A stretch of 64,000 nt of DNA, taken from the sequence record OQ921725.1; one strand, given 5' to 3'. The position numbers and the translations under genes are program-made. Under the pieces are notes generated by a model. The model had not been told where the DNA came from, ran no database searches, and was given only the letters and a program-made list of their open reading frames with translations. Positions 1 to 64,000 of this stretch are shown here, piece by piece (the first letter of the stretch is position 1; each line of letters begins with the position of its first letter).

Positions 1-77
1 CGAAGGGCGAACTCGAACGTCGGCTGTACGAGAAGGCCGAGAAGGTTCCTCGCCGGATGCTGTACGACATCTGGTGA
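1..77 (+). CDS. partial CDS, 3' end (..KGELERRLYEKAEKVPRRMLYDIW*)
   Basis: Open frame from base 3 to TGA at 75-77 with GC3-biased codons. Confidence 0.6.
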   Translation, partial: KGELERRLYEKAEKVPRRMLYDIW

Positions 78-86
78 GAGAGGAAA

Positions 87-159
87 GCTCCTGTAGCTCA
101 GGGGATAGAGCGCCGGATTCCGGATCCGGATGTCGCAGGTTCAATTCCTGCCAGGAGCA
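87..159 (+). tRNA. tRNA-Arg (anticodon CCG)
   Basis: Cloverleaf: acceptor GCTCCTG/CAGGAGC, D stem GCTC/GAGC, anticodon stem CCGGA/TCCGG with loop TTCCGGA, T arm GCAGG-TTCAATT-CCTGC; CCA not encoded. Confidence 0.93.
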
Positions 160-303
160 CGGCGGTGCCTGCGGAAATCCTTACTCCGCTTGGGCAGGGT
201 GAGGCCAACTCCAGTGATCTGCGTGGCAGCTCTCCTGGTGAAAGATCCCCTGCGGTCGTAGTAGGCGACCCCCGCATTCTCGTATCGGAGAGGAAAAGGA
301 AAA

Positions 304-621
304 GTGGACCACGAGATCGACGAGATCACAGTGATTGAGCTGCCGAAGCGGACCGGCATGTCATCCGGCTGGCCCCAGCAATACCGGATCATGATCACCC
401 CTTCGGCGCCCGGCCAGACGGTGCCCAGCCTCCCCTTCCTGCACAAGGGTGACGGATTCACCACGCTGGAGGGGCAGACGTACTGGGTCGAGAGCGCCAA
501 GCAGGTGCCCGTGCAGAAGGGGTACGTCTACTGGACGTGGGTCTACACGGCTACGCGCGACACGTCGGACGACCCGGAGCCGTGGGACGACACGCCTTTC
601 GACTCGCAGTTCGGTCGGTGA
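304..621 (+). CDS. hypothetical protein
   Basis: ORF with GAGAGGAAAAGG RBS; GTGA overlap with next gene. Confidence 0.75.
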   Translation: MDHEIDEITVIELPKRTGMSSGWPQQYRIMITPSAPGQTVPSLPFLHKGDGFTTLEGQTYWVESAKQVPVQKGYVYWTWVYTATRDTSDDPEPWDDTPFDSQFGR

Positions 622-1145
622 GCGGCGTGGCGGAGTACAAGGCAGGGGTCATCAAGCACGCTGGGGCCTGGTTCAAGCTGCGCGTGAACGACGACGGTGA
701 CTGGCTGACCGAGGTGGACGGCCGCGACCTGAAGCAGCCCACCAGGGCCAAGCTGGTCGCCGATATCGACCGCGTGATGCGCGTGAAGAAGAAGGCCGTC
801 AACATCCCCATCACGGTGGTCGAGAGCAAGAACAACGGCTACCTCAAGGTGAAGCACGGCGTCGTCACCGGCATCCACAGCGGGACCGGAAACCTGATGA
901 TCGCCTGGGACAGCGTGTCGGGTGGCGGCAACGGTCAGCTCACCGTCAGCACCACGGGCTACAGCAGCGACGAGGTGCTGCGCCGCCTGACGCCCAGCGA
1001 GGAGCAGGAGCTGGCCCGAGCGGTCAAGGAGGCGTACGACGCGGGCGAGTACATGCGGAACTACGTCAACCGCCTGCATGTCTACAAGGGCACCAAGGGT
1101 CTCGCCGACCAGGTTCAGGCCGAGCTGGAGAAGGGTGAGAAGTGA
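618..1145 (+). CDS. hypothetical protein
   Basis: Start moved to GTG at 618 (overlaps upstream stop); normal composition from VAEYKAG onward. Confidence 0.75.
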   Translation: MSGVAEYKAGVIKHAGAWFKLRVNDDGDWLTEVDGRDLKQPTRAKLVADIDRVMRVKKKAVNIPITVVESKNNGYLKVKHGVVTGIHSGTGNLMIAWDSVSGGGNGQLTVSTTGYSSDEVLRRLTPSEEQELARAVKEAYDAGEYMRNYVNRLHVYKGTKGLADQVQAELEKGEK

Positions 1146-1432
1146 TGACCTGGCAGGAGAAGAACCTGACGCGGGTCGAGGGCGCGACCGAGTTCCGCGA
1201 CATCGTCATGACGTTGGACCGGGAGGGGTACGGCAACGGCCGCATCTACGTGCGCCGGGTCGGCACCGATCAGGTCTACCGGATCATCCCCCGCCATACC
1301 GACCCGTTCCAGAAGATCACCTTCAGCGAGCTTTTCCTGTCCAACCATCCGCCGATCTACATGGAGGACTTCGCTCAGGCCATGATCGACGACAAGGACC
1401 GCAGCTTCCTCCTTGAGGTCTTCACCCGGTAG
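1145..1432 (+). CDS. hypothetical protein
   Basis: TGATG coupling to upstream gene. Confidence 0.75.
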   Translation: MTWQEKNLTRVEGATEFRDIVMTLDREGYGNGRIYVRRVGTDQVYRIIPRHTDPFQKITFSELFLSNHPPIYMEDFAQAMIDDKDRSFLLEVFTR

Positions 1433-1441
1433 GGAGGGGTC

Positions 1442-1666
1442 ATGTACGGCGAGTACTACGACGGAAGGCGCAAGCACCGGCCGATCAAGCGGCAGCCGCC
1501 GGGTCCCGAGGACATGCCGGACGAGGCGACGGCCGCACTGATCCGAGAGGCGATCGGCCGGTACCCGAAGGCGACGGCCGAAGAAGTGCGGATCTTCGTG
1601 AAGGAACTGGATCGCGGCCCCGAGTTCGACGTGAAGGCGATTCGCGCGGTCATGCACTTCGGGTAG
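1442..1666 (+). CDS. hypothetical protein
   Basis: GGAGGGG RBS, GC3 bias. Confidence 0.7.
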   Translation: MYGEYYDGRRKHRPIKRQPPGPEDMPDEATAALIREAIGRYPKATAEEVRIFVKELDRGPEFDVKAIRAVMHFG

Positions 1667-1669
1667 TAG

Positions 1670-1710
1670 TCAACTCAGCTACAGTTCGGTACAGTTGAAG
1701 AATCGCAACC
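1670..1710 (+). promoter_or_regulatory. putative promoter with TCAACT-N17-AGTTGA inverted repeat
   Basis: TCAACT 1670-1675, AGTTGA 1693-1698, -10-like TACAGT; near-copy at 15060-15100 on the minus strand. Confidence 0.55.
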
Positions 1711-1766
1711 CACGGAACCCCCGGTCTGGCGATCGGGGGTTCCGTCATCGGACGAGGAGAGAAGCG

Positions 1767-1979
1767 ATGGGCACGTACGACGGCGGGCAGGCGCCCGTGG
1801 ACAGCTCGACCTGGAAGCAGCCGACCAGCGGCAAGGGCGGCGAGACGCACCCGGCCCCGGCGCCGATGGTGCGCGACGAGACCACCGGCACCATGAAGCG
1901 GGCTGTCACCCCGGACCCGTACGCGAACGGCGGCAACGGCCACACCCTGCGCAACTTCGGCCACGGCGGTGGCCAGTGA
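1767..1979 (+). CDS. hypothetical Gly/Thr/Pro-rich protein
   Basis: GAGGAGAG RBS before ATG 1767; GTGA overlap downstream. Confidence 0.7.
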   Translation: MGTYDGGQAPVDSSTWKQPTSGKGGETHPAPAPMVRDETTGTMKRAVTPDPYANGGNGHTLRNFGHGGGQ

Positions 1980-2407
1980 CGACGAAGATCGAGAGCGAGT
2001 ACGACGTCGCCACCATCCTCGGATCGCTCGACACCGCCCGTTGGGGCGAGGTGCGTGAAGCCATCCGCAAGGGCGGTACCGGCTACGCGTTCGGGCCCGA
2101 CCTGGACTTCGGCGAGGCGCCCGAAGGCGGCGACAGCGAGGCCGAGTACATCTTCAACGAGGCCACCGAGATCGCCGGGACGAACCGGCTCATGCGTCAG
2201 GCCGCGCGCAGCCTGCACGGCAACCTGGACGAGGCGCTGCGCCGGATCAAGTCGGCCCAGCGCAACATCCAGGAGCTGCGCGACCTCGGCGACATCGAGT
2301 TCCTGGAGGGCAACGGTGACGTCGAGCAGTTCCTGAAGGACGCCGCCCGTGCGCTGCGCGCCGCCCAGGAGATGAAGCCCACCGACGAGACGGGGGAGAT
2401 GAAGTGA
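1976..2407 (+). CDS. hypothetical coiled-coil protein
   Basis: ORF, coupled overlaps on both sides. Confidence 0.75.
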   Translation: MTTKIESEYDVATILGSLDTARWGEVREAIRKGGTGYAFGPDLDFGEAPEGGDSEAEYIFNEATEIAGTNRLMRQAARSLHGNLDEALRRIKSAQRNIQELRDLGDIEFLEGNGDVEQFLKDAARALRAAQEMKPTDETGEMK

Positions 2408-2646
2408 CCGGATCCGGCTGGGACAGCCACGGCCATGTCAGCGACCGTGGCCGGTCCGGAACGGCATGCCGGAACCGAAAGCAGCACTTCGGCCACTGGG
2501 TGGTGACGGTCAGGAAGGCGAACTACTCCGCCTTCAACGGCTACCACCGCACCCCCAGCGACTACTCCGAGATCCGGTGCACGGCATGCCCGACGCGCTG
2601 GCGCTCGAAGGCCGCCTACGTGGACCAGCTTCCCGACGAGAAGTGA
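2404..2646 (+). CDS. hypothetical Cys/His (zinc-binding) protein
   Basis: WVV..R.ANYSAFNGYH.TPSDYS.I.C..C...WR motif. Confidence 0.7.
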   Translation: MTGSGWDSHGHVSDRGRSGTACRNRKQHFGHWVVTVRKANYSAFNGYHRTPSDYSEIRCTACPTRWRSKAAYVDQLPDEK

Positions 2647-2714
2647 CCCCACCACGGGCCGAGAAAACAGGGTAGATTTCCTCCGGCAAGACAGCAGAGA
2701 GACCGGAGAGAAAC

Positions 2715-2921
2715 ATGCCTGCTGGCACCGTGAAGTGGTTCAACGCCGAAAAGGGCTTCGGCTTCATCGCCCAGGACGGCGGTGGCCCCGACGTCTTCGT
2801 GCACTACTCGCAGATCAACGCCCAGGGCTACCGCAGCCTGGAGGAGGGTCAGCGGGTGGTCTTCGAGACCCAGCAGGGCAAGAAGGGGATCGAGGCGCAG
2901 GGCGTCACGGTCACTTCGTGA
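2715..2921 (+). CDS. cspA: cold-shock domain protein
   Basis: [15 protein letters not shown] (RNP1) and DVFVHYS (RNP2), 68 aa; resembles Streptomyces CspA. Confidence 0.95.
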
Positions 2922-3430
2922 GAACGGCGGAGCGCCCCGACTGGGACGCCTGGGCCCTCGGCATCGCCGAGGCCGTCTCCCTCCGGGGTGACTGCACCAG
3001 GCGACAGGTCGGGGCCGTTCTGCTGGATGAGGCTCATCGGGTCATCGGCTGCGGCTACAACGGCGGCCCGCGCGGTGGCGAGAGCTGCCTGGCCGGTGAG
3101 TGCCCGCGCGGCAGGCACTACGAGATCTCGCGGTGCCCTGGGCCGCCACACCCGCCGGACTGCAAGTGCCGGGTTTTCACCGGCCAGTGCGCCTGCGGCG
3201 AGATGTGGCCCTGCACCTGGTCGGTGGCCCCCGGGAGTTCGTACGACACCGGGCCCGGCACGTGCATCGCGGTGCACGCCGAGATGAACGCCCTGCTGGA
3301 TGTCTCGGATCGCAGCCGCCTGGTCGGTGCCACGATGTACATCACCGAGCAGCCCTGCGCAGGGTGCTTGAAGATCTTGAAGAACACCGAGATCAAAACG
3401 TTCGTCTGGCCGGGCGGCCGGATCGGCTGA
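2918..3430 (+). CDS. dCMP/cytidine deaminase family protein with Cys-rich insertion
   Basis: [13 protein letters not shown]...GYNG, HAEMNAL and PCAGCLK zinc motifs; start GTG 2918. Confidence 0.9.
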
Positions 3431-3435
3431 GTGAC

Positions 3436-3459
3436 GGGCCTCTCCTGACGGAGGGGCCC
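3436..3459 (+). terminator. hairpin terminator
   Basis: GGGCCTCTCC-TGAC-GGAGGGGCCC just after the deaminase stop. Confidence 0.65.
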
Positions 3460-3475
3460 GTTCTCGTATCCTCAA

Positions 3476-3487
3476 TGGCCTGGGCCA
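3476..3487. promoter_or_regulatory. variant palindromic operator TGGCCTGGGCCA
   Basis: One mismatch to YGRCCTAGGYCR; next to TAGAAT -10-like hexamer at 3491-3496. Confidence 0.5.
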
Positions 3488-3545
3488 TGTTAGAATCGAA
3501 GGACCAACTTGCCTTACTGGCAAGGAACTTCGGAGAGGGAAGAAC

Positions 3546-3989
3546 ATGGGACAGGTTGCCCCGTACCACCTGCTCGGCGATGCCAGCCAACCGGCTCTGG
3601 TCCTGATGGCCGGGCCGGACTACAGCCGGATCCGCGAGATCGTCTCGAAGGCGGGCATCGCCTTCGACATGCGGCACTTCAGCGGCGACGTGGATGTGGA
3701 CGCACTGAAGGCGGAGGTCGCCCGCGAAGGGCGCCCCATCGTCGTCTTCGCCTCCATGGCCGAGGTCGAGGGGCGGCTGGACCGCAGCGCCTTCGACGGC
3801 CGCCTCACCGATCTCGCGTACGCCGCCGACCGGATCGTCTACGTCGGCACGACCGGTGCCGCCCTCGTCCACCCGTGCTCGCCCGGTACCCGCCAGGAGA
3901 TCCGCAACGGCCACCTGACGGTGATCCAGAAGCTGGACGTCGTGGCGGCCGGTGAGACGGTCGTCGGCCTGACGGCGGACCGGCTGTGA
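3546..3989 (+). CDS. hypothetical protein
   Basis: GGAGAGGGAAG RBS. Confidence 0.75.
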   Translation: MGQVAPYHLLGDASQPALVLMAGPDYSRIREIVSKAGIAFDMRHFSGDVDVDALKAEVAREGRPIVVFASMAEVEGRLDRSAFDGRLTDLAYAADRIVYVGTTGAALVHPCSPGTRQEIRNGHLTVIQKLDVVAAGETVVGLTADRL

Positions 3990-4249
3990 ACACCGGACCC
4001 GACGACGGGTGGCCCGTGATTAAGCTGCTCGGGACGATCACGGACGAGGTCCGGAAGATCTACCCCGGGCTCAGCGACGAGGAAGCGCTGGAGCTGGTCA
4101 CCGTGGCGATCGAGCTGCTGGACAACCGGCCGGAAGGCGCGAGTCTCGGCGAAGCCTTCTCCGATCGGATGCACCGGGAGATCGTGCCGGGCCGCAGGAA
4201 CTGGGCCTCCCAGGCGCGTCTCGCGATCATGAACCGGAGGGACACGTGA
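3986..4249 (+). CDS. hypothetical protein
   Basis: GTGA coupling. Confidence 0.7.
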   Translation: MNTGPDDGWPVIKLLGTITDEVRKIYPGLSDEEALELVTVAIELLDNRPEGASLGEAFSDRMHREIVPGRRNWASQARLAIMNRRDT

Positions 4250-4773
4250 CCGACATCAACGATCTCGACCAGTACCTCGGCAAGTACGTGGAGCTGATCG
4301 ACCCGGATGGTGAGAGCGCGGCCGGTTTCCTCGTGAAGATCCACGACGAGATCGACTACATCCCGTACCCGGTGCGCACCGTGCTGCTCGACTGGGGCCA
4401 GGGCTGGCGCATCGGCGAGTCGACCGAGGTGAACATCCTCCCGGCACCCGACGGCCAGAAGGCCCCGCAGATCATCAGCGGGATCGACATCCTGCACAAC
4501 TTCGCGCACGACGGCGGCTGCCCGGACATGAACTGCCGGACGCGGGCTCGCATTCAGCTCCGCGCGCTGCGCGAGTGGCGCATGAAGCAGGAGAGCGCCT
4601 ACTGGCAGCACCGCTTCGTGCGCCGGGTGCGGGAGAACCGGGAGGACCCGGCCGCCGTGGCGTATGTGATCCGCCAGGCCGAGGAGGAAGGTGCCCCGCA
4701 GGACATCCTGGACCACCTCCAGATCCTGGCCGAGCGCGCCTACAGGGCCGTGGCCATGGGGGAGAAGCAGTGA
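4246..4773 (+). CDS. hypothetical protein
   Basis: GTGA coupling, GC3 bias. Confidence 0.75.
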   Translation: MTDINDLDQYLGKYVELIDPDGESAAGFLVKIHDEIDYIPYPVRTVLLDWGQGWRIGESTEVNILPAPDGQKAPQIISGIDILHNFAHDGGCPDMNCRTRARIQLRALREWRMKQESAYWQHRFVRRVRENREDPAAVAYVIRQAEEEGAPQDILDHLQILAERAYRAVAMGEKQ

Positions 4774-4970
4774 ACCCCACGCCGTGCCCCTGCTGCGGGG
4801 CGGAACGCAGGCGCAGGCAGTACCTGTGCACCTCCTGCTGGGACCAGCTCCGGGTCTGGGTGAAGAACGCCCTGAAGAAGACCGACGACCTGGCGGCCGA
4901 GCGCCTGCGTGAGCTGTACGACCAGATCCACGACCACCGGCTGCTGAACGAGATCGAGGTGACACCGTGA
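4770..4970 (+). CDS. small zinc-ribbon protein
   Basis: CPCC..(x9)..CTSCW; GTG 4770 overlaps upstream stop. Confidence 0.7.
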   Translation: MNPTPCPCCGAERRRRQYLCTSCWDQLRVWVKNALKKTDDLAAERLRELYDQIHDHRLLNEIEVTP

Positions 4971-5257
4971 GCGAACGTGTCAGCATGGTCCGCCTGCTGC
5001 ACGGGCTGATGTACCCGACGATCGCCCGCTGCCAGAACAAGAGCTGCTTCCTCGGGCGCACGCTGCCCGGGGTCCGGCTGGAGACCGGGGCGGTCATGGA
5101 GTTCGCCGTGGCCGACGACGCCATGCACGCGCTGCGCTCGCGCCTCGACGAGAAGAGGCAGCGGGACGACCTGATGGAGGCCATGCGGGCGGGCGGCCGG
5201 AACGTCGTGCGTTTCGATGCCCGGGGCGTCATGGTCGTCACCCGGCGGGAGGAGTGA
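4967..5257 (+). CDS. hypothetical protein
   Basis: GTGA coupling. Confidence 0.7.
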   Translation: MSERVSMVRLLHGLMYPTIARCQNKSCFLGRTLPGVRLETGAVMEFAVADDAMHALRSRLDEKRQRDDLMEAMRAGGRNVVRFDARGVMVVTRREE

Positions 5258-5427
5258 TGGACGCGGGGCGGATCCTCGGTGTCGGTATGGCGGGCGCGGC
5301 GATCCTGTCGGGCCTGCTCGTCGGCTCGGCCGAGCTGTACAGAAGACTGACCCAGCTCGGCATGAAGCCGGAGCAGGGGCCGGTGAAGACGAGCCTGTCG
5401 AAGGAGCCCGGCGATGAGGAAGGGTGA
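5257..5427 (+). CDS. small membrane protein (not in ORF track)
   Basis: TGATG coupling; MDAGRILGVGMAGAAILSGLLVGSAELY hydrophobic helix. Confidence 0.6.
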   Translation: MDAGRILGVGMAGAAILSGLLVGSAELYRRLTQLGMKPEQGPVKTSLSKEPGDEEG

Positions 5428-5884
5428 ACCGACACGCGCTGACCTGGCGCTGGGTGCACTGGCTGACGTGCGCAAGGTGCTCGACGAGTGGACCGGGACG
5501 GACTGGAGCCACACGAACCCGGCTCAGGAGATCGATCACATCGTGCACCTCGCGTACGCGAAGCTCCGCATGGAGTCCATGCGCCGCGAGCGCCGGTCGG
5601 CCACGTGGCTGGGTCAGGTGATCAGCGCCGTCTTCCCTCGCGAACTCGCCTGGTACCGGGAGCGGGAACCCGACACGGCGCTCTGCTTCGAGGTGCGCAT
5701 CACGGACGGAACGAAGGATGCGGTCGGCCGGAAGGTGGAGATCCGCCTGTCGGCCAACGACGCCGACTTCCTGGCCATGTCGATGAAGGGGATGGCCGAG
5801 TGGGGCAAGGGCAAGCCGGGCCCCGCCGACCGACTGGGGGAGCTGCTGCCCGGCGGCTCCGTGAGTGAGGAGGATCGGACATGA
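5414..5884 (+). CDS. hypothetical protein
   Basis: AAGGAG RBS, GC3 bias. Confidence 0.7.
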   Translation: MRKGEPTRADLALGALADVRKVLDEWTGTDWSHTNPAQEIDHIVHLAYAKLRMESMRRERRSATWLGQVISAVFPRELAWYREREPDTALCFEVRITDGTKDAVGRKVEIRLSANDADFLAMSMKGMAEWGKGKPGPADRLGELLPGGSVSEEDRT

Positions 5885-6294
5885 GCTACCCGACGCTGTT
5901 CTCGGTGCCCGGCATGAAGGACTTCGCCGAGAAGGTGGACGACGAGCGCGCCCGCCAGCTCAAGAAGTGGGGCGACCAGATCCACCCGGACATCGACCCT
6001 CGCGACATCGCGTTCGTGACGCACCACCACTACGAGTACAAGGCCCAGATCATGAAGGGGGTCAACGACGAACGTGAGACCCCCAGCCGGACCGTAGGCC
6101 GGTGCAGCAAGTGCCCGCCCGAGGGTGATCACAAGCACGTGGCCTGGGACTTCATACTCCTGGAGGAGGTCTACGAGGCGCTGGCCGAAGCCGCTGCCGG
6201 AGACCTGGAGAAGCTGGAGACCGAGCTGATCCAGACGGCCGCCGTCGTGGCGGCGTGGATCTACGACATCCGGCGCAGGAAGGGACTCGTCTGA
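5881..6294 (+). CDS. MazG-like nucleotide pyrophosphohydrolase
   Basis: ERARQ..KWG.Q.HP ... LLEEVYEA ... ELIQTAAV..AWI pattern typical of phage MazG-like proteins. Confidence 0.75.
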   Translation: MSYPTLFSVPGMKDFAEKVDDERARQLKKWGDQIHPDIDPRDIAFVTHHHYEYKAQIMKGVNDERETPSRTVGRCSKCPPEGDHKHVAWDFILLEEVYEALAEAAAGDLEKLETELIQTAAVVAAWIYDIRRRKGLV

Positions 6295-6818
6295 TGGACG
6301 GCATGGGCACCGCGCACTACGTGCGCGGGTCCGGCGATCAGCTCGACCGGCACGAGGGGCCCGTCGAGAAGTGCGGCGATCCGGGGTGCGCGTGGCCGAG
6401 GATCGGAGGCATGGTCACCGTGACCTCCAAGGGGCGTCAGGTGACCGGCTCGCTGCTGAACAAGGGCGACGACCGCGTTCAGGTGAAGACGCCCGACGGC
6501 AAGATTCATCCTGCCCCCATGGTCACGGTGCGGAAGGTCGAGTGGGGCGTCTACTGCCCTCACGGAACGAAGCTGATCGAGTCGGAGAACGCCGAGCACA
6601 CCTGTCACCTGCCGAAGGAATTCTGCGAGCGCAGCGGTGACCTCGGGCATCTCTGCATCGATCACCAGCCGTGGTGCCGGGGGTGCTATCCCGACGGGCA
6701 GAAGATCCATCCGTGGCCCTGCGGGGAAGAGGGCTGCACGGAGGCCGACTTCGACCGCGAGCAGCAGGAGGCGGAGGAGGCGCACTACGAGGAGTTGCGG
6801 CAGTCGTACTACCGCTGA
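6294..6818 (+). CDS. hypothetical Cys/His-rich protein
   Basis: TGATG coupling; multiple Cys. Confidence 0.7.
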   Translation: MDGMGTAHYVRGSGDQLDRHEGPVEKCGDPGCAWPRIGGMVTVTSKGRQVTGSLLNKGDDRVQVKTPDGKIHPAPMVTVRKVEWGVYCPHGTKLIESENAEHTCHLPKEFCERSGDLGHLCIDHQPWCRGCYPDGQKIHPWPCGEEGCTEADFDREQQEAEEAHYEELRQSYYR

Positions 6819-6837
6819 ACCGGAAAGGGTGAAGGAC

Positions 6838-7545
6838 GTGGAACGGCCCAAGAAGTCGAACGTCAGACACGGCATGGCTTCCTGCGGCCGGTACGGCTGC
6901 GAGAGGACCGAGTGCAAGGAGGCGTACTACCGGTCCCAGAAGCTCAGCCGGATCGGGCAGGAGCGAGGCGAGAGTGCACGGGTTCCGGCCGACGAGGCGC
7001 GAGCCCACGGGAAGCTGCTGACCGAAGCGGGCATGTTCGTGACGGACATCGCCCGGCTGGCCGGAGTCTCCCGCTCGATCGTCGGTCAGGTGATCTCCGG
7101 CCGGGTGGCCCGGATTCACCGCGACACGGCCGCCGCCATCCTCGGAGTGCCCGTTCCCCGCAAGGAGTTCGTCGGGTGTGACGGCATCGTTCCGGCCCTG
7201 ACGGCGCAGCGCAGAATCAGGGCTCTGAGCAGGCGAGGCTTCTCGCTGAAGGTCATGGCGCGCGAGATGAACGCCAGCGTCTTCACCATCGACAGCATCC
7301 GCAACGGCAACAGGGTGCGCATCCGCGCCTCCATGGATCAGGCGATCCACGCCGCTTACAACCGGCTGTGGAACGTGGATCCGCTGAGCCTCGGGGTGAC
7401 GCCAGGTGGGGTGACGCAGGCCAGGAACTGGGCGATCGAGCAGGAGTGGCCGCCCCCGGCCGCCTGGGACGACGACACGATCGGCGACCCGAAGGCGAAG
7501 CCGAAGGGCATGCTGCCCAAGGACAGGGACGAGATAGGCGCCTAG
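6838..7545 (+). CDS. helix-turn-helix DNA-binding protein
   Basis: N-terminal HG..SC.RYGC....C, HTH IARLAGVSRSIVGQV, second RRIRAL..RG.S..MA motif, C-terminal WPPPAAWDDD typical of actinophage HTH proteins. Confidence 0.75.
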   Translation: MERPKKSNVRHGMASCGRYGCERTECKEAYYRSQKLSRIGQERGESARVPADEARAHGKLLTEAGMFVTDIARLAGVSRSIVGQVISGRVARIHRDTAAAILGVPVPRKEFVGCDGIVPALTAQRRIRALSRRGFSLKVMAREMNASVFTIDSIRNGNRVRIRASMDQAIHAAYNRLWNVDPLSLGVTPGGVTQARNWAIEQEWPPPAAWDDDTIGDPKAKPKGMLPKDRDEIGA

Positions 7546-7566
7546 CGCCGGGAGAGGGGAAGCGTG

Positions 7567-8388
7567 ATGGCCACGCCGAACGGCATGACCACGGCCGAGC
7601 TGGACGACAAGCTCCGCCAGCACTTCATCAGCGACAAAGATCAGCTCGACCTTGCCGGGGCCGGAGCCGTGTACCTGACCGAGGTCACCGCGCCCGGCCA
7701 CTCCGGGCGCCGGGCCGACGCCGTGCACATCGGACTGTGGGCTTCGCGCGGCGCCGGGATCGTCGAGGTCTGCGAGCTGAAGGTGAGCCGCGCCGACTGG
7801 CTCCGGGAGCTGAAAGAGCCGAAGAAGGCCGAGGCGTGGTGGCCATACTGCAACATCTTCTGGCTGGTCGTGCCGCACGAGGGGATCGTGCAGGACGACG
7901 AGCTGCCCAAGGGCTGGGGCCTGATGATGCCCGGCACGCGGGGGCGCCGGTTCAAAGTGCTCGTGAAGCCGGAGGAGCGGGAGGCGCAGATCACGCCGGG
8001 CCTGCTCATCACCCTGCTGAAGAACACCGAGACCACCCGGACGAACGCGCTCCAGAGGCAGGAGCGGGAGCTGCGGCAGAAGTTCCACGACCAGGAGCGG
8101 CAGGCGCAGCGCCAGCGGGGCACCTTCAACGAGAAGGACCGGCGGCGCCTCGAACTCATGGACCGCCTGGAGGCCGCTCTGGGGGTCGGCCTGGCCGAGT
8201 ACTCCTGGGAGGACAAGCTGGAGCCGGAGGGGGCTGCTGAAGCCCTTCAGGCCCTCGTCCAGGGGCGCCTCCGCCTGGACAGGGCGAAGGATCGGGCAGA
8301 GTCTGCCGTCAGGGAGTTGGACCGGGCCGCCAGGACGGCGCAGGAGACGGCCGACAGGCTGCGCAAAGAGATGGGGATCAAGCGATGA
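7567..8388 (+). CDS. MmcB-like PD-(D/E)XK nuclease with C-terminal coiled coil
   Basis: E..(x9)..RADAV....VCELKVSRADWLREL..P.K...W..YC..FWLV motif. Confidence 0.7.
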   Translation: MATPNGMTTAELDDKLRQHFISDKDQLDLAGAGAVYLTEVTAPGHSGRRADAVHIGLWASRGAGIVEVCELKVSRADWLRELKEPKKAEAWWPYCNIFWLVVPHEGIVQDDELPKGWGLMMPGTRGRRFKVLVKPEEREAQITPGLLITLLKNTETTRTNALQRQERELRQKFHDQERQAQRQRGTFNEKDRRRLELMDRLEAALGVGLAEYSWEDKLEPEGAAEALQALVQGRLRLDRAKDRAESAVRELDRAARTAQETADRLRKEMGIKR

Positions 8389-8705
8389 AGGAGAAGAGCG
8401 TGCGGCGGATGTTCCGGTACGAGGTTCCGGTCGACGACCAGGAGCACCGGCACGTGGTCCACGGCGTCGTGAAGAAGGTGGCCACCCAGGAGTGGGTGCC
8501 CGGCAAGATGCCGGTCGTGGAGTTCTGGGCCGAGGACATCACCCCAGCGCCGAACGGCACGCTGCTTCAGCGCACCTTCCAAGTGTTCGGGACCGGTCAG
8601 CCGCTCCCGGAGAAGGCGAAGTGGCGCGGTACCACAGACCGGGACCCGGCCGGTCTGGTCTGGCACCTGTACGAGATGGTCGCGGAAGGGGAGGGCGATG
8701 ACTGA
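8385..8705 (+). CDS. hypothetical protein
   Basis: MFRYEVPVDD...RTFQVFGTGQP...W.GT....LVWHLYE, a recurrent phage unknown. Confidence 0.75.
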   Translation: MKEKSVRRMFRYEVPVDDQEHRHVVHGVVKKVATQEWVPGKMPVVEFWAEDITPAPNGTLLQRTFQVFGTGQPLPEKAKWRGTTDRDPAGLVWHLYEMVAEGEGDD

Positions 8706-9486
8706 CCCCTGCCAGACGACCCGGCACTGCGCGGACCACGGCTGGTGCCACCGCTGCGACCCGGCACTCGCCGCCCTCATGAGCGAGGTCAACCGGCTGG
8801 TGCACGAGGCCACCACGGACAGCTCGGTGCGCAGCGCGCTGTACGAGAAGATCGGCGCCCTGCTGCACACCGGGGACCCGGTGCGGGCGGCGGCAGAGCT
8901 GGCCGAGGCCCGGCAGACGATCCAGAAGCTGAACCGGCGAGCCCAGGCGGCGGAGTCCGTGGCCGAACGGTACGCTCGGGCGATCCGCGACTGGCGGATC
9001 AGCGAGAAGGGCACGTATGTGCCCTACGAGAGTCTGAAGGAGATCGGCGCCCTGGCCGGGGTCGAGATCCTTCCCCACGTCCGGTACATGCAGCGCTTCG
9101 AGAACGCCCAGAGGGCCGAAGAGTTCATCGAGCAGATCTACGCCCTGCTGGAGTACTGGAACACCCTCACGGCACCCTTCGGGCCGCCGCAGTCGTGGTG
9201 GTGGGAAGAGCGCCGGGCGGAACTGTCGGACGTCCTCGCCGGGCGCGGTCAGCCCGGCGCCCGGGACAGCATGCGGGCCCAGGTGAAGGCGGCCGTCGAG
9301 GCGTCCCACCTGAACGACGCCGACGTGGCCCGGCACCTCGGACTGAGCACCAAGCACGTGAGCCAGATGCTCACGGGGCAGGCGACGCTCACCATCGGGT
9401 GGGCGGAGAAGATCCTGGCCCTCTGCGGTCAGCGGCTGGAGATCAGAGCGGTCTCCGCCATCCCTTCGGAAGGGGAGAGTTCGTGA
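8698..9486 (+). CDS. XRE-family HTH-containing protein
   Basis: C-terminal LNDADVARHLGLSTKHVSQMLTGQATLT..WAEKIL; N-terminal HC..HGWC.RC. Confidence 0.75.
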   Translation: MTDPCQTTRHCADHGWCHRCDPALAALMSEVNRLVHEATTDSSVRSALYEKIGALLHTGDPVRAAAELAEARQTIQKLNRRAQAAESVAERYARAIRDWRISEKGTYVPYESLKEIGALAGVEILPHVRYMQRFENAQRAEEFIEQIYALLEYWNTLTAPFGPPQSWWWEERRAELSDVLAGRGQPGARDSMRAQVKAAVEASHLNDADVARHLGLSTKHVSQMLTGQATLTIGWAEKILALCGQRLEIRAVSAIPSEGESS

Positions 9487-9749
9487 GCGACGAGAATTAC
9501 CGGGTCGAGAAGGGCAACATCTACGAGTCGGCCGATCCGCGTGACGGCGGGCGTCAGATCCTGGTCACCTCGTACGTGCCGGGCTACCTGAAGGCCAACA
9601 TCGTCAGCCACCCGAGCGGGAAGAACCACCGCAACGTCGGCGTGAAGTACCTGCACAAGGACCGCAACACCGGCAAGGGGACGCCGCGCAAGAACGGCTA
9701 CTTCTTCGTCGGCAAGAAGCAGGAGGACACCGCCGAGGCCACGGCCTGA
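9483..9749 (+). CDS. hypothetical protein
   Basis: GTG 9483 coupled to upstream stop. Confidence 0.7.
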   Translation: MSDENYRVEKGNIYESADPRDGGRQILVTSYVPGYLKANIVSHPSGKNHRNVGVKYLHKDRNTGKGTPRKNGYFFVGKKQEDTAEATA

Positions 9750-9760
9750 CGCAGACGCCG

Positions 9761-9809
9761 GAAGGAGCTGCACCTGATCCGCCACGCAAGCGGAAGGTGC
9801 AGCTCCTTC
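9761..9809. terminator. strong (probably bidirectional) hairpin between convergent operons
   Basis: 15-bp stem GAAGGAGCTGCACCT / AGGTGCAGCTCCTTC. Confidence 0.75.
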
Positions 9810-9907
9810 GTCGTTGAGCCATCGGTGTACTCGATCTCGATCGTGTCCTCACCCGGTTCGGGCTCGGCCCAGGACGGGGGCCGGAACTTCGCCACCCGGC
9901 AAGGGTG

Positions 9908-10357
9908 TCAGGTCCGCGACCACTCCACCTGCTGGGTGGCGGCCTGGTTCTTCTCGGCCTGCTCGGCTTCCTGCATCCTGACCTGGTTGCGGAGCAGGCT
10001 GTTGACGACGGGCTCGCTCACGCCCAGCTCCTCGGCATGTGCACGCACCTGCTGGGCGCACTCGTTGAACCCGTCCACCCAGCGCTGATCAGCCTCGTTC
10101 TTGATCCGGTTGATGCCGTCGTGCATCTCCCTGACGACCTTCTCCAGCGAGACGATCTCCTTGACCAGGCGGTTCCGGCTGGTGCAGATGCGTTCCAGCA
10201 GGCCCTCGGGCGCCCCCGCCGGGAAGAACTCGTCCAGCAGCAGGCGGGTGGCGCGCTCACCGTCGAGACGCATCCGCTCGTCCATCTGCTGGAAGTGCCG
10301 TCGCCGGGCCCGGCTCGCCTCCCGCTCACGCCGGGCCTGCTCCTGATAGTCAGTCAC
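9908..10357 (-). CDS. hypothetical coiled-coil protein
   Basis: ORF, GC3 bias. Confidence 0.75.
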   Translation of the reverse strand: MTDYQEQARREREASRARRRHFQQMDERMRLDGERATRLLLDEFFPAGAPEGLLERICTSRNRLVKEIVSLEKVVREMHDGINRIKNEADQRWVDGFNECAQQVRAHAEELGVSEPVVNSLLRNQVRMQEAEQAEKNQAATQQVEWSRT

Positions 10358-11108
10358 CGCTCGCCTCCGCCGCCAGCTCGGCCTGCTTCACGGCGGCCCG
10401 CTCGATCTGGAACTTCATCTCCGGCACCGCCTTGCGCTTCTTGGCCAGCGCCTCGGGCAGCCCCGGGTGGCGGGGCTCGTCACGCAGCCACTTCTCGTAC
10501 AGGCGGATCCTGCCCTCCAGCACGGCGAGCCGGGCCTGAGCCTGCTCGACGAGCGTGCCGGAGAAGTCGCCGCTCTCGATCCGGATCTGCTCCTCACGCA
10601 GCCGCGTCGCCTCCGGCAGGACGTAGTCCGGAGTGCGGGGGCTGACGGCCAGGCCGGTCTCCACCCGGCGTTCCTTCAGTACCCACGGAGGAGTGCCGCC
10701 CCGCTTGCCCTGCGGTGGCTTGCTGCGGGTCTCGGGACGCCGGGATGCGGCGGGCGCACTGCGCGGCGCCGGGATGGAGCGCTGAGGTGCCGGACGCCGG
10801 TCGTCGAACTTGCGGGGCACCCGGGGCACGAAGCCGCCGAGCCGCACCGACATGGGGCGCTCGTTGCCCATGCCGTACACCGACACGATCTTCAGGTCAC
10901 CGAGCTGGCGCACGATGTCCCTCGCCTCGGCCTGGCCCAGCTTCTTGCCGTCGCGGTCTTCGAGGTTGGCTACGTCGAGCGACGTCACGGGCCTGTTGGC
11001 GGCGGTCGACCAGGAGAGCAGGGCCAGGACCGCCATCTCTTCGTAGTCGAGCTGACCGAGAACCGTCGGCGACGGGGCGATACCCGTCCAGGGCTGCTTC
11101 TCGTTCAC
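10350..11108 (-). CDS. putative winged-helix DNA-binding protein
   Basis: Start reset to GTG 11108 after GGAAGGGAGAG RBS; wHTH-like N terminus, Pro/Arg linker, helical C terminus. Confidence 0.65.
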   Translation of the reverse strand: MNEKQPWTGIAPSPTVLGQLDYEEMAVLALLSWSTAANRPVTSLDVANLEDRDGKKLGQAEARDIVRQLGDLKIVSVYGMGNERPMSVRLGGFVPRVPRKFDDRRPAPQRSIPAPRSAPAASRRPETRSKPPQGKRGGTPPWVLKERRVETGLAVSPRTPDYVLPEATRLREEQIRIESGDFSGTLVEQAQARLAVLEGRIRLYEKWLRDEPRHPGLPEALAKKRKAVPEMKFQIERAAVKQAELAAEASGD

Positions 11109-11253
11109 GTTCTCTCCCTTCCTTGTCCCCGGAGCACGGGGATCATGATAGGCATCATATCGCCGTTGACCTGCACGTGTCACTCTCGGTTCATCGTTCA
11201 CCGAATGACGTGAAACCATAGAACTCTCTGTGATGCAGATCGCCAAGACGAGC

Positions 11254-11294
11254 TTGCGGCAAACATGTTGATGTGGATAGACTGGCCTAGGCAG
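11254..11294 (+). promoter_or_regulatory. sigma70-type promoter plus palindromic operator
   Basis: TTGCGG-N18-TAGACT running directly into TGGCCTAGGCAG (11283-11294). Confidence 0.7.
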
Positions 11295-11335
11295 CAACGG
11301 AAAAACGGCAGAATAAGCCGAGGAAAGGGAAGAGC

Positions 11336-11491
11336 GTGACGCTCGAATTCCAGAACGGAAGTGGCAGCTCCGGCGGTTCCGGATCCAGCGGGTCCGGCAA
11401 CGGCAGCAGCGGTATCCCGGCGGGTGACCGGGGCAAGGGGCCCGACAACGACGGCACCCTGAACGGTTTCCGGGTCGGGAGGACCAAGTAA
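11336..11491 (+). CDS. 51-aa Gly/Ser-rich peptide (not in ORF track)
   Basis: AGGAAAGGGAAG RBS; TAA overlaps the TerD ATG (TAATG). Confidence 0.6.
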   Translation: MTLEFQNGSGSSGGSGSSGSGNGSSGIPAGDRGKGPDNDGTLNGFRVGRTK

Positions 11492-12207
11492 TGGCGGACA
11501 TGACCAAGGAAACCCTGTCGGACGCGCAGCTCGCCCCGGCGGGACTGCCCGTACTGGGCATGGACGACGTCGCCCAGGTCACCGGAACCATCTCGGTCGG
11601 CGCCGCGTGGGACGCCAGCACCAAGGGCCGTGGAGGCATCTTCGGCCGAGCCTCGAAGAAGGCGGGCGCGGACCTCGACGCCGCCGCCGTCCTCTTCCAG
11701 GACAACGACCCGGTCACCCTCTGCGTCGGCTGGGACGAGAACTACAAGAACCCCCTGCACGGCCAGCCCGGCGACGGCTCGGTGCGGCACACGGGTGACG
11801 CCATCACCGGGGCCGAGGCCCAGGACGGCGACGACGAGGCCGTGATCCTGCACCTCGACCAGATCCCCGCCGAGTTCCACCGCATCGTGGTCCAGGTCGC
11901 CGCGTTCAAGAAGAAGAACAAGGCGATGAAGGACCAGGGCTTCCAGGGCGCGAGCAACGTCCTGTTCACCGTCTACGACGGCGAGCCCACGGCCAACAAC
12001 AAGCAGTTCTGCATCCGCCCCTCGCTGGTCGGCCGCGAGAACTGCGTGATCGTCTGCGTCCTCGACCGAGTCCTCGACGGCTCCGGCCGCCCGACCACCA
12101 CGTGGGAGCTGCGCAAGCGCAAGGCCCGCGTGAACGTCGAGCACGGCAACGTGGAGGCGTTCATCAACGCCGCCGTCGCTGCCGGGAACGCCGCGCAGAA
12201 CGCCTGA
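11491..12207 (+). CDS. TerD-family stress protein
   Basis: ISVGAAWD...ADLDAAAV...SVRHTGDAITG...DGDDE.V.L.LDQIP. Confidence 0.85.
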   Translation: MADMTKETLSDAQLAPAGLPVLGMDDVAQVTGTISVGAAWDASTKGRGGIFGRASKKAGADLDAAAVLFQDNDPVTLCVGWDENYKNPLHGQPGDGSVRHTGDAITGAEAQDGDDEAVILHLDQIPAEFHRIVVQVAAFKKKNKAMKDQGFQGASNVLFTVYDGEPTANNKQFCIRPSLVGRENCVIVCVLDRVLDGSGRPTTTWELRKRKARVNVEHGNVEAFINAAVAAGNAAQNA

Positions 12208-12225
12208 CCTACACCGCGCAGGACA

Positions 12226-12264
12226 GAACGGCCCGTCTCCCCAGACCCTGGAGGCGGGCCGTTC
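12226..12264 (+). terminator. hairpin terminator
   Basis: GAACGGCCCG..CTCC / GGAGGCGGGCCGTTC after the TerD stop. Confidence 0.6.
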
Positions 12265-12322
12265 GCCGTTCCCACGGATACGCTCTTGCTGATACGGGCA
12301 CGCCCGGAAATGAGGTGGAGCA

Positions 12323-13087
12323 GTGGCCAACGGATACGACAGTCACAGCCTGAAGACGACCGGCCTGAGCGAGGCGGCCAGTTCGGACATGCCGATGGGT
12401 CTGCGCACGGCGGTGAAGGACAAGAGGTTCACCCGAAACGGCATCGGCTTCCGGACCCAGCAGGAGGCCGACTACCCCGGCGGCACGGCCAACCGCAAGC
12501 GCGGCATGGACGAGTCGCAGCGGCCCTGGGAGACGGCACAGGAGGCGACGAGCCCGCAGATCCGGCCGCGCGCCACCCTGGAGAAGTCCGGGCTGCTCGA
12601 AGCGCTGCCCCCGTGGCTCCAGAAGAAGGGCGAGGGCGACGAGGAGGAGCAGAAGGAGGCAGCCGCCGAGTTCGTGCGCGAGAACATGAGCGCCTTCCCC
12701 TGCGAGGAGGACGCGCGCATGGCGCTCGCCGTGCTGAGCCAGTTCGTGGACGGCGACACCCTCGACGACCTCCAGCAGGCGATCGAGGACCAATACGGCG
12801 ACCCCATGGAGGCGCCGCAGGTCGACGACTACGAGTACGGCGACCCCGACGAGGACGAGTACAGCTACATGGGGGAGGGCGATCTCCAGGAGGCGCCGCT
12901 GAACGCCGACAAGCGCAACAAGCTGCCGGACTCCGCCTTCGCCCTGCCCGGCCGGAAGTACCCCATCGACACCCCGGCTCGGGCCCGCAGTGCCCTGTCC
13001 CGGGTCGAGCAGTTCGGCTCCGACGAGGACAAGCGCAAGGTGCGCGCGGCCGTGAAGAAGCGATACCCGAACATGGACGTGAGCTGA
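12323..13087 (+). CDS. acidic protein with C-terminal DUF6582-like domain
   Basis: LNADKRNKLPDSAFALPGRKYPIDTPARARSALSRVEQ motif; acidic middle. Confidence 0.7.
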   Translation: MANGYDSHSLKTTGLSEAASSDMPMGLRTAVKDKRFTRNGIGFRTQQEADYPGGTANRKRGMDESQRPWETAQEATSPQIRPRATLEKSGLLEALPPWLQKKGEGDEEEQKEAAAEFVRENMSAFPCEEDARMALAVLSQFVDGDTLDDLQQAIEDQYGDPMEAPQVDDYEYGDPDEDEYSYMGEGDLQEAPLNADKRNKLPDSAFALPGRKYPIDTPARARSALSRVEQFGSDEDKRKVRAAVKKRYPNMDVS

Positions 13088-13253
13088 GATGGGCGAACCC
13101 CGCTGCCGGTGAAGTCGGCCGGGCAAGGCCGGGCAGCGGGGTTCTGGAGGGGCCGTCCGGGTCACCGCAGGCGCCTCGTGAGCAGGTCCATCATTGCGCC
13201 CGTCCGGCTTGCCGGGCAAGGGATTCGAAAGGGTCCGAACGACCGGAAAGAAC

Positions 13254-13772
13254 TCAGGGGTTCTGGTCGGCCGTGTGGTAGAGCATGCCGGTCGGCAGGG
13301 CGATGAGCGAGCAGTTCGCCCAGCGGCAGATGTCCTGCGGCTCCGGGCCGTACTGCACGTAGGCGCCCTCTTCAGTGATCCGGTCGGTGTCGGCCAGGGT
13401 GTAGCCCTCCGCCTCCGCCTCGGCCTGGTACTCCCGCCACTTCTCGTCGGTGCAGGCCCACTCGGTGCGCTGGCCCAGCAGGATGCCGAAGCAGGTGACC
13501 GCCCGTGCATCGCCGTCGGAGTCCCGGCCGAGCGGCGTTCGCATGCCGACGGTCTCGGCCACGAGGTCACCCATCCGGGGGTTCGCCATCCGCTCGTACA
13601 GCTCTCGGCCGCTCTCAGTGTGGGCGCCGTTCAGCGCCGCTCTCCACAGCTCGGTGGCGATCTGGAGGATCACCACCCGCCGCTGCATGGCGGCCTCGTC
13701 GAGGGCGAGCAGATCGTCCCGGGTCCGCTTGATTCCGGCGACGCCCTCGTGAGGCTGAGGCCACTTCGACAT
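13254..13772 (-). CDS. hypothetical protein
   Basis: GAGAAGAGGG RBS, GC3 bias. Confidence 0.75.
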   Translation of the reverse strand: MSKWPQPHEGVAGIKRTRDDLLALDEAAMQRRVVILQIATELWRAALNGAHTESGRELYERMANPRMGDLVAETVGMRTPLGRDSDGDARAVTCFGILLGQRTEWACTDEKWREYQAEAEAEGYTLADTDRITEEGAYVQYGPEPQDICRWANCSLIALPTGMLYHTADQNP

Positions 13773-13826
13773 TTCCCGGTCCCCTCTTCTCCGTTTTCCT
13801 GGAGAAATTCTACCGGGAAAGAGACG

Positions 13827-14003
13827 TCAGAGTCGCCACATCAGAGCGGTGCGGTTCCGCTCGCTGATGAAGTCGGTCCTCGGGGTCATGTCGTGATCCG
13901 ACCAGTAGTTCCGCACCGGTTCGCGGGTGACGCGGCCGGTGAGGGATCCACGAATCCCGGTCGTGGTGCTGCTGCACCCGCTGGAACTGGCTTGCGTGGT
14001 CAT
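13827..14003 (-). CDS. 58-aa hypothetical protein (not in ORF track)
   Basis: GAAGGGGAGG RBS; MTTQASSSGC...ALMWRL*. Confidence 0.5.
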   Translation of the reverse strand: MTTQASSSGCSSTTTGIRGSLTGRVTREPVRNYWSDHDMTPRTDFISERNRTALMWRL

Positions 14004-14037
14004 CTCGACCTCCCCTTCGGTTCGTACGGGCAGTGTC

Positions 14038-14283
14038 TCAGGGATGCTCCGCGAGCGCCCCCAACCACTGGATGATCTGGTAGAAGTCGTAGATCATGAC
14101 GGCCGCCTCGACGCATACGTACAGGGAGACGGCGAGGAGGGTGGCGATGGTGGCATACAGGAGGGCGCGCAGGGGCGACGGCATGGGCACGTGGGGATCC
14201 TGAAGAAGGGTGCCGGTCTGGGGAACTGCCACCATCATCGCAGCCCCTTCGAACTCCTGCTCCACCACGTTCAGCGGTTGCAA
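14038..14283 (-). CDS. possible small membrane protein
   Basis: Hydrophobic stretch LLYATIATLLAVSLYVCVEAAVMIY; start uncertain. Confidence 0.4.
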   Translation of the reverse strand: MQPLNVVEQEFEGAAMMVAVPQTGTLLQDPHVPMPSPLRALLYATIATLLAVSLYVCVEAAVMIYDFYQIIQWLGALAEHP

Positions 14284-14363
14284 CTTGAACCTCTTCTATC
14301 GCTCTGACCAGGGGATAGGAGTAGAATACAGGCAGGAAAAGAGGAGAAACGAGGGGGTAAAAA

Positions 14364-14654
14364 GTGGACTCGGATACGCGGATAAGCCTCAGCCGGGATG
14401 CAGTCGGCCGCGCCCTGACCTTCGCCAACCTGACATGGCGCGGGCTGAAGCGGGGGCCACACCCCGACAACGGGACGGACTGCCTCTACCTGGAGGCTGA
14501 CGTCCGGGAGTACAGCGCCTTCCTGGTGGCGCTGGCCGTGCAGTACCGGCACGCGGACGATCTGCTGATACTGGCCGACCGCGTGCAGCTCCAGCACACC
14601 GAGGCGGGGGACACCCGCTTCTGGGTTCCCGGCCTGTCGGTGCACGGCGTCTGA
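14364..14654 (+). CDS. hypothetical protein
   Basis: Preceded by AT-rich region with TAGAAT -10-like hexamer. Confidence 0.7.
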   Translation: MDSDTRISLSRDAVGRALTFANLTWRGLKRGPHPDNGTDCLYLEADVREYSAFLVALAVQYRHADDLLILADRVQLQHTEAGDTRFWVPGLSVHGV

Positions 14655-14670
14655 GCGGAGCCGGAACGCA

Positions 14671-14704
14671 GAGAAGGGGCGTCCCGCAAGGGACGCCCCT
14701 TCTC
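14671..14704. terminator. bidirectional hairpin terminator
   Basis: GAGAAGGGGCGTCCC-GCAA-GGGACGCCCCTTCTC, 15-bp perfect stem between convergent genes. Confidence 0.8.
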
Positions 14705-14720
14705 AGTGCCTGCTGGCCGG

Positions 14721-15044
14721 TCAGCTTGGGCCGTTGCCGTTCTCGCCGCGCTGGTCGTCCTGGACCGAGCGCTCCTTCATCTTCGTCTTGCAGAACTCGT
14801 CCCAGCTCTCGATGGGCATGAGGGACGTGTAGTCGCGCGTGGTCGAGGCGAAGCCGACGCCCCGGATGCAGAGCAGGACCACGTTCGGGCGGCCGTCGGT
14901 GTTGTTGTAGACCTCGATGTAGTCGGGGTCCATCGACTTCACGCCCTCGATGTCGCGCTTGTCGTTGGAGCCGCAGCCCGTCAGCAGGGCCAGGGCAAGG
15001 GCTGCCGAGCCGGTGACCGTAGCGATCTTCTTCATGCCGTTCAC
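14721..15044 (-). CDS. putative lipoprotein
   Basis: MKK + hydrophobic core + lipobox LLTGC. Confidence 0.75.
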   Translation of the reverse strand: MNGMKKIATVTGSAALALALLTGCGSNDKRDIEGVKSMDPDYIEVYNNTDGRPNVVLLCIRGVGFASTTRDYTSLMPIESWDEFCKTKMKERSVQDDQRGENGNGPS

Positions 15045-15059
15045 GTTCTTCTCTCTTCC

Positions 15060-15100
15060 CGTTGGCGTTCTTCAACTCTACTGCGATGAGGCGAAGTTGA
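15060..15100 (-). promoter_or_regulatory. putative promoter with TCAACT-N17-AGTTGA inverted repeat
   Basis: TCAACT 15072-15077, AGTTGA 15095-15100; minus strand reads TAGAGTTGAAGAACGCCAAC. Confidence 0.55.
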
Positions 15101-15126
15101 ACCTCATGTCTAGCTCAGAACTTCCC

Positions 15127-15636
15127 TCACTCGACCTCAGTCCGGGTCACCTTGCCGCCCAGCAGGCTGAGCGGCTTGTCGGTGTCGAGATCGATCCGCC
15201 GCATCACCCAGCCGTACTCGTCCTCGAACCAGTCCCACGGGACATCCGGACCGGGCTCGGCCGACAGGTGCCGGGCACAGGCGGACATCGCCGCCTCGGC
15301 ACTCACGTGGACGCTGGCTGGCTGGCCGTCGTACTCCGCGACGAACACCTCACGACCGCTCTCGTCGGCCGCCAGGAGCCCCCTCAGCAGCTTCTCCGCC
15401 TGGTTCCGGCGCGAGACCGGGATCAGGCCCAGCAGGGCTCGGTGCATGCGCACGGGCGACATCTCTTCTTCCTCTCCGTGGATCTTCCTTTTCACCCAGT
15501 GGGCCAGGTCGTAGACGGTCAGCAGGATCCGGCCCACGACCAGAACGGCCAGCAGCAGGAGCAGCAGAATGAAGAAGATCACCCCGATCCTCAGCCAGAA
15601 CTCGTGCCATCCCAGCTCGTGAGGATCGAGGCTCAC
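15127..15636 (-). CDS. membrane-anchored hypothetical protein
   Basis: N-terminal TM helix IGVIFFILLLLLLAVLVVG. Confidence 0.7.
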   Translation of the reverse strand: MSLDPHELGWHEFWLRIGVIFFILLLLLLAVLVVGRILLTVYDLAHWVKRKIHGEEEEMSPVRMHRALLGLIPVSRRNQAEKLLRGLLAADESGREVFVAEYDGQPASVHVSAEAAMSACARHLSAEPGPDVPWDWFEDEYGWVMRRIDLDTDKPLSLLGGKVTRTEVE

Positions 15637-15797
15637 TTCTCCACCTCAACCGCCAGGACCGTCACATCCCAGCCGGTTCCCTGCGCCACCCGCTCGCCGA
15701 TTCCGTTGATCAGCCCGACATCCTCGGGGCTAAGATCCGCGATCAGCTCGATCGTCTTCTCGGTCAGGTTGTCCCTGATCACGACGCGCGTTTCCAC
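15633..15797 (-). CDS. 54-aa hypothetical protein (not in ORF track)
   Basis: GGAAGGGAGA RBS; GTGA coupling to next gene. Confidence 0.6.
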   Translation of the reverse strand: METRVVIRDNLTEKTIELIADLSPEDVGLINGIGERVAQGTGWDVTVLAVEVEK

Positions 15798-15839
15798 CCT
15801 GTCTCCCTTCCATGGCGGGGCCGTGCGAGGCCCCGCCCT

Positions 15840-16310
15840 TCAGCTCTTCTTGCGCTTCCGGCTGCCCGGAGCGCTCACCACTTCTTCCCAGCCCTCGGGC
15901 ACGTTCGGGTGGATGCCGATCAGCAACACCCACCCGCCGGTCTCGACGTCCTCTTCCTTCAGGACCGTCTCCAGGGAGCCGACGGATTCCCCGGTGCTCC
16001 CGATGACCTCGCCCTCCTTGACGAAGCCGATGACCTCGACCGGGCCGTCACCGTCCTCGTCCCGGCGTACGCGCAGGACGACATCCTGCGCGTAGTCCCA
16101 GATCGCGAAGAACTGCCCCGGCGACCAGTCGCCACGGCCTCCCGAGTTCACCCGGAAGGCCGCGTTCCTGACCGACTCGACCTTGTTCTTCGGGAAGGCC
16201 GCATCCGGCACGACCAGGGTGGGCGAAGCGGCCAGTGCCGCTTCCTTCGAGGTGTAGGACGATGGACCCTTCGGAGGCTTCCTCAGATACACACCGTGAA
16301 CGCGTGCCAT
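15840..16310 (-). CDS. hypothetical protein
   Basis: GAGGGAG RBS. Confidence 0.7.
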   Translation of the reverse strand: MARVHGVYLRKPPKGPSSYTSKEAALAASPTLVVPDAAFPKNKVESVRNAAFRVNSGGRGDWSPGQFFAIWDYAQDVVLRVRRDEDGDGPVEVIGFVKEGEVIGSTGESVGSLETVLKEEDVETGGWVLLIGIHPNVPEGWEEVVSAPGSRKRKKS

Positions 16311-16378
16311 TGCTCAACTCCCTCACTGCCGGAAACAGTGCAGGATGTTACCCGCGTTGACCTGCACCTGCACCCAGC

Positions 16379-16666
16379 CTATGCCGCGATGAGATCGCCG
16401 GAAAATTCCGGAACGAAAAGCGGCTGGCGCAGGAAGAAGATGTCCTTGAAAGATCCGACCGGATTGGCCGGAACCGTCGTGTCCCCGGCCGGGTACATGA
16501 ACCCCTCGGCCGCGTCCCATGCCTCCTCCGGAGTGGAGAAGAGGACCCCGCCCTCCTCGCGCACGCGCCGTGCCGTCAGCGGGCTGACGAACAGCGGCTC
16601 CAGCCCTCGCCGGAAGCGGGGGAAGCACTCGATCGTCCAGAGGTTGTGCCTGACCAGGGTGTACAC
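16379..16666 (-). CDS. hypothetical protein
   Basis: GAAGGAG RBS. Confidence 0.65.
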   Translation of the reverse strand: MYTLVRHNLWTIECFPRFRRGLEPLFVSPLTARRVREEGGVLFSTPEEAWDAAEGFMYPAGDTTVPANPVGSFKDIFFLRQPLFVPEFSGDLIAA

Positions 16667-16677
16667 GACGGTCTCCT

Positions 16678-16878
16678 TCAGATGGTGATCTTCTCGATGC
16701 TGCGGGTCGGACCCTCTTCGGGCGGGACGAAGTCGTACTCGATGTGGCTCCAGAGTTTCCTCCGGAGATCGTCCATCGCTTCTTCCTTGGTGTCACCCTC
16801 ACCAGAGAGCCCCGTGCGGGGCTCCTTCACCGTGCAGCCATACCGTCCGTAGTCGAATACCTCGACCGTGAACTCCAC
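16678..16878 (-). CDS. HicB-like antitoxin-fold protein (orphan)
   Basis: FTVEVFDYGRYGCTVKEPRTGLSGEGDTKEEAMDDL matches the HicB N-terminal G.T.EEA..N/DL pattern. Confidence 0.6.
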   Translation of the reverse strand: MEFTVEVFDYGRYGCTVKEPRTGLSGEGDTKEEAMDDLRRKLWSHIEYDFVPPEEGPTRSIEKITI

Positions 16879-16913
16879 GGTATTCTCCTTCCCTTGAGCA
16901 ATACGGTACCACG

Positions 16914-16940
16914 AAAAGAGGGCCCCGGAGGGCCCTCTCT
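16914..16940 (-). terminator. hairpin terminator with U tract
   Basis: Minus strand GAGAGGGCCC-TCCG-GGGCCCCTC followed by TTTT. Confidence 0.7.
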
Positions 16941-16982
16941 CGCTGCTCGCCAGCCACCGAAAAGCGGCCGGATTCTGTGGTG

Positions 16983-17393
16983 TTATTCGACCTGGTCCAG
17001 GAACTCGATGTCGGACTTCAGGGTCTTCGCCTGGCGCTGGTACTTGGCCAGGTCGCGCTTCGCCTTGTCGAGGTCACGCTGCCGGTCGGCGACCCGCTCC
17101 ATCGTGTCCTCGATCGCGTTCTGGACCCGGGCCAGTTCGGCGCGGCGGACGTCGGCCTCGGAGCGGGTGCCACTGTTGGTCTCGATCCAGGCCACGAACT
17201 CGTCGAGTTCGGCGGCGACGAAGTACTTCAGCTTGCCGTTGCGCTTGACCAGCTTCGGGAGACGGTCGGCGTAGTTGGAGAACCTGGAGGACAGGGACTG
17301 TGCCGAGATGCCGGTCCGCTTCTCGAAGTCGGTCCGGGTCTCCAGCTCGTTCTCGCGCCCCTGGAACTCGGGACGCAGCCAGATCTCGGCCAT
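16983..17393 (-). CDS. putative HTH plus coiled-coil protein
   Basis: N-terminal FEKRTGISAQSLSSRF...LPK..KYF..AEL (AlpA/MerR-like); C-terminal heptads. Confidence 0.65.
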   Translation of the reverse strand: MAEIWLRPEFQGRENELETRTDFEKRTGISAQSLSSRFSNYADRLPKLVKRNGKLKYFVAAELDEFVAWIETNSGTRSEADVRRAELARVQNAIEDTMERVADRQRDLDKAKRDLAKYQRQAKTLKSDIEFLDQVE

Positions 17394-17395
17394 GT

Positions 17396-18508
17396 TCAGG
17401 AAACCCTCTCGCTGTGGAACTGACGAACGGCGTCGGCGTGCCAGACCTCGGGCAGGTCGGCGTTCTCGGCGGCGGCCTGGAGCTTCAGCAGCTCGACGAC
17501 CTTCGCCTTCGGGTCACCCTCCTCGTGGGCCCGCCACTCCAGCCAGACGTCCATCGCCTTGCGGACGTGGCTGACCTGGTCGCGGCGGTCCTTGTCGGTG
17601 GGCTTCCGGTTGCCCTTGTTCATGTACTGGCGGCGCAGCAGGTGACGCGGGTCCTCGCCCTTGGGCCCGATCCGGGGGAAGCCGTCCCGGTAGCCCGGCT
17701 TCAGGCCGTTCAGGAACTCCTGGACGTGCGAGGCGTTCGCACCGGCCGCCAGCGCCATCATGACGGAAGCCGCCAGGGCGCTCGGCGGGATCCGGCTTGC
17801 CGCCGCCTGGAGCACGTGCTTCATCCAGGAGCCGGAGCCCTCCCACGTCTCGTGGAAGAAGGGCCAGCCGTGGACCAGCTCGTAGATCTCCTGGTTGCTG
17901 GCGTCGGCGACGGTCCACTCGGTGCGCTCGGTGCCCCGGATGACCGGGAGGATGAGCTTGGCGGCGGCGGCCGACTGGTCCGGGTAGGGGATGTCACCGA
18001 GGAGCTGACCGGCGTTGCGGCCACGACCCGTGTCGAGCACGGAGAAGGTGCCCCACTGGCCGTTCGTGGTGACCGGGACCTCGATCGTCTTACCCGACAG
18101 GGCGCAGGCGGCGAACCGGTGCTGGCCGTCGAGCAGGAAGCCGTCCTCCGTGAAGACCACGGAGGTGGAGATCCGGTCGTCCCAGCCGCCGTCGGCGACG
18201 ATGGAGACGAGACCCTTGTTCTTCTTGGTGCCGTTGAGCGTCGTGATGAGGAAGCGGCGGTTGGCCGTGACCTCGGGGTGCCGCAGTTCGCGCGGCATCC
18301 GCTCGACGCGGATCACCCGGTACTTGAGGACGTCGCGCGCCATCTCGGGGGTGATCTTCATGGACGGGTGCGGGTAGGGCCGCTCGGGGTTCTTCTTCAG
18401 GTACTCCTGCGGCGTCTCCGGGATCGGGAACCGCGCCTTGCGGGGGTCCGAGACGAACTCGAATCCCAGCATCCTCTCGATGGTCGAAAGGTTCTCTTCT
18501 CGCGCCAC
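17396..18508 (-). CDS. ParB/Srx-like N-terminal domain protein
   Basis: ITPEMA..L...NRR...G.W....LLDGQHRFAA...SG.TI.V.V...LDTGRGR. Confidence 0.75.
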   Translation of the reverse strand: MAREENLSTIERMLGFEFVSDPRKARFPIPETPQEYLKKNPERPYPHPSMKITPEMARDVLKYRVIRVERMPRELRHPEVTANRRFLITTLNGTKKNKGLVSIVADGGWDDRISTSVVFTEDGFLLDGQHRFAACALSGKTIEVPVTTNGQWGTFSVLDTGRGRNAGQLLGDIPYPDQSAAAAKLILPVIRGTERTEWTVADASNQEIYELVHGWPFFHETWEGSGSWMKHVLQAAASRIPPSALAASVMMALAAGANASHVQEFLNGLKPGYRDGFPRIGPKGEDPRHLLRRQYMNKGNRKPTDKDRRDQVSHVRKAMDVWLEWRAHEEGDPKAKVVELLKLQAAAENADLPEVWHADAVRQFHSERVS

Positions 18509-18608
18509 TTTTCTCTCACCTTTCCGGGTGTGTGACTACATAGAACACGATCGAGGTGGCGGCCGTCAAGACGATGGTCGAGACGGCCGCCACCCGGATG
18601 TTCTCCGG

Positions 18609-19034
18609 CTAGTTGCCGGAGAAGGCGTCGCCGACGGCTTCCCCGATGGCCTTGAAGACCTTGCCGATTCCCTCGGCGCAGTCCTCGACGATGTCGCCGA
18701 CCGCCTCGCCGAACCCGCGTGAGCCGCTGGAACTCCGGCCGCCCCCGGCCGTAACGGGGGCGGAAGAAGAGCCTGCGGTCACGGAGTCGTGCACCACCCG
18801 GCAATGACCGATGATCATCTGGCGGGCTGTGTACTCGCCGATGTGCATCGGTGCACCGCACAGGACGCAGCACCACATCAGGTCGTCCTCGTTCCAGCGG
18901 ATCATGTTCGCCGGGTTGTTCCGCTGCGGCGTGTGGTCCTTCTCGTGCGCCGCGATGGCAAAATCGAAGAGCCGGTCGCTCTTGTCGAACGGCTTTCCGC
19001 AGGTCGGGCAGAGGTAGGTGTCGTCGGTGCTCAC
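18609..19034 (-). CDS. zinc-finger protein with Gly-rich helical tail
   Basis: CPTC..H.H and CVLC..HC motifs. Confidence 0.65.
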   Translation of the reverse strand: MSTDDTYLCPTCGKPFDKSDRLFDFAIAAHEKDHTPQRNNPANMIRWNEDDLMWCCVLCGAPMHIGEYTARQMIIGHCRVVHDSVTAGSSSAPVTAGGGRSSSGSRGFGEAVGDIVEDCAEGIGKVFKAIGEAVGDAFSGN

Positions 19035-19522
19035 CCTCGGGCCTCCTCTTCCAGGGTGGACTGGATAAATCCGACGGCCGCGCACATGGCGGCGCCGACG
19101 GTGAACGCCAGGGCTTTCTCCTCGCCCAGGCTGGCCAGCATGGCGAACGGGATCGTCCAGGCACCCTCGTCCTTCTCCTCGGCCCGGCTGGCGATGGGGA
19201 GCATCTTCAGCAGCCCCACCGTGCCGTCGGAGAGCTGGAGGTTCACCGGCACCATGTCCTCGTGGTACCGGTGCGCGAACTGCCAGCAGAGAGTGGCGAC
19301 CACCGGGTACCAGCCGTGCCGGTCCACCTTCTGCTGGAGTTCGGCCAGAACGGTGTCGACGGACTCCTCGCCGCCCTGCTCCGACTCGATCAGCCGGTTC
19401 AACAGGGCGGGTTCGAACTCCTGGAGGTCGTTGATCTGCTCCTGGGTGATGTCAGGGAACTCCTGCTGCGGGAGCGGCTTGCCCTCGGCCATGAGGGTCA
19501 GCACGTCGGTGACGGAGAGCAT
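19031..19522 (-). CDS. hypothetical protein
   Basis: Coupled overlaps. Confidence 0.7.
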   Translation of the reverse strand: MLSVTDVLTLMAEGKPLPQQEFPDITQEQINDLQEFEPALLNRLIESEQGGEESVDTVLAELQQKVDRHGWYPVVATLCWQFAHRYHEDMVPVNLQLSDGTVGLLKMLPIASRAEEKDEGAWTIPFAMLASLGEEKALAFTVGAAMCAAVGFIQSTLEEEARG

Positions 19523-19788
19523 CAGACGGCATCCTTCGGGTCGGCCGGGCGGCACAGGTAGACGTGGACGTACCGGACGGAGTGGGCGGGCCTGGATTCC
19601 TGGACGGTGCGGGGGACGACGATCTCGTAGGCGTTGCCGTCCTTGTCCTGGAAGATGTGCCCCTCCGGGAGGACGGGGCCGGTAGGCCAGACGTCCCAGT
19701 CGTAGGGCTCGTGGCGGATCTCGGTCGCCTCGAACTCGCCGTCGAAGTAGTCGGGCCGCTTGCCCAGCGGCTTGATCTTGATGGTCAC
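19522..19788 (-). CDS. hypothetical protein
   Basis: GGAAAGGGAGAG RBS. Confidence 0.7.
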   Translation of the reverse strand: MTIKIKPLGKRPDYFDGEFEATEIRHEPYDWDVWPTGPVLPEGHIFQDKDGNAYEIVVPRTVQESRPAHSVRYVHVYLCRPADPKDAV

Positions 19789-20318
19789 TTCTCTCCCTTT
19801 CCGATGCGGTCAGACTCCCTGACCACGGTCAGGCCGTCCTGCGGCAGCAGGAGGCCGGTGAACTGATCGTCCCAGCCGGGCACGATCTTGGTCTCGATCC
19901 CCTCGTCCTCCCAGACCTCGATCACGGCCGGATTGTCGTCGTGCGCCTTCACCACGACGAATCCGTTGGCCCGGATCTTCGCCAGGATCTCCCGCTTCAC
20001 GATCGCGTCCTTGCGGAAGTCGTCGTTCGCCCGCGTCCAGATGCTGTCGAACGGGATCTGGCAGCTCTCCAGCCACTTCCGGGTGAGGGTCCGGTACCGG
20101 GCCATGCGGGCGGTCACCACGAGGACGGCCCGGCCTTTCGCCTTGGCCTCGTGCACCCGCTCGACGACCTCGGGGTGCGGCGGGCAGAAGGCGGAAGCCA
20201 TGTGGAAGGAGTGGAAGTCGCGGTTCGGAGGAGTGACGTAGTGACGCACGCTGCTGACGTTGCACAGAGTGCCGTCAACGTCGAATATCTCCGCTTCCTG
20301 CTGTTGTGTCTGGTTCAT
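19785..20318 (-). CDS. HAD-family polynucleotide 3'-phosphatase (PNK phosphatase-like)
   Basis: IFDVDGTL motif I, VVTAR, R...D.RKD.IVK.E, DDNP.V..VW. Confidence 0.85.
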   Translation of the reverse strand: MNQTQQQEAEIFDVDGTLCNVSSVRHYVTPPNRDFHSFHMASAFCPPHPEVVERVHEAKAKGRAVLVVTARMARYRTLTRKWLESCQIPFDSIWTRANDDFRKDAIVKREILAKIRANGFVVVKAHDDNPAVIEVWEDEGIETKIVPGWDDQFTGLLLPQDGLTVVRESDRIGKGEK

Positions 20319-20330
20319 GTCGATTCACCC

Positions 20331-20816
20331 CTATCGGAAGCACTCGGAGCAGGGGGTCGAGCCCCTGCCGCCGTTGACCAGGTTGGTCACACCGCACTCG
20401 GCGATGTACACGTTCAGATCCCACGATCCGCCGTAGTGCTGGACGCGGGCGGCCCGGTGGAAGGTCCGACTTCCGGCGGCCTCGTGGAGGTTGATCACCC
20501 CGCACACCAGACGGTGCCCCACCGGCTCGTAGATGCTGGCCCGGGAGTCGAAGCAGACCTTGCAGACGTAGACCAGCAGCGCCTGGCCAGCCCACCGTTC
20601 ACCGCTGTTGGCCAACATCCGCAGCTCGCGGGAGATGTCCGTGCGGATCTGCTCGTGGTCCACGGGGTAGGTCTGCGCGACGCGTCCGTAGTTCGACAGC
20701 ACCACCTCGGCCACCTTCAGCCGGTCCTCGAACGGCATGTTCGGGAGCAGCTTCTCGCCCAGCCTCTCCGCCTCGCGAATGCGGGTGGGATGCGTGACGT
20801 TGTCCATGTTCGTCAC
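20331..20816 (-). CDS. hypothetical Cys-containing protein
   Basis: CKVC and CSEC motifs. Confidence 0.7.
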   Translation of the reverse strand: MTNMDNVTHPTRIREAERLGEKLLPNMPFEDRLKVAEVVLSNYGRVAQTYPVDHEQIRTDISRELRMLANSGERWAGQALLVYVCKVCFDSRASIYEPVGHRLVCGVINLHEAAGSRTFHRAARVQHYGGSWDLNVYIAECGVTNLVNGGRGSTPCSECFR

Positions 20817-20819
20817 GAT

Positions 20820-21296
20820 TCAGAACCCCTTGGACTCCCAGCGCACGCCGTACAGGCCGAGGCGGGGGTCGTTGGTCTGGGAGACGAGGGAGACCGTGTA
20901 GTGCCAGCCGCACTGCGTGCAGGTCTCGCTCCAGCCGCCGGTCCTCTTGGCCAGGTCGGAGCTGACGTCTGCGTAGTTGAGGTGCCGGGCGTTCAGGGTG
21001 CAGCAGGGAGAGGTGGTGATGACCTTCTCCGTGCTGCCCCTCTGGTAGACGGCGGGCCGGATCACGGCGACACCCGTGCGCGAGGAGCGGTAGTTCTCGT
21101 AGGGCTCGCCGATCAGGTAGGTACGGGGCGAATCGGTGCGAACCCACACCCCGTCGCCGTTCTTCTCGTACTCGTTGATCGAGATCCAGGCGCCCATCCC
21201 CAGGTGGGTGCCGTGATCCTCGTCGAACCCCTCGATCGTGCGGAGCTGCCCCTGGTAGACGACCTTGTCGCCACGCTTCGGTTCCATGGGTTCCAT
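20820..21296 (-). CDS. hypothetical protein with C-terminal zinc ribbon
   Basis: SPCC...CTQCGW. Confidence 0.7.
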   Translation of the reverse strand: MEPMEPKRGDKVVYQGQLRTIEGFDEDHGTHLGMGAWISINEYEKNGDGVWVRTDSPRTYLIGEPYENYRSSRTGVAVIRPAVYQRGSTEKVITTSPCCTLNARHLNYADVSSDLAKRTGGWSETCTQCGWHYTVSLVSQTNDPRLGLYGVRWESKGF

Positions 21297-21356
21297 GCCT
21301 CTTCCTCGTCCCTTCCGAATCAGTTCGCCCGGCTTCCGGACACCTTCCGAGCTGCT

Positions 21357-21551
21357 TCAGTCCCCGTCGATGAGCGGGAAGCCCGTCTTCTTCGTCGCCA
21401 CCAGGCGGCGCCAGCGCGCAGCGGCCAACCTGAGAAGCCTGTCGTGACCGTCGAGCCCGACATGGCTCACCGCGAAGGCGTCGGGTGCCGGTACATCATG
21501 ACGGGCGGCCCAGTCGTAGACCGAGTCCACCGTCTTCTGTCGCTTCGCCAT
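21357..21551 (-). CDS. hypothetical protein
   Basis: GAGAGGAAGGG RBS before ATG 21551. Confidence 0.6.
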   Translation of the reverse strand: MAKRQKTVDSVYDWAARHDVPAPDAFAVSHVGLDGHDRLLRLAAARWRRLVATKKTGFPLIDGD

Positions 21552-21638
21552 CACCCTTCCTCTCTCACTGACGGCCATCGTCAGGTGCAGTCTCACTGCA
21601 CGACCGGGCTGGCTGCCCGGTTTCGGCCTCGGGTCAGA

Positions 21639-21887
21639 TCACGTGCTGGGCTGGCGGTCCCGCCAGGTACCGAACGGCTCCGCCAGCGGGCCGTCTTTGA
21701 CGTAGTCCGGGTCCATCCAGTTCGCCGCCTGGATCGCTCCGCAGGCGCCGCACTCGCCGCCGTCGGAGTGGTTGTGGTACTTCCCGAACTCCTCCCGGAT
21801 GTGCCGAGCCCAGCGGCGCCGGGTCTCCAGCTCGTCGTCGTGCAGCCGGGCCACGGCTCGCATGAGCTGCCCGTCCATTCCCTTCAT
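21639..21887 (-). CDS. hypothetical protein
   Basis: ATG 21887 coupled; H.H....C.AC motif. Confidence 0.65.
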   Translation of the reverse strand: MKGMDGQLMRAVARLHDDELETRRRWARHIREEFGKYHNHSDGGECGACGAIQAANWMDPDYVKDGPLAEPFGTWRDRQPST

Positions 21888-22165
21888 CCCTCTTCCCCTT
21901 CCGTCGGCAGGCCGGGCGGCCTCGGTGACAACCTCGTGGCCATCAGCCAGCCGGTGACCCGGCGCCCCTGGTGCAGCTCCTCTGCCAGCATGCTGACGAT
22001 CTGGCGGGCAAAGTACTCCTGCCACCACCTCGTGAACCCTTCCGGATCCTCGTCGTACGCTCCGACCTGGTGAACCGAGCTGGCCAGTGGGACGCCGAAC
22101 AGCTCGACGATGATCACCGGCTGGCCGTTCTCCTCGGTCTTCCCGATCCGGATGGCGTCCATCAC
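21884..22165 (-). CDS. hypothetical protein (paralog of 22162-22464)
   Basis: Similar pattern to neighbour. Confidence 0.7.
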   Translation of the reverse strand: MMDAIRIGKTEENGQPVIIVELFGVPLASSVHQVGAYDEDPEGFTRWWQEYFARQIVSMLAEELHQGRRVTGWLMATRLSPRPPGLPTEGEEG

Positions 22166-22464
22166 GACTCCCCGAAGGGGCCGAGGCGGTACACGTCACG
22201 GCCGGTCGGCGATTCGGTGCGCCACTTCACGAAGTCGTGGTCGTAGCCCTCCGTCAGCACCTTGGCCAGCATCCGGGCCAGTCGCGTCTCGAAGGTTTCC
22301 TGCCAGTCCTCGGCGTCCTGGTGGCCCGCCTCGAACTCGTGGGCGTCGGCGTACAGAACCGGGATCCCCAGGATCTCCAGCACGTAGACCTCGTTGCCCT
22401 TCTGGTCCGTGGCCAGACCGACCCGGAAGAGGCCCTGGACCTCGTTCACATCGATCTTCGCCAT
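22162..22464 (-). CDS. hypothetical protein (paralog of 21884-22165)
   Basis: GGAGAAGAG RBS. Confidence 0.7.
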   Translation of the reverse strand: MAKIDVNEVQGLFRVGLATDQKGNEVYVLEILGIPVLYADAHEFEAGHQDAEDWQETFETRLARMLAKVLTEGYDHDFVKWRTESPTGRDVYRLGPFGES

Positions 22465-22479
22465 GCTCTTCTCCGTTCC

Positions 22480-22809
22480 TCAGTGTCGGTAGCGGGGGGC
22501 GTTCTTCTCCAGGTGGTAGATCCAGGATCCGGGGCTCTCGCCCTCGCCCTCGTTCAGGTAGAGCTGACGCCGGGCCGCGAACTCGGCGCGCTCCTCGTGC
22601 GTCTCGCCCAGGTACTTCTTCACGTCCTGCGGGGCGCCCCAGGTCGTCACACCCTGGAGGCAGTCGCAGATGATGCCGCTGCCCTGCCGGGACAGGCAGT
22701 TCGTGCCGTGCTCGGGAGGCGGAATCTCCTTGAAGCCCATCTCCTCCAGGATCAGGATCTTCTGCTGCGGGGTGAGCCCGGCGTAGTCGATGGCGAATTC
22801 GTGCTTCAC
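22480..22809 (-). CDS. hypothetical protein
   Basis: ORF, RBS. Confidence 0.7.
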   Translation of the reverse strand: MKHEFAIDYAGLTPQQKILILEEMGFKEIPPPEHGTNCLSRQGSGIICDCLQGVTTWGAPQDVKKYLGETHEERAEFAARRQLYLNEGEGESPGSWIYHLEKNAPRYRH

Positions 22810-22827
22810 GTCTCTTCTCGCTTTCCG

Positions 22828-23256
22828 TCAGCCCCGGCTGCGGGGCTCGAAGTGGGGGTGCAGCAGACCGCCGAACACGGCCACCTGGAGAACTTGGTCC
22901 AGCGTGTGGGGGTCAAACATGCCAAGTTCGTCCGAGTAGACCCACATCTCGCAGGCCCGAACGGTCTCGGCGTCCACCGGGTGGAACGGTTTCTCGGTGT
23001 CGACCTTGTCCCCGCTGATCATCTCGGCGGTGCTGTAGAGGATCGAGTACGTGATGATCCGATCCATCAGGCGTTCACAGTTGAGAGGATCGGTGATCCG
23101 GATCTTGTAGGCCCAGATGTCGGGTGCTTCACCGCGCGCCCACTCGCCGTGCGGCTGGAACTGCGGGCCCGGCGAGTACTCCGACTGCCAGTGCGGGTAC
23201 AGCTCCTGGACTCCGGTCCCGAAGAACAGCGCTTCCGCTTCCTGCCGCAGACCCAT
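22828..23256 (-). CDS. hypothetical protein
   Basis: GGAGAGGGAGAG RBS before ATG 23256. Confidence 0.7.
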   Translation of the reverse strand: MGLRQEAEALFFGTGVQELYPHWQSEYSPGPQFQPHGEWARGEAPDIWAYKIRITDPLNCERLMDRIITYSILYSTAEMISGDKVDTEKPFHPVDAETVRACEMWVYSDELGMFDPHTLDQVLQVAVFGGLLHPHFEPRSRG

Positions 23257-23474
23257 CAGCTCTCCCTCTCCTTCGGCCACGCGATGGCCCGGCCCTGCCG
23301 GATGCCCGGCGGGAAGTGGAAGGCCACGGTGTAGCGCCTGCCGCCCGCCTGGACGGTCCGGGACACCCGCAGGCGCCCCTCCTCCGGCTGGTCGCTGACG
23401 ATCCGTGCCACCTTGCGGTTCGGGCCGACGCCCGGGAAGCGCTCCACCAGGAAGTCACCGACCGCCGAGATCAT
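23256..23474 (-). CDS. hypothetical protein
   Basis: Coupled overlaps. Confidence 0.6.
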   Translation of the reverse strand: MISAVGDFLVERFPGVGPNRKVARIVSDQPEEGRLRVSRTVQAGGRRYTVAFHFPPGIRQGRAIAWPKERES

Positions 23475-23986
23475 CGGGCCACCGCCAGCAGACCCCGCTC
23501 CTCGGCCGCCTGGACGGTCAGCTCAGTGTCGCCGTGAAGCACCGTGATGCCGCCGTGCGAGCGGATCTCGAAGGTGCACAGCGGGGGAGCGGTCAGGTGT
23601 ACGCCGATCTCCGGCAGCCTCTGCTCCACGCCGTCCACTGTCACCTTCGCACCCCGGCCGGTGGCGCAGTTGACGATGCTCCCTCCGGCCGCGACCGAAC
23701 CCCGCCCGGACGACACGACCGAACCCCCGCCGGAGACCGAGGTCCCCATGCGCAGGCCCAGCTTGTCGCGCAGGGTGTTGATCAGGCTGGGCCTGCCGAC
23801 CTCGACGCCGAAGGAGACTCCTCCCGGGCCAATGGGCCCCGCCCAGGCGGCCAGCCCCCGGTCGGCCATGACATCGACCGATCGATACTCGGCCCGCTCG
23901 TCGACCGTGATGGTGACGGGGAGGTCTCCGGCCATGACGATCACGCGGCCGGGGCCACCCAGGTCGTGCTGGTGCACGAGTCGCAC
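23471..23986 (-). CDS. hypothetical protein with Gly/Ser/Val-rich beta segment
   Basis: GGGSVVSSGRGSVAAGGSIVNCATG. Confidence 0.7.
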   Translation of the reverse strand: MRLVHQHDLGGPGRVIVMAGDLPVTITVDERAEYRSVDVMADRGLAAWAGPIGPGGVSFGVEVGRPSLINTLRDKLGLRMGTSVSGGGSVVSSGRGSVAAGGSIVNCATGRGAKVTVDGVEQRLPEIGVHLTAPPLCTFEIRSHGGITVLHGDTELTVQAAEERGLLAVAR

Positions 23987-24007
23987 TGTTCTTCTCCCTC
24001 TCCGGTC

Positions 24008-24358
24008 CTACTGGTCGTTGCCGAGTGCTTCCCGGCATCCCTTGGTGAAGATCTCCCGGGCCCTGTTGACCTCCTGCTCTCCGCCTTCGCCCCGGGAGGC
24101 GTCGAGGACGGCGTCCCGGAAGTCGTTCATCCGGGAGAGGAGTTCGTCGTTGCAGTACAGCGATGCGATCTGGACGGCGTTCGTCAGCTCGGTCGCCGGG
24201 TCGGTGTAGCTGGTTCCCAGGCGCCCGGGGATCTGTACGTCGAGCGCCCGCTGGAGCACGGTCACGAAAGCGTTCTTGGCCCCCGCGCTGTACACCGGCC
24301 GCGTCTCGCCTGAGAGTCGGGGCTTCGGGCCAGGACTGTCCTTGTCGAACAGCTTCAT
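24008..24358 (-). CDS. hypothetical protein
   Basis: ATGA coupling. Confidence 0.7.
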   Translation of the reverse strand: MKLFDKDSPGPKPRLSGETRPVYSAGAKNAFVTVLQRALDVQIPGRLGTSYTDPATELTNAVQIASLYCNDELLSRMNDFRDAVLDASRGEGGEQEVNRAREIFTKGCREALGNDQ

Positions 24359-24852
24359 CGGTCTTCGTCCCCCAGGAAGGTGATCAGTACGGGCGGCCGT
24401 ACGAAGCAGGTGTGAATCTGGTGCAGGTGCAAGATCCCGGACGGCGTCAGGTCTTCCCACCGGGCCTGCCAGTACTCGCCGGTCTTCGTGCTGCGCAAGG
24501 TGCGCGCGGTCGAGCCCATGTGAGTGGCCTGGACGACCTCGACCGACAGGTCCGTGGTGGGGAACTGGGCCCGTATCGTTGCGGCTTTGGCCCGCTCCCC
24601 CTTCTCCTCGAAGAGCCGGGCCGCTTCCTCCAGGAGGCTGGCGTCGTAGTTCCGGCTCTCCTCCGTCGGCCACAGCGGGTCGACCGGGGTGAGCAGACGC
24701 CCCTGGGGGCGCAGCATGAGAATGGCGGCACCCACGGCACACTGATCAGGCTCGGCCTTCCGGGGGAGAACCGCCAGCACGTACATGCCGGGTCCCGGTA
24801 CCTCTTCCCAGTGGTCCCCGGCCTCCGGGAACTTGACCAAGTCGTTTGCCAT
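24355..24852 (-). CDS. hypothetical protein
   Basis: GGAAGGGAGAGG RBS. Confidence 0.75.
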   Translation of the reverse strand: MANDLVKFPEAGDHWEEVPGPGMYVLAVLPRKAEPDQCAVGAAILMLRPQGRLLTPVDPLWPTEESRNYDASLLEEAARLFEEKGERAKAATIRAQFPTTDLSVEVVQATHMGSTARTLRSTKTGEYWQARWEDLTPSGILHLHQIHTCFVRPPVLITFLGDEDR

Positions 24853-24888
24853 TTCCTCTCCTTCCGCGCACGGGAGTCTATCATCAAT

Positions 24889-24900
24889 CGGCCTAGGTCA
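24889..24900. promoter_or_regulatory. palindromic operator CGGCCTAGGTCA
   Basis: Intergenic, just upstream of minus-strand TAGACT -10-like hexamer. Confidence 0.7.
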
Positions 24901-24917
24901 GGCTGGAAACACAGCGA

Positions 24918-24947
24918 AGGGGCGACCCCGATCCGGGGCCGCCCCTC
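24918..24947 (-). terminator. hairpin
   Basis: AGGGGCG.CCCCG / CGGGGCCGCCCCT. Confidence 0.55.
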
Positions 24948-24954
24948 GGGTGGC

Positions 24955-25242
24955 TCAGTCGAGCTGACGCTTGCCGTTCACGACCACGTACTCGTACGCG
25001 TAACGGTACGGCAGCTCGTCTCCACTGCCTTGATCCACCTCGGCCAGAACGGCAGCCTGAAGGACAGTCCAGACCTCTTGCTGGTGGTCCATGAAGAAGT
25101 GGCCACGGGACAGCAGGGGCATCTCCGGCTTCCGGCCACCGTCCGGACGCGGTCGTACAGTGATGACGGCGAAGGCGCCCCAGATGTCGGGAAACAGTTC
25201 GAGCTTCTGCCCGATCGGCAGATTGTCGAAGAGGTCGATCAC
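24955..25242 (-). CDS. hypothetical protein
   Basis: GTGA coupling. Confidence 0.7.
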   Translation of the reverse strand: MIDLFDNLPIGQKLELFPDIWGAFAVITVRPRPDGGRKPEMPLLSRGHFFMDHQQEVWTVLQAAVLAEVDQGSGDELPYRYAYEYVVVNGKRQLD

Positions 25243-25673
25243 CGGAAGACCCCCTCCAGGACGGCCTTGTCGAACAGCCAGATGCCGTACGGGTTGTCGA
25301 CCACGACGTGCTCCGCCTTCTTGCCCTCCAGGAACTGGCGGACCAGGTGGCGCTTCATCTCCTCCAGCAGCGAGGAGGGGAAGTTGTGGGTGTCGGTCGC
25401 GTCCCAGTACTCCTCGAACTCAGTGGAGACCAGGTGTCCTTCGTCGTCCCAGCGCTGCTTCTGCGCCAGCAGGGCCGTGGTGACGGTCGGCTCGTCCAGG
25501 GGCAGGTCCCGCAGCATGACCCAGCCGCGCACGTGGGTGCCGAGCTGGATGGCGGTCAGTCGCAGGGCTTCGGCCGTGGCGAGGATGTCGTACTTGCTCA
25601 GGGCCTGGAGCTGCGGGTAGCGGGAGTAGTCGGTGTCGGCCGCAGCCGTGCTGAACTTCTCGGGGAACTCCAT
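25239..25673 (-). CDS. hypothetical protein
   Basis: AGGAGAAGG RBS. Confidence 0.75.
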   Translation of the reverse strand: MEFPEKFSTAAADTDYSRYPQLQALSKYDILATAEALRLTAIQLGTHVRGWVMLRDLPLDEPTVTTALLAQKQRWDDEGHLVSTEFEEYWDATDTHNFPSSLLEEMKRHLVRQFLEGKKAEHVVVDNPYGIWLFDKAVLEGVFR

Positions 25674-25708
25674 GAATCCTTCTCCTGTTCCGGTTTCTGT
25701 GATGCCAG

Positions 25709-25733
25709 AAGGGGCGCCCGTGGGCGCCCCTTG
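25709..25733 (-). terminator. hairpin terminator
   Basis: AAGGGGCGCCC-GTG-GGCGCCCCTT. Confidence 0.6.
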
Positions 25734-25737
25734 GTGT

Positions 25738-25815
25738 TCAGCGCTGGCCCTCCTCGCGCTCGCGCGCCTCCTTGAGGGCCTTGCCCGGCTCGCGCTGGGG
25801 CAGCTTCTCCGCCAT
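25738..25815 (-). CDS. 25-aa peptide MAEKLPQREPGKALKEAREREEGQR (not in ORF track)
   Basis: Strong GGAAGGAGG RBS, own promoter/operator upstream and hairpin downstream. Confidence 0.6.
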   Translation of the reverse strand: MAEKLPQREPGKALKEAREREEGQR

Positions 25816-25831
25816 GTCTTTCCTCCTTCCC

Positions 25832-25848
25832 TGACCTAGGCCACACTA
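25832..25848 (-). promoter_or_regulatory. -10 TAGTGT plus operator TGGCCTAGGTCA
   Basis: TGACCTAGGCCA 25832-25843 abutting ACACTA. Confidence 0.7.
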
Positions 25849-25868
25849 TCTGATCGAACTCGCCCTGG

Positions 25869-26144
25869 CTACTTGGGCTTTGCCATCTGTTCCTGGATGA
25901 GCTTCACGGCCACGATGTCACCGATCTGCTCGGCCAGGCACAGCAGAGCCTGAACCGCCTGCGTCTCGGTGAGGGCCACGATCATTCCCTCCGGCGAGTC
26001 CTCCGCCGGAACCAGAACGTCGGTGCCGTCGACCATGACGAAGCTCTCCACCAGCACCGGCCGGTACCCGTACCGGTCGTCCTCGTCCAGGTCAGCCAGG
26101 GCATCCGTCACCTTGGCCTTGTGATCGATCTCGCTGTGGTGCAT
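25869..26144 (-). CDS. hypothetical acidic protein
   Basis: GGAGGAGAA RBS before ATG 26144. Confidence 0.7.
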   Translation of the reverse strand: MHHSEIDHKAKVTDALADLDEDDRYGYRPVLVESFVMVDGTDVLVPAEDSPEGMIVALTETQAVQALLCLAEQIGDIVAVKLIQEQMAKPK

Positions 26145-26210
26145 TTCTCCTCCAGTTCCGTGAGGTCCCACGGCGAAGGCCCGGCCGCAGCCGGACCCCA
26201 CCGAAGCGCC

Positions 26211-26600
26211 TCATGCAGTTCCGCTGATCTTCGCCTTCTTCACCGGGTCACACACGTGCGCCGCCGCCGCCTCGATCAGTGAGTACAGCCGGGGATCCTG
26301 ATCCCCCCAGGTGATGTTCGTGTCGCACGCCTCGCACACCGTGGACGCGTCGGCCGTGTAGATCTGGAAGTTCGGCAGGTTCTGCACGAGCTTCAGCACG
26401 GCTTCCAGGTCCCGGCGGTCCACGGCGTACATCCGGTACGGCCAGCCCGGGGAGACGAACTCCTGTGAGCTTCCGATCTGGCTCGCCACGCTCACGTCGT
26501 CCGGGTACTGCTCCAGCCAGAGCTGCATGCGCCGAACCGCAGCCTGAATGTCCTTGCCCGGCCAGAAGTCCGGGTTCTTGCTGTCAGGGTCGTCGCTCAC
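26211..26600 (-). CDS. hypothetical protein
   Basis: GTG 26600 coupled; CEAC motif. Confidence 0.7.
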   Translation of the reverse strand: MSDDPDSKNPDFWPGKDIQAAVRRMQLWLEQYPDDVSVASQIGSSQEFVSPGWPYRMYAVDRRDLEAVLKLVQNLPNFQIYTADASTVCEACDTNITWGDQDPRLYSLIEAAAAHVCDPVKKAKISGTA

Positions 26601-26917
26601 TTGTCCACCTTCTCCTCTTCCCGAAGCGGCCGGATCTCCGAGTGGAGCGCCGCCTGTCGGACCAGCATCGCCAACGGCTGAACTCCCGCCGTGGCCAGGC
26701 CCATCAAGTTCGTGGCGTACCGGTGCTCGAAACCCCGGCCGAGCAGCTTCGTCAGCACCTCCGAGCGCACCGCCGGGGCGGCTCCGGGGAGCCGCCGCAG
26801 CAAGGCGTACAGGTGAAGGAACTCGTCCCACTCCAGGCAGGACTGCGGCGGGCACTGGCCGGTCGTCAGCTCGATCCGCAGCAGCTCCATGCGGGGTGTG
26901 TTGCTGACCAGCTTCAC
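26597..26917 (-). CDS. hypothetical protein
   Basis: GTG 26917 coupled. Confidence 0.65.
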   Translation of the reverse strand: MKLVSNTPRMELLRIELTTGQCPPQSCLEWDEFLHLYALLRRLPGAAPAVRSEVLTKLLGRGFEHRYATNLMGLATAGVQPLAMLVRQAALHSEIRPLREEEKVDK

Positions 26918-27519
26918 TCCTGCTCGTCCTTCCCGTTGTCGATCACCAGAACGTTCGGGTCCCAGCCGCCGTCGTTGCGGTCGACGTAGCAGGCGACCGA
27001 GGTGACGGACTGCCCGCGCGTCACGACCCGGGCCGGAGCCAGCACTGAACCGACGTAGTAGCCCTTCCGGGCATCGTTGCGGATCTTCACCTTGTCGTTC
27101 TGAGCCTTCGACTCGTTGAAGGTCTCGCCCGTGCGGTTCCCGTCGGCGTCCAGCAGGGACCAGAAGGACCCGTACTGGCCGTACACCTCCCGCGCCGGAA
27201 TCAGGTTGCCCTCCAGGTCGAAGAGGGCCGCGAAGACCCACATGCCGCCGTTCTCGGCGATGTCGGCCTGGATCCGGTACTTGTCGGCGTTGATCCCGCT
27301 CGCCCACTGCGAAAGGGCACCGTCGGTGTCGCACCGGTCGAACGAGTCGCGCGACTCCTGCTCCCGCTTGCGGGCCAGGTCTCGCAGCTCCTCGGCCTTC
27401 TGCCGGGCGGCCTTCACGTCGTATTCGAAGCCCACCTGAGCGGCGTACGGCAGGTTCAGGCCCATCTCCTCGGCCATCTCCTTCGCCAGCGCCGTCTCCT
27501 CTTCGCGGGTCATTGCCAT
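26914..27519 (-). CDS. conserved actinophage-type hypothetical protein
   Basis: ES.DSFDRCDTDG.LSQWASG motif. Confidence 0.75.
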   Translation of the reverse strand: MAMTREEETALAKEMAEEMGLNLPYAAQVGFEYDVKAARQKAEELRDLARKREQESRDSFDRCDTDGALSQWASGINADKYRIQADIAENGGMWVFAALFDLEGNLIPAREVYGQYGSFWSLLDADGNRTGETFNESKAQNDKVKIRNDARKGYYVGSVLAPARVVTRGQSVTSVACYVDRNDGGWDPNVLVIDNGKDEQE

Positions 27520-27539
27520 GTCTTCTCCAGTTCCGGTGA

Positions 27540-27737
27540 TCAGTTGATCGTGAAAGACCCGAGGGTGACGGACTTCGCTCCCTTGTCGGCGAGCGTTTCC
27601 ACCACCAGGTCGGGGTTCTTGGCGAAGTTCTCCCGGTCGATCTCCGCCCGCTCCCCAGGCGTGTTCGCCCCGGGGTACAGGTCCGGGTCGACCTCGTACT
27701 CGAAGACGACGGTGACCCGGATGATCTCCTTGCTCAT
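27540..27737 (-). CDS. hypothetical protein
   Basis: ATG 27737 coupled. Confidence 0.65.
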   Translation of the reverse strand: MSKEIIRVTVVFEYEVDPDLYPGANTPGERAEIDRENFAKNPDLVVETLADKGAKSVTLGSFTIN

Positions 27738-28195
27738 ACCGTCGCCTCCGGCGCATCGAGTCCGTAGGCGTAGACCACGGAGAAGTTGTCGGCCAGCCAG
27801 AACTTCACCCGGCTGGCCACCAGCGCCTTCGGCAGGCCGCCGAGCCCGCAACCGAGTGCGGGCAGTGCGACCGAGATCAGGCCCGTGGTGTCCAGGTACG
27901 TGGCCAGTCCCGAGAGGCCGAGATCGATGTCTTCGATCCGGGAGTTGTCCCGCCAGTGCCGCTTGGTTGCGATGCTCAGGATCCGGCGGCCGTCCGGAAG
28001 GACTGCGTCGTGCACCAGGCCGGGCTTCATGCGGCCCTCCCGGCAGAAGGTGACGTACTCCCCGACCTGCGCGGGCCAGCGGTCCCGGAACTGCCGGGCC
28101 AGCCCGGCGCCCGGCACCCCGACGCAGTTGACCGGGTTGACCAGCCCCTGAGCCTGCGAATCCAGCAAGTTCCCCTGCGTCCAGATCAGTGGCAT
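27734..28195 (-). CDS. macrodomain ADP-ribosylhydrolase (DarG/TARG1-like)
   Basis: GNLLD..AQGLVNPVNCVGV.GAGLA.QF...P...IATK.HWR..S..E.I..GL...ALPALGCGLGGL. Confidence 0.9.
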   Translation of the reverse strand: MPLIWTQGNLLDSQAQGLVNPVNCVGVPGAGLARQFRDRWPAQVGEYVTFCREGRMKPGLVHDAVLPDGRRILSIATKRHWRDNSRIEDIDLGLSGLATYLDTTGLISVALPALGCGLGGLPKALVASRVKFWLADNFSVVYAYGLDAPEATV

Positions 28196-28196
28196 G

Positions 28197-28397
28197 TCAC
28201 TTCTCCGTGATGCGCAGGAGACGCCGGGCCGGGATCTTCCGGAGCCTCCCGGCGCCGAAGTCCAGCACGATCATGCCGTCTTCACCGAACCGGTACCCCT
28301 CCAGGCTGCCGTACCCGAAGGCGGTCCCCAGGTGCTCCGGGGGGCCGCCGGTCTCGTATGCCTCGCCGTCCTCGAACTCAATCCGAACTTCCGCCAT
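28197..28397 (-). CDS. hypothetical protein
   Basis: TGATG coupling. Confidence 0.65.
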   Translation of the reverse strand: MAEVRIEFEDGEAYETGGPPEHLGTAFGYGSLEGYRFGEDGMIVLDFGAGRLRKIPARRLLRITEK

Positions 28398-28717
28398 CAG
28401 GCATCCACCTTCCATGTGTCGACGCTGGCCTCGCTCAGCATCTCCATCCAGTCGCCGATCACGATCATCCAGTGACCCTCGATCGTCAGGCCCGGGTCCT
28501 CGGCGTGAAGACCGAAGCCCTTGTTCCGGGGCGCCCTCACCATCGGGCCCATCCGGTACGAGGCGACTGGCCGTAGGCCGTGCGGCGTGTGCCGCTGCAC
28601 GTCGACCAGGCTGGAGTACGTGAATCGCCCGGTGTCGGACTCCCGGTGGAGGGTGATGTGCAGCAGCGTCCCGTCCTGTGCCGGTACGTCGATCGCTGCG
28701 TTGTCGGGGTGGTTCAC
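28397..28717 (-). CDS. hypothetical protein
   Basis: GTG 28717 coupled. Confidence 0.65.
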   Translation of the reverse strand: MNHPDNAAIDVPAQDGTLLHITLHRESDTGRFTYSSLVDVQRHTPHGLRPVASYRMGPMVRAPRNKGFGLHAEDPGLTIEGHWMIVIGDWMEMLSEASVDTWKVDA

Positions 28718-28998
28718 GAGGGCTCCATCCTCTTCGTCTCCATGCGGCCCGACGCCAGGCTGCGCTCCAGGATCACGGCGTACCGGATCCGGTCGTCCTG
28801 CCTGCGGCCGTACGTGGTGGCGATCAGCGCCGCCTGCTTGCTGGTGTGCTGCTCCAGGAGGAGTCGGTGATCGCCGTCCCAGCGCAAGCACAGGGACTTG
28901 TCCGTCAGCTCCTCGCGAAGACTGTCCCAGCGTTCGCGGTCGCCGCTCCATGAAGCCCGTAACTCATCGGCCAGGGCTTCGAATTCGTCCTCGCTCAC
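28714..28998 (-). CDS. hypothetical protein
   Basis: GGGAGAG RBS before GTG 28998. Confidence 0.65.
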   Translation of the reverse strand: MSEDEFEALADELRASWSGDRERWDSLREELTDKSLCLRWDGDHRLLLEQHTSKQAALIATTYGRRQDDRIRYAVILERSLASGRMETKRMEPS

Positions 28999-29014
28999 GT
29001 CTCTCCCATCCGAA

Positions 29015-29058
29015 TGGCCTAGGTCAAAGACGATACGCAGAAGGGGCCCCGGCCGCAA
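29015..29058 (-). promoter_or_regulatory. promoter TTGCGG-N17-TATCGT plus operator
   Basis: TGGCCTAGGTCA at 29015-29026, 3 nt downstream of the -10. Confidence 0.65.
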
Positions 29059-29071
29059 CCGGAGCCCCTTC
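29040..29071 (-). terminator. hairpin overlapping the downstream promoter
   Basis: GAAGGGGC.CCGG / CCGG.GCCCCTTC. Confidence 0.65.
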
Positions 29072-29086
29072 TCTGTGACCTGTGGG

Positions 29087-29308
29087 TCAGACGGCCTTGA
29101 GCGCGGCCAGGGCCACGCTGATCGCGGGCTCCTCACCGGCCCGGATGGCGCGCTCCATCTCGCGGTGGAACTCGGCGTCGGCCGTCTCGGGGTCGGCCTC
29201 GATCTTGTCGGAGAGCATGCCCGACACCCAGCTCAGGCTGCTCTCGGGCAGTCCCGGGAACTTCGAGCTGATCTGGCTGCGGACTTCGGCACGGCTGGGA
29301 AGCAGCAT
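29087..29308 (-). CDS. hypothetical protein (paralog of 29407-29649)
   Basis: AGGAGAAG RBS. Confidence 0.7.
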   Translation of the reverse strand: MLLPSRAEVRSQISSKFPGLPESSLSWVSGMLSDKIEADPETADAEFHREMERAIRAGEEPAISVALAALKAV

Positions 29309-29406
29309 GGTGTGTTCTTCTCCTGTTCCGGATCTTTCTGACGGCCATCGTCAGGCGGGACTTCCACTCGTCCCACGACCCCCTCTCAGGGGTTTCGGCC
29401 TCGGAG

Positions 29407-29649
29407 TCAGATCTTGAACCCTCGCCGGGCGGCGGCGACGACCATGCGGATGGCGTCCTCGTTGCCCGCCCGGACCTCCTTGTCGAGCGCGTTGAAGAGC
29501 AGGTCGTCGGAACGGTCCGGCGCCTCGTGCCAGGTGCGCACCATCAGCTCGGACATCCACGTGATGGTGCTCTGCGGGAGGTCCGAGAAGATGATCGCCA
29601 GACCCACGGCGATGTTCTCGGCGACGGGAACCTCGGTCTCTGCGTTCAC
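29407..29649 (-). CDS. hypothetical protein (paralog of 29087-29308)
   Basis: GTG 29649 coupled. Confidence 0.7.
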   Translation of the reverse strand: MNAETEVPVAENIAVGLAIIFSDLPQSTITWMSELMVRTWHEAPDRSDDLLFNALDKEVRAGNEDAIRMVVAAARRGFKI

Positions 29650-30128
29650 TTCTTCTCCTGTTCCTGGTGCCACTTCTTGCGGGCCTCGTTGACCCGCTCT
29701 TCCGCCTCCGCCAGCTCGGCGGCCAGGCGGTAGATGTCGGCCAGTCCCTCGCTGTTGAGGGAGCTGTGGCCGATCAGGCTCCGAACCGCCATGTAGGCGG
29801 CCGTCACCGAGAAGCATCCCGGGCTACGGGTGCACGGCTTGTGCGTGCCCCGGTCGAGCTGGCCGAGGTCCCGGCGCAGTTCCTCCGACAGCTTCAGCCG
29901 GTACCGGGCCTTCCGTTCCGGGGTGGCGCGCTCCTGGAGCACTTCGGCGTGGGGGTGGTTCGGGTCGATGACCCAGCCCCTGCGCTCGATGTACTCCCGC
30001 TGGCTCTCGATGTACCGGGTGATGATCTGCCGCATCGCCGGGTAGGCCCGGTTCCACAGGTCGGCCAGGTGCTCGGCGTCGGCATAGCTGAAGTGTCCCG
30101 TCTCGTGGACGAGGTCGGCGTCCAGCAT
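29646..30128 (-). CDS. hypothetical protein
   Basis: ORF, GC3 bias. Confidence 0.7.
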   Translation of the reverse strand: MLDADLVHETGHFSYADAEHLADLWNRAYPAMRQIITRYIESQREYIERRGWVIDPNHPHAEVLQERATPERKARYRLKLSEELRRDLGQLDRGTHKPCTRSPGCFSVTAAYMAVRSLIGHSSLNSEGLADIYRLAAELAEAEERVNEARKKWHQEQEKK

Positions 30129-30129
30129 G

Positions 30130-30960
30130 TCAGTAGACGTTCAGGCTGCCGGAGGACTTCTTCGTCCTGATGTCCAGGTCGGTGCGCCCCCGCGTTCCGC
30201 TGATGTTGGCCGACCCGGAGGAGACCCGGACGTCGATGGTGCCGCTGGCGGCCCGGCCGACGTTCAGGTTCATGCTGCCGGAGGAGACTCGCAGCTTGGC
30301 GTGGGAACCGGTGTACTCGCCGATGTTCAGGCTGCCGGACGACGCCTTGGCCTCGATTCCCTCCGTCACCCGGCCGATCCCGAACGAGCCCGAAGACAGT
30401 TCGACGAGGGCCTTGCCGACCGAACCGTGCACGTCGATCGAACCGGAGGACAGGTCACCCTCGATGCCGACGAGGTCGCCGTGCACGTCGAGCAGACCGG
30501 AGCCCAGGTCGGCCCGGATGCCGGACTGCCGGGGCAGCGTGACCTCGACCCGGACCATGTCCTCCCCGGAGCCGGAGCCGCCGATCACCGTGGCCCCCCT
30601 GCCGACCGACACGAAGGAGACGCTGCCGGAGAAGACCATCCGGCTGTTGCCGCCCTGGATCACGGTCGGCGGGACCTGGAAGTCCGGCACCTTCACGGTC
30701 AGTGTGCTGCCGGACAGGTAGATCTTCGTCTTGCGGACGGCGTCGATCACCGACTGCACCGTGGACCGGGTGTAGACCCGGACCGAGGCGAAGTCGACGG
30801 CGTCCACCGTCACGGTGCCGTGGATCGAGTCACCCGAGATGTCCAGCAGGACCGGGCCGGAGTGCTGACCCTTCCCGGAGAACGACTGGTCCGGCAGGCC
30901 GTCCCGCTTGCTCAGCTCCGCTCCGGAGCCGCCGCCCTCGTACTTGCTGATCTCGCCCAT
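30130..30960 (-). CDS. DUF4097-like beta-strand-repeat protein
   Basis: Repeated ..SSGS(I/L/M/F).(I/V) units, VRVEVTLPRQSG. Confidence 0.75.
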   Translation of the reverse strand: MGEISKYEGGGSGAELSKRDGLPDQSFSGKGQHSGPVLLDISGDSIHGTVTVDAVDFASVRVYTRSTVQSVIDAVRKTKIYLSGSTLTVKVPDFQVPPTVIQGGNSRMVFSGSVSFVSVGRGATVIGGSGSGEDMVRVEVTLPRQSGIRADLGSGLLDVHGDLVGIEGDLSSGSIDVHGSVGKALVELSSGSFGIGRVTEGIEAKASSGSLNIGEYTGSHAKLRVSSGSMNLNVGRAASGTIDVRVSSGSANISGTRGRTDLDIRTKKSSGSLNVY

Positions 30961-30992
30961 GTTCTTCCTCTCCCTCTCCGTGTCTTCCGGTC

Positions 30993-31289
30993 TCAGATCT
31001 CGTCGTAGCGGCGTTCGTAGGCGATGGCGTTGTCCAGCGCCTCCTGCGGGTCCATGCCCGAGGTGACGCCCTCGTAGAAGCCGTCCTTGTTCTCGGTGCC
31101 GAGCTTCTTCAGCACGGCCACCAGCGCCTCGTTCACGTGGTGGTACGGGGTGCCGCCATTGCGGCCGTCCTGGATGACCAGGTCGTACTCGTCGATCACG
31201 TTCCACTTGTAGAGCAGGTCGGCCAGTTCCTTGGCCGCCGCCAGCAGGTGGATCGTGCGCATGTTCAGCTTCTCGTCCTGGGTGGTCAT
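30993..31289 (-). CDS. hypothetical protein
   Basis: GGAAAGGGGAAG RBS. Confidence 0.7.
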   Translation of the reverse strand: MTTQDEKLNMRTIHLLAAAKELADLLYKWNVIDEYDLVIQDGRNGGTPYHHVNEALVAVLKKLGTENKDGFYEGVTSGMDPQEALDNAIAYERRYDEI

Positions 31290-31390
31290 GCCGTCTTCCC
31301 CTTTCCGGCCGCCCTCCGGCGGTCGATCTCGGTCTTCTTCATGGCGATCAGCGCCACGACCCCGGCGAACGCCCGGATCACTTCAGGCAT
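31286..31390 (-). CDS. 34-aa peptide (not in ORF track)
   Basis: MPEVIRAFAGVVALIAMKKTEIDRRRAAGKGKTA; coupled on both sides. Confidence 0.5.
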   Translation of the reverse strand: MPEVIRAFAGVVALIAMKKTEIDRRRAAGKGKTA

Positions 31391-31709
31391 GCGCCACACC
31401 CTTCTTGCCCTGCTCGATGATCTGCTGCATCAGCTCCAGCCCGGTCCGCTCGCCCGCCGTGCTGGGGTTCATTGCCCGGCCGAAGCGGGCCGCCTCGTAG
31501 AACGACTCCAGCGCCCGCCACTCGACGGTCACCGTGATCAGGCATGAGCCGTCACACTCCGGCCAGGTGCAGTGCCTGCCGTGCGCCCCCGGCGACCGCC
31601 GGGGGTACGGCTCCTGCTCTTCCGGCTCGGGCGGCGGCGGGCAGGTGCAGGGGTCGCTCCCGATCCCCGTGCAGCAGGTGCCGCCGCAGCCCCGGCATCC
31701 GTAGCTCAC
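31383..31709 (-). CDS. Cys-rich hypothetical protein
   Basis: CRGCGGTCC....CTC and HC..PEC..SC. Confidence 0.7.
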   Translation of the reverse strand: MSYGCRGCGGTCCTGIGSDPCTCPPPPEPEEQEPYPRRSPGAHGRHCTWPECDGSCLITVTVEWRALESFYEAARFGRAMNPSTAGERTGLELMQQIIEQGKKGVAHA

Positions 31710-32131
31710 TGGACACGCGCCGGTTCGTGAGCCCGGCACCATGGGACGCCGGGGCAGGCCGAGAAGGCGATCCCCTTGCCGAACCTCGGCTTCACGGGGC
31801 TGTCGTGCTCGGAGCAGAGCATGACCGGCGGGAAGAAGCCGTCCCACTCGTCGCTCTCCGGGTCGAAGCCGTCCAGGACGCCGTTCACGGCCGCCAGGAT
31901 CGCCTTACCGGCGTCACTGTCGGCGCTCAGGCCCTTCTTGGCCATCGCCCTGCGCCAGGCCGCCACGGCTTCCCTCATGGCCGCCTCGGCGATCCTGCGC
32001 TGGTACTCCAGGATGCTGTCGTGACAGAACAGCTCCCGGATCACCGCGTTCATCTCCCGGGGGTCGGCGAACGAGCCCGGAGTCCGGACCTTCACCTCTC
32101 CCCAGCCGTCGGTGTTCAGCGGCTCGCCCAT
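31706..32131 (-). CDS. hypothetical protein
   Basis: C-terminal C..H....C.G..WC. Confidence 0.7.
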   Translation of the reverse strand: MGEPLNTDGWGEVKVRTPGSFADPREMNAVIRELFCHDSILEYQRRIAEAAMREAVAAWRRAMAKKGLSADSDAGKAILAAVNGVLDGFDPESDEWDGFFPPVMLCSEHDSPVKPRFGKGIAFSACPGVPWCRAHEPARVQ

Positions 32132-32151
32132 CACTCTTCCCCTCTCCTGGT

Positions 32152-32487
32152 CTACAGCGCCGACTTGGCGACGCGGATCATGCGGTCGAACGATTCCGGG
32201 GTCATGAGCCCAGCGTTCGTCCAGAGCACCGGGTGACCGGCCATCGCCTCGGTGATGACCTGGCGAGTGATCGGAACACGCTTGCCGGTCCCGATCTCCA
32301 GCAGGTCGATCCCGCCGATGTACGTGTCGTACAGATCGGCCCGACGTACGAACTCGTCGATCGTCTCGTCGTCGATCCGGCGGATGCCGGTTCCACCCGT
32401 GAGGTACACGATGGCCGACTGCTCGGGGCTCATCGGATCCGGCAGCGGGATCGTCTCGCCGTTGCTGGTCTCGAAGTACGCTCGCAT
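32152..32487 (-). CDS. hypothetical protein (paralog of 40229-40582)
   Basis: DEFVRRADLY motif; GGAAGGGGAAG RBS. Confidence 0.75.
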   Translation of the reverse strand: MRAYFETSNGETIPLPDPMSPEQSAIVYLTGGTGIRRIDDETIDEFVRRADLYDTYIGGIDLLEIGTGKRVPITRQVITEAMAGHPVLWTNAGLMTPESFDRMIRVAKSAL

Positions 32488-32570
32488 CTCTTCCCCTTCC
32501 GATTCCCTGCCCGGCGGCAGTACGGCAGACGCACGGACCAGAGCCCGTGCGCCGCCGAGCCGAAGCCGGA

Positions 32571-32948
32571 TCAGCCCTGCTGTACCTCCCGGCGAACCCG
32601 CATGCGGTCCCGCCGGATCTCCTGGTAGTGCGCCGCCAGGAGTTCGCTCATGAAGACCAGGCAGTGCGAGACCATCCGGGACTTCTCGGTGAACTCGCCG
32701 TCTCGGTCGGCGCTCCAGTAGGTGGCGCCGCCCAGCTCGTCGAGCAGGTGGTCCAGGTACCGCCTTGTGACCATGTACCGGCACCAGTCCCGGCTGCCGC
32801 CGTTGCAGACCAGCTCCTCGGTCGGAGCCCCGGGGATGTCGGCCCAGCCGTCCCAGGTGCCGGGGTGGCCGGACCACTCCTCGACCCGGCCGACGTTCGT
32901 CCCCGAGCGCGGGATCTGCACCGTGCCCGGATCGCTGACCATCACCAT
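32571..32948 (-). CDS. hypothetical protein
   Basis: ORF, RBS. Confidence 0.7.
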   Translation of the reverse strand: MVMVSDPGTVQIPRSGTNVGRVEEWSGHPGTWDGWADIPGAPTEELVCNGGSRDWCRYMVTRRYLDHLLDELGGATYWSADRDGEFTEKSRMVSHCLVFMSELLAAHYQEIRRDRMRVRREVQQG

Positions 32949-32952
32949 CGGA

Positions 32953-33495
32953 TCACTTCCCCTGGGCTTCCCAGTGGGCGTTCTCGGCGGCGTGGATCTG
33001 GTCGCCGAACGCCTTGCCGACGGCCCACGCCTCGTCGTACCGGTTGTTGAAGTAGTGGTCGGCGACCTGCGAGGCGATGTGCACCGTGGCGACCGTGAGC
33101 GAGGACCAGTTGAAGGCCCAGAAGGCGCCGCCCTGGTGCGGCAGCAGCTTCTCGTTCGTGGTGTAGCCGAGGGAGCAGAACGTGGTGGCGAACCGCTCGC
33201 ACTGGTTGCTGTCGTCGACCTGGTAGAAGGGGCGGGTCGCGATCTTCTTGCCCCAGATCGAGCCGTTGTCGATGTGCAGGATCTGGCGCTTGCTGGTGTG
33301 GTCCTCCATCGGGACCGGGAAGTCGGTCCCCTCCGGGTAGAACGTGACCAGCCCGCTCAGTTCCGGCTCGATGGACATCGCCAGGATCCAGCCGCCCTTA
33401 CGGGCACGGGGCTTCTTGCTCTGCGGCATCTCCGCGTACGGCCACGCTGACGTCTTCCGGACTCCCTTGAGCGGGGTCGTGATGCGTGCACCCAT
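32953..33495 (-). CDS. hypothetical protein
   Basis: AAGGAGAAG RBS before ATG 33495. Confidence 0.75.
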   Translation of the reverse strand: MGARITTPLKGVRKTSAWPYAEMPQSKKPRARKGGWILAMSIEPELSGLVTFYPEGTDFPVPMEDHTSKRQILHIDNGSIWGKKIATRPFYQVDDSNQCERFATTFCSLGYTTNEKLLPHQGGAFWAFNWSSLTVATVHIASQVADHYFNNRYDEAWAVGKAFGDQIHAAENAHWEAQGK

Positions 33496-33606
33496 CGTGA
33501 TCTTCTCCTTGTTCCCGGTCCCGTGCGTTGCGGTAGTCGTCACCCCAGCGGCCCGCCAGGCGGCCCGAGAGGGTGGTCGTGCGGCTCCCGGCGTTCAGCC
33601 AGGAGG

Positions 33607-33834
33607 TCAGCCAGGATGCCTCGAACTCGTCGGCGAGGCGTACAGCCCGGTCCTCGTCCGGTTCTCGGCGGTGGGATCCTCGTCCCCGTACCGGTCCATC
33701 TCGGTCCGGAACTCCGACGACATCACCTGCTGCTCGATCAGGCTCAGGTCGTTCCAGTCCGGTCTTCGCCCAGCTCGGGCGATGGATTCCCGCCACAGCG
33801 CATCGAACTCCTTCGCCCTGTCGGCGGAGTTCAC
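33607..33834 (-). CDS. hypothetical protein
   Basis: GTGA coupling. Confidence 0.65.
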   Translation of the reverse strand: MNSADRAKEFDALWRESIARAGRRPDWNDLSLIEQQVMSSEFRTEMDRYGDEDPTAENRTRTGLYASPTSSRHPG

Positions 33835-33977
33835 GACTGCGGGTGCGGCTTGGAGCCGTCCTTGCGCTTTTCCAGTGGGCGGGTGTGCTTGGCGTCGTCG
33901 CTGCTGCTCATCTCGTGCCTCCTCGGCGGCTTGCTGCGGTCGGTGGGATCCCTCTCGGGCATCCTCTCCTCGTTCAC
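33831..33977 (-). CDS. possible small basic protein (not in ORF track)
   Basis: Fills the gap with GTGA overlaps on both sides. Confidence 0.4.
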   Translation of the reverse strand: MNEERMPERDPTDRSKPPRRHEMSSSDDAKHTRPLEKRKDGSKPHPQS

Positions 33978-34282
33978 GGGCGCTGCACCAGCATGAGCGA
34001 GACGAACATGCTGGCCGTCACATTGGGAACCAGCTCACCGTCGTCGGCCAGCACCTCCCATCCGCCCTTGGTGCCGACCTCGGTGATCCGGCCCCGGTAG
34101 AAGGTGCCGTGCTCCTCGCGGACCGCGACCCTCACGATCCGGTCCGAGTAGTCGTTGGCAGCCGCCCAGACGGCCGAGACGACCTCCTGGTTGACGGGGG
34201 AGCGGAACTCCTCGAACTGCTCCAGGGTGTCGGCAGCCTGCTTCAACTCGGTGGCCAGGCGGCCGATGTGGGTCTGCGTCAT
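33974..34282 (-). CDS. hypothetical protein
   Basis: GAGAAGG RBS before ATG 34282. Confidence 0.7.
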   Translation of the reverse strand: MTQTHIGRLATELKQAADTLEQFEEFRSPVNQEVVSAVWAAANDYSDRIVRVAVREEHGTFYRGRITEVGTKGGWEVLADDGELVPNVTASMFVSLMLVQRP

Positions 34283-34403
34283 CAGTCCTTCTCGCTTTCC
34301 GTCTTCTCTTTCGGCTCGATCCAGAACGGATCGGCCTCCGTACCGCAGATACATGCTCCCGGTGGGCAGTAGCACCCCTCTTCCCACCAGCGGCGCTGCT
34401 CCG

Positions 34404-34754
34404 TCACGACGTCCTCTTGTGCCGGACGATCAGACAGTTCCACTGGTCCGGGCCGTCCTCGTCGTTGCGGCTCACGTCGTACCGGGCCTTCAGGTTCCGC
34501 TCGTAGTCCGCGAGCACCTTCTGTGTGTACTTCAGCAGGCCCTCGGCGTCCCCGCCGAACCTGAACCGGGCCATCGTGTGATAGCCGGGCTCGAACTCGA
34601 CGACCACCCAGTCCGTCGGCCGCAGTCCCTCACCCAGGGCCCGGCGTACCGTGAACCCGGCCGTGATGCCGGTCGGCCCGGGACCCACACGCTGGGACCG
34701 GTTGAAGCGCTCCCCCAGGAAGCGACTGACGGCTGCTGCGGACGGGGCGCTCAT
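34404..34754 (-). CDS. hypothetical protein
   Basis: ATGA coupling. Confidence 0.7.
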   Translation of the reverse strand: MSAPSAAAVSRFLGERFNRSQRVGPGPTGITAGFTVRRALGEGLRPTDWVVVEFEPGYHTMARFRFGGDAEGLLKYTQKVLADYERNLKARYDVSRNDEDGPDQWNCLIVRHKRTS

Positions 34755-35116
34755 ACCTGGTACCCCTGCATCTCCGGAAAGGCGGCCAGGACGATATCCA
34801 TGAGCCAGCCCCGGGCCGTCTTCGCCTCGTCGGCGCTCAGGCCCTCGGACCAGGTGCCCAGGTTGGTGCCCCAGTACATCAGCTCGTCCTTGTAGATGCG
34901 GACGATCTCCTGCTGAGTCAGGGAGTCCGGGAGGTTGGCCGGTCGCTCGTTCCAGTCGACGTCGGTCTCGTTGCGCAGGAAGTTCTCGCCGAGTCCGTCG
35001 ACCAGCTCGTGAGCTTCAAGCTGGAGCGGAACCGACACCTCGATCCATGCCGACGGCCGCTCCCTGGGGGTCCCCTTGGCGTAGATCCCCTTGTGCACCC
35101 TGATGTCCCTGCCCAC
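34751..35116 (-). CDS. hypothetical acidic protein
   Basis: GAAGGAGAAG RBS. Confidence 0.75.
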   Translation of the reverse strand: MGRDIRVHKGIYAKGTPRERPSAWIEVSVPLQLEAHELVDGLGENFLRNETDVDWNERPANLPDSLTQQEIVRIYKDELMYWGTNLGTWSEGLSADEAKTARGWLMDIVLAAFPEMQGYQV

Positions 35117-35131
35117 CCGTCTTCTCCTTCT

Positions 35132-35590
35132 TCAGACCGCGTTGCGCATGCGGTACTTGTTGTCCCGGTTCGGTTCCTCTCCGGGCTCCAGAATCCACAG
35201 GGCCTGGATGAACACCCGGCCCCCGCTGTACAGGTCGAGCCGCAGGCCGTAGCGGATGCCCCGGTCCCGGGTCTCGCTGTACCGGACGATCTCGCTGATG
35301 TGCTCACCGAGGTTCTGGCCGATCCAGCAGGCGATGGACGCCTCGACGTCGGCGCAGACGAGCCTGTCGGGAGCGGCGGCCACGGCCGATGGGTAGGCGG
35401 CAGGGTTTCCGGTACCGGCCATCAGGCCGTCCTCCTGCGTGGCCACCTGCCAGGCGATGCGGGCGCCATGCTGGCCCGTGACGATGAAGCCGTGCTCCAC
35501 ACCGGAACCCGGCTTGCCCTCGGCCGGTTTCACCGAGGCGCCTTCGATCTTCAACTCCCGGAGCGCATCCGGGAATTCGCTGGCCTTCAC
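35132..35590 (-). CDS. hypothetical protein
   Basis: GGAAAGGGAGAAG RBS before GTG 35590. Confidence 0.75.
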   Translation of the reverse strand: MKASEFPDALRELKIEGASVKPAEGKPGSGVEHGFIVTGQHGARIAWQVATQEDGLMAGTGNPAAYPSAVAAAPDRLVCADVEASIACWIGQNLGEHISEIVRYSETRDRGIRYGLRLDLYSGGRVFIQALWILEPGEEPNRDNKYRMRNAV

Positions 35591-35605
35591 GCTTCTCCCT
35601 TTCCT

Positions 35606-35652
35606 TGACCTAGGCCATCGTACAGCGAAGGGGCCCGCCGTCAAGCGGGCCC
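35606..35652 (-). promoter_or_regulatory. promoter TTGACG-N16-TACGAT plus operator TGGCCTAGGTCA; -35 lies in a hairpin loop
   Basis: TGACCTAGGCCA 35606-35617; GGGCCCGC-CGTCAA-GCGGGCCC 35631-35652. Confidence 0.75.
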
Positions 35653-35679
35653 CTCGGTATCCGGCCAGCCTCGGCCGGA

Positions 35680-35907
35680 TCAGTCCTTCTCTTCCCCAGT
35701 CAGTGAGTCGATCAGGAAGTCGGCGGCGAAGATCTTCTCCCGGGTGATGCGGACCTGGCCGGTCAGCTTCGCCTCGATCTCGTCCTCGCTCTGTGCCATC
35801 TCGTAACTGGTCGAGCTGTACTCGATCTCGACCGCCAGTCCCGGAACCAGGTTGATCCAGCTCCGGTCCTTGCCGCCGACCTCGTCGGCGTCGTCACCCC
35901 ATCTCAC
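35680..35907 (-). CDS. hypothetical acidic protein
   Basis: GTG 35907 coupled to upstream stop. Confidence 0.6.
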   Translation of the reverse strand: MRWGDDADEVGGKDRSWINLVPGLAVEIEYSSTSYEMAQSEDEIEAKLTGQVRITREKIFAADFLIDSLTGEEKD

Positions 35908-36263
35908 TTGCACTCCCCGAGGTGGTTGAGGTGCCTCGGGCAGCGGCTCCCGGACTCGGTGCGGCCCTCGCAGTACCGGTCCGGGTCCTCCGGGAGGTCG
36001 TCCGAGGTGATGTGCAGCACCTTCGTGGCGCTGAGGATCTGCTGGTACTCCAGCGGGGGCGTGGTGTGGTTCATGCGGCGCTGCTCGCACTGCTCGTGCG
36101 CCCGCTCCCGGACCGACCGTGCAAACGTGTCGGCCATCCGGGAATCGGTGCCCTCCGCCATGAGGGCGCCCGCGACGGCCGCCATCAGGGCCTCGGTGCT
36201 GTGCACCCGGTATCCCGGATCACCCTGCTTGACCCGGACCGTCCAGCTCCAGTGGTGCGTCAC
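35904..36263 (-). CDS. hypothetical protein with C-terminal Cys/His motif
   Basis: C.....SGSRCPRH..H.G.C. Confidence 0.7.
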   Translation of the reverse strand: MTHHWSWTVRVKQGDPGYRVHSTEALMAAVAGALMAEGTDSRMADTFARSVRERAHEQCEQRRMNHTTPPLEYQQILSATKVLHITSDDLPEDPDRYCEGRTESGSRCPRHLNHLGECK

Positions 36264-36748
36264 TTCTCGTCCTCCCACCAGGCCAGCAGGTCGCTGCCGT
36301 CCTTCAGCTCCGTGATGACCCGGTCGGGGTAGCTGCCGCCCTCCGAGAGGCAGTGCGCCACGCCCTCAGCGAGCGCGGCTGAGCGCTCCAGGCCGATCCC
36401 CTCACTGCCGACCAGGATGCCCATCAGGTAGGCCACCAGCGGCGCCTCGCTCGTCGCCCGGAAGGCGGGACCGGGATCCCCGGCCTTCTTCACGAGGTAG
36501 GCCCGGCCCGGCACTTGGCGTCCGCGCTCCCGCCAGACCAGCATCTCGCCGATGCTGGCCAACTTCACGCCCTGCACCTCGTCGGAGGGCAGGGCGTCGG
36601 CCCGGCGCAGCACCTCGTCCGCCTTCTCCTGCACGGAGACCGGCTCGTTGAACCCGGCGGCCAGCAGGACGCCGATGATGAGGCCCTTCACCTCTTCCGT
36701 GTTCCCGCTCAGCACCCGGCCGTTGTTCACCGTCAGCCCGTACCTCAT
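36260..36748 (-). CDS. hypothetical protein with internal duplication
   Basis: Two similar halves (L.VNNG...LIIGVLLAAG / LVKKAG...YLMGILVGSEG). Confidence 0.7.
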   Translation of the reverse strand: MRYGLTVNNGRVLSGNTEEVKGLIIGVLLAAGFNEPVSVQEKADEVLRRADALPSDEVQGVKLASIGEMLVWRERGRQVPGRAYLVKKAGDPGPAFRATSEAPLVAYLMGILVGSEGIGLERSAALAEGVAHCLSEGGSYPDRVITELKDGSDLLAWWEDEK

Positions 36749-37047
36749 GCCTTGACCTCCTCGGCCAGCAGCCAGCGGCCCGGTGTGGGCAGCGTCGTCC
36801 GATAGGAACCCCGCAGCAGTGCGTCGGTGACCTTGCTGCGGATGATCGCCAGCTCGTCCTGGTCGGCGACCCCGTGCTGCTCGAAGACCGTCATGATCTG
36901 GTCAATGGTCACGGCCAGCCCTTCGGTCTCCCGCCCCGGGTGCAGCAGGTCGGCGGGCACGGGGTCGTCCGGCTTCGGGGCGGCCGGATTCCCGGCCTGC
37001 GCACCGAGCGGGGGCGGGTCCTGGAACACCCAGAATCTGTACTTCAT
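36745..37047 (-). CDS. hypothetical protein
   Basis: GGAGGAG RBS before ATG 37047. Confidence 0.7.
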   Translation of the reverse strand: MKYRFWVFQDPPPLGAQAGNPAAPKPDDPVPADLLHPGRETEGLAVTIDQIMTVFEQHGVADQDELAIIRSKVTDALLRGSYRTTLPTPGRWLLAEEVKA

Positions 37048-37122
37048 GATCTTTTCTCCTCCGTTCCGATGATCCACCGAGGGGCACGGACCGAAGTCCG
37101 TGCTCCCCGGAAGCCGACCGGC

Positions 37123-37458
37123 TCAGATCTTGCAGGTGTACAGGGTGTTCGACTCCAGGGCCGTCGGCCGCAGGGCCTCGACCTCCATCTCCGGGCCGTC
37201 CTCCCCGTCCGCCACGACCAGCGTGCAGCGGATCAGCTCCCGGCTGCCCGGCAGCAGGACGTAGAGGTCGTGAGCCATCTCCCGCAGGGGGGCCCCGTCC
37301 TCCCGCATGGCCCGCGCCCACGCCTTCACGGCGTCCAGGTAGATGATCCCGTGGAAGCCGTCGTTCTGGGTGAAGTGGAACACCGGCTCCCGGGTGGGCG
37401 CCTGCATGTGCAGGCCGTTCCCGCAGGTGACGTTGGGGATGTCGATCATCTTGGCCAC
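37123..37458 (-). CDS. hypothetical protein
   Basis: GAGGAGAAG RBS. Confidence 0.7.
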   Translation of the reverse strand: MAKMIDIPNVTCGNGLHMQAPTREPVFHFTQNDGFHGIIYLDAVKAWARAMREDGAPLREMAHDLYVLLPGSRELIRCTLVVADGEDGPEMEVEALRPTALESNTLYTCKI

Positions 37459-37773
37459 TTACTTCTCCTCTTCCGGATGGGACTCGCGCGCCCACGGCCT
37501 GCCCCAGTTGTCCAGCAGGTACGTGAGCGTGTCCCGCAGCTCGGTCATGCGCTGCTTGTCCAGGGCCAGGTCGTCGCAGCCGTCCCTCAGTTCCCACGGC
37601 TGCGGGTCCTGGCGCGGGTCGACGAAGTACAGGTTGTCGGACCCGTCCGCCTGGTACATGTCGAAGGTGTACTCGCTGTGGCCGTAAGGCCCCAGGTACG
37701 TCCACTTCAGGTCGAGCGCGCCCGGCTCGGGCCGCTTGCCGACCTCCTCGGGCTTCCTGCCGAAGGCGCTCAC
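37459..37773 (-). CDS. hypothetical protein
   Basis: GTG 37773 coupled. Confidence 0.7.
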   Translation of the reverse strand: MSAFGRKPEEVGKRPEPGALDLKWTYLGPYGHSEYTFDMYQADGSDNLYFVDPRQDPQPWELRDGCDDLALDKQRMTELRDTLTYLLDNWGRPWARESHPEEEK

Positions 37774-38099
37774 TCGTCCACGCCCCTGATCCGGTACACG
37801 ACCTGGCCCTTGACGACGATCTCGGCGCCGCCGCCCGTACCGGTCAGCCTGCGCACGTGGCAGTGCTGGGGGAACGGCATCTTCTCGGTCTTCACCTGGA
37901 TGAAGTCCCACGCCTCCTCGATCCGGAGGTCACCCTGCTCGATGTCGTACAGCGTCGAGCCGATGTAGTCCGGGTGCGCGAGTGCCATCGCCCCGGACTT
38001 CACGATCACGAAGATCACCGGCACTTCGTCCGGGTCGACCCACACCGTCGGGTGCAGGACGTTCGTGCCGTCGCGGTCGGTGATGCGGATGCCTGCCAT
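37770..38099 (-). CDS. hypothetical protein
   Basis: GGGGAGG RBS before ATG 38099. Confidence 0.7.
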   Translation of the reverse strand: MAGIRITDRDGTNVLHPTVWVDPDEVPVIFVIVKSGAMALAHPDYIGSTLYDIEQGDLRIEEAWDFIQVKTEKMPFPQHCHVRRLTGTGGGAEIVVKGQVVYRIRGVDE

Positions 38100-38101
38100 G
38101 C

Positions 38102-38422
38102 TCAGATCCTCCCCGGCCGGATGGCCAGCTTGTCGTGCTCGTTGAACGCGACCTCGGCCTCGCTCCAGAACAGGCCCCGGCGGCTGTCGATACGCAGCCA
38201 CCGGCCGTCGAGCGACGTGGCCCGCATCAGGTGGACGTTGTAGGCGTCCGGGTCGCCGTTGTGCTCGGGGCTGGTGTCGTACGTGATGACGAAGGCGAAG
38301 TAGCCCGGCGTCTTCGCCAGAACCAGGTTCGGCTGCCACCCCAGGAAGCTGCCCTTGATCACGGGCATCCCTTCCACCCGGGTCGGTGCCTCCTTGACGC
38401 GCAGCTTGTCCTCGTTGCCCAT
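38102..38422 (-). CDS. hypothetical protein
   Basis: GGGGAG RBS. Confidence 0.7.
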   Translation of the reverse strand: MGNEDKLRVKEAPTRVEGMPVIKGSFLGWQPNLVLAKTPGYFAFVITYDTSPEHNGDPDAYNVHLMRATSLDGRWLRIDSRRGLFWSEAEVAFNEHDKLAIRPGRI

Positions 38423-38425
38423 GCC

Positions 38426-38770
38426 CTACTCCCCGTCCCATCCGAAGGTGATCGACGACCAGTCCACGCCGCCGAAGTGGAAGCTGCCGGTCTTCAGCTC
38501 GTCGTGCTCCCAGGCCGACTTGATCCAGTCCCGAATCGCTTCCTTCAGGTTCTCCTGGCACTTGGCCGGGTCCGCCTCGCAGTCGTGGTCCGGGTCCAGG
38601 ACGCAGCCGCCCTCCTCCCAGCCCTCCATCCCGCTCGGCTCTTTCCCGGTGCGGTCCATCTCGCCCTCGACGGCCTGCCAGATGCCCTCCCAGGAGGGTG
38701 CGTTGAACTCCTCGCTGCTCTCCAGTCTGTGATCGACGCCGTACCGCTCGACCTTGATCCGGTGACCCAT
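38426..38770 (-). CDS. hypothetical acidic protein
   Basis: ATG 38770 coupled; C...DH.C....C motif. Confidence 0.7.
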   Translation of the reverse strand: MGHRIKVERYGVDHRLESSEEFNAPSWEGIWQAVEGEMDRTGKEPSGMEGWEEGGCVLDPDHDCEADPAKCQENLKEAIRDWIKSAWEHDELKTGSFHFGGVDWSSITFGWDGE

Positions 38771-38979
38771 CAGTCCGTCTCCTCCAGGTACACGTAGACC
38801 GTGTTGCTCAGGGTGGCCTCGTCGGCGTCCTGACCGACGTGGTGCACCGTCCATGTACCGGAGTGCAGGCCCGTCGTGTTGATCGTGGACCCGATCTGCG
38901 GCACGTGACCGGCGGTCACCGAGTTCTGCGACCGAGGCCGATTCCCCTGCCTCGGGAAGCACAGCACCAGCGTGAACAT
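38770..38979 (-). CDS. hypothetical protein
   Basis: GGAAGGGAGAAG RBS before ATG 38979. Confidence 0.65.
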   Translation of the reverse strand: MFTLVLCFPRQGNRPRSQNSVTAGHVPQIGSTINTTGLHSGTWTVHHVGQDADEATLSNTVYVYLEETD

Positions 38980-39054
38980 CCTCTTCTCCCTTCCGTTTCC
39001 ACCGGGCTGACCCGGACTCCACGGGGCCCCCATCGGAGGCCCCGCAGGGCTCGC

Positions 39055-39462
39055 TCAGAACGGCGCCGTGATGCGCGGGATGGCGAACTCGCTGTCCCGT
39101 TCCGTCTCGACGGTGACCCCGAAGCTGCGCAGCGCCCGGACCGACTCGATGGCCAGCTCCTTCGCCTGCGCGTCGGTCACGTCCTCCCGGTCGATGCGGC
39201 CCTGCGGCAGGTCGCCCCAGTCCACGCCCCGGATGAAGCGCTCGGCGCTCACCAGGTCCGTGAGGTCCCGGTCGACGGGCACCACCCGGACGATGACGAA
39301 CTGCCAGTCCCCGCCGTCGAACGCGGCCAGGTCTTCCTCGCTGTACCCCTCCAGCAGGACCGGGCTGGCCACCCCGTCCCGCTTCAGCTCGACCTTGAAG
39401 TCCATGTTCCGGACGCCCCACCGGGCACCCGGAACCGTCCACCAGTCCAGCAGGTCGTTCAC
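39055..39462 (-). CDS. hypothetical acidic protein
   Basis: Y.EED..AF.GG.W.FV.V.V motif. Confidence 0.7.
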   Translation of the reverse strand: MNDLLDWWTVPGARWGVRNMDFKVELKRDGVASPVLLEGYSEEDLAAFDGGDWQFVIVRVVPVDRDLTDLVSAERFIRGVDWGDLPQGRIDREDVTDAQAKELAIESVRALRSFGVTVETERDSEFAIPRITAPF

Positions 39463-39466
39463 TTGA

Positions 39467-39913
39467 TCAGCTCCCGAAGATGAACGTGCCGGACTCGCCC
39501 GCCGGGACCGGCATCACGACGAAGTGCAGGCCGATCGTCGGGGTCATGCCGTCGTCGGCGTACGAGCCCCAGTCGAAGCGGTCCACGCCGCCCGCCTTGT
39601 CGAGCGCGTTGTACAGGCGGCCCAGCTCGGTGTGGTCCCCGGCGTCCTTGGCGTAGGTCTCCAGCGCGTGGCCGACGGTGGCCCCGGAGTGCAGGTAGTT
39701 CTCCTCCATGAACTCCATGACCTTGTCGGCCGGGACGTCCTCGAAGGTGTCCGGGTCGTCCTTGATCAGCTCGGCGGCGGCGAGCACCGCCCACTTGCCG
39801 TACTTCCCGATCGCCTCGACCACGTGATCGGCCGCCGGGTTGGCGCCCGCCCGGTAGGTCCCGCTCTCGTGCGCCGTCACCACGTCGGCGGCCACGTTCC
39901 TGAAGCTGTCCAC
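39467..39913 (-). CDS. ArdA-like antirestriction (DNA-mimic) protein, tentative
   Basis: Acidic; F.E.Y....  ...RFDW.SYA.D ... G.FIF resembles the ArdA C-terminal YFDYEAYARD...GYVF pattern. Confidence 0.45.
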   Translation of the reverse strand: MDSFRNVAADVVTAHESGTYRAGANPAADHVVEAIGKYGKWAVLAAAELIKDDPDTFEDVPADKVMEFMEENYLHSGATVGHALETYAKDAGDHTELGRLYNALDKAGGVDRFDWGSYADDGMTPTIGLHFVVMPVPAGESGTFIFGS

Positions 39914-39916
39914 GTT

Positions 39917-40219
39917 CTACTTCCCCTCGCTCCGAAGGCGCCCGGCGTTCCGCGCCTGCGCCATCATGTCCTCGAACACCTCGTCGGCGTTCAGGTTGTT
40001 GTGCCGGAGCCGCATCTCCTCGACGGACTCCATCAGCACTCGGGCCTTCTCCGGGCCCGGCATCTTCTGCGCCAGCTCCCGACCGGCCAGCCGGACGATC
40101 TCCGAGGCAGTCGCCTCGATGCTCGACAGCTTCCCGCCGTTCTGCATGTACGTGAGGACGCCGATGGCGTAGCCGATCGCCGTCTCCTCGTACTCGTCAC
40201 CCTTCTCGTCCGCCACCAC
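39917..40219 (-). CDS. hypothetical protein
   Basis: GAGGGA RBS. Confidence 0.7.
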   Translation of the reverse strand: MVADEKGDEYEETAIGYAIGVLTYMQNGGKLSSIEATASEIVRLAGRELAQKMPGPEKARVLMESVEEMRLRHNNLNADEVFEDMMAQARNAGRLRSEGK

Positions 40220-40228
40220 AGGCGTCCC

Positions 40229-40582
40229 TCACTTCCGACTGTCGACGCTGTTCCAGTACGCGTCGATCTCCTTCTTCATGGCCTGGTCGAAGTCCCGCTT
40301 GCTGCGGGCCGTCCAGTTCGTCCGGGCGCCGGGCAGTAGCTCGGTGAAGTCCGCCCGGGTGAAGATCCGGGGCGTTCCGTCACCGTTGCGCCACACGATG
40401 CCGACGTACGCCTGCAACAGGTCCGCCCGGCGCACGAACTCGTCCAGCGTGGAGCGGTCGAGCCGGGGGATCCCGATTCCCATCTCGTTCAGCACCAGGA
40501 ACGCCTGCTGCACCGGGCTCAGGTCGGCGGCCGGGTCCTGGTCGATCCCGTCGGGCTTCTTGAAGGCGTAGCTCACCGGCAT
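40229..40582 (-). CDS. hypothetical protein (paralog of 32152-32487)
   Basis: DEFVRRADLL motif; GAAGGAGAAG RBS. Confidence 0.75.
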   Translation of the reverse strand: MPVSYAFKKPDGIDQDPAADLSPVQQAFLVLNEMGIGIPRLDRSTLDEFVRRADLLQAYVGIVWRNGDGTPRIFTRADFTELLPGARTNWTARSKRDFDQAMKKEIDAYWNSVDSRK

Positions 40583-40673
40583 GTTCTTCTCCTTCTCCGT
40601 ACTGACGGGACTCGTCAGGGCGGTCCTGTTCCGCCTACCGGGAGCCCTTCCCAGGGGCCCGGTTTCGTCCGTG

Positions 40674-40982
40674 TCAGACCGTCCAGTCCAGGTCGTCGAA
40701 CAGGCCCCGGAGGACGTCCTGCGCATGCTCGGGAACGTGAGTGTCACCGAACACCGGGTAGTCCACGACCGGGATCACGGCGAGGATCCGGGAAGCGTCG
40801 TCCCGAGCCGTGACGAAGGCCCGGCGCCGCCCCTTCAGTTCCTCGTGCGCGGCCTTGACCGCCCGCTCCAGGGCGTGCGGCCCGGAGATCGGTGCCGATG
40901 TACCGAAGGTGGAGTTCGGTCCCGGGTCGACGACCGTGGAGTGGACGATGTAGTGCGTGGTGTCGCGGGTCAGCTCGGCCAT
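40674..40982 (-). CDS. hypothetical protein
   Basis: GAGGAG RBS. Confidence 0.7.
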   Translation of the reverse strand: MAELTRDTTHYIVHSTVVDPGPNSTFGTSAPISGPHALERAVKAAHEELKGRRRAFVTARDDASRILAVIPVVDYPVFGDTHVPEHAQDVLRGLFDDLDWTV

Positions 40983-40993
40983 CCCGGATCTCC

Positions 40994-41341
40994 TCAGAAG
41001 TCGTGCGGGTAGTCGGTCGGCATCGGGTCACCGGGGCCGATCAGCTTGGGCGGGTGCACGTAGGACAGGCCCGCCTGGTTGTACCGGTACAGCTCGACCT
41101 TCTCGGCCCGGTCGTACTCCTCCCGGCGCTGGTTCCAGTCGGGCCGCTCCAGCTCCAGATCGGCCTTCGGAATCTTCATCGCTTCGCGCAGGGACTCGTT
41201 GTAAGCGTTGCGGTACTCCACCGCCCGGCCGTGCCCCTCCTCCGTGTTCGGGAAGCGGTACACCGTGTGCACCTGGCCCGGCTCACCGGCCACCACGTCC
41301 ACAAACTCGGCCGTGCGCCGGTACTCGTCCATCTGCTGCAT
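40994..41341 (-). CDS. hypothetical protein
   Basis: GGAGGAGG RBS. Confidence 0.75.
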   Translation of the reverse strand: MQQMDEYRRTAEFVDVVAGEPGQVHTVYRFPNTEEGHGRAVEYRNAYNESLREAMKIPKADLELERPDWNQRREEYDRAEKVELYRYNQAGLSYVHPPKLIGPGDPMPTDYPHDF

Positions 41342-41390
41342 GCCGTTCCTCCTCCGGCCCCGGGGTTCTCCCGGGGCCCTCGAATCCTAC

Positions 41391-41402
41391 TGACCTAGGC
41401 CG
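41391..41402. promoter_or_regulatory. palindromic operator TGACCTAGGCCG
   Basis: Intergenic, immediately upstream of minus-strand TAGGAT. Confidence 0.7.
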
Positions 41403-41417
41403 TGAAGTTCCAGTTCT

Positions 41418-41762
41418 TCAGGACTGTTTGCCGAAGAGTCCGCCCCATGGGCCGTGCTTCTCGTGCAGCTCCCGGTCCAGTGCGTCGGATGCGAACTCCC
41501 ACGCACTCAGGAAGTTCTTGATCCAGCCCTCGGTACGGCCGGACTCCTGCGCCATCAGCCGCTCGGTCTCCCCGCCCTCCGGGTCCCGCTCGTCATCGGG
41601 GATGTCGAGCGCGAGGTCGAGCGCCCGGTCCAGCAGATCCAGCAGGGCGTGAACCTCGGGAACTGTGAGGCTGAAGAGCGGGGCCAGCCGCTGCTCGATG
41701 ATCTCCTGCCGGGTCCCGGCGACCGATTCGCCGGGATCACAGGTGCAGCTCAGCTCAGCCAC
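41418..41762 (-). CDS. hypothetical acidic protein
   Basis: ORF, overlap with upstream gene. Confidence 0.7.
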   Translation of the reverse strand: MAELSCTCDPGESVAGTRQEIIEQRLAPLFSLTVPEVHALLDLLDRALDLALDIPDDERDPEGGETERLMAQESGRTEGWIKNFLSAWEFASDALDRELHEKHGPWGGLFGKQS

Positions 41763-42291
41763 GCTGGACCACCGTGCACCCGCACGGCGAGACCGTCGGG
41801 TTCGTGCAGACCTGGCGGTCCTTCTCGGCCAGGCCCCACGCGCCGGAGGCCGCCGTCCAGCCCCGCTCGTACACGGTCCCGGAGTCGTGCACCCGGTACA
41901 TGTTGTTCGGGTGGTACGGCTTGACCAGGGAGTGGACGTAGATGTCCGACCCTCCCTTGTGTCCCAGCAGGGCGTCCCGGATCAGGCCGATGTCCATCTC
42001 GTCGAGCCACTTCAGCCGGTCGGCGGGCGACTTGCGGCCCTCGGTCAGCGTCTCGTACAGCTCGGTCACCCGGGCCTCGTCGCCGTCGATGTCGATCCAC
42101 GCCTTGATCCCCCGGCTGCGGTCCTCCGGGAAGACGAAGTCGGAGATCCAGCAGGCGAGCTGGTCGTCGCCGTACTCGAACGCCTCGTGGTGCGGCGGGA
42201 TCTTCTCCCCCTCGGCGATGCCGCGCAGGAAGTCGGCCAGCCGGGGCTCGCCCCAGATCCAGTGGATGATCCGTACCGTCGTCTCGTTCAT
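41755..42291 (-). CDS. hypothetical protein
   Basis: GGAGAGGGAGAAG RBS before ATG 42291. Confidence 0.7.
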   Translation of the reverse strand: MNETTVRIIHWIWGEPRLADFLRGIAEGEKIPPHHEAFEYGDDQLACWISDFVFPEDRSRGIKAWIDIDGDEARVTELYETLTEGRKSPADRLKWLDEMDIGLIRDALLGHKGGSDIYVHSLVKPYHPNNMYRVHDSGTVYERGWTAASGAWGLAEKDRQVCTNPTVSPCGCTVVQRG

Positions 42292-42305
42292 CTTCTCCCT
42301 CTCCT

Positions 42306-43277
42306 TCAGCCCTCGGCTCGGGCCTTGTCGACTTCCTTCACGGCCTTGTCCCGCAGCGGGACGATCACCGCTTCGATCTGCTCGGCGGTCGGTTCGGTAC
42401 CGACCTCCAAACCGTTCTCCTTCCAGGCCACGGCCCGGCCCAGATGCTGGATGTTCCGCTCGTGGGCGCCGTCGTCGTCGCCCCAGGCGTATGCGTACCA
42501 GCACTCCCGCTTCAGCTCGGAGCGGGCGGTGCGCAAGGTCTTCACGACCGAGCCCTTCTGCTTGCCGTCGCGGCCCATCTCGTCCCGCAGGGGCGTGCCG
42601 TCGGGCTGCGTGATCGCGTTCAGCGCGGCCTTGGCCTTCTTCTCCGCCCGGCGCTTGGCCTCCGCCTCCCTGGCCTCGGCCCGCTCGATCTCCTCGGAGG
42701 TCAGCATCACCGACTTGGGCACGGCCACGTTCTCGCCCTTGTCCCGCCGGGCAACCGGTGCGTCCGGGTAGCAGATGGTGCAGGCCCGCTCCCCGGCGGC
42801 CTCGACGATCTCGGCCATGATCTTCCCGGAGTAGTCGATCATCCAGGAGAACCGGGTCGGGAACTCCCCCCGGTTGCACGACGAGCAGTTCATCGAGCTG
42901 TGCACGTGCCCGTCGGTGACCAGGTAGGCCCGGGACCATCCGCCCCGGCGGCCGAACTCGTTCTCCAGCTTGGCCAGTACGGTGCCGTCCAGTTCGGCAA
43001 CTGCACCCTTCGCCCGGTTCACCCGGTCGAGCGCCTTGCGTCCCCGCTCGGTCCCGGCCGCCTTGTCCTGCACCTCCTGGTGACCCAGGCGCCACGTCTG
43101 TGCGCTGACCCGGCGGTCGCCCACGGCGTAGTGCACCTCGTTCCAGGCGGCGTACACGTCCTCCAGCAGCTCGTACCGCCGGTCCCAGACGGCGGCGAAC
43201 AGCTCGTCCACCTCCGGCGGGGTCATGCCCTTGAGCTGCTGCGGGGTGGTCTGTTCGGCGTCCCTGATCGTCTTCAC
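42306..43277 (-). CDS. conserved actinophage-type Cys/His protein
   Basis: GGWSR.YLV..GHVH..M.C.SC....T.F.W...SG....IV...G..AC..CYPDAPV. Confidence 0.8.
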   Translation of the reverse strand: MKTIRDAEQTTPQQLKGMTPPEVDELFAAVWDRRYELLEDVYAAWNEVHYAVGDRRVSAQTWRLGHQEVQDKAAGTERGRKALDRVNRAKGAVAELDGTVLAKLENEFGRRGGWSRAYLVTDGHVHSSMNCSSCNRGEFPTRFSWMIDYSGKIMAEIVEAAGERACTICYPDAPVARRDKGENVAVPKSVMLTSEEIERAEAREAEAKRRAEKKAKAALNAITQPDGTPLRDEMGRDGKQKGSVVKTLRTARSELKRECWYAYAWGDDDGAHERNIQHLGRAVAWKENGLEVGTEPTAEQIEAVIVPLRDKAVKEVDKARAEG

Positions 43278-43302
43278 GCTTCTCTCTCCTTCCGTCCGGT
43301 GT

Positions 43303-43344
43303 GCACTGGGCGCCGGGAACCCGTGGACCCCCGGCGCCTCGAAC
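43303..43344 (-). repeat. family-1 intergenic hairpin
   Basis: GCACTGG-GCGCCGGG..CCCGGCGC-CTCGAAC. Confidence 0.6.
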
Positions 43345-43352
43345 GCACCGGC

Positions 43353-43796
43353 TCAGAACCGCTTGCCGTCCCAGTCGATGAACTTCTTCGGGTCGTACGA
43401 CCGGATCCAGGCGAGTGCCGCCGCCTCGGCCACGGCCACGCGCTGCTCGTCCGTCCCGGGCCCGATGAACGAGTCCAGCGACTCGTACTTGATCTCCGAC
43501 CAGGTCGGGTCCCACTCGTCGGCATCCCCGGCGGCGTCGTCGTCGATCTCGAACCAGACCTGCGACTCGATCCCGAGGTTGCCCAGGTCCGGGCCGTAGC
43601 CCATGTGGACCTCGATCGATCCGACCTTCGCCTCGATCGGCCGCTCGGGGGCGTGGGCGTAGGCGTACACCGTGACCCGGGCGCCGGGGTAGTCCGGGTT
43701 CACGAACCGGACGCTGGCCGCCTTCCCGATCTGCGTGTCACCGCCCACGTCGCCGTCGTCCGACCAGACCTGACCGTGCTGCGTCCACTCACCCAT
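43353..43796 (-). CDS. hypothetical acidic protein
   Basis: GGAGAGG RBS. Confidence 0.75.
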   Translation of the reverse strand: MGEWTQHGQVWSDDGDVGGDTQIGKAASVRFVNPDYPGARVTVYAYAHAPERPIEAKVGSIEVHMGYGPDLGNLGIESQVWFEIDDDAAGDADEWDPTWSEIKYESLDSFIGPGTDEQRVAVAEAAALAWIRSYDPKKFIDWDGKRF

Positions 43797-43824
43797 GATC
43801 TTCTGCCTCTCCGTCGTCCTGGTC

Positions 43825-44046
43825 TCAGTCCCGGGGGCCCGGCTGCTGCGGGACCTTCGGCGTCTGCGGCGGGGGCGTCTGGGGCCCCGGCTGCTGCGGG
43901 ATGCGGCCCGTGACGACGGGCGTGGCCAGCCGGTTCACGGTGCACGGGTTCGAGCACTGCGACGTGCACGAGTGGTTCCATTCGGCGCGGATCTCGATCG
44001 TCCCGTTCAGCTCCGGCGCCCGTTCCTTCGTGAGCGTGAGGGTCAC
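43825..44046 (-). CDS. small protein with Cys motif and Pro/Gln repeat tail
   Basis: HSC..QC..PC; PQQPGP repeated. Confidence 0.65.
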   Translation of the reverse strand: MTLTLTKERAPELNGTIEIRAEWNHSCTSQCSNPCTVNRLATPVVTGRIPQQPGPQTPPPQTPKVPQQPGPRD

Positions 44047-44062
44047 GTCCCACTCCCTTCTC

Positions 44063-44431
44063 TCAGTGCCTGACGGCCTCGGTCCAGCTCTCCCGGGTGC
44101 GGATCAGCGTCCCCTCCCGGTCGAACTGAAGAATGTCCACTTGGTTCTCGTTGAGGAACTTCCCGTCCAGGGAGTCCCGTACGGCGGTCGCCTTCCCGGC
44201 GACGATCTCCTCGCCGTCCTTCATGCGGATGGCCTCAACGAGGTACCGCATGGGGTAGTTCTCGGCAGCACCCGGAACCCCGCACATCCAGGTCCAGTGC
44301 AGCAGCGCCGCATGTGCGGCCCATGTCCCACTGGCCCCGTACCGGAAGGTGATCAGCCCTTCCAGGGTCTGTGACCACGCCTCCCCGTGCCTCCGGGTGA
44401 ACCGCACCCGCCAGACGTCCTGTTCGTGCAT
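44063..44431 (-). CDS. hypothetical protein
   Basis: GGAAGGGAGAG RBS. Confidence 0.7.
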   Translation of the reverse strand: MHEQDVWRVRFTRRHGEAWSQTLEGLITFRYGASGTWAAHAALLHWTWMCGVPGAAENYPMRYLVEAIRMKDGEEIVAGKATAVRDSLDGKFLNENQVDILQFDREGTLIRTRESWTEAVRH

Positions 44432-44491
44432 GTCTCTCCCTTCCGGGGGGCGACCGGTCTCCCGGCCGCCCCGAGCGGCGCCGTCGGCCCG

Positions 44492-44617
44492 CTACTTCTT
44501 GTCGGCGTCCATCTTCTGCGCGTTCTCCGGGGTGACCGCGATGGCCTCCGGCGGCGGCTGGTCGGCCGGGACCGGAACGTTGATCATGTCCGGCACCTCG
44601 GGCTTCTCCTGCGTCAT
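44492..44617 (-). CDS. 41-aa Pro-rich peptide (not in ORF track)
   Basis: GGAAGAGGGAGAAG RBS; MTQEKPEVPDMINVPVPADQPPP... Confidence 0.6.
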   Translation of the reverse strand: MTQEKPEVPDMINVPVPADQPPPEAIAVTPENAQKMDADKK

Positions 44618-44678
44618 GCTCTTCTCCCTCTTCCGAGTGCAGTTCTCTGTCATCGGGATCGTGCTGTCGCTCGGCAGG

Positions 44679-44747
44679 TCAGCCGTTCAGCCTCCGCAGG
44701 ATCTCGTCGGCCTCGCGGCCCGCCTTCTCCCACTCGTCCTCGCTCAT
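44679..44747 (-). CDS. 22-aa peptide MSEDEWEKAGREADEILRRLNG (not in ORF track)
   Basis: GGAAGGGAGG RBS. Confidence 0.5.
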   Translation of the reverse strand: MSEDEWEKAGREADEILRRLNG

Positions 44748-44780
44748 CACGATCACCTCCCTTCCGCTCACACCGCCCAC

Positions 44781-44833
44781 GAGCGGCGCTCTCGGGCCCC
44801 CGGCCGAAGCCGGTTGCCCTGGGGCGCATCCCG
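44781..44833 (-). repeat. family-2 intergenic hairpin (variant)
   Basis: GAGCGGCGCTCTCGGG..hairpin..CCCTGGGGCGCATCCCG. Confidence 0.65.
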
Positions 44834-45181
44834 TCAGGCCGGAGCGGAACCGCTGCGGATCAGGCTGGACACGAAGTCCAGCAGCTCGGCCGCGTCGGTC
44901 GGCAGCTCACCGCCCGGGGCCAGCTTCTTCAGCAGCTCGACCGCCAGGTGCTCGGCCTGGTCCCGGCGCAGGGCGGTCACCGGGGCCGTGGTCCCGTAGT
45001 AGCCGGGGTACGGGAACGCGAAGTCCCCACTCCGGCACAGGCCGCCGATGATGATGTCGAAGCTGTGTCCCTGCATGCTCCGCTCGTTGCGCTGCCGGAC
45101 GTGCCGCTCCGCCGCGTTCAGGTACTCCTCCGGCGTGGCCACCCACGCACGTCCCTCTTTCAGGCCCTCACTCGTCAGCAT
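44834..45181 (-). CDS. hypothetical protein
   Basis: GGAGAGGGAGAAG RBS before ATG 45181. Confidence 0.7.
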   Translation of the reverse strand: MLTSEGLKEGRAWVATPEEYLNAAERHVRQRNERSMQGHSFDIIIGGLCRSGDFAFPYPGYYGTTAPVTALRRDQAEHLAVELLKKLAPGGELPTDAAELLDFVSSLIRSGSAPA

Positions 45182-45207
45182 CTTCTCCCTCTCCGTCCCA
45201 CTCGATC

Positions 45208-45260
45208 GAGCGGCACTCCCGGGTGACCGGCCGGAGCCGGTCACCCTAGGGCGCATCCCG
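45208..45260 (-). repeat. family-2 intergenic hairpin
   Basis: GAGCGGCACTCCC-GGGTGACCGGC-CGGA-GCCGGTCACCC-TAGGGCGCATCCCG. Confidence 0.75.
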
Positions 45261-45261
45261 T

Positions 45262-45585
45262 TCAGAGGTTCGCACCGCACAGGTGGCACGCCTTGCCGTC
45301 ACCGTGCGCACCCCGGCCGTGGCCGATCCCGAACCGGCTGACCGTCTTCTTCAGCCGTTCCTCCTTCACGCCGACCAGCGGGTTGTTCCCGACGCTGTAC
45401 AGCGTGTACGCCACCAGGGCCGGGCCGCCGTCCTCGATCACGGCGTCGTACCCCCGCACGTAGCCGCTCAGGAACGGCAGGCGCAGGGCCGACGGAGATC
45501 CGGGGTCGATGTCGATCGTGACGTGGTCGCCGTCCTGGTAGGCCAGCTCCGTACCGTCCGGCAGAGTCCAGTTGTTGCCGCTCAC
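45262..45585 (-). CDS. hypothetical protein
   Basis: GGAGGAGG RBS; C-terminal CHLC. Confidence 0.7.
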   Translation of the reverse strand: MSGNNWTLPDGTELAYQDGDHVTIDIDPGSPSALRLPFLSGYVRGYDAVIEDGGPALVAYTLYSVGNNPLVGVKEERLKKTVSRFGIGHGRGAHGDGKACHLCGANL

Positions 45586-45890
45586 AGGGGGTCCTCCTCC
45601 ACCGAAAGGCTGGTACCGAAGCTGATCGTGCACTCGTACGTGCCGGGGTCGCTCCAGTTCCCGGACTGCTCGAACTGGAGCACCAGGCCCGGCGCGTTCA
45701 CCTCCTGACACAGGGCCTTCGCGTCGGCCATCGCCAGGGCACGGGCGCGAACGGTCACGTACGTCCCCTCGTTCGGGCCGGTCACCTTGATGTCGAAGCC
45801 GAACCAGTACGGTCCGACGTGACCCGGCGGCCTGCCCCGCAGGACCCGGGTCACCGTGAGCGGGGCGATCTCCCGCGTTTCCCGCTTCAC
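45582..45890 (-). CDS. hypothetical protein
   Basis: GTG 45890 coupled. Confidence 0.65.
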   Translation of the reverse strand: MKRETREIAPLTVTRVLRGRPPGHVGPYWFGFDIKVTGPNEGTYVTVRARALAMADAKALCQEVNAPGLVLQFEQSGNWSDPGTYECTISFGTSLSVEEDPL

Positions 45891-46477
45891 GCCTTGGCCT
45901 CCTCGGCGTACGGCTCGAACGCCTCGCGGGCCATCTCCTCGGCCGACTCCCGGCCGATGTAGCCCCAGCACGAGTCGACGTGCTCCCACTCGCGGGTCTC
46001 GTCGTCCAGCTCCGGGTCGTCGCGGTCCTCGGCATCCCGGGGGATGCGGGTCACGTCCTTCTCGACGATGTGCCCGTACACCTCACCCTCGGCCCACTGC
46101 TGGTACTCGTTCTGCTCCACCTCGATGAGCTGGGCGGCCGACAGTGCCGTCTCGGCCAGCTTGTCGGGCATCACGTACCACAGCGACCAGGCGCCGTTGT
46201 GCGGCCGGTGCTCGACGACGGTGGCACCGTGGAAGATCCGGGCCCACCGGGTGAAGACCGGGACCGCGTCCACGTACCGGTCCTCGATCCGCTCCCAGCC
46301 CTCGGCCAGCGGGCCGCCGTCCTTGTCGACGTCGATGTACCGCTGACCCTTCGGCGTGATCACGTTCGTCAGGTTGCAGTCCTGCTCGGTACGCGGGTTG
46401 CAGTCCTGCGAGTCCTGCTGAACAACCAGGCGCACCCGGTACCGGCCCGCCGTCTCCAGCACGTCCATCTCGGTCAT
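45887..46477 (-). CDS. conserved acidic hypothetical protein
   Basis: Y..W..GEVYG.I.E......DSCWGY.G motif recurrent in mobile elements. Confidence 0.75.
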   Translation of the reverse strand: MTEMDVLETAGRYRVRLVVQQDSQDCNPRTEQDCNLTNVITPKGQRYIDVDKDGGPLAEGWERIEDRYVDAVPVFTRWARIFHGATVVEHRPHNGAWSLWYVMPDKLAETALSAAQLIEVEQNEYQQWAEGEVYGHIVEKDVTRIPRDAEDRDDPELDDETREWEHVDSCWGYIGRESAEEMAREAFEPYAEEAKA

Positions 46478-46512
46478 CCCGTTCTCCTTCTCCGTTCCGG
46501 CATCGCCCGATC

Positions 46513-46564
46513 AGCGACACTCCCGGGTTCCCGGCGCTCGGCCGGGAACCCTAGGGCGTCTCCG
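46513..46564 (-). repeat. family-2 intergenic hairpin
   Basis: AGCGACACTCCC-GGGTTCCCGG..CCGGGAACCC-TAGGGCGTCTCCG. Confidence 0.75.
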
Positions 46565-46565
46565 C

Positions 46566-47123
46566 TCAGTTGAAGGGCGTCAGCTCCAGTCGCCCGTTCT
46601 CCACGACCAGGGGGCGCATCGGCTCCCGGTCGGCCTCGGGGTTGTGCCCCCGGTCCTCGCACTCGCAGCCCTCGCCGTGCGCGAGGAAGTCGCCGCACCC
46701 GTAGCACCAGATGCAGGACGACGGGTCGTCCAGCGGCTTGACTGTGATCCGGACCGGCTCACCCTCGACCTCGACCACGAACCGGTCCCCGGCGAACACC
46801 TCGTCCCGGAGGATGCCGAGACCGAGGTTCAGGATGCGCTCCCGGCACTCGTCGAACCCGCAGCACTCGTACAGCGTGTGCGTGGAGCCGTTCGAGTAGA
46901 TCTCGATCTGCACCTCTTCGCCGTTCTCGGTCTGCCGGGTCAGCTTCACGCCGTCCCGCCCGACCGGCACGGCGTCGTGCGGGTGCCGTCCCCGGCTCCC
47001 GTCCGGGTGCACGTGGACGACCTCGCCGCCCATGTCGTGCTCGACCGTGGCCAGTTCACCGTCCCCGATCTCGACCCGGTCACCCCGGTCGAACATCTGG
47101 ATTCCGCGCAGCACCTGAGCCAT
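46566..47123 (-). CDS. hypothetical protein with SH3-like start and Cys motifs
   Basis: FDRGDRVEI....ATV; CC..C; CIWC..C...H..C.C. Confidence 0.75.
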   Translation of the reverse strand: MAQVLRGIQMFDRGDRVEIGDGELATVEHDMGGEVVHVHPDGSRGRHPHDAVPVGRDGVKLTRQTENGEEVQIEIYSNGSTHTLYECCGFDECRERILNLGLGILRDEVFAGDRFVVEVEGEPVRITVKPLDDPSSCIWCYGCGDFLAHGEGCECEDRGHNPEADREPMRPLVVENGRLELTPFN

Positions 47124-47124
47124 G

Positions 47125-47577
47125 TCACTTCTCCTCTTCCGTCACGTCCCACGTGAGTAGGAACGTTGCGAACCGGGGGTTATCCGGTCCCTCGTACCGA
47201 GCGTTCTCCTTGTTCGCCCATCCGGTGCGCTCCACGGCGGCCGGTGCGTCCCGGAAGGACCACACCCCGTCGTACTCGCTCCCGCCCACGTCGTTGACCG
47301 TGGGCTTGGTCCAGATGGTGTACTCCGTGGCCGAACTGCACACGAAGGCGTAGGCCCCGGCGTCCGGGGCCCCGGTGCTCTCGTCGGCGGGGCGGATCTG
47401 CCGGGTGACCCGGTACAGCGTGTCCCCGGCGCGCTTGTCGCCCGCCACGGCCGCCTCCCGGCTCTCGTACACGAACGGGCCGATCATGTCGCCGTCCCGC
47501 CCCTGTGACAGGTGGACCAGACCCCAGGCCATCCCGGGGTTCGGGGCCCACGTGTACCGGATCAGTTCCCCTTGCAT
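47125..47577 (-). CDS. hypothetical protein
   Basis: ORF, RBS. Confidence 0.7.
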   Translation of the reverse strand: MQGELIRYTWAPNPGMAWGLVHLSQGRDGDMIGPFVYESREAAVAGDKRAGDTLYRVTRQIRPADESTGAPDAGAYAFVCSSATEYTIWTKPTVNDVGGSEYDGVWSFRDAPAAVERTGWANKENARYEGPDNPRFATFLLTWDVTEEEK

Positions 47578-47590
47578 CCCGCCGCTCCCG

Positions 47591-47941
47591 TCAGTAGCTG
47601 TAGCCCTCGATGGTGGCCCGCTCGTACGCGCCGCCGTCCGACCTGGTCCACGAGGACAGCTCGTCGGCGACGTACTCCGAGGCGTCGTTGAAGTTCTTCG
47701 GGAACCCCTCGCCGTCCAGGTCGCCGTTCGTGCTGATCACCGCGACGCTGCCGTTGTTGCCGCTCTCGTCGGTGAAGTCCCGGCCCTTCTCGGCCGCCGC
47801 CTTGATCTCGTCGGCGTGCTCGTCCCAGAAGTCGCGCCGGATGACCTCGATGTACTCCGTGTCGACGGTCCACACGGCCGCCCACGACTCCGTCAGGGCA
47901 ACGCCGATCTCGTTCTCACCGTCGGTGACGTACGTCCCCAT
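47591..47941 (-). CDS. highly acidic small protein
   Basis: About 26 D/E versus 8 K/R in 116 aa; GGAGAGGGAGAAG RBS. Confidence 0.75.
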   Translation of the reverse strand: MGTYVTDGENEIGVALTESWAAVWTVDTEYIEVIRRDFWDEHADEIKAAAEKGRDFTDESGNNGSVAVISTNGDLDGEGFPKNFNDASEYVADELSSWTRSDGGAYERATIEGYSY

Positions 47942-47987
47942 GCTCTTCTCCCTCTCCGATTCAACTCACCGTCCGACACGGCACGTC

Positions 47988-48043
47988 AGCGGCCGATCCC
48001 GGAGGACCGGCCGCTCCCGAACCCGTCGGCCTAGGCCAGACTA
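47988..48043 (-). promoter_or_regulatory. -10 TAGTCT plus operator plus family-1-like hairpin
   Basis: CGGCCTAGGCCA 48027-48038 abuts AGACTA; hairpin ends in CTCCCGAAC. Confidence 0.7.
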
Positions 48044-48074
48044 GCGGCACCGTGCACGGGCCGCCACCCGGACA

Positions 48075-48347
48075 TCAGTTCCGTCCGGACTCGTACCACC
48101 CGAGCACCGTACGACTGCCGTCGTCCTGCTCGGTCTGACTCCACACGATCGACACGGCGCCGATCTCCCGGCCGCTCGAACCGTCGGGGAGCTGCGCCCG
48201 CAGCGGACCGCCGCGCACGGTCATCCCGGCGCTCACGCACGGGGCCAGCTCCGAGGCGATGCGGATCTGCGTGATCGGCTCCGCCCGCACCTCCCACTCC
48301 TCGTTCAGCTTGTCGTACGACGTCGCCGGGTATCGCCCTGTGGTCAT
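48075..48347 (-). CDS. hypothetical protein
   Basis: ATG 48347 coupled. Confidence 0.65.
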   Translation of the reverse strand: MTTGRYPATSYDKLNEEWEVRAEPITQIRIASELAPCVSAGMTVRGGPLRAQLPDGSSGREIGAVSIVWSQTEQDDGSRTVLGWYESGRN

Positions 48348-48673
48348 CGGCCCCTCTTCTCGTTCAGCCATGCGGCGGGCGGCTGGAAGGTGTACGTGCG
48401 GCTGACGTACCGCACGCCCGCCGTGGTGCGGCTCGTCGTCCCGGTCGGCACGGTGTACCGCCGGGCGGTGAGCCCGTCGATCTCCATGCCGTCCCAGTTC
48501 AGGCGCATGGTCGGGAAGCTGCGCCCCTGACTGGACCACGGGCGCTTCGGCCGCAGGACCAGGCCGTCGGCGTCGATCTTCTCGATCTTGACGATGTCCC
48601 GGCTCTCCGAAGAGTGCATGTGGTCGGTGATGACCACGTTCCAGTCCTCGGCGACGTCCTCGGGCAGGTTCAC
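48344..48673 (-). CDS. hypothetical protein
   Basis: GTG 48673 coupled. Confidence 0.65.
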   Translation of the reverse strand: MNLPEDVAEDWNVVITDHMHSSESRDIVKIEKIDADGLVLRPKRPWSSQGRSFPTMRLNWDGMEIDGLTARRYTVPTGTTSRTTAGVRYVSRTYTFQPPAAWLNEKRGR

Positions 48674-49227
48674 GCCTTGTCTCCCTTCAGCACGTCGCGC
48701 TCGGCGACGTGGGCGTACGTGATGGCCGGGGGCTTGGCGTTGAAGTGGCGGAACAGGTGGTCGTTCGACCGGGCGATGTACGCGTTCAGCGCCCGCTGCT
48801 CGTCGAAGGTGTACGTCCCGTTGCCCACCTCGCCGTACGGGTCGATGGTGTAGACCACGTACTCCCGCTTGTGGTCGGTCCACGCCAGGGCCGTGCCGAT
48901 GCGGTGCTCCCCGCTGCCCCCACCGTGGGCGTACTGCACGGCCAGCACGATGGAGCCGACGCCGACGATGTCGCCGCACTTGACCGTGCGGTATCCGCGC
49001 TGCGAGTCGAGCACGGCGATCAGCTCGTCCCGCTCTTCGTCGTTCAGCACCACGTGCTCGGTCTGCGTCCACGACGGGTGGCCCTCGTCGGGCACGGTCG
49101 CCTTGCCGATACGCAGCACGGCGTTCCCGGTGTTCGACTGCTCCACCGAACCGATCACGCTCGGGTTCGGCGCGTACTCCGACGGCCCCAGGGCCAGCCC
49201 CAGGATCCTCTTCAGCTTCTTGATCAC
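48670..49227 (-). CDS. hypothetical protein
   Basis: GGAAGGGA RBS before GTG 49227. Confidence 0.7.
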   Translation of the reverse strand: MIKKLKRILGLALGPSEYAPNPSVIGSVEQSNTGNAVLRIGKATVPDEGHPSWTQTEHVVLNDEERDELIAVLDSQRGYRTVKCGDIVGVGSIVLAVQYAHGGGSGEHRIGTALAWTDHKREYVVYTIDPYGEVGNGTYTFDEQRALNAYIARSNDHLFRHFNAKPPAITYAHVAERDVLKGDKA

Positions 49228-49314
49228 GTCTTCGTCCCTTCCGTCCGTCACGTCCCACCGTGGGACACAGGCGCGCACGAGCCCCCTCCCGTGCGCCCCT
49301 GAATCACGCGGTGA

Positions 49315-49554
49315 TCAGCCCTCCGGGATCTCGATCCCGTGCTCCGTCAGCAGCGCCTCAAGGGTGGCGATCCGCGTGCGCGCGTTGCGCTCCCGGCGCC
49401 CGGCGTTGTCCCGGGCGTACGACTCGGCCACCAGCACGGCCACCTCGGGGTCGCAGTCCTCCAGGTCACCGGCCGTCAGGCCGACCTCCCGCTCGTACCC
49501 CGGGTTCTCCTCCCGGTACTTCATGTCCATCATGTCGTCGTAGCTGCCGTGCAC
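49315..49554 (-). CDS. hypothetical acidic protein
   Basis: GGGAGG RBS; GTG 49554. Confidence 0.65.
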   Translation of the reverse strand: MHGSYDDMMDMKYREENPGYEREVGLTAGDLEDCDPEVAVLVAESYARDNAGRRERNARTRIATLEALLTEHGIEIPEG

Positions 49555-49555
49555 G

Positions 49556-49915
49556 TCACGCCTCCCATTCCGAACGGTCCAGCTCCCGCAGCACCCGGAG
49601 CGGATGCGCGCTCTTGTACTCGGTCCCGGAGTAGCCCATCCGGAAGTCGCCCGTCGGCTCGACCTCGAACACCCGGCCGCCCGTCTGCCGGGCGTACTGC
49701 GCCGCGCCGTCCAGGTCCGTGGTGAAGTGGATGAACTGGGACCGCTCACCCTCGTCGCCCCACGGATTCGTCGGCATCCCGGCCCGCAGGTCGCCGCCCC
49801 GGTACCGTCGTCCGCCGCCGTGGTAGAGCGGTCCCGTCACCGTGTACTCCCGGTCGACGTACCCGCCGTTCTCCCCGTACGCCTGGCCCATCCACGTGTA
49901 CGTCTTCGGCGCCAT
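49556..49915 (-). CDS. Arr-like ADP-ribosyltransferase (rifampin ART family fold)
   Basis: LYHG....GDL.AG...N.....FIHFTT.LDGAAQYA....GRVFEVEPTG.F.....YKS.HPLRV..E aligns by eye with the Arr signature. Confidence 0.75.
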   Translation of the reverse strand: MAPKTYTWMGQAYGENGGYVDREYTVTGPLYHGGGRRYRGGDLRAGMPTNPWGDEGERSQFIHFTTDLDGAAQYARQTGGRVFEVEPTGDFRMGYSGTEYKSAHPLRVLRELDRSEWEA

Positions 49916-50172
49916 CACGCACGGCCCGTGTTGAGCACGTCGATCAGGCGCTCGGGGCTGAACTCGCCCTCCCCGTTCTCCGTGAGCCGGTCGAACGCAG
50001 CGGTGATCAGTTCCGGGTCCCGGCCCACCTTGTCGTGATCGATGACCTGGTCGGCGATCCACTGTGCGAGCGGGCCGTGCCGCTCTCCCGAGTCGGTCGG
50101 GCAGAACTCCCACAGTTCGGCCGCTTCCAGCGCACCATCCCACTCGTCCCTGCTGTACCGGACATTGCTCAT
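49915..50172 (-). CDS. hypothetical acidic protein
   Basis: GGAAGGGAGAA RBS; TGATG coupling to the Arr-like gene. Confidence 0.7.
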   Translation of the reverse strand: MSNVRYSRDEWDGALEAAELWEFCPTDSGERHGPLAQWIADQVIDHDKVGRDPELITAAFDRLTENGEGEFSPERLIDVLNTGRA

Positions 50173-50246
50173 CTTCCCGTTCTCCCTTCCGTGGTCCACG
50201 GTGGGGCACCCGGCCTCCCGGATGCCCGCCCGAAGCACGCGGATGG

Positions 50247-50765
50247 TCAGCGGCGGACGCACGACCCGTCGCAGTAGACCGTCTCCCCGATGCCCGCACC
50301 GGAGGTCAGCACGTCGTCCGTGTCGGCGTGACCCTCGCACGGGTTGTGATCGGCGCACCGCCTGACCAGGACGATGTTCCCGGCCGCGTCCGTGTCGACC
50401 TCGCACCCGTTGCCCTCGGCGGAGCACTCCATCCAGTCCCGCATGACGATGTACTCGCCCATGTCGACGTTGAGCACCCAGCCGTCGGGAAGCTGCTCAC
50501 CCAGGTACTCGATCGCCTTGTCGGTGATGCCACCCTGGCCCGTCATGGCCTCCAGCTTGTCCAGCTCGGCGTCCGACGCGCCGGAGTCGGACTCTCCCGA
50601 TGTGCGGTACCACTCGACGACCGCCGCGTCCTCGGCGTCCAGCTCCATCCCGTGGTGCACAGCGGTGTCGACGATGCGGTACGAGTTCGTCCACCCGGCC
50701 GCCCCGTCCAGCCAGCACCCGGCCTCGACCTGGTTGCCGTTCTCCAGTGTGATGATCTCCGTCAT
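50247..50765 (-). CDS. highly acidic protein with Cys-rich C terminus
   Basis: GGAAGAGGAGAAG RBS; ends PCEGH....IGETVYCDGSC. Confidence 0.75.
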   Translation of the reverse strand: MTEIITLENGNQVEAGCWLDGAAGWTNSYRIVDTAVHHGMELDAEDAAVVEWYRTSGESDSGASDAELDKLEAMTGQGGITDKAIEYLGEQLPDGWVLNVDMGEYIVMRDWMECSAEGNGCEVDTDAAGNIVLVRRCADHNPCEGHADTDDVLTSGAGIGETVYCDGSCVRR

Positions 50766-50806
50766 GCCCTTCTCCTCTTCCGTCGTGATCCGTCGTGTAC
50801 CGCTGG

Positions 50807-51214
50807 TCAGTTCCGCGCGTCGCCCTCGGCGGCGTTGATCAGTTCCTGAGCGCGGTCCCCGCCCCGCATCTCCCACTCGTGGTAGTCGATGCGCTCCCGG
50901 GCCGTCGCTCCGTAGCGGGAGTACGCCACCTGCACGGCCAGCAGGAACTCGCCGTCGTCCCCTTCGGGCTCGATGCCCATCAGGTGCAGGTACCGCATCG
51001 CGGCGGCCGTGTAGAACGCGCACGCCTGCCGGGCTCCCTGCGGTCCGTACCACACCCGGTCGTCCCGGGCGTCGGCGTACGACGTCCCGTGCTCCGGGTG
51101 CGAGCCGACCGGCCCCAGCTTGAACATGCCGCCCGTGATCTTCTCGACCCGGGCCGCGACCTCTTCGACGAACGCCCCCGTGAACTTCATTCGCGCAGCT
51201 TCCACCGTTTCCAT
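50807..51214 (-). CDS. hypothetical protein
   Basis: ORF; start uncertain (51205-51232). Confidence 0.7.
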   Translation of the reverse strand: METVEAARMKFTGAFVEEVAARVEKITGGMFKLGPVGSHPEHGTSYADARDDRVWYGPQGARQACAFYTAAAMRYLHLMGIEPEGDDGEFLLAVQVAYSRYGATARERIDYHEWEMRGGDRAQELINAAEGDARN

Positions 51215-51255
51215 CCTTTCCGTCCGGTTCATGACCATTCGACCGATCAGGAACA

Positions 51256-51305
51256 CACTGGAAGACTCGGAACCGGGCCCGAACCCGGCCCCGAATCCTC
51301 CCGAA
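51256..51305 (-). repeat. family-1 intergenic hairpin
   Basis: CACTGGAA...CTCCCGAA. Confidence 0.7.
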
Positions 51306-51314
51306 TGCCTCAGA

Positions 51315-51425
51315 TCACCCGGCCTTGCCGTCTCTGATCTTGCGTAGTCCCGCCCACAGGTACCGCAGGCCCATGCAGGCCAGCCCGCACCCGAAGTACA
51401 GGACGAACACGAGACCGAAGATCAT
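51315..51425 (-). CDS. 36-aa membrane peptide
   Basis: MIFGLVFVLYFGCGLACMGLRYLW; ATGA coupling. Confidence 0.6.
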   Translation of the reverse strand: MIFGLVFVLYFGCGLACMGLRYLWAGLRKIRDGKAG

Positions 51426-51688
51426 GCACCCGCCACCGTGAAGACGTACGTCTCCGGGGTGTCCCGGCTCCACAGCAGCCGCGCGCCGTCCGGCAGCAGC
51501 TTCCCGGCGACGATCTCCGCCGCCTCCCGGCCCTCCGTGAACCGGTCGCCGTCCTTGATCGGGGACGGAAGCCAGATGTGCGCTCCCGTCTGCCTGTCCG
51601 TGGCACCGAGGCCCATCGTCGGCGACCCGTTCGCCGTGTGCTGCTTGCGCCGTACGACGATCTCCCGGGGCCCGTTTCCGCTGCTCAT
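51422..51688 (-). CDS. hypothetical protein
   Basis: AAGGGAGAGG RBS before ATG 51688. Confidence 0.7.
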   Translation of the reverse strand: MSSGNGPREIVVRRKQHTANGSPTMGLGATDRQTGAHIWLPSPIKDGDRFTEGREAAEIVAGKLLPDGARLLWSRDTPETYVFTVAGA

Positions 51689-51714
51689 GCGTCCCTCTCC
51701 CTTGCCTGATCCGA

Positions 51715-52344
51715 TCACGAACAACCACACCGCGCGTACGCGGATACCGCCTTGCCGCACCCCGGGCACTCCTCCCATCCGTCCCGGGTCGGCCGTTGCA
51801 TCTCCATCACCAGGTCAGCGCCCGAATCCGGACACCCGCACCCGGCCGTGGGGTGCTTGACCTGAAAGCAGCTCCCGCATACCGGCCGGGGCGCCACCAC
51901 CAGAGGCGTACGAACCGCCGTGGTCCGGCTCCGTGGCGCCGGAGCCGGAACCGTACCGGACGGCAGGATGCGCAAGCCGTCCTTGACCAGCCGGACCACT
52001 TCGCCGTCGGCCGCCTCCCACGGGAGCCGGACCACGACCCCGCGCTTGCCTCCCGGGTTGACCAGCCACTCCTCATGAGGCGTGTCCAGTGGCCGGGGAA
52101 CCGGCTCCGTAGCCTTGCGCAGGAACACCCGCATGTAGCCGGTCTCGTCCGCGTCCGGCCACTCCCGGACCGGCCGATGCGCTCCGTACCGGGACGGCTC
52201 GTCTCCCAGGAACCAGGTCCGCCCGGCCCCAAGTTGGTTGCGTTCGAGCAGACATCGGCCCGCTTGCTCCCGTGACGGCAGACGCTCGACTTCCAGACCG
52301 GACGTCGGGGTGCGCGCGGTCGGAACGTAGATCGCGTACAGCAC
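51715..52344 (-). CDS. hypothetical protein with C-terminal zinc ribbons
   Basis: CGSC...H...GC.C and CPGC...RC.C. Confidence 0.7.
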   Translation of the reverse strand: MLYAIYVPTARTPTSGLEVERLPSREQAGRCLLERNQLGAGRTWFLGDEPSRYGAHRPVREWPDADETGYMRVFLRKATEPVPRPLDTPHEEWLVNPGGKRGVVVRLPWEAADGEVVRLVKDGLRILPSGTVPAPAPRSRTTAVRTPLVVAPRPVCGSCFQVKHPTAGCGCPDSGADLVMEMQRPTRDGWEECPGCGKAVSAYARCGCS

Positions 52345-52350
52345 TCCCGG

Positions 52351-52842
52351 TCAGCCCTCCTGCGGCTCACGGTGGACCAGGGCCCACCCGTACGCCTGAG
52401 ACTCGGGGTCGTAGTCGGCGTGTTCGCACCGCTCGTGCTCGTTCCACTCCGAGCACGGCATGCCGTCGTCCCCGGCGCCGCACGTGGGCGGGTGCATCTC
52501 GACCGAGACGATCGCCCACAGTCCGGGCGTCTCCCGCATGTGCTCTTCCAGGTCGCTCCCGAAGTGCTGCCGGTTCGACTCGAACACGAACAGCGAACCG
52601 GGGTCACCCCACCCCGTGAGAACCGACCAGCCACCCTCGACCGATTCGATGGCCGCCCGCTCGTGCTCTTCTAGCACGTCCGGCATGTCCCAGTCGCCCG
52701 ACCAGTCGATGTCGATCGACTCCGGCGCGTACTCGGCCAGCGTGGGCGGCGGGTACGCGGCCGTCTCGAACGTCCCGTCGGCCTTGACCAGCACGGGGAG
52801 CGCACTCGGGCCGTGCAGCAATTCGTCCAGCGTCTTGCCCAT
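52351..52842 (-). CDS. highly acidic hypothetical protein
   Basis: GGAAGGGAGA RBS before ATG 52842. Confidence 0.75.
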   Translation of the reverse strand: MGKTLDELLHGPSALPVLVKADGTFETAAYPPPTLAEYAPESIDIDWSGDWDMPDVLEEHERAAIESVEGGWSVLTGWGDPGSLFVFESNRQHFGSDLEEHMRETPGLWAIVSVEMHPPTCGAGDDGMPCSEWNEHERCEHADYDPESQAYGWALVHREPQEG

Positions 52843-52928
52843 GATCAAATCTCCCTTCCGTCCGGACCGTCCGGCACCACGGACCCGCACGGAGTTGCCC
52901 CCGTGCAGGCCCGAAGTACTGCGCTCCC

Positions 52929-53387
52929 TCACATCCACACCGGTACGATCCGGTGCCCCTGGTTGGCGTCCAGGAATTCCATCCGTTCCGCCCGGCCGCT
53001 CATCCCCTCCGCGTCCGTCGGCCGGTTCAGGGTCATGCGCAGCCGGGACAACGTGGTCCCTTCCAGAACCGGCGCGTCCCACGTCCACAGGGTGACCAGC
53101 CGAACCGTCTCGGTCGCTTCCGCCTCCCGGCTCTGCGAGACCTCACAGAACGAGCCCGGGATCATGTAGTGCTTGCCGATGCACACGCGCGGCTCGTCCT
53201 CGACCGCCTTGTGCAACAGGTCTTGCATGTGACCGAGGTGATTCGACAGGCCGATGTACCCCTGCCAGTCCGGATCCGTCCCGTCGCCCGTCTCGGGGGA
53301 CAGGAACAGGTCGGCCGCGCCCGCACGTCCCGCCGTCCACAGCCACCGCTTGCCCTCCGGGAGCCGGTACAGATACGTGTGCTTCAT
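52929..53387 (-). CDS. hypothetical protein
   Basis: ATGA coupling. Confidence 0.7.
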   Translation of the reverse strand: MKHTYLYRLPEGKRWLWTAGRAGAADLFLSPETGDGTDPDWQGYIGLSNHLGHMQDLLHKAVEDEPRVCIGKHYMIPGSFCEVSQSREAEATETVRLVTLWTWDAPVLEGTTLSRLRMTLNRPTDAEGMSGRAERMEFLDANQGHRIVPVWM

Positions 53388-53692
53388 ACCGGCGTCCTCT
53401 CGTCCATGCCCGGCTCCCGTACGCTCTCCGTGACCCGCGCCAGGAACGCGGCACTCGCCGCCGGGAAGTCGCCCGTCGCCATCGTGGCCCGGATCTCCCC
53501 GTCGTCCTTGACCACCCATACGCCGTAGCGCGGGCGGCCGTTCTCTCCCGTGCGCAGGGTCAGCAGCACACCCGCGAACCCGTAGCCACCGTGGAACACC
53601 TTGAACACGTGATGCACGTCGGCCCGCGCGTCCGCGATCTCGTCACCCGGCTGGATGAACGCTCGCACCCGCTCCGTCGTCGTCGCTCGCAT
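53384..53692 (-). CDS. hypothetical protein
   Basis: GGAAGGGGAAG RBS before ATG 53692. Confidence 0.7.
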   Translation of the reverse strand: MRATTTERVRAFIQPGDEIADARADVHHVFKVFHGGYGFAGVLLTLRTGENGRPRYGVWVVKDDGEIRATMATGDFPAASAAFLARVTESVREPGMDERTPV

Positions 53693-53778
53693 CTCTTCCC
53701 CTTCCCGTGGACCGTCACCACACGGACGGATGCGGGACCGTGGCCCCGCGCCCGCCCGAACAGCGGCGCTCCCTGATC

Positions 53779-54402
53779 TCAGACCGTCGGCCGGTTCGCC
53801 GTGATCAGGTCGAACAGCGGGTGCGGCTCCCACTTCCGGTTGCCGTCGGCGTCCACGCCCGGCGAGACGGGACGCTCACCCTTGCACTCCCGCAGCGTGC
53901 GGCGCAGGGTCGCAATGTCGACGTCCGTGTACGCCCGGATCAGGGCCAGGTCGATCTCCGTTTCCAGCATGATCCGGCGCGTCGCTTCCTGGTTCCCGCT
54001 CCGCCGGGCCGACTCCGCGTGCTCGTCGTTCGTGACCGTGGACAGGGCCAGGCTGAACTCCCAGTACCGCACGGAGTCGTCCACGAGCATCGTGTCCATG
54101 TCGCCCCCGCGCTTCACCGCGCGCAGGATCCGGGACCGCTCGATGATCAGGGCCAGGAACTTCTCCCGGTCCATGCCGTCCTCCCACAGGTCCGACCACG
54201 TCGGCCGGATCCCGCGCACGTCGGCCCCGTTCGCGTAGCTGTGCGCCATGTGCGCCATGTGACGCCACATGGTCACGGCATCCTGCGACTCCTGCCCCAG
54301 GTAGCCGGGCTGTCCCGGACCGGGGCGCCCGTCGTGCTTCCGGCGCGTGTTGCTGAGCAGTTGGGCCAGCATCTCGTGGAACTCGGCAACCGTACGACCC
54401 AT
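53779..54402 (-). CDS. hypothetical protein
   Basis: GGAAGGGAGAA RBS before ATG 54402. Confidence 0.75.
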   Translation of the reverse strand: MGRTVAEFHEMLAQLLSNTRRKHDGRPGPGQPGYLGQESQDAVTMWRHMAHMAHSYANGADVRGIRPTWSDLWEDGMDREKFLALIIERSRILRAVKRGGDMDTMLVDDSVRYWEFSLALSTVTNDEHAESARRSGNQEATRRIMLETEIDLALIRAYTDVDIATLRRTLRECKGERPVSPGVDADGNRKWEPHPLFDLITANRPTV

Positions 54403-54465
54403 GATGTTCTCCCTTCCGGCCGGGCCCGTGTGGGCCCGGCGTCCGTCCATGACTTCCGTGCGTCG

Positions 54466-54747
54466 CTACGCGGCGAGACCCATCCGGTACGGGTCCGGCG
54501 ACCACTCCCGTGTCTGCCCGTCGTGGTGCTCGTACATCACGGTGACGTCGTGAAGCGTCAGCTTCCCGTTCTCCGTCGCGTACGTGGTCCGGATCTCCAG
54601 TTGGGTACCGGAGTTCAGGTTGTTGCGCAGCCTCCCCGCGATCAGGTCGGCCACCTGTTCGTCCGTGGCGTACCGCAGGGGCACGTACTCACCCGTGATG
54701 CACTCCGTGCACCCGCAGTCCCACGGGTCAACGGCGATCAACTTCAC
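54466..54747 (-). CDS. hypothetical protein with Cys motif
   Basis: DPWDCGCTEC; GTG 54747 coupled. Confidence 0.7.
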   Translation of the reverse strand: MKLIAVDPWDCGCTECITGEYVPLRYATDEQVADLIAGRLRNNLNSGTQLEIRTTYATENGKLTLHDVTVMYEHHDGQTREWSPDPYRMGLAA

Positions 54748-55016
54748 AGTCCCGCCTCCCGCCGCATGTGGTCGTACTGCTCCCCGTCGATCACGTTCCG
54801 GTCGAACAGTTCGTCGATCGCCCTCCCGGTGACCCAATCGGCGTTCGTCGGGCGGTCGCCGTCCTTGACCGTCTCCATGAACGCGTAGACCTCCCGGAAC
54901 TCCGGGGTCACGTGGTCCCGGTCCCGGGCGATCGTGCGCAGGACGTCATCCGTCAGCTCCCGCATGTGGAGCGTCCCGGCTTTCGCGCCGGGGGAGTAGT
55001 AGGCGAACTCGTCCAT
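54744..55016 (-). CDS. hypothetical acidic protein
   Basis: ATG 55016. Confidence 0.7.
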   Translation of the reverse strand: MDEFAYYSPGAKAGTLHMRELTDDVLRTIARDRDHVTPEFREVYAFMETVKDGDRPTNADWVTGRAIDELFDRNVIDGEQYDHMRREAGL

Positions 55017-55018
55017 GA

Positions 55019-55456
55019 TCAGATCCCGTTGCTCTCGCGCTTCGGGCCCATGTTGGCCAGCCCGATCATCCCTCGGCACACCCGGCACGTCACGCCCGTG
55101 AGCGCCGTCCCCGACGACCAGACCGACATGCGGTTCCCGAGGTTCCGGGACGCCGGGCACAGGCCCGCCGGAGGTTCGCCGGGCACCATGTTGAGCAGCG
55201 CGTGACCCTGCGTGTCCTTCCCGGGCACCTTGCCGTACTCCTGCGTGCGGAACGTGGCGATCCCGGTGATCAGGACCCCGTCCGCGTTCGGGAAGTGGCG
55301 CCCGCCGTCCGTGTCGTACAGGAACTGTTGCGGTTCCACCCGCCCGTCACCGCTCCCCGGCGTCCAGCCGTCCAGGTCGGCGATCACGAACCCTCCCGCC
55401 GTCTGAATCAGCGAACCCCGCGCGATGTCGTCGATCCTCTGTCGCGTCGTGTCCAT
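55019..55456 (-). CDS. hypothetical protein with C-terminal zinc finger
   Basis: H....LC....VTCRVC; GGAAGGGAGAA RBS. Confidence 0.75.
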   Translation of the reverse strand: MDTTRQRIDDIARGSLIQTAGGFVIADLDGWTPGSGDGRVEPQQFLYDTDGGRHFPNADGVLITGIATFRTQEYGKVPGKDTQGHALLNMVPGEPPAGLCPASRNLGNRMSVWSSGTALTGVTCRVCRGMIGLANMGPKRESNGI

Positions 55457-55480
55457 TCCGTTCTCCCTTCCGTCCGGTCA

Positions 55481-55527
55481 TGCACTGGAATGCCGGTCCC
55501 CCTCCGGCACTCCCGAACGCGACCGCG
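55481..55527 (-). repeat. family-1 intergenic hairpin
   Basis: TGCACTGGAATGCCGG-TCCCCT-CCGGCACTCCCGAACGCGACCGC. Confidence 0.8.
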
Positions 55528-55863
55528 TCAGATCGGGCGTTCGACACAGAGCAAGTCGACCTTGTGCAGGTAGACCGACTCTTCCGTGTCGTCGTCGTTC
55601 TTGAACGTGACCGTGATCGTCCCGGGGTCCGCGTCGCCGCCGGTCCTCTCGACCTTGACGATCTCCCGCATCTGGTCACGGCTCCCGTACGCACGCCACG
55701 TGTCCGTGGGCGGGTGCATGTACCCGGCCCGCGTCCGCGTGATCCGGGGCCGGATGTTCTCGGCGTCCATCCCGCGCAGCCCGATGATCTTCTCGAACTC
55801 CCGCGCGTGCTCACTCGCCCGCGCGAGTGCTTCCCCGGGCTTCAGGTAGTCGTACGTCGCCAT
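55528..55863 (-). CDS. hypothetical protein
   Basis: GGAAAGAGGGAAG RBS. Confidence 0.75.
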   Translation of the reverse strand: MATYDYLKPGEALARASEHAREFEKIIGLRGMDAENIRPRITRTRAGYMHPPTDTWRAYGSRDQMREIVKVERTGGDADPGTITVTFKNDDDTEESVYLHKVDLLCVERPI

Positions 55864-55890
55864 GCTCTTCCCTCTTTCCGTCGTCCGGTC

Positions 55891-55942
55891 GTGCACTGGA
55901 ACGGGCGGGGACGGATCCCCGCACGCTCCCGAACGCGACCGC
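55891..55942 (-). repeat. family-1 intergenic hairpin
   Basis: GTGCACTGGAACG..GCGGGGA..TCCCCGC..CGCTCCCGAACGCGACCGC. Confidence 0.8.
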
Positions 55943-55953
55943 GCTCCGTTGCG

Positions 55954-56331
55954 TCAGTGCCCCGGCGTCTCGGCGAACGAGATCCCGCGCACCTTCAGCG
56001 CCGCCCGGATCCGGTTCTGTGCGGCGGTCGTGGTGGCCGTGTGGCTCACGTTCGGCACCACCCACCCGAACATCGGGATGGTGTACGCGATGGGCGTGTT
56101 GTAGAAGTAGATGATCTTGTCGGCCCGCGCCACCGACTCGTCCCACTCCGAGCCCAGCCACGAACCGGTCCGGCTCCCGGTGCCCCCGTCGGGCGCGTCC
56201 TGCGGGATGACGTCGACCGCGTCCGCTCCGCGCGGGCGCCGTCCGCCACCGTTCAGCGCCTTCCCCTCCCGCAGGACCGTGATGAACGTCTGCCAGCTCG
56301 GAAGGCCCGTGTTGTAAGGGTCACTCGCCAT
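55954..56331 (-). CDS. hypothetical protein
   Basis: Y.IY.Y.TPIA......W.VP...HT.TT..AQ motif; GGAGAGGGAGAAG RBS. Confidence 0.75.
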   Translation of the reverse strand: MASDPYNTGLPSWQTFITVLREGKALNGGGRRPRGADAVDVIPQDAPDGGTGSRTGSWLGSEWDESVARADKIIYFYNTPIAYTIPMFGWVVPNVSHTATTTAAQNRIRAALKVRGISFAETPGH

Positions 56332-56358
56332 GATCTTCTCCCTCTCCGCGTTTCCGTT

Positions 56359-56420
56359 CGGCCTAGGCCGTTGCCCGATCATAGACCGGCTGGAACGCCC
56401 GGAGGACCCGGGCGCTCCCG
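56359..56420 (-). promoter_or_regulatory. family-1 hairpin, -10 TATGAT and operator CGGCCTAGGCCG
   Basis: Operator 56359-56370; GGCTGGAACGCCCGG..CCGGGCGCTCCCG 56388-56420. Confidence 0.7.
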
Positions 56421-56444
56421 TCTGCCTACATCGTGACCTGTTCG

Positions 56445-56978
56445 TTACTTCCGGGGCATGTCCGCGATGCGGGTCAGCATCTCCGATACGTCGCCGTCGG
56501 ATCCGTCCCCGACCGTCGTGCGCTCCGGGTAGTGCTGCGCCGTGTCGTCGAACACCCACCCGTGCCGGTCCGCCGCGTCCTCCCGGATCGCCGCGAACTC
56601 CGAGTGAATGAACCCGGATTCGTCCAGCTTCGACGAGACCGACACGCCGCGCCCGTTCGCGCACCACAGCTTCACGGCCGCGCCCCGTTCGCCGTTCCCG
56701 TCCACCCATGTGCGCGGGCCGTCCACGCTCACGCTGTGGCGCAGGGACATGCGGGCGCCCATGTTGATCAGCTCCCGCGCCATGTGGTCGGCCAGGGTCA
56801 TCCCGTCGGCCACGACGTCCACCTTCGACCGGTCGACGTCGTACCCCTCGACCATGAGCCACGAGCGCACGGCCGCGACCGCTTCCGCGCGTCCCGGCGC
56901 TTCGAACTCCCGCACGTGATACGCGCCGAACCCGGAGCCCTCCCGGTAGACCGTGATCTTGATTCCGTACGGCTTCAT
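56445..56978 (-). CDS. hypothetical protein
   Basis: GGATGGGAGAA RBS before MMKPYG. Confidence 0.75.
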   Translation of the reverse strand: MKPYGIKITVYREGSGFGAYHVREFEAPGRAEAVAAVRSWLMVEGYDVDRSKVDVVADGMTLADHMARELINMGARMSLRHSVSVDGPRTWVDGNGERGAAVKLWCANGRGVSVSSKLDESGFIHSEFAAIREDAADRHGWVFDDTAQHYPERTTVGDGSDGDVSEMLTRIADMPRK

Positions 56979-57015
56979 CATTCCCGTTTCTCCCATCCGT
57001 CGGTCCCGATAAGCA

Positions 57016-57052
57016 GGCTGGAACGCGCGGGCCCCCTTCCCGCGCGCTCCCG
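57016..57052 (-). repeat. family-1 intergenic hairpin
   Basis: GGCTGGAACGCGCGGG..CCCGCGCGCTCCCG. Confidence 0.75.
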
Positions 57053-57070
57053 TCCGCCGATCCGGCCGGA

Positions 57071-57475
57071 CTACTTCTTGATCTTCACCCCGAGCGCCTG
57101 GCAGTCCCACACGCCGACGGTCCCGGCGATCGAGAGCATGCGGGTGTGGTTGCGGTAGTTGTCGTACGCGACGTCGAACAGGCCGTCGATGATCCCGGCG
57201 CGGGTGTGGCCGGTGCTGGTCGCGTCCTTGCAGAACGCCTTGCGGTCGGCCTTGCTCACCGCGCCGCCGTCGATGTACCGGAACCACAGGTTGACCCCGT
57301 CCAGGACCGTCCCGGTCTTCAGGCACTTCGCGTCGTACGCCTTCTGTCCCCGGCTCCCGGTCTCGCAGATCGACTTGACGGCCGGACGCTTGACCGACGG
57401 GGCCGCTTCCGCGCTCCCGCTCAGCGAGAACAGGGCGACGAGACCGGCGAGGATTCCCGCGAATGCTGCACGCAT
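57071..57475 (-). CDS. secreted protein with three-plus Cys
   Basis: Signal peptide MRAAFAGILAGLVALFSLSGSAEA. Confidence 0.8.
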   Translation of the reverse strand: MRAAFAGILAGLVALFSLSGSAEAAPSVKRPAVKSICETGSRGQKAYDAKCLKTGTVLDGVNLWFRYIDGGAVSKADRKAFCKDATSTGHTRAGIIDGLFDVAYDNYRNHTRMLSIAGTVGVWDCQALGVKIKK

Positions 57476-57536
57476 GTTGATCTTCTCTCTTTCCGAACCA
57501 ATGGGCCCGATCCGATGTGACCGGGCCCGCAGTGCC

Positions 57537-57597
57537 GGGCGGCACTCCCGGCGCCCCGGTCCGTTCCCGGACCGGTTCGCCTAGGGCGTCTCCCCGA
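57537..57597 (-). repeat. family-2 intergenic hairpin
   Basis: GGCGGCACTCCCGG..CCGGTCCG/CGGACCGG..GCCTAGGGCGTCTCCCCG. Confidence 0.7.
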
Positions 57598-57599
57598 CG

Positions 57600-57983
57600 T
57601 CAGAGTTCGCTGATCATGTCCCCGTACCGCGCCACATCACCCGGCGCGATCCGGTGACCGTCGACCTCCCACTTGAGCAGACCGCGCGCCGCCTCATGGA
57701 ACGGCATGCGGGACAGGGAGGCGAGACGCGGGCGCGGGCGCCCGCTGTGGTCCCGGTCCGTCACGTGGCCGGGCTTGCGCACGGTGAAGGTGTAGACCCT
57801 CCCGTCGGTCATCTCCGCCACGCCCCGCGCGATGCAGTTCGGGTCACCCGGCATCATGTCGAACGTGATCTCCCGGGCCACCGTGTGGCCGGTCACGTCC
57901 TCCCCGCGCCCGTACTCGTACCCGTTCGGCCCGTACGGCGCCGCCGTGTCCCACCACACACCGCGCGTCATGGATTCCCGCAT
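57600..57983 (-). CDS. hypothetical protein
   Basis: GGAAGGGAGAA RBS. Confidence 0.75.
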   Translation of the reverse strand: MRESMTRGVWWDTAAPYGPNGYEYGRGEDVTGHTVAREITFDMMPGDPNCIARGVAEMTDGRVYTFTVRKPGHVTDRDHSGRPRPRLASLSRMPFHEAARGLLKWEVDGHRIAPGDVARYGDMISEL

Positions 57984-58015
57984 GATCCCGTTTCTCCCTT
58001 CCCGATGTTCCTGTC

Positions 58016-58055
58016 TGACCTAGGCCACGTACCGGATGCTAGCGCATCCGGGCAA
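58016..58055 (-). promoter_or_regulatory. promoter TTGCCC-N18-TACGTG plus operator TGGCCTAGGTCA
   Basis: TGACCTAGGCCA 58016-58027; inverted repeat CCGGATGC/GCATCCGG in the spacer. Confidence 0.7.
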
Positions 58056-58437
58056 CACGCTGGAACGTCCCCGACTCCACGGCCAGACGCAGCCACGCCA
58101 GACGGACCGATTCCATGTCACCGCGCGGGCCGGTCGCGTACTCGTCGCCGTCCGCCGTGATCACCACGCCCCGGTAGCTGGGCACGGTCTCGGCCGCGTC
58201 CCGGAATCCGTCGCGCTCCACGGCCACGGCCACGGCGCGCACCCGGCGGGGTCCCGGGACCTTGACCGACTCCGGCAGGTTGACGCGCATCCCGGCCACC
58301 AGGATCAGCGGGCCGTCAACCTTGCGCGTCGGGGTCCCGCCGATGAACTGGACCGCTCCCGCACCCGTGTTCATCCCGACCCCGGGGGAATCCTCCCGGA
58401 CGTCGCCCCCCAGCTTTTCCAGCGTGACAGCACTCAT
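58039..58437 (-). CDS. hypothetical protein
   Basis: GGAAGAGAGAGG RBS. Confidence 0.75.
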   Translation of the reverse strand: MSAVTLEKLGGDVREDSPGVGMNTGAGAVQFIGGTPTRKVDGPLILVAGMRVNLPESVKVPGPRRVRAVAVAVERDGFRDAAETVPSYRGVVITADGDEYATGPRGDMESVRLAWLRLAVESGTFQRVARMR

Positions 58438-58535
58438 GATCGTTTCCTCTCTCTTCCCGTGTCTCGTCCCTCACTCCCGGACGATTCGGCCGGAACCCCG
58501 CCGGGGCGGAGTCCGACCGGACCGCACGGCCGTGA

Positions 58536-59243
58536 TCAGCGGCAGAGTGCTTCCGTCGTACCGTCGTTCTTGACCTCCCACCAGCAGTCACCGGAGGGGA
58601 GTTCCGACAGGCTCACGGTCACGCGGTTCGGGTCGTCCTCCCGCTTGATCAGCGACCCGTCTTCCATGACCGTGATCCCGTACGGGTTGGCGTTCAGTTC
58701 CCGCAGCGCCACGTCACACGCGGCCGGACCGTTCCCGCACTCCGACCACGCCTGCCATGCGAGGTATCCGCCCTCGATGATCAGGTCACGCTCCCGGTCG
58801 TCCGTCGCCGAGACTCCGGCCGGGGGCGCGGGGGACTCCGCCGCGTTCGCGTCGCTCCCGCCGAACAGTCCCAGGGTCCACCCCATGACCAGCAGGACCA
58901 CCACGCACGCCGCGCCGACGAGCCCGTACACGATGCGCTCCGGCAGAGTCAGCCGCTCGCTCCCGTCGGTCGGCATGGTCGCCCACGGCTCACGCTCCGG
59001 GGCCGCCGGGATCTCCCGGGGGAAGGACGCCAGGGACCCGCGTGCGTCCCTCTCCAGCTCCCGCACGATGCCCGCGAACTCCCGGGCCGCCGCACCCTCC
59101 GAACGCGCCGCACGGTACCGCGCCGCCGCCGCGCCGAACGTCTCCCAGAAGTGCCCGCACATGTCCGAGCGGAGCCGGTCGAACTCCGGCGTCAGCCGCT
59201 CCCGCGCGTCCTCGATGTCCTGCGCAACCGTGATCGTGCTCAT
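58536..59243 (-). CDS. single-pass membrane protein
   Basis: TM IVYGLVGAACVVVLLVMGWTLGLF; Cys-containing C-terminal domain. Confidence 0.8.
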   Translation of the reverse strand: MSTITVAQDIEDARERLTPEFDRLRSDMCGHFWETFGAAAARYRAARSEGAAAREFAGIVRELERDARGSLASFPREIPAAPEREPWATMPTDGSERLTLPERIVYGLVGAACVVVLLVMGWTLGLFGGSDANAAESPAPPAGVSATDDRERDLIIEGGYLAWQAWSECGNGPAACDVALRELNANPYGITVMEDGSLIKREDDPNRVTVSLSELPSGDCWWEVKNDGTTEALCR

Positions 59244-59324
59244 GTCCCGTGTTCCCCTTCCCGATGGGCCCCGGGGATCTCCCGGGGCCCGTGATCCTGC
59301 GTGATCGATTCCGGACCGTGCGGA

Positions 59325-61088
59325 CTACTCCGCGCGACCGCTCCGGCGCGTGTGCTTGTTGCCGTTCGGGGCAGGCTTGCGCGTCCCCTTCGGCTCGAAC
59401 TCCGGGCGGAGCGCATGCGTCACGCTCCCGTTCACCGTGCCCTCACTGAACGATCCGACCGACGCGGCCTTACGCGCCTCCCGCTTGACCGACGCGGGCA
59501 GAATCTCGCCGCTCTCGATCTTCGCTTCCCGCACCGCGTCCCGCTTCGCCTTACGGTCCCGCAGCACCGCGCCGACCTTTGCCGAGTGGCGACGACGCCA
59601 CCCGCGCGACTTGCCCGCGTGAGCGATCTCCGGCAGTTCCTCGCAGATCACGCACTCACGGCCGGTCACCTCCGGGTCAATCCCGGGCCGGACCATGGCG
59701 GGAAGCGAACCGGTCCCGGCCACCCCCACCCATCCCTTGGGCTGCACGGGCGCCATGTTCTGACTCCCGGTCGTCGCGCTCCCGTCCACCGAACCGTGAC
59801 CCCGGGACAGTGCGAGCCGCGCACCCTTGCGCACCGTGGCGCCCGTGTCCGCCCCGCCCTTGAACTCCCGCGCGTCCGCGCCCCGCTCTTCGATCTCCGC
59901 CGCGCGCCGCTTGTCAGCGGAGGCAGGGTCACCGGGCACGCTCCCGTGTTCCACGGTCTCAATCGACTTGGACGACAGGCCCTTACCGGCCGGAGTCGCG
60001 ACCCCGCCCACGTTGTGCTTGCCGATCTTGTCGACGTCCGCGCCCGTGGCCTCCCGCACTTCCAAACCGTTGTGCTTGCGCATGCCGCCCTCACGGCTTA
60101 CCGCGATCACCCGGGCGCACTCCGGGCACTTGCCGGAGTGCTTGCCGCTGTAGTCGTCGGCGACGCTCACCGTGTGGTCATCCCGCATGACGCGCGTCCC
60201 GGGCGCCGGAGCCGAACCGGTCCCCTCGCACTTGATCTTGGACACCTTCGGGCCGGATTCCTTGCCTCCCGCACCCCCGGGCAGAAGCGGAATGTACGTC
60301 GTGCACTCCGGGCACTTCCCGTGCGTCCGCTCCGGGTTGACCGTGGAAACCTCACCCTTGAACGTGCAGACCAGAATTTCGGCCGCACTCCCGGAAACCG
60401 TCCCGCTTGCCAGGCTCACCGTTCCGGGCGCGGGCAGTGCCGCAATCTCCGGGGAGACCGCACCGCCGTTCGCGTAGAACGTCGCCGTTTCCTCCCGCAT
60501 CTGTGCGAGCGTCTTACCGGTCGACGCGATGATCTCCGGGCCGCTCCCGTCCGCCGGGGGGTCAACCGGGGCGGAGTCCTCCCGCTTGTCTGCCCCCTTG
60601 ACCTCCCGCGCCGCCGCCTGATCTGCGAGCCGCTTACGCTCCCGCGCCACGGCCGCGCCCCGCGTCGACTTGCGAACCGCGCCCTTGACGTCCGCCGGAG
60701 TGAGTTCCCGCACGGCCGGAGCGGAGTCCTCCCGCGTGTCCGTTCCGTTCACCTCCGCCACGCTGAACAGTTCGGCCATGTCATCGGCGCCGAACTCCCA
60801 CGCGTGACGCTCCGCACGGGCCGATTCGAGCGCAGCGCTCCCGTCCGCCGTGGCCAGCCACTCGACACACTTCGGGCACCGCTTGTCACCCTGAAACTTT
60901 TCCGTGGCCTTTTCCGTCGGGAGCGAACTCCCGCACGCCCGGACGATTCGCGCGCCGCTCCCGCCCAGCGGGTCACCCTGGCAACCGGCCGGAATGAACA
61001 CAGCGTGTCCCGCGCCCCGCTCCCCCTGTCCGTACATCCGGGCGAAACCGTCACCCGAAACCGCCAACACCTTGCCCGCAACGTTCAT
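59325..61088 (-). CDS. large Ala/Gly-rich protein with repeated CxxC zinc ribbons
   Basis: Start reset to ATG 61088 (GGAAAGCGGGAAG RBS); CPKC, HGKCPEC, HSGKCPEC, CVIC; basic C terminus. Confidence 0.8.
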   Translation of the reverse strand: MNVAGKVLAVSGDGFARMYGQGERGAGHAVFIPAGCQGDPLGGSGARIVRACGSSLPTEKATEKFQGDKRCPKCVEWLATADGSAALESARAERHAWEFGADDMAELFSVAEVNGTDTREDSAPAVRELTPADVKGAVRKSTRGAAVARERKRLADQAAAREVKGADKREDSAPVDPPADGSGPEIIASTGKTLAQMREETATFYANGGAVSPEIAALPAPGTVSLASGTVSGSAAEILVCTFKGEVSTVNPERTHGKCPECTTYIPLLPGGAGGKESGPKVSKIKCEGTGSAPAPGTRVMRDDHTVSVADDYSGKHSGKCPECARVIAVSREGGMRKHNGLEVREATGADVDKIGKHNVGGVATPAGKGLSSKSIETVEHGSVPGDPASADKRRAAEIEERGADAREFKGGADTGATVRKGARLALSRGHGSVDGSATTGSQNMAPVQPKGWVGVAGTGSLPAMVRPGIDPEVTGRECVICEELPEIAHAGKSRGWRRRHSAKVGAVLRDRKAKRDAVREAKIESGEILPASVKREARKAASVGSFSEGTVNGSVTHALRPEFEPKGTRKPAPNGNKHTRRSGRAE

Positions 61089-61146
61089 GATCTTCCCGCT
61101 TTCCGTTGTCCGTGCGCCCGCTTTCCGGGGCGCATCTGCCGACAGT

Positions 61147-61326
61147 TCACGCCTTACGCGACGTGAACAGAACTCCCGCATTCCCGTTCGCCAACGTGTC
61201 CAGCCAATCGGCCGTTTCGCTGTAACCCCCGGGGAGGGGGCGCCACTGAATCTCGCGCCCCCGGCGGTACGTGATCCCGCTTTCCGAGACCGTCACCGTT
61301 CCGCCGTTGTCAAGCCTGATTACCAT
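61147..61326 (-). CDS. 59-aa hypothetical protein
   Basis: GGGAAGGA RBS before MVIRLDNGG. Confidence 0.6.
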   Translation of the reverse strand: MVIRLDNGGTVTVSESGITYRRGREIQWRPLPGGYSETADWLDTLANGNAGVLFTSRKA

Positions 61327-62449
61327 TGCCGGAATCCTTCCCGAACCTCCGTGCGGAGGGAAGAACAGACAGGGTTCACCCGTAGTGAGTTGCCCGGTTC
61401 TAGACCGTTGCCCAATCGGACGTGAGTTGTGTTGTCTGTTCGTGCTCACCGCACGGTGAGTGTGGAACATCCCGGGGGAAACGGCGCCACATCGGAGCGC
61501 GTCCCGTACTTCCGTGCGGAAACCGGCGCGTCGCAACGTGTCGCGTCCGAATCCCCCGGGGGACGGGAGCGCTAAGCGTCTCCCGTCCGTCACGGGCAAG
61601 GGTTCCGACACCCCTGGTATCCCGCCGTACCGTCGCGCATCACCCTTGGGACCCCTCCCAAAAGAGCGCGTGATTGTCTATGCCGTACCCGCATAGTGCG
61701 TTTGGCTCGAACCAGTGGTGAAACGGGTTTTGCTGCGGACTGACTATTTCGACACGCTTTCCCCACCATTCCCCCGGTTTCCCCACGTCGATTGTGGTTG
61801 ACCTCCCGGACTAGAGGGCCGTACTTGCGTGCGCCGCAACTCGCGGGAACCGGACTAACGCTTTAACACGTTTCCTGTGACATTCCCGGATTCCCTGTCC
61901 GCTTAGGTCGCGGCTGTAAGGCATTCCGGCAAGTGGTCACGTACTCCGTGCGCCGTATTCCCGACTGGCAAAAGGGTGACCCCTCCCACCGGTTCGAGTG
62001 GCCACGCTTTCCGGCGCCCCCAAGGGGACCGCGTGGCTTGCCGTTTGCGCCGCTCCCGCACTCCCGGGTTACCGGGGATCGTGTGCGAGAGGGCTCCGAA
62101 GATCTCAAAGAGCCGCATTCGAAAGCCTCCCGCGCCATTACGGCTAGCGCGTTTCGCTCCCGTCCGCCTCACCCGGGGATCGTGCCTCCCGTTTCCCCTC
62201 CCGACGTCACTACCGCAAGCGGCACGCGTCACAGAGTTCGTGTGAGCCCTCCCCGGTCACCCCTCACGTGATGTGAAGGAACACCCGGGCGGGTTGTCCG
62301 GGGATGGAACCCGGACGCTTGCACTCGCCCCGCGCCGCGTCCCGCCGGAGCGGGCGCCGCGTCGTGGCGACAGGCCAAACACCACCACACTCATGGCTGC
62401 CATTGCAAGTGTGGGGTTGCTGACGGCGTGTCAGGTGATCAAGGAACGT

Positions 62450-63010
62450 GCAGGTCAGAGCGCTACCGCACTTCAAGACCGACATGGTGTGACGCAGGTC
62501 ACAATGTGCTCTGACCTGCGGAAACGGCGAGTTGAAGATTTTTCTCGAAAAAGGTTCTGTCAGCTCTTGTACCTGCGGAAACGTCGGAAGGTTTCTTGTT
62601 TGTGCAGGTCAGAGGCATGGAGAACCTACCGGACTTCACGACACGAAACGGACATGTACGACAGATGGGTCAAGAATTTGCGGTGAGCAAACGAGCGAGC
62701 AAATTGGTAGGTGTAACAAGCATCGATAAAAGTGTGACGCAGGTCACATGTACAAACTCGGACATAGCTACGCGAGACAGGCAGGGACGGGGAGGGTTTC
62801 GGGTGCGAGGAAGGTAACCCAACCTGTGCGCATAGCTCCCACATGTCCGGTTCATACACGTACGCGCACGTGAGCGCTGCGACCTGCGATGTATATACAG
62901 AGAGTGAGAAGCAAGTGAGGGAAGACCACTCTTAGTTACTTATATGGCTAGGGTCGCTCCGCTTTCTCACACTCGAAACCGGTACAACAGAATGTTGAAA
63001 CCGCAGGTCA
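62450..63010. repeat. GCAGGTCA/TGACCTGC iteron cluster including two TGTGACGCAGGTCACA boxes
   Basis: Copies at 62450, 62494, 62512 (inverted), 62604, 62739, 63003; variants near 62570 and 62880. Confidence 0.85.
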
Positions 63011-63099
63011 CAGCGTTGTCCCGAATGTCGGAGTTTGCAGTGATCATGCTGCTGAGCTGCGGAAACTCGGAATGCTCCCGGAGTGCAGCACGTCTAGCG

Positions 63100-64000
63100 C
63101 GCTCCCACATTGCAGGAACATGTGTGTAGGTATGTCTGATTTGAGAGGGAAGGGAAGGGTGTGGGAAGAATGCGAAGCTGAGGGGAAGTGATCAGCACAC
63201 ATGAGCACGTGAGTACACATGTGAGCAGTGAGCGGGAGCGCACGGGGGAGCACGTGAACGGGGAGGGATGCGGGAGCGCGCGGGAGCGGGAGCGTTCGCC
63301 CCGGAGAGACGCGCGCACGGTGTCTCTCGGGTGCCTGTCGGGTGTCTGGCCAGACTGCCCGGATCACTCGCACGGGAGCACGTGAGCAACGGGGATCACT
63401 CGGTATGCAGGGTGCGCATGATCATGTGTGTATCTGTGCAGGTGAGCGCACGTGAGCGGGAGCGGGAGCGCGCGGGAATTCAGGGGAATGCGGGAGCACT
63501 CGGAACGGGAATGCGCGGGTATCTCGATATCGGTATTTCGCATTCACGTCTGTACTGCTCACACCTATTACACACATACACATGAACCTATGCAGTGCAA
63601 GGAAAGCGGGAGGTGAGAGAAAAGGAAAGCGAGGGGAAACGGGGAGCGCATTCGGAATTGGTATAGCTGCTATCTCTCGCCACTCACACAACGAATGCGG
63701 GGAGGAATGCAACAGATGGAATGCAGGGGGAATGCGCAGCAATGGGAAGGATGGAAAGCAGGGGGGATTAAGAGCTAGCTAATGCAGGGATATCTAGGCT
63801 CTATTCACTAGCTCTATATCTCACGTCAATGCACACACATATGCACAATGAATACACATGGATATGCAAGGGAATGCGAGCGGGAGTGCGAGCGGTGCAG
63901 GTGGGAGAAAACCTGCGGGAAAATTCGCGGGAAATTCTGTCGGAATTCTCTCACGGTAGAAAACCAAATGCGGAATTGAATTTGAATTTGGGTCCCAGGT
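63100..64000. repeat. low-complexity, lower-GC terminal repeat tract (GGGAGC, GAATGC, CACATG, GAATT units)
   Basis: No convincing ORF; purine-rich plus strand; many short direct repeats. Confidence 0.75.

Follow-up and report, generated by a model that had tools for sequence, protein, structure and literature searches.

Streptomyces phage Frankenweenie (OQ921725) is a lytic member of cluster BM, and the window analysed here is the last 64 kb of its genome. Near the right end of this window, in an arm that we assume to be an early region, eleven copies of an imperfect hairpin (family 1) lie in gaps between small genes, all of them within 43.3-57.1 kb and on the minus (mRNA) strand. They comprise the seven 'strict' and four 'looser' sites listed in a first-pass annotation, each present at its place and all belonging to one family. 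A covariance model (CM) was built from fourteen seeds (six window sites and eight copies from relatives) and recovered the remaining five window sites, though these had been left out of the seed. CM scores are 54.8-70 bits for the six seed copies (E 1e-12 to 1e-17) and 15.5-25.9 bits for the five others. A strict sequence pattern gave four matches on the minus strand and zero on the plus strand, the CM reached about 19 bits antisense versus 79 bits sense, and strong CM matches were found neither in the remaining 136 kb of the Frankenweenie genome nor in phage phiC31, where the best hit (17.6 bits) lies within a CDS and no family-1 copy was detected; chance is thereby excluded. The bacterial genomes searched yielded no copy either. 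The family is phage-specific, and every BM-like relative carries it, down to distant ones with just 30-60% protein identity. Among 4227 curated Rfam covariance models only a tRNA reached its gathering score, and the single sub-threshold match within 43-59.5 kb was a spurious microRNA model, in agreement with the earlier remark that the element was not recognised from any described family. The hairpins are real, structurally selected and undescribed.

Two copies are of subtype B (5' GACG ... AGCC 3'). The copy at 57002..57067 (genes 361/360; R1 58.0 bits) begins 3 nt past the stop codon, and its MFE structure is a 25-bp imperfect hairpin of -41.9 kcal/mol in the sense orientation versus -34.2 antisense. 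The second, at 56374..56435 (genes 360/359; R1 54.8 bits), reads TATGAT...GGCCTAGGCC followed by a Shine-Dalgarno sequence (SD) on its 3' side, and is 98-100% identical in Kela, JustBecause, Satis and IMG/VR contigs despite different flanking genes; the ANI of Satis versus JustBecause is 74.4% (PMC6687918). Subtype A (5' TTCG ... AGTG 3') is found at 55880..55946 (genes 359/358; R1 70.0 bits), 55469..55530 (genes 358/357; R1 67.4 bits), 51242..51318 (genes 348/347; R1 64.3 bits) and 43290..43356 (genes 328/327; TTCGAGGCGCC ... GGCGCCCAGTG; R1 67.8 bits). At 55469..55530 the TGA stop sits within the 5' outer arm, while the copy at 51242..51318 has the longest inner stem (19 bp) and nine G.U pairs, folding at -46.1 kcal/mol sense versus -26.6 antisense. 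The copy at 47967..48034, upstream of gene 339, has a divergent 3' side (GGTTCGGGAGCGGCCGG ... CCGGCCGCTGACGTGCC; R1 19.9 bits, E 0.017), is immediately preceded by TAGTCTGGCCTAGGCC and folds at -43.2 kcal/mol sense versus -31.7 antisense. Four looser elements complete the set. These are 53707..53773 (genes 354/353; TGTTCGGGCGGG ... CCGTCCGTGTGG; R1 18.3 bits, E 0.049, non-seed; R2 32.4 bits; -43.8 kcal/mol sense versus -29.3 antisense); 52866..52926 (genes 352/351; CTTCGGGCC ... GGGTCCGTGG; R1 17.0, R2 41.7 bits), the helix of which is unbroken save for a U.U mismatch; 50183..50247 (genes 346/345; GCTTCGGGCGGGCA ... TGCCCCACCGTGG; R1 15.5 bits, E 0.35; R2 24.6), the weakest member, kept at the same position in relatives; and 49253..49313 (genes 343/342; GATTCAGGGGCGCACG ... 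CGTGCGCGCCTGTGT; R1 25.9 bits, E 2.8e-4, non-seed), with orthologues in all relatives. A borderline R2 match at 37060..37122 on the minus strand, an intergenic hairpin (GGCTTCCGGGGAG ... CCCCTCGGTGG), is a possible degenerate relative, and similar matches occur at 32509-32570, 26156-26217 and 39006-39058; all are intergenic and mRNA-sense, at 20-24 bits (E 0.02-0.13).

The consensus first proposed for the element, GGGAGYG-N-[ACG]TTCCAG, literally fits only four copies, together with 51302 loosely. The copies at 57016 and 56388 open with GACGGGAG, not TTCGGGAG, the copy at 43303 reads TTCGAGG...CCCAGTG, and TTCCAG is missing from the copy at 47988. The ends truly common around the stem are (Y)TTCG (or GACG) on the 5' side and NGTG (or AGCC) on the 3' side. 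The flanks then taken for spacers pair with each other, so that the element is larger, an imperfect hairpin that spans 60-77 nt and contains about 24 bp (on average 23.8 pairs per copy). An outer helix of 6-9 bp runs from the stop codon nearly to the next SD. It is followed by a conserved irregular core, made up of U.G or G-C, a 1x1 mismatch (U.U in 26 sequences, A.C in 12), an invariant C-G and usually G.A, and then by an inner stem of 10-19 bp that is free in sequence. The conserved halves are 21-51 nt apart with the covarying stem between them, and several loops are purine-rich, of the form A(A/G)GGGGG.

Covariation among the copies is strong. In a MAFFT alignment of the fourteen seeds, which was not fitted to any structure, 95.5% of cells are paired and two-sided changes occur in 14 of 19 pairs, compared with 33-48% paired in a control in which the partners were slid along the same alignment; RNAalifold independently gives the same fold. 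Across 40 distinct sequences, 94% of cells are paired and 17 of the 19 pairs show compensatory changes, with C16-G77 invariant. Stepwise changes of single pairs can be followed among orthologues (U-A, U.G, C-G; A-U, G.U, G-C). Those of 55469..55530 show the first series at one pair and, at a second pair, G.U to C-G, and those of 43290..43356 in Kela, JustBecause and Satis show the second series and C-G to G-C within the supposedly conserved stem base. All copies, across nine genomes or contigs, are sense-oriented. The mRNA strand folds better in 49 of 53 copies (-39.7 versus -31.0 kcal/mol, with 3.8 G.U pairs per element), although this strand is G-rich, which alone favours G.U pairing and a stabler sense fold. 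Covariation, a core invariant at 30-60% protein identity and strict mRNA-sense orientation bear out the suggestion of a recognised structure rather than plain terminators, and the hairpins very probably represent selected RNA-level structures that act in cis.

Elements start at -4 to +9 nt relative to the stop codon (+40 in one case) and end 12-42 nt before the next start codon, with only the SD in between. On its 3' side the helix ends 2-10 nt short of the SD, which is unpaired in the MFE folds, and neither SD nor start codon ever falls within the helix. The statement of the first-pass annotation that no U tract is present is correct: when 47-64 kb was scanned for terminator-like sites, 0 of 11 elements were called and no U-tract terminator was found. 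The 3' flanks read GTGCA.GACCGGACGG. Canonical intrinsic terminators were rejected as a class for these elements, the GC-rich stem having no immediate U tract in 11 of 11. Stoperators of the mycobacteriophage L5 type, which are short asymmetric dsDNA operators of fixed length bound by a repressor, were also rejected because of the covarying stem of 21-51 nt between the halves and because the phage has no repressor (PMC10652959). A scan of 47-64 kb for sigma-70-like promoters gave zero sites. Promoter-like GGCCTAGG sites lie at 56367 and 48035, with seven copies in series between them; read-through would be required within this promoter-to-promoter interval, and co-transcription is proposed solely because promoters are absent. 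Solitary small RNAs are disfavoured, since a promoter and the space for one are both lacking. A division into one- or two-gene cassettes applies only at 55.4-57.1 kb; elsewhere 2-12 genes separate the copies.

Paralogous copies are 60-80% identical, with identical runs of up to about 10 nt, and positional orthologues are 81-100% identical; the copies are accordingly stable rather than mobile. Some gene changes are bounded by elements. In Kela, an unrelated gene replaces gene 359 while both flanking element-bearing spacers are still 96% identical, gene sets in the slot 56452-57007 vary among phages, and further changes end at 43356 and 51317. At Satis 41881-41946 the stem of one copy is joined with the flanks of another, and two neighbouring copies in V127 are 89% identical. 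Other indels, namely the insertions of Kela genes 321 and 323 and Frankenweenie gene 356, have no elements. Between Frankenweenie and Kela, eight of 21 gene-boundary breakpoints (38%) fall at element-bearing boundaries, which make up 11 of 34 boundaries (32%). Mosaic breakpoints appear to occur at gene boundaries generally, with no specific enrichment at hairpins.

Several functions can be considered. Terminators or attenuators that lack a U tract, factor-independent or factor-assisted, could grade expression along the arm, with a phage antitermination function as a possible override. The hairpins are stable, GC-rich and directly follow stop codons, and U tracts are missing from many Streptomyces terminators. 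GC-rich intergenic hairpins without poly-U in the early region of the Streptomyces phage phiC31 have been reported as rho-independent terminators (Ingham, Hunter and Smith 1995, NAR 23:370, as cited in PMC3993855), a precedent by which family 1, in its presumed early region, might terminate partially. However, no copy resembles the phiC31 intergenic hairpins as judged by the CM search of phiC31, and mycobacterial RNAP required a U tract in vitro (PMC3993855). There is neither a promoter nor room for one between hairpin and next gene, efficient termination at seven copies in series would silence the distal genes, and a terminator would need no invariant C-G, preserved mismatch or irregular lower helix; termination is therefore unlikely, if still plausible. 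An operator, modelled on those of T4 RegA or coat proteins, would have a phage ORFan or host RNA-binding protein read the core and thereby regulate the flanking genes at the level of translation or decay. The invariance of the core in distant relatives while the stems drift would suit such a protein, as would the proximity of the helix to the SD, the purine-rich loops and genes 361-365, which open the arm, are conserved and have no known function. The SD and start codon nevertheless stay outside the helix at a varying distance to the start (12-42 nt), and no candidate RNA-binding domain was found in the annotation or among ten ORFs near the array, which had no Pfam match and no recognisable domains; we consider this role distinctly unlikely.

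Shuffling of cassettes at the DNA level, through attC-like folded single-strand sites or PeSL-like homology patches, would account for the exchange of gene 359, the variable slot, the Satis hybrid and the V127 pair. Like integron attC sites, the elements are imperfect inverted repeats with conserved ends, a variable centre and conserved unpaired bases, and attC sites likewise stand one at each gene cassette in uniform orientation. Identity as attC sites is disfavoured, as the ends, (Y)TTCG or GACG on one side and NGTG or AGCC on the other, are not RYYYAAC/GTTRRRY core sites, and no integrase, recombinase (tyrosine recombinases included) or attI is among the 366 annotated features; the genome announcement also reports no integrase and no repressor (PMC10652959). 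The PeSL (promoter-early stem-loop) cassettes of T4-type phages, which combine a strong sigma-70 promoter with a terminator stem-loop (PMC2839356, PMC4122927), are similar in being repeated composite intergenic motifs from stop codon to SD, clustered in a hyperplastic region of small ORFans and flanking some gene replacements between relatives. Family 1, in contrast, carries no promoter, its paralogues share runs of about 10 nt whereas PeSL recombination uses about 100 bp, and its sites do not appear enriched for breakpoints. The stability of the copies, the indels without elements, the strand-specific G.U pairing and the strict mRNA sense suit an RNA rather than a DNA role, and recombination is improbable. 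The most improbable reading is that these are ordinary intergenic hairpins with no specific function, forming a family only by descent from one duplicated spacer. The same arm does hold many other intergenic hairpins of different sequence, and the borderline R2 matches grade into generic hairpins; against this stand the compensatory changes between orthologues, the core kept at 30-60% protein identity and the conservation, at up to 100% identity, of the 56374-56435 copy across genomes of about 74% ANI.

We read family 1 as a set of cis-acting structured RNA elements within putative polycistronic transcripts, and favour, with a probability of about 0.4, a role as RNase III-type processing and/or stability sites. 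Streptomyces RNase III (AbsB) has been described as processing polycistronic mRNA, and a cleavage assay with the purified enzyme is available (PMC2936110). Among the options first listed, the RNase III or T7-like one offers the best anatomical fit, owing to the helix of about 24 bp, the conserved internal irregularity and the stop-to-SD location inside putative operons; protein binding is possible, and solitary small RNAs and attC-like sites are disfavoured. T7 places an internally irregular helix of at least 20 bp between cistrons. The hairpins would act post-transcriptionally in leftward right-arm transcripts of cluster-BM Streptomyces phages, as sites of double-strand-specific (RNase III-type) processing and/or 3'-end protection. 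If the conserved irregular core, or a site close to it, were cut, the upstream message would keep the upper hairpin at its 3' end, and the downstream message would be freed, its leader short and its SD accessible, so that stability and dosage of neighbouring genes could be uncoupled, as in T7 early mRNA. RNase III is not listed in the phage annotation. Bacterial RNase III is not known to require a motif of the kind seen in the conserved core, which may therefore dock another protein instead.

By this analogy, the closest likeness is to the early mRNA-processing hairpins of phage T7, which family 1 most resembles. Conserved processing hairpins are known from the RNase III sites of T7 early mRNA (R0.3-R1.3) and from the early RNA of Bacillus phage SP82. 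As in these, a polycistronic phage transcript (presumed here) carries multiple related hairpins in its intercistronic gaps, each about two helical turns long and divided by a conserved internal irregularity into upper and lower stems; both T7-type sites and family 1 are hairpins that reach roughly 20 bp or more and are interrupted by an internal loop or mismatch. No U tract follows the hairpin, the downstream SD is free (in family 1, in the MFE folds), and sequence around the internal loop is common to the copies of a given phage. In contrast to T7, cleavage of family 1 is only proposed, the host is a high-GC actinomycete, and in place of a larger asymmetric loop the core has a 1x1 mismatch and G.A; neither T7 nor SP82 sites have sequence similarity to family 1. 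The REP/BIME elements of enterobacterial operons are transcribed, orientation-specific imperfect palindromes that shield upstream mRNA from 3' exonucleases, and share with family 1 a conserved base flanking a variable stem inside operons. REPs are host-borne, present in hundreds of copies and mobilised by RAYT transposases, whereas family 1 is confined to phages, in about ten positionally orthologous copies.

Bases 136049-200048 of Streptomyces phage Frankenweenie (OQ921725.1) match the window at 100% identity; Frankenweenie is a 200,048-bp lytic siphovirus of cluster BM with a prolate head and a 1,038-bp terminal repeat, which was announced as having neither an integrase nor a repressor (PMC10652959). 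The minus strand encodes all of genes 251-366 (13254-61326), nearly all of which, including every gene around the hairpin array, are annotated as hypothetical; Pfam and PHROGs searches with the ORFs around the array returned nothing usable. The label 'early' for this region is an assumption. The closest relatives are phages Kela and JustBecause (87-89% identity over alignable parts), with the Satis group showing patchy identity of about 83%.

The minus strand was read directly and every intergenic spacer of the right arm was folded, with most spacers longer than 50 nt found to hold GC-rich hairpins. The literal consensus proposed for the family-1 hairpins in the first-pass annotation matched four copies (57051, 56419, 55930 and 55514) and, loosely, that at 51302; it missed the remaining copies and had no plus-strand matches. 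Fourteen clear copies from Frankenweenie, Kela, JustBecause and Satis were aligned using MAFFT and made into a covariance model (R1), which was scanned against the whole 200-kb genome and the right arms of the three relatives. This model gave 55-70 bits for six Frankenweenie seed copies and recovered the unseeded copies at 49253-49313, 47967-48034, 53707-53773, 52866-52926 and 50183-50247 at 15.5-25.9 bits. As these five were found blind along with the seeds, the sites first proposed are real, and the family exists; the true element is larger than had been described and the signature common to its copies is narrower. The remaining 136 kb of the genome gave no credible R1 match. Strong matches were in the mRNA sense without exception, the best copies scoring ~79 bits in sense and ~19 bits on the reverse strand. 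A whole-genome search by mismatch-tolerant regular expression with a folding filter was discarded as too noisy, its pairing rule also losing true copies. A family-1-like hairpin at 28199-28265 (minus strand; R1, 20.1 bits) sits in the final 69 nt of gene 288, immediately ahead of gene 287 (ADP-ribosyltransferase); it may be a false positive or a family-1 copy embedded in coding sequence.

The full element consists of three parts, namely a 6-9-bp outer helix, an irregular core and an inner stem. In the MAFFT alignment of 14 copies, which was made without fitting to any structure, 95.5% of cells are standard pairs and two-sided changes occur at 14 of 19 pairs; pairing falls to 33-48% when the 3' partners are slid by 1-3 columns, and RNAalifold independently predicts the identical fold. 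The stretches on either side of the hairpin, previously taken for spacers, pair with each other in this alignment. When the comparison was widened to 40 distinct sequences (nine genomes or contigs), paired cells made up 94% and 17/19 pairs were compensatory. The C16-G77 pair is invariant in these sequences and the column beside it is always mismatched (U.U in 26 sequences, A.C in 12), giving two subtypes, 5'-UUCG...AGUG-3' (U.U) and 5'-GACG...AGCC-3' (A.C); most strong copies carry a G facing an A at the position after the mismatch. Compensatory changes can be followed stepwise in orthologues. One pair of the 55514-type copy is U-A in Kela, U.G in two IMG/VR contigs and C-G in JustBecause, and one pair of the 43352-type copy is A-U in Kela, G.U in JustBecause and G-C in Frankenweenie, with another pair of the latter copy flipped from C-G to G-C in Satis. 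These changes indicate that the GGGAG/TTCC base is kept by pairing and not by sequence; on the sequences compared, it is the small core that is kept by sequence.

As defined by the covariance model, the elements start between -4 and +9 nt relative to the upstream stop codon, which often lies within the 5' outer arm, the sole exception being 47967-48034 (+40). They end 12-42 nt ahead of the downstream start, in an interval holding only the Shine-Dalgarno (SD) sequence (GGAAGGGAG-like), which is unpaired in every minimum free energy fold. A sigma-70 and terminator scan identified no sigma-70-like promoter in 47-64 kb and only four terminator-like sites, none of them at the elements. Promoter-like sites in the arm are marked by a palindrome, GGCCTAGG(C/T)C, that follows -10-like hexamers (TAGTGT, TACGAT, TAGTCT, TAAGCT or TAGGAT) or spans a -35-like TTGACC; it was found at 58019-58024, 56362-56367, 48030-48035, 41394-41399, 35609-35614, 29018-29023, 25835-25840 and 24892-24897, the rest of the genome having ~17 more. 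There are 25 occurrences of CCTAGG in 200 kb, nearly always between genes, and the palindrome has the look of an operator at phage promoters of both arms. Between the promoter-like sites at 56367 and 48035 there are seven consecutive family-1 elements, so expression downstream requires read-through of the hairpins. Terminator-like hairpins of the form CGAGGGGC...GCCCCTTCGCTGT (24853-24954 and 35591-35679, minus strand), each then followed by a GGCCTAGG site, look like a terminator-then-promoter layout, unlike family 1.

Annotated GTG starts fall within family-1 elements for genes 358 (55896), 345 (50238) and 342 (49278), the start being the conserved 3' GTG of the element in genes 358 and 342 and lying in the 5' outer arm in gene 345. 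Downstream of each there is a better start with a strong SD (ATG 55863, ATG 50172 and GTG 49227, respectively), and the orthologues in Kela and JustBecause have been annotated with the same start calls; no fewer than three gene starts are corrected by the family-1 model.

Three BM-type IMG/VR contigs, found via the gene-364 protein, possess the identical element set, with order and sense unchanged. Two remoter large contigs (166.8 and 199.5 kb), whose proteins are only 30-60% identical to those of Frankenweenie, have CTTCGGGAG-stem-TTCCAGTGG elements between stop and SD. IMG/VR loci were compared with the genome by ORF-based tblastn, tblastx being discarded as dominated by compositional matches. 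Searching IMG/VR with the pattern TTCGGGAG-N10-40-TTCCAGTG gave more than 118 single matches, almost all due to chance, of which the covariance model retained only two (L012 and L063). Across 185,579 bacterial and archaeal genomes, only single matches at chance level were obtained, with none in Streptomyces; the 11 GTDB matches to a 20-base pattern, from unrelated taxa, were rejected, as their model scores (14-28 bits) reflect only the bases that the pattern demands. No family-1 element was found in phiC31 by model scan. With no matching family in Rfam and no mention in two BM-cluster genome announcements, family 1 is judged from its covariation to be a new structured-RNA family. Its setting is a little-studied clade of 185-200-kb Streptomyces phages with a right arm made up almost entirely of ORFans, and the model is usable as a marker of BM-like metagenome contigs.

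The mRNA strand folds more stably in 49 of 53 distinct copies, with a mean folding energy of -39.7 kcal/mol against -31.0 kcal/mol for the opposite strand, an asymmetry that the composition of a G-rich mRNA strand alone favours. Each element has ~3.8 G.U pairs among ~24 pairs, and these wobble pairs turn into C.A mismatches on the opposite strand. Given this sense-biased folding and the strict sense orientation of all copies, RNA is the best reading of the structure. One option first suggested was that the hairpins are recombination sites at which gene cassettes are shuffled. In alignments with relatives, several mosaic junctions coincide with the edges of elements: 43356, 51317 and 52932; 55972 and 56328, bracketing gene 359, which is replaced by an unrelated gene in Kela, with the spacers on both sides still 96% identical; and 56452 and 57007, bracketing a slot with differing gene sets among phages (gene-family strings, from our own ORF caller, which missed some annotated genes, serve as illustration only). 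Many other junctions are element-free (the Kela gene 323 insertion, Frankenweenie gene 356, 47143/47573), and between Frankenweenie and Kela 8 of 21 boundary breakpoints fall at element-bearing boundaries, which are 11 of the 34, representing no real enrichment of breakpoints at hairpins. Ordinary gene-boundary mosaicism, and not hairpin-specific recombination, is thus taken to explain why the region looks cassette-like. Copies are 81-100% identical to positional orthologues versus 60-80% to paralogues, whose identical runs are only ~10 nt; chimeras are occasional (the Satis 41881 copy and the two neighbouring V127 copies). The copy at 56374-56435 is 98-100% identical in all genomes, including that of Satis, whose ANI with JustBecause is only 74.4% (PMC6687918). 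This orthologue likeness and the near-identical copy show that the elements are old, stable and selected; that they are functionless is most improbable. No recombinase is present among the genome annotations, and family 1 differs from attC sites in the absence of core sites and integrase. The elements do not behave as mobile or site-specific recombination sites, and a primary role in DNA-level recombination is very unlikely, though they may act as homology arms in recombination between related phages.

In T7 early mRNA, RNase III sites are two-turn imperfect intercistronic helices with an internal irregularity. Family 1 combines a two-turn imperfect helix, a conserved internal irregularity, a stop-to-SD position, the lack of a U tract and a free SD; its architecture is the same as that of the T7 and SP82 early-mRNA processing hairpins, whereas cleavage is only putative in family 1. 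Streptomyces RNase III (AbsB) cuts stem-loops and has been described as a processor of polycistronic mRNA (PMC2936110). This T7-like anatomy, together with AbsB, favours the tentative reading (probability about 0.4) that the hairpins would be RNA processing and/or 3'-end-protecting sites inside operons. Partial termination at the hairpins is unlikely: hairpins of the phiC31 early region lacking poly-U have been reported as terminators (Ingham 1995, as cited in PMC3993855), but mycobacterial RNA polymerase requires a U tract (PMC3993855). Action of a specific RNA-binding protein on the hairpins is somewhat less likely again, and it is doubtful that the invariant core (C-G, U.U or A.C, G.A) is the docking site of a dedicated, unrecognised factor, for which a product of the conserved ORFans heading the arm (genes 361-365) may be a candidate. 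With such a factor, BM phages would control host-takeover genes through a sequence-specific system of their own for operon processing or translational timing, instead of borrowing generic host RNase III. A remoter variant of this reading would be a folded single-strand recombination site used by a non-canonical recombinase. Processing or stability sites, the preferred reading, would offer a first handle on the post-transcriptional organisation of actinophage early genes and a direct test of AbsB function in infection. T4-type PeSLs have the same genomic setting, but the promoter that defines them is absent in family 1; REP elements, attC sites and phiC31 early terminators are also among the closest known systems. 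Family 1 belongs with the intercistronic structured hairpins of phage operons, its core being unusually well defined. An N4-type hairpin promoter (no virion RNA polymerase; stems long and variable), a hairpin-split promoter (spacing varies by 30 nt) and a small RNA (no promoter) were rejected.

Hairpins of a second family, GCGCCCTAGGG-stem-CCCGGGAGTGCCGC (minus strand), were identified at 44781-44833, 45182-45261, 46478-46565 and 57476-57599. Two copies flank gene 333 (44834-45181); Kela has a single copy and no gene 333, which looks like deletion or insertion between direct repeats. A third intergenic family (minus strand; 21552-21638, 29309-29406 and 40583-40673), with no Rfam match, consists of CGAGGCCGAAACC, two hairpins and a 17-bp palindrome, CTGACGATGGCCGTCAG (CTGACGAGTCCCGTCAG in one copy), followed by the SD. 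Outside the window, the gene of a Ro-like RNA-binding protein adjoins a tRNA gene (record 90673-92620; L007 40673-42620); bacterial Ro acts in partnership with Y-like RNAs. The right end (61327-64000) is a non-coding 2.7 kb that includes the 1,038-bp terminal repeat, where GC drops to about 58%; it is dense in short direct and inverted repeats (e.g. GCGGGAGCGCGCGGG, CTGACCTGCGGAAAC and GTGTGACGCAGGTCACA) and is a probable location of early promoters and/or packaging signals.

Follow-up and report, generated by a model that had tools for sequence, protein, structure and literature searches.

A conserved irregular hairpin behind small genes of Streptomyces phage Frankenweenie is a candidate RNA processing signal

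Record OQ921725.1 is the 200-kb genome of Streptomyces phage Frankenweenie, a lytic phage of cluster BM. The window analysed here is its right 64 kb (64,000 nucleotides; genome positions 136049-200048), in which the minus strand carries every gene. An earlier note on this DNA had reported four copies of an intergenic element, family 2, in which two conserved flanks enclose a stem-loop. We found all four where they had been placed, each flanked by small hypothetical ORFs of the right arm (Table 1), and a search of the whole 200 kb paired the two flank motifs at just these four places. A covariance model likewise gave exactly four full-length matches in the 200 kb, all on the minus strand and scoring 59.7-77.8 bits, the next match in the genome being a generic hairpin at 21.9 bits or less. 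The genes flanking the copies matched no family and are not paralogues of one another. The consecutive copies had been described as enclosing single genes or gene pairs, which holds for copies 1 and 2 around gene 333, but copies 2 and 3 enclose three genes (334-336). Copy 1 is deviant, with CCCAGG replacing CCUAGG and GAGAGCG replacing GGGAGUG in the sense direction; its plus strand reads CCCTGGGG and has CGCTCTCGG in place of CACTCCCGG. The 8-mer CCCTAGGG claimed for the element is present in copies 2 and 3, but the sense strand of copy 4 reads CCCTAGGC, and the upper stem of copy 4 is longer, with a 2x2 A.G loop.

Table 1. Family 2 elements, neighbouring genes and related boxes (window coordinates).
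Feature	Position	Strand	Remarks
Family 2 gap, gene 333 to 332	44781-44833
Copy 1	44768-44838	-	after gene 333; long hairpin 44777-44838; 3' bulged A 44790
Copy 1 hairpin 2	44789 to ~44770	-
Gene 333	44834-45181	-	115 aa, no known family; single-gene cassette between copies 2 and 1
Family 2 gap, gene 334 to 333	45182-45261
Copy 2	45195-45265	-	after gene 334; long hairpin 45204-45265
Copy 2 bulged A residues	45247 (5' strand), 45217 (3' strand)	-
Copy 2 hairpin 2	45216 to ~45195	-
Gene 334	45262-45585	-	UGA stop 1 nt ahead of copy 2 basal stem
Family 2 gap, gene 337 to 336	46478-46565
Copy 3	46500-46570	-	after gene 337; long hairpin 46508-46570
Copy 3 hairpin 2	46520 to ~46500	-
Gene 337	46566-47123	-	stop codon abuts copy 3
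Family 2 gap, gene 362 to 361	57476-57599
Copy 4	57503-57600	-	after gene 362; long hairpin 57533-57600
Copy 4 hairpin 2	57545 to ~57530	-
Copy 4 third GC hairpin	~57503-57528	-	AUUGGUU next
Gene 362	57600-57983	-	stop codon 4 nt ahead of copy 4 basal stem
Gap between genes 364 and 363	58438-58535	-	short hairpin plus 3' box CCGGGAGUG (58472-58480)
Two adjacent CGGGAG(Y)G boxes	62051-62070	-	non-coding right-end leader; no long hairpin; includes the reported half-copy

In the sense transcript, the two conserved flanks pair with each other as the lower stem of a single long irregular hairpin of about 22 bp. The whole signal occupies 60-80 bases, and the hairpin begins 0-4 nt past the upstream stop codon. 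From the base upward it consists of a basal stem, a 2x2 loop, the sequence-conserved lower stem, an 11-bp upper helix and a loop of 4-5 nt. The lower stem has a single bulged A on each strand and conserved G.U pairs, and the middle of the upper helix varies freely. The 22 modelled pairs (4+4+3+11) amount to about two helical turns, the length of an RNase III substrate, and the bulged As with the 2x2 loop supply the mid-helix bulge or internal loop found at RNase III sites. The four copies have minimum free energies of -43.5 to -69.9 kcal/mol (z -2.4 to -5.4). Among 37 distinct elements, 92.8% of cells are paired, as against 34-46% when the partners are slid, and compensatory change occurs at 10 of the 22 pairs; the covariation score is 0.317 vs 0.144, a value reached by none of 500 shuffles, although these covariation counts are inflated by sequence relatedness and part of the signal lies between paralogous copies. 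The lower-stem pairs are invariant in the 37 elements and four mid-helix pairs vary freely. Column 19 is an invariant A and column 55 an A in at least 90% of sequences, with a G.G mismatch taking the place of the 3' bulge at the same level in distant orthologues. The fold belongs to one strand: sense outfolds antisense in 27 of 29 elements (mean -7.5 kcal/mol) and scores 60-78 bits under the covariance model vs 23-28 for antisense. The constraint on family 2 is thus strand-specific RNA pairing with conserved G.U pairs.

These properties bear directly on the proposal of the earlier note that family 2 is a second class of site for a CCTAGG-binding regulator, acting as a roadblock. The Frankenweenie operator is a palindrome, GGCCTAGG(C/T)C, found at promoters. 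A double-stranded DNA operator for the protein that binds the GGCCTAGGYC palindrome there would account for the presence of CCTAGG in 30 of the 37 variants, and CTAG is otherwise rare, with 10 of the 11 CCTAGG sites in the arm being intergenic. The 6-mer is indeed shared, but the bases around it break the operator palindrome: family 2 reads GCCCTAGGG(T) or CCCAGG and has no adjacent promoter. CCCAGG stands in the other 7 of 37 variants, where it turns a U.G pair into C-G, so CCTAGG is not required and the operator reading fails. Nor is CCTAGG enriched in the window (12 occurrences vs 8.0 expected, a count reached by 11 of 100 shuffles). Because it takes G.U pairs to make the lower-stem arms complementary, these do not form a DNA inverted repeat; in addition, the spacing between the flanks varies from 22 to 28 nt, and the phage is reported to be lytic, with no repressor (PMC10652959). 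Together with the far poorer folding and scoring of the antisense strand, these observations make a DNA operator very unlikely.

The 3' part of the element can also adopt a second fold. Hairpin 2, which begins at the very base following the 3' bulged A, is in competition with the basal stem of the long hairpin. Its start falls exactly at G56 in 24 of 31 distinct tails (shuffles: mean 3.8, maximum 10), whereas with the start shifted 1-6 nt upstream only 1-3 of about 30 tails qualify. The full hairpin beats the two-hairpin state by a mean of 6.5 kcal/mol, and the downstream ribosome-binding site lies unpaired, outside the hairpin. Two mutually exclusive folds and a GC-rich hairpin straight after a stop codon could indicate a U-less transcription terminator or attenuator of the Streptomyces or phage type, factor-independent or factor-assisted, with the folds serving as a switch; U-less terminators have reportedly been described for the phiC31 early region. 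Neither hairpin has a U-tract behind it, however: the tails 3' of the stem read GUGCCGCUCG and similar, and our scan gave no terminator-like site at any copy. The same arm uses ordinary short hairpin-plus-UUC terminators elsewhere. Moreover, copies 1-3 lie within a gene run with no recognisable promoter downstream, so that a strong stop would silence genes 336-326; consensus scans of 44300-46800 and 40000-59900 found no sigma-70-like promoter sites, and the aligned tails hold no conserved TANNNT or TTGACN. Mycobacterial RNA polymerase, according to one study (PMC3993855), needs a U-tract. Termination is therefore a doubtful function for the element.

Absence from relatives had been named among the observations that would count against the element; it is instead kept across the BM relatives. 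Orthologous and extra copies are present in all of them and in 250-260-kb metagenomic phages, at 3-6 per genome. In the 250-260-kb relatives gene 337 and its element stay together as a unit (30-53% amino acid identity) with a different gene downstream, and gene 362 and its element are kept as a unit in G002 and G003 (40-54% identity), where gene 361 follows a different element than in Frankenweenie. The element can also vanish or become a plain hairpin, as copy 1 is missing from Satis and copy 3 from L014. Among 185,579 bacterial genomes we found no true copy, the three exact-pattern matches all scoring 14-23 bits, and since host genomes hold no exact copy there is no host precedent for the sequence. 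Rfam covariance models gave no match at the elements (44000-58500, up to E = 1).

Phage Kela and IMG/VR contig 3300049571_000380 (L012) lack gene 333, and each of them retains one hybrid element. The upstream flank of Kela is 99% identical to JustBecause and 77% identical to L012, and the flanks of Kela and L012 indicate that the gene was lost or gained twice, independently. Exchange between copies, one of the options raised in the earlier note, did occur, but the idea that the central palindrome marks the cut finds no support: both joints lie in a 7-8-nt block, CCGCTCG, 3' of GGGAGUG and some 36-40 nt 3' of CCTAGG. By analogy, these events resemble the cassette shuffling seen at the PeSL elements of T4-like phages, and the early-gene copies are direct repeats of a short kind at which genes get lost, gained and reordered. 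Family 2 may accordingly be kept mainly as portable gene-boundary repeats for exchange of single-gene cassettes by homologous recombination. Single small ORFs bracketed by two elements are seen twice in G002, the different element before gene 361 in G002 and G003 fits the same pattern, and copies 1 and 2 are points at which metagenome contigs of run X14 break. Against this, most mosaic breakpoints among relatives lie away from the elements, gene 335 was lost in one relative with no repeat at the joint, and the promoter that is a defining part of a PeSL is absent. A value in recombination would also leave the strand-specific G.U pairs, the compensatory changes and hairpin 2 unexplained. We consider this explanation unlikely, though we rank it ahead of termination.

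The same joints could be ascribed to a site-specific recombinase acting on an attC-like or REP-like single-stranded DNA site. Like integron attC, family 2 is an imperfect hairpin immediately 3' of the ORF whose base is conserved and whose top varies, with extrahelical bases left unpaired; units of an ORF plus its 3' element are kept and move together as the downstream genes change, and both joints fall in one block at the 3' base. Yet four copies are kept in a phage without an integrase: PF00589 (tyrosine recombinase) had no match in OQ921725.1 but matched in 14 of 14 control genomes, and PF01797 (Y1, or HUH, transposase) was not found in Frankenweenie. A REP element with its RAYT was rejected on the latter ground and because the 185,579 genomes held just the three exact-pattern matches. 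The attC core sites R''/L''...L'/R' read RYYYAAC ... GTTRRRY. Neither GTTRRRY nor other R/L core motifs occur in family 2, whose ends are CGGGAG... and ...GUGCCGCUCG. Its joints, unlike those of attC, are explicable by micro-homology, and of the two joints that preserve the hairpin, the 3' one would be used twice by chance about 16% of the time (an estimate from block lengths). Structure is favoured, moreover, in the coding strand and RNA. A recombinase site is the least probable reading considered here.

Parts of the element recur on their own. The earlier note had proposed a module shared with family 1 of the same genome, and the CGGGAG(Y)G box is common to both; family 2 is a composite hairpin element whose 3' half (box plus hairpin 2) resembles one family 1 unit. 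Family 1 runs from the box through one short hairpin to UUCCAG; unlike family 2, it is terminator-like, a single short hairpin followed by UUCC, and it scores 13 bits or less under the family 2 model. The half-copy reported at about 62059 is real (62058-62070) but consists of the 13-nt 3' box alone, without a covariance-model score. Between genes 364 and 363 lies what is probably a fifth, degenerate copy; at the equivalent place, after its gene 364 homologue, G003 carries a weak element of 28 bits. CACTCCCGG occurs 8 times, all on one strand, vs 2.0 expected (none of 100 shuffles reaches 8), and the GGAG-containing box occurs 42 times on the sense strand and 12 on the other, 14 of the 42 being intergenic.

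This sense-strand bias is one of several features that would suit a recognition hairpin for a dedicated phage RNA-binding protein, or for a sequence-specific endoribonuclease, that reads the lower stem and bulged As; coat-protein and RegA-type operators are models for the former, and RegB- or Cas6-like cutters for the latter. The lower-stem sequence and both bulges are near-invariant as the mid-helix pairs covary, this conservation persists beside neighbouring proteins only 40-54% identical, and the element has no copies among the bacterial genomes. RNase III usually needs little positive sequence identity, and so the strict lower stem suggests a more specific reader. No candidate protein was found, however, the flanking genes being without family and not paralogous, and the hairpin leaves the downstream ribosome-binding site uncovered. 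Such a reader is still unlikely in our estimation, though it is the first alternative to which we would turn.

Of the options in the earlier note, a processing site appears to fit family 2 best. We tentatively favour, with a probability of about 0.4, a cis-acting structured RNA for processing and stability, of the RNase III-site type, that sits at the 3' end of the cistron upstream of each copy, four early cistrons in all. The structure with its strand, its conservation, the alternative hairpin and the recombinant joints are observed, whereas cleavage, the enzyme responsible, stabilisation and ribosome coupling are inferred. The two-turn helix would be the substrate of a double-strand-specific endoribonuclease, most simply host RNase III (no phage RNase III was found in Frankenweenie), which would cut at or near the bulged As. 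The upstream message would then still end in the upper hairpin, which would cap it against exonucleases, and the freed 3' strand, from the G past the bulged A, would refold as hairpin 2 and cap the downstream message at its 5' end. A ribosome halting at the stop codon 0-4 nt upstream would have to melt the basal stem, so that translating the upstream gene would shift the RNA towards the uncut state with two hairpins. Gene shuffling at the copies would be a by-product of their being short direct repeats. RNase III substrates span about two helical turns, with bulges or internal loops that restrict cleavage and leave protective 3' hairpins, and a helix of 11 bp is enough if it has the proximal, middle and distal boxes (PMC1540722). 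The S. coelicolor enzyme favours G.C duplex and cuts beside the internal loop of an intergenic hairpin (PMC10126417). Counting against this reading, along with the strict lower-stem sequence, the lack of a host precedent and the loss or replacement of the element in some relatives, RNase III may bind a bulge-helix-bulge motif with cutting blocked (PMC1540722).

A more elaborate possibility makes family 2 a "cistron punctuation" RNA with two states and a dedicated reader, which would probably be encoded by the phage. While the upstream gene is untranslated, the long hairpin would form and then be cut at the bulged As, such that each released message unit starts with hairpin 2 and ends with an upper hairpin. 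These RNA units would coincide exactly with the recombining DNA unit (hairpin 2, ORF, upper hairpin), and one motif would then determine how early-gene cassettes are expressed as well as their modular evolution. We judge this improbable and place it after termination.

The element bears on how large lytic actinophages express their small early genes, of which they have hundreds. The present analysis provides a well-defined, covariation-supported RNA motif that is new to Rfam, a covariance model that finds it in metagenomic phages of up to 260 kb, and a model in which a message is cut and then refolds. If cleavage is confirmed, family 2 would be to a Streptomyces phage what the classic processing signals are to T7 and SP82, and it would offer a compact part with which to insulate the cistrons of synthetic operons in Streptomyces. 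That gene 333 was lost or gained more than once at the element extends the idea of regulatory repeats as shuffling points from T4-like phages to actinophages.

Among known systems, intrinsic terminators, including the U-less ones of Streptomyces and phiC31, are likewise GC-rich hairpins just past a stop codon; family 2 differs in lacking a U-tract, in its interrupted stem of twice the usual length, in its conserved sequence and in its position inside apparent operons. The PeSLs of T4-like phages (PMC4122927, PMC2839356) are, like family 2, repeated intergenic stem-loops among small early ORFs of a large lytic phage whose copies bracket single ORFs and whose indels in close relatives leave hybrid elements. 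However, a PeSL has an early promoter of the sigma-70-like -35/-10 type straight after the stem-loop and its conserved partner is the downstream ORF, whereas family 2, in a siphovirus of Streptomyces, is partnered with the upstream ORF, occurs in only 3-6 copies per genome, and has a stem of about 22 bp whose arms are conserved in sequence and which has evolved by compensatory change. The RNase III signals of T7 early genes (PMC1540722), like family 2, are intercistronic in phage early polycistronic RNA, and the cut T7 product retains a protective 3' hairpin, as would the product of the putative cleavage here. The sequence of the family 2 lower stem is nevertheless under far tighter constraint than E. 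coli RNase III would call for. Conserved RNase III processing sites are also present in the early mRNA of Bacillus phage SP82. The T7 and SP82 sites and family 2 are all irregular hairpins of about two helical turns with a mid-stem bulge or internal loop, and in each the paralogous copies share sequence. Family 2 is set apart from them by its covarying second hairpin, which competes with the basal stem, by its abutting a stop codon, and by its high-GC actinomycete host.

The window forms the final 64 kb of the linear 200,048-bp genome of Streptomyces phage Frankenweenie (OQ921725.1): its bases 44000-52000 match record positions 180048-188048 at 100% identity, so that record coordinates exceed window coordinates by 136048. 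Frankenweenie is a lytic siphovirus of cluster BM that has a 1,038-bp terminal repeat and lacks an integrase and a repressor (PMC10652959). Because the minus strand carries genes 255-366 with a single exception, nearly all of them annotated as "hypothetical", the family-2 elements have to be read as reverse complements. With the window joined to the remaining record sequence, so that counts refer to the complete 200 kb, the four copies listed by the earlier note were confirmed between genes 333 and 332 (copy 1), 334 and 333 (copy 2), 337 and 336 (copy 3), and 362 and 361 (copy 4). Nowhere else in the genome do both flank motifs co-occur, and a covariance model recovers these four copies and no other full-length match in the 200 kb, each on the minus strand and with scores of 59.7-77.8 bits, compared with 23-28 bits for the opposite strand at the same places and at most 22 bits for the remaining matches, which are generic GC hairpins. 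Copy 1 is the deviant member of the set. Some details of the earlier description need amending: the 8-mer CCCTAGGG is confined to copies 2 and 3; three genes, rather than a gene pair, lie between these two copies; and the "half-copy" near 62059 does contain the 3' box, but nothing beyond its 13 nt.

Read in the sense direction, each element follows a stop codon after 0-4 nt and consists of CGGGAG(G/A/U)CGCCC-U-A-GGG, a variable stem-loop, and CCC-GGG-A-GUGC-CG-CUCG. Folding shows that the two "flanks" face each other as opposite strands in the lower part of a single long, irregular hairpin, about 22 bp in total and longer in copy 4. The "CCCTAGGG palindrome" is a junction between two helical segments: its CCU is paired to GGG in the 3' arm, its A bulges out, and the following GGG pairs with CCC.

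Positions and parts of the intergenic elements
Feature	Position	Size or sequence	Basis
Family 2, copies 1-4	window ~44781, 45208, 46513, 57537		
Basal stem	hairpin base	4 bp	folding
Internal loop	above basal stem	2x2	folding
Lower stem		4 + 3 bp, bulged A on each strand	folding
Upper helix		11 bp	folding
Apical loop		4-5 nt	folding
Operator palindrome	window 11286, 24892, 25835, 29018, 35609, 41394, 48030, 56362, 58019		sequence
Family 1	window 55457-57070, 47942-48074, 51206-51314	CGGGAG(C/U)G, hairpin, UUCCAG	
Third intergenic family	window 21552-21638, 29309-29406, 40583-40673		sequence

The elements are conserved in relatives. Orthologous copies are found in the cluster BM phages JustBecause (4), Satis (3) and Kela (3) and in several IMG/VR contigs, and two complete metagenomic phages (251 and 260 kb) carry extra copies at other loci. 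Sequencing runs sharing sampled words with the stretch comprise DNA runs and two RNA runs (~5% of sampled words). The covariation set, initially 14 sequences, grew to 37 distinct ones, in which the proposed partners pair in 92.8% of cells, a figure that drops to 34-46% once the partner is shifted by 1-3 columns, and both sides have changed in 10 of 22 pairs (68 cells). None of 500 shuffles reached the observed values, for a sample of related sequences in which part of the signal lies between paralogous copies. RNAalifold independently predicted the same helix. Variability is focused in four mid-helix pairs and the loop, while little changes in the lower stem, at the two bulged A residues or in the apical CCGG pairs. 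Because three G.U pairs are conserved, the fold is strand-specific, and in 27 of 29 elements folding favors the sense strand over the antisense, the mean advantage being 7.5 kcal/mol. The covariation and strand-specific fold, together with a strictly intergenic and co-oriented location, speak for a structure in RNA and against a double-stranded DNA site.

The same distinction bears on the proposal that family 2 is a second class of site for the regulator of the promoter-associated "operator". That operator is the palindrome (T)GGCCTAGG(C/T)C(A), with at least 12 further sites in the rest of the record, and its overlap with family 2 is limited to the 6-mer core; the two are distinct, and the proposal falls. 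Within the family, CCCAGG substitutes for the CCTAGG core in 7 of 37 variants, a change that makes U.G into C-G, as an RNA constraint would predict. The operator palindrome lies within or just past sigma-70-like promoters (one example being TTGACT, spacer, TAGAGT), and 10 of the 11 CCTAGG sites of the arm are intergenic, seven with the operator palindrome and three in family-2 copies. As a separate observation on hexamers, seven 6-bp palindromes (CCGCGG, GCCGGC, AGGCCT, CAGCTG, CTCGAG, CTGCAG and GAGCTC) are wholly absent from the 200 kb, where 46-229 copies of each would be expected. They correspond to actinomycete restriction-enzyme sites of the SacII, NaeI, StuI, PvuII, XhoI, PstI and SacI types, and their absence is textbook restriction-site avoidance.

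Several other readings were discarded. TAGGGU as a -10 hexamer is unconserved, the flank spacing is variable (22-28 nt) and promoter scans were empty: neither a sigma-70-like promoter nor a U-tailed terminator was found by scanning at any copy or across 20 kb of the arm, whose other gaps show ordinary short hairpin-plus-UUC terminators. A coding role is contradicted by the GUG in copy 2, which shares the reading frame of gene 333 in Frankenweenie but not in JustBecause, and a tblastn "extension" in the metagenomic phage G002 was stop-to-stop noise. Stop-codon read-through, for which the phage has a candidate UGA-reading tRNA, was rejected as well, the stop-to-next-stop frame varying among copies and one orthologue following UAG. 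Rfam gave no match at the elements, and, against a host-derived repeat, no true copies of the element were found in 185,579 bacterial and archaeal species (one genome each) with the exact pattern, a search that diverged forms could escape and whose three matches score 14-23 bits. We found no earlier description of family-2 elements in the literature searched.

Other RNA-like features of this genome may be recorded here. In family 1, pairing is possible between UUCC and the GGAG within the box, which makes the entire unit a terminator-like hairpin that ends in a short tail containing U. A third intergenic family combines a GC hairpin with the inverted repeat CCTGACG-N6-CGTCAG just 5' of the ribosome-binding site. 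Outside the window, an annotated "tRNA-Sec(tca)" (L003 20465-20537; record 70465-70537) is, at 73 nt, too short for a true selenocysteine tRNA and may therefore be a UGA-reading, suppressor-type tRNA; the genes of this phage mostly end in UGA. Also outside the window, a gene for a Ro-like RNA-binding protein adjoins an oversized 91-nt "tRNA-Pro" (L003 40673-42620; record 90673-92620), which may be its Y-RNA/tRNA-like partner.

The earlier suggestion that the elements are recombination sites was borne out in one respect. Neither Kela nor contig 3300049571_000380 has gene 333, the gene flanked by copies 2 and 1, and each keeps a single hybrid element whose head and upper stem correspond to copy 2 and whose tail corresponds to copy 1. 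The upstream flank of Kela is 99% identical to that of JustBecause, which bears gene 333, and 77% to that of the other deletion genome, whose downstream flank is nearest to Frankenweenie and the relative L010; these differing affinities point to two independent events. Recombination between copies is thus real, but the joints do not support the central palindrome as the cut site: both lie in the 7-8-nt block CCGCTCG, some 36-40 nt 3' of CCTAGG. Nor does repeated use of this block indicate a site-specific joint, since only two identity blocks would keep the hairpin intact, and the coincidence is not significant. Contigs of the four runs compared with the stretch contain no gene 333 deletion, and identity profiles place mosaic breakpoints among relatives mostly away from the elements. 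Neither a tyrosine recombinase nor an RNase III domain nor a Y1 transposase was found in Frankenweenie; both element-sharing metagenomic relatives carry a tyrosine recombinase of about 390 aa (G002 239710-240198; G003 69150-69632). In run X7, a related isolate precisely lacks gene 335 (window 45571-45887), the joint showing four other letters and no repeat on either side, and metagenome contigs of run X14 stop at copies 1 and 2. Recombination at the copies looks like a consequence of their repetition, not a selected function.

In the 250-260-kb relatives an element still follows each homologue of gene 362, 337 or 333 (aa identity 30-54%), with a different gene downstream, and gene 361 in G002 and G003 follows another element than in Frankenweenie. 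The stable unit is therefore the open reading frame with its 3' element. A probable degenerate copy occupies the gap after gene 364 in Frankenweenie, and G003 has a weak element (28 bits) behind its gene 364 homologue; in G002 there are two instances of small open reading frames bracketed by two elements. The flanking proteins belong to no known family, save one PHROG of unknown function for gene 336, and no paralogy was found among them.

Beginning at the G that follows the bulged A, the 3' strand has an alternative pairing partner in downstream sequence. A hairpin of at least 5 bp starting exactly at that G is found in 24 of 31 distinct tails (shuffles: mean 3.8, maximum 10), whereas moving the start 1-6 nt upstream leaves 1-3 qualifying tails, and independent compensatory changes can be seen by eye, for example in copy 4 of Satis, copy 3 of L013 and copy 1 of L009. 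This second hairpin and the basal 8 bp of the long one are mutually exclusive. In minimum-energy folds with longer context, copies 2 and 4 switch to the two-hairpin state; with the first 15 nt forced single-stranded, the full hairpin is favored over that state by an average of just 6.5 kcal/mol. Masking of the downstream ribosome-binding site was rejected, as the site is unpaired in both states of all four copies.

Because several features match published RNase III substrates, we favor a processing and stability module that would be cut by host RNase III or a more specific phage factor. The matching features are the interrupted helix of two turns, an upper helix of 11 bp whose ends are conserved and whose middle varies freely, the mid-stem bulges, the lack of a U-tail, the location inside apparent operons, and the second hairpin, which after cutting would protect the new 5' end as a cap. 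Bulges and loops are known to restrict cutting in such substrates and to leave protective 3' hairpins (PMC1540722), and the S. coelicolor enzyme has a preference for G.C duplex and cleaves an intergenic hairpin next to an internal loop (PMC10126417). Any ribosome that terminates 0-4 nt upstream would have to open the basal stem. What plain RNase III recognition mainly leaves unexplained is how strictly the lower-stem sequence is conserved, and this keeps alive the alternative of a dedicated reader. As for established classes, the absence of a U-tract sets the element apart from terminators, that of an integrase and core sites from attC sites, and that of a promoter from the PeSL elements of T4-like phages (PMC4122927), which its evolution partly resembles. 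In its working mode, the processing module that we favor would be closest to the early-mRNA processing signals of T7 and SP82.
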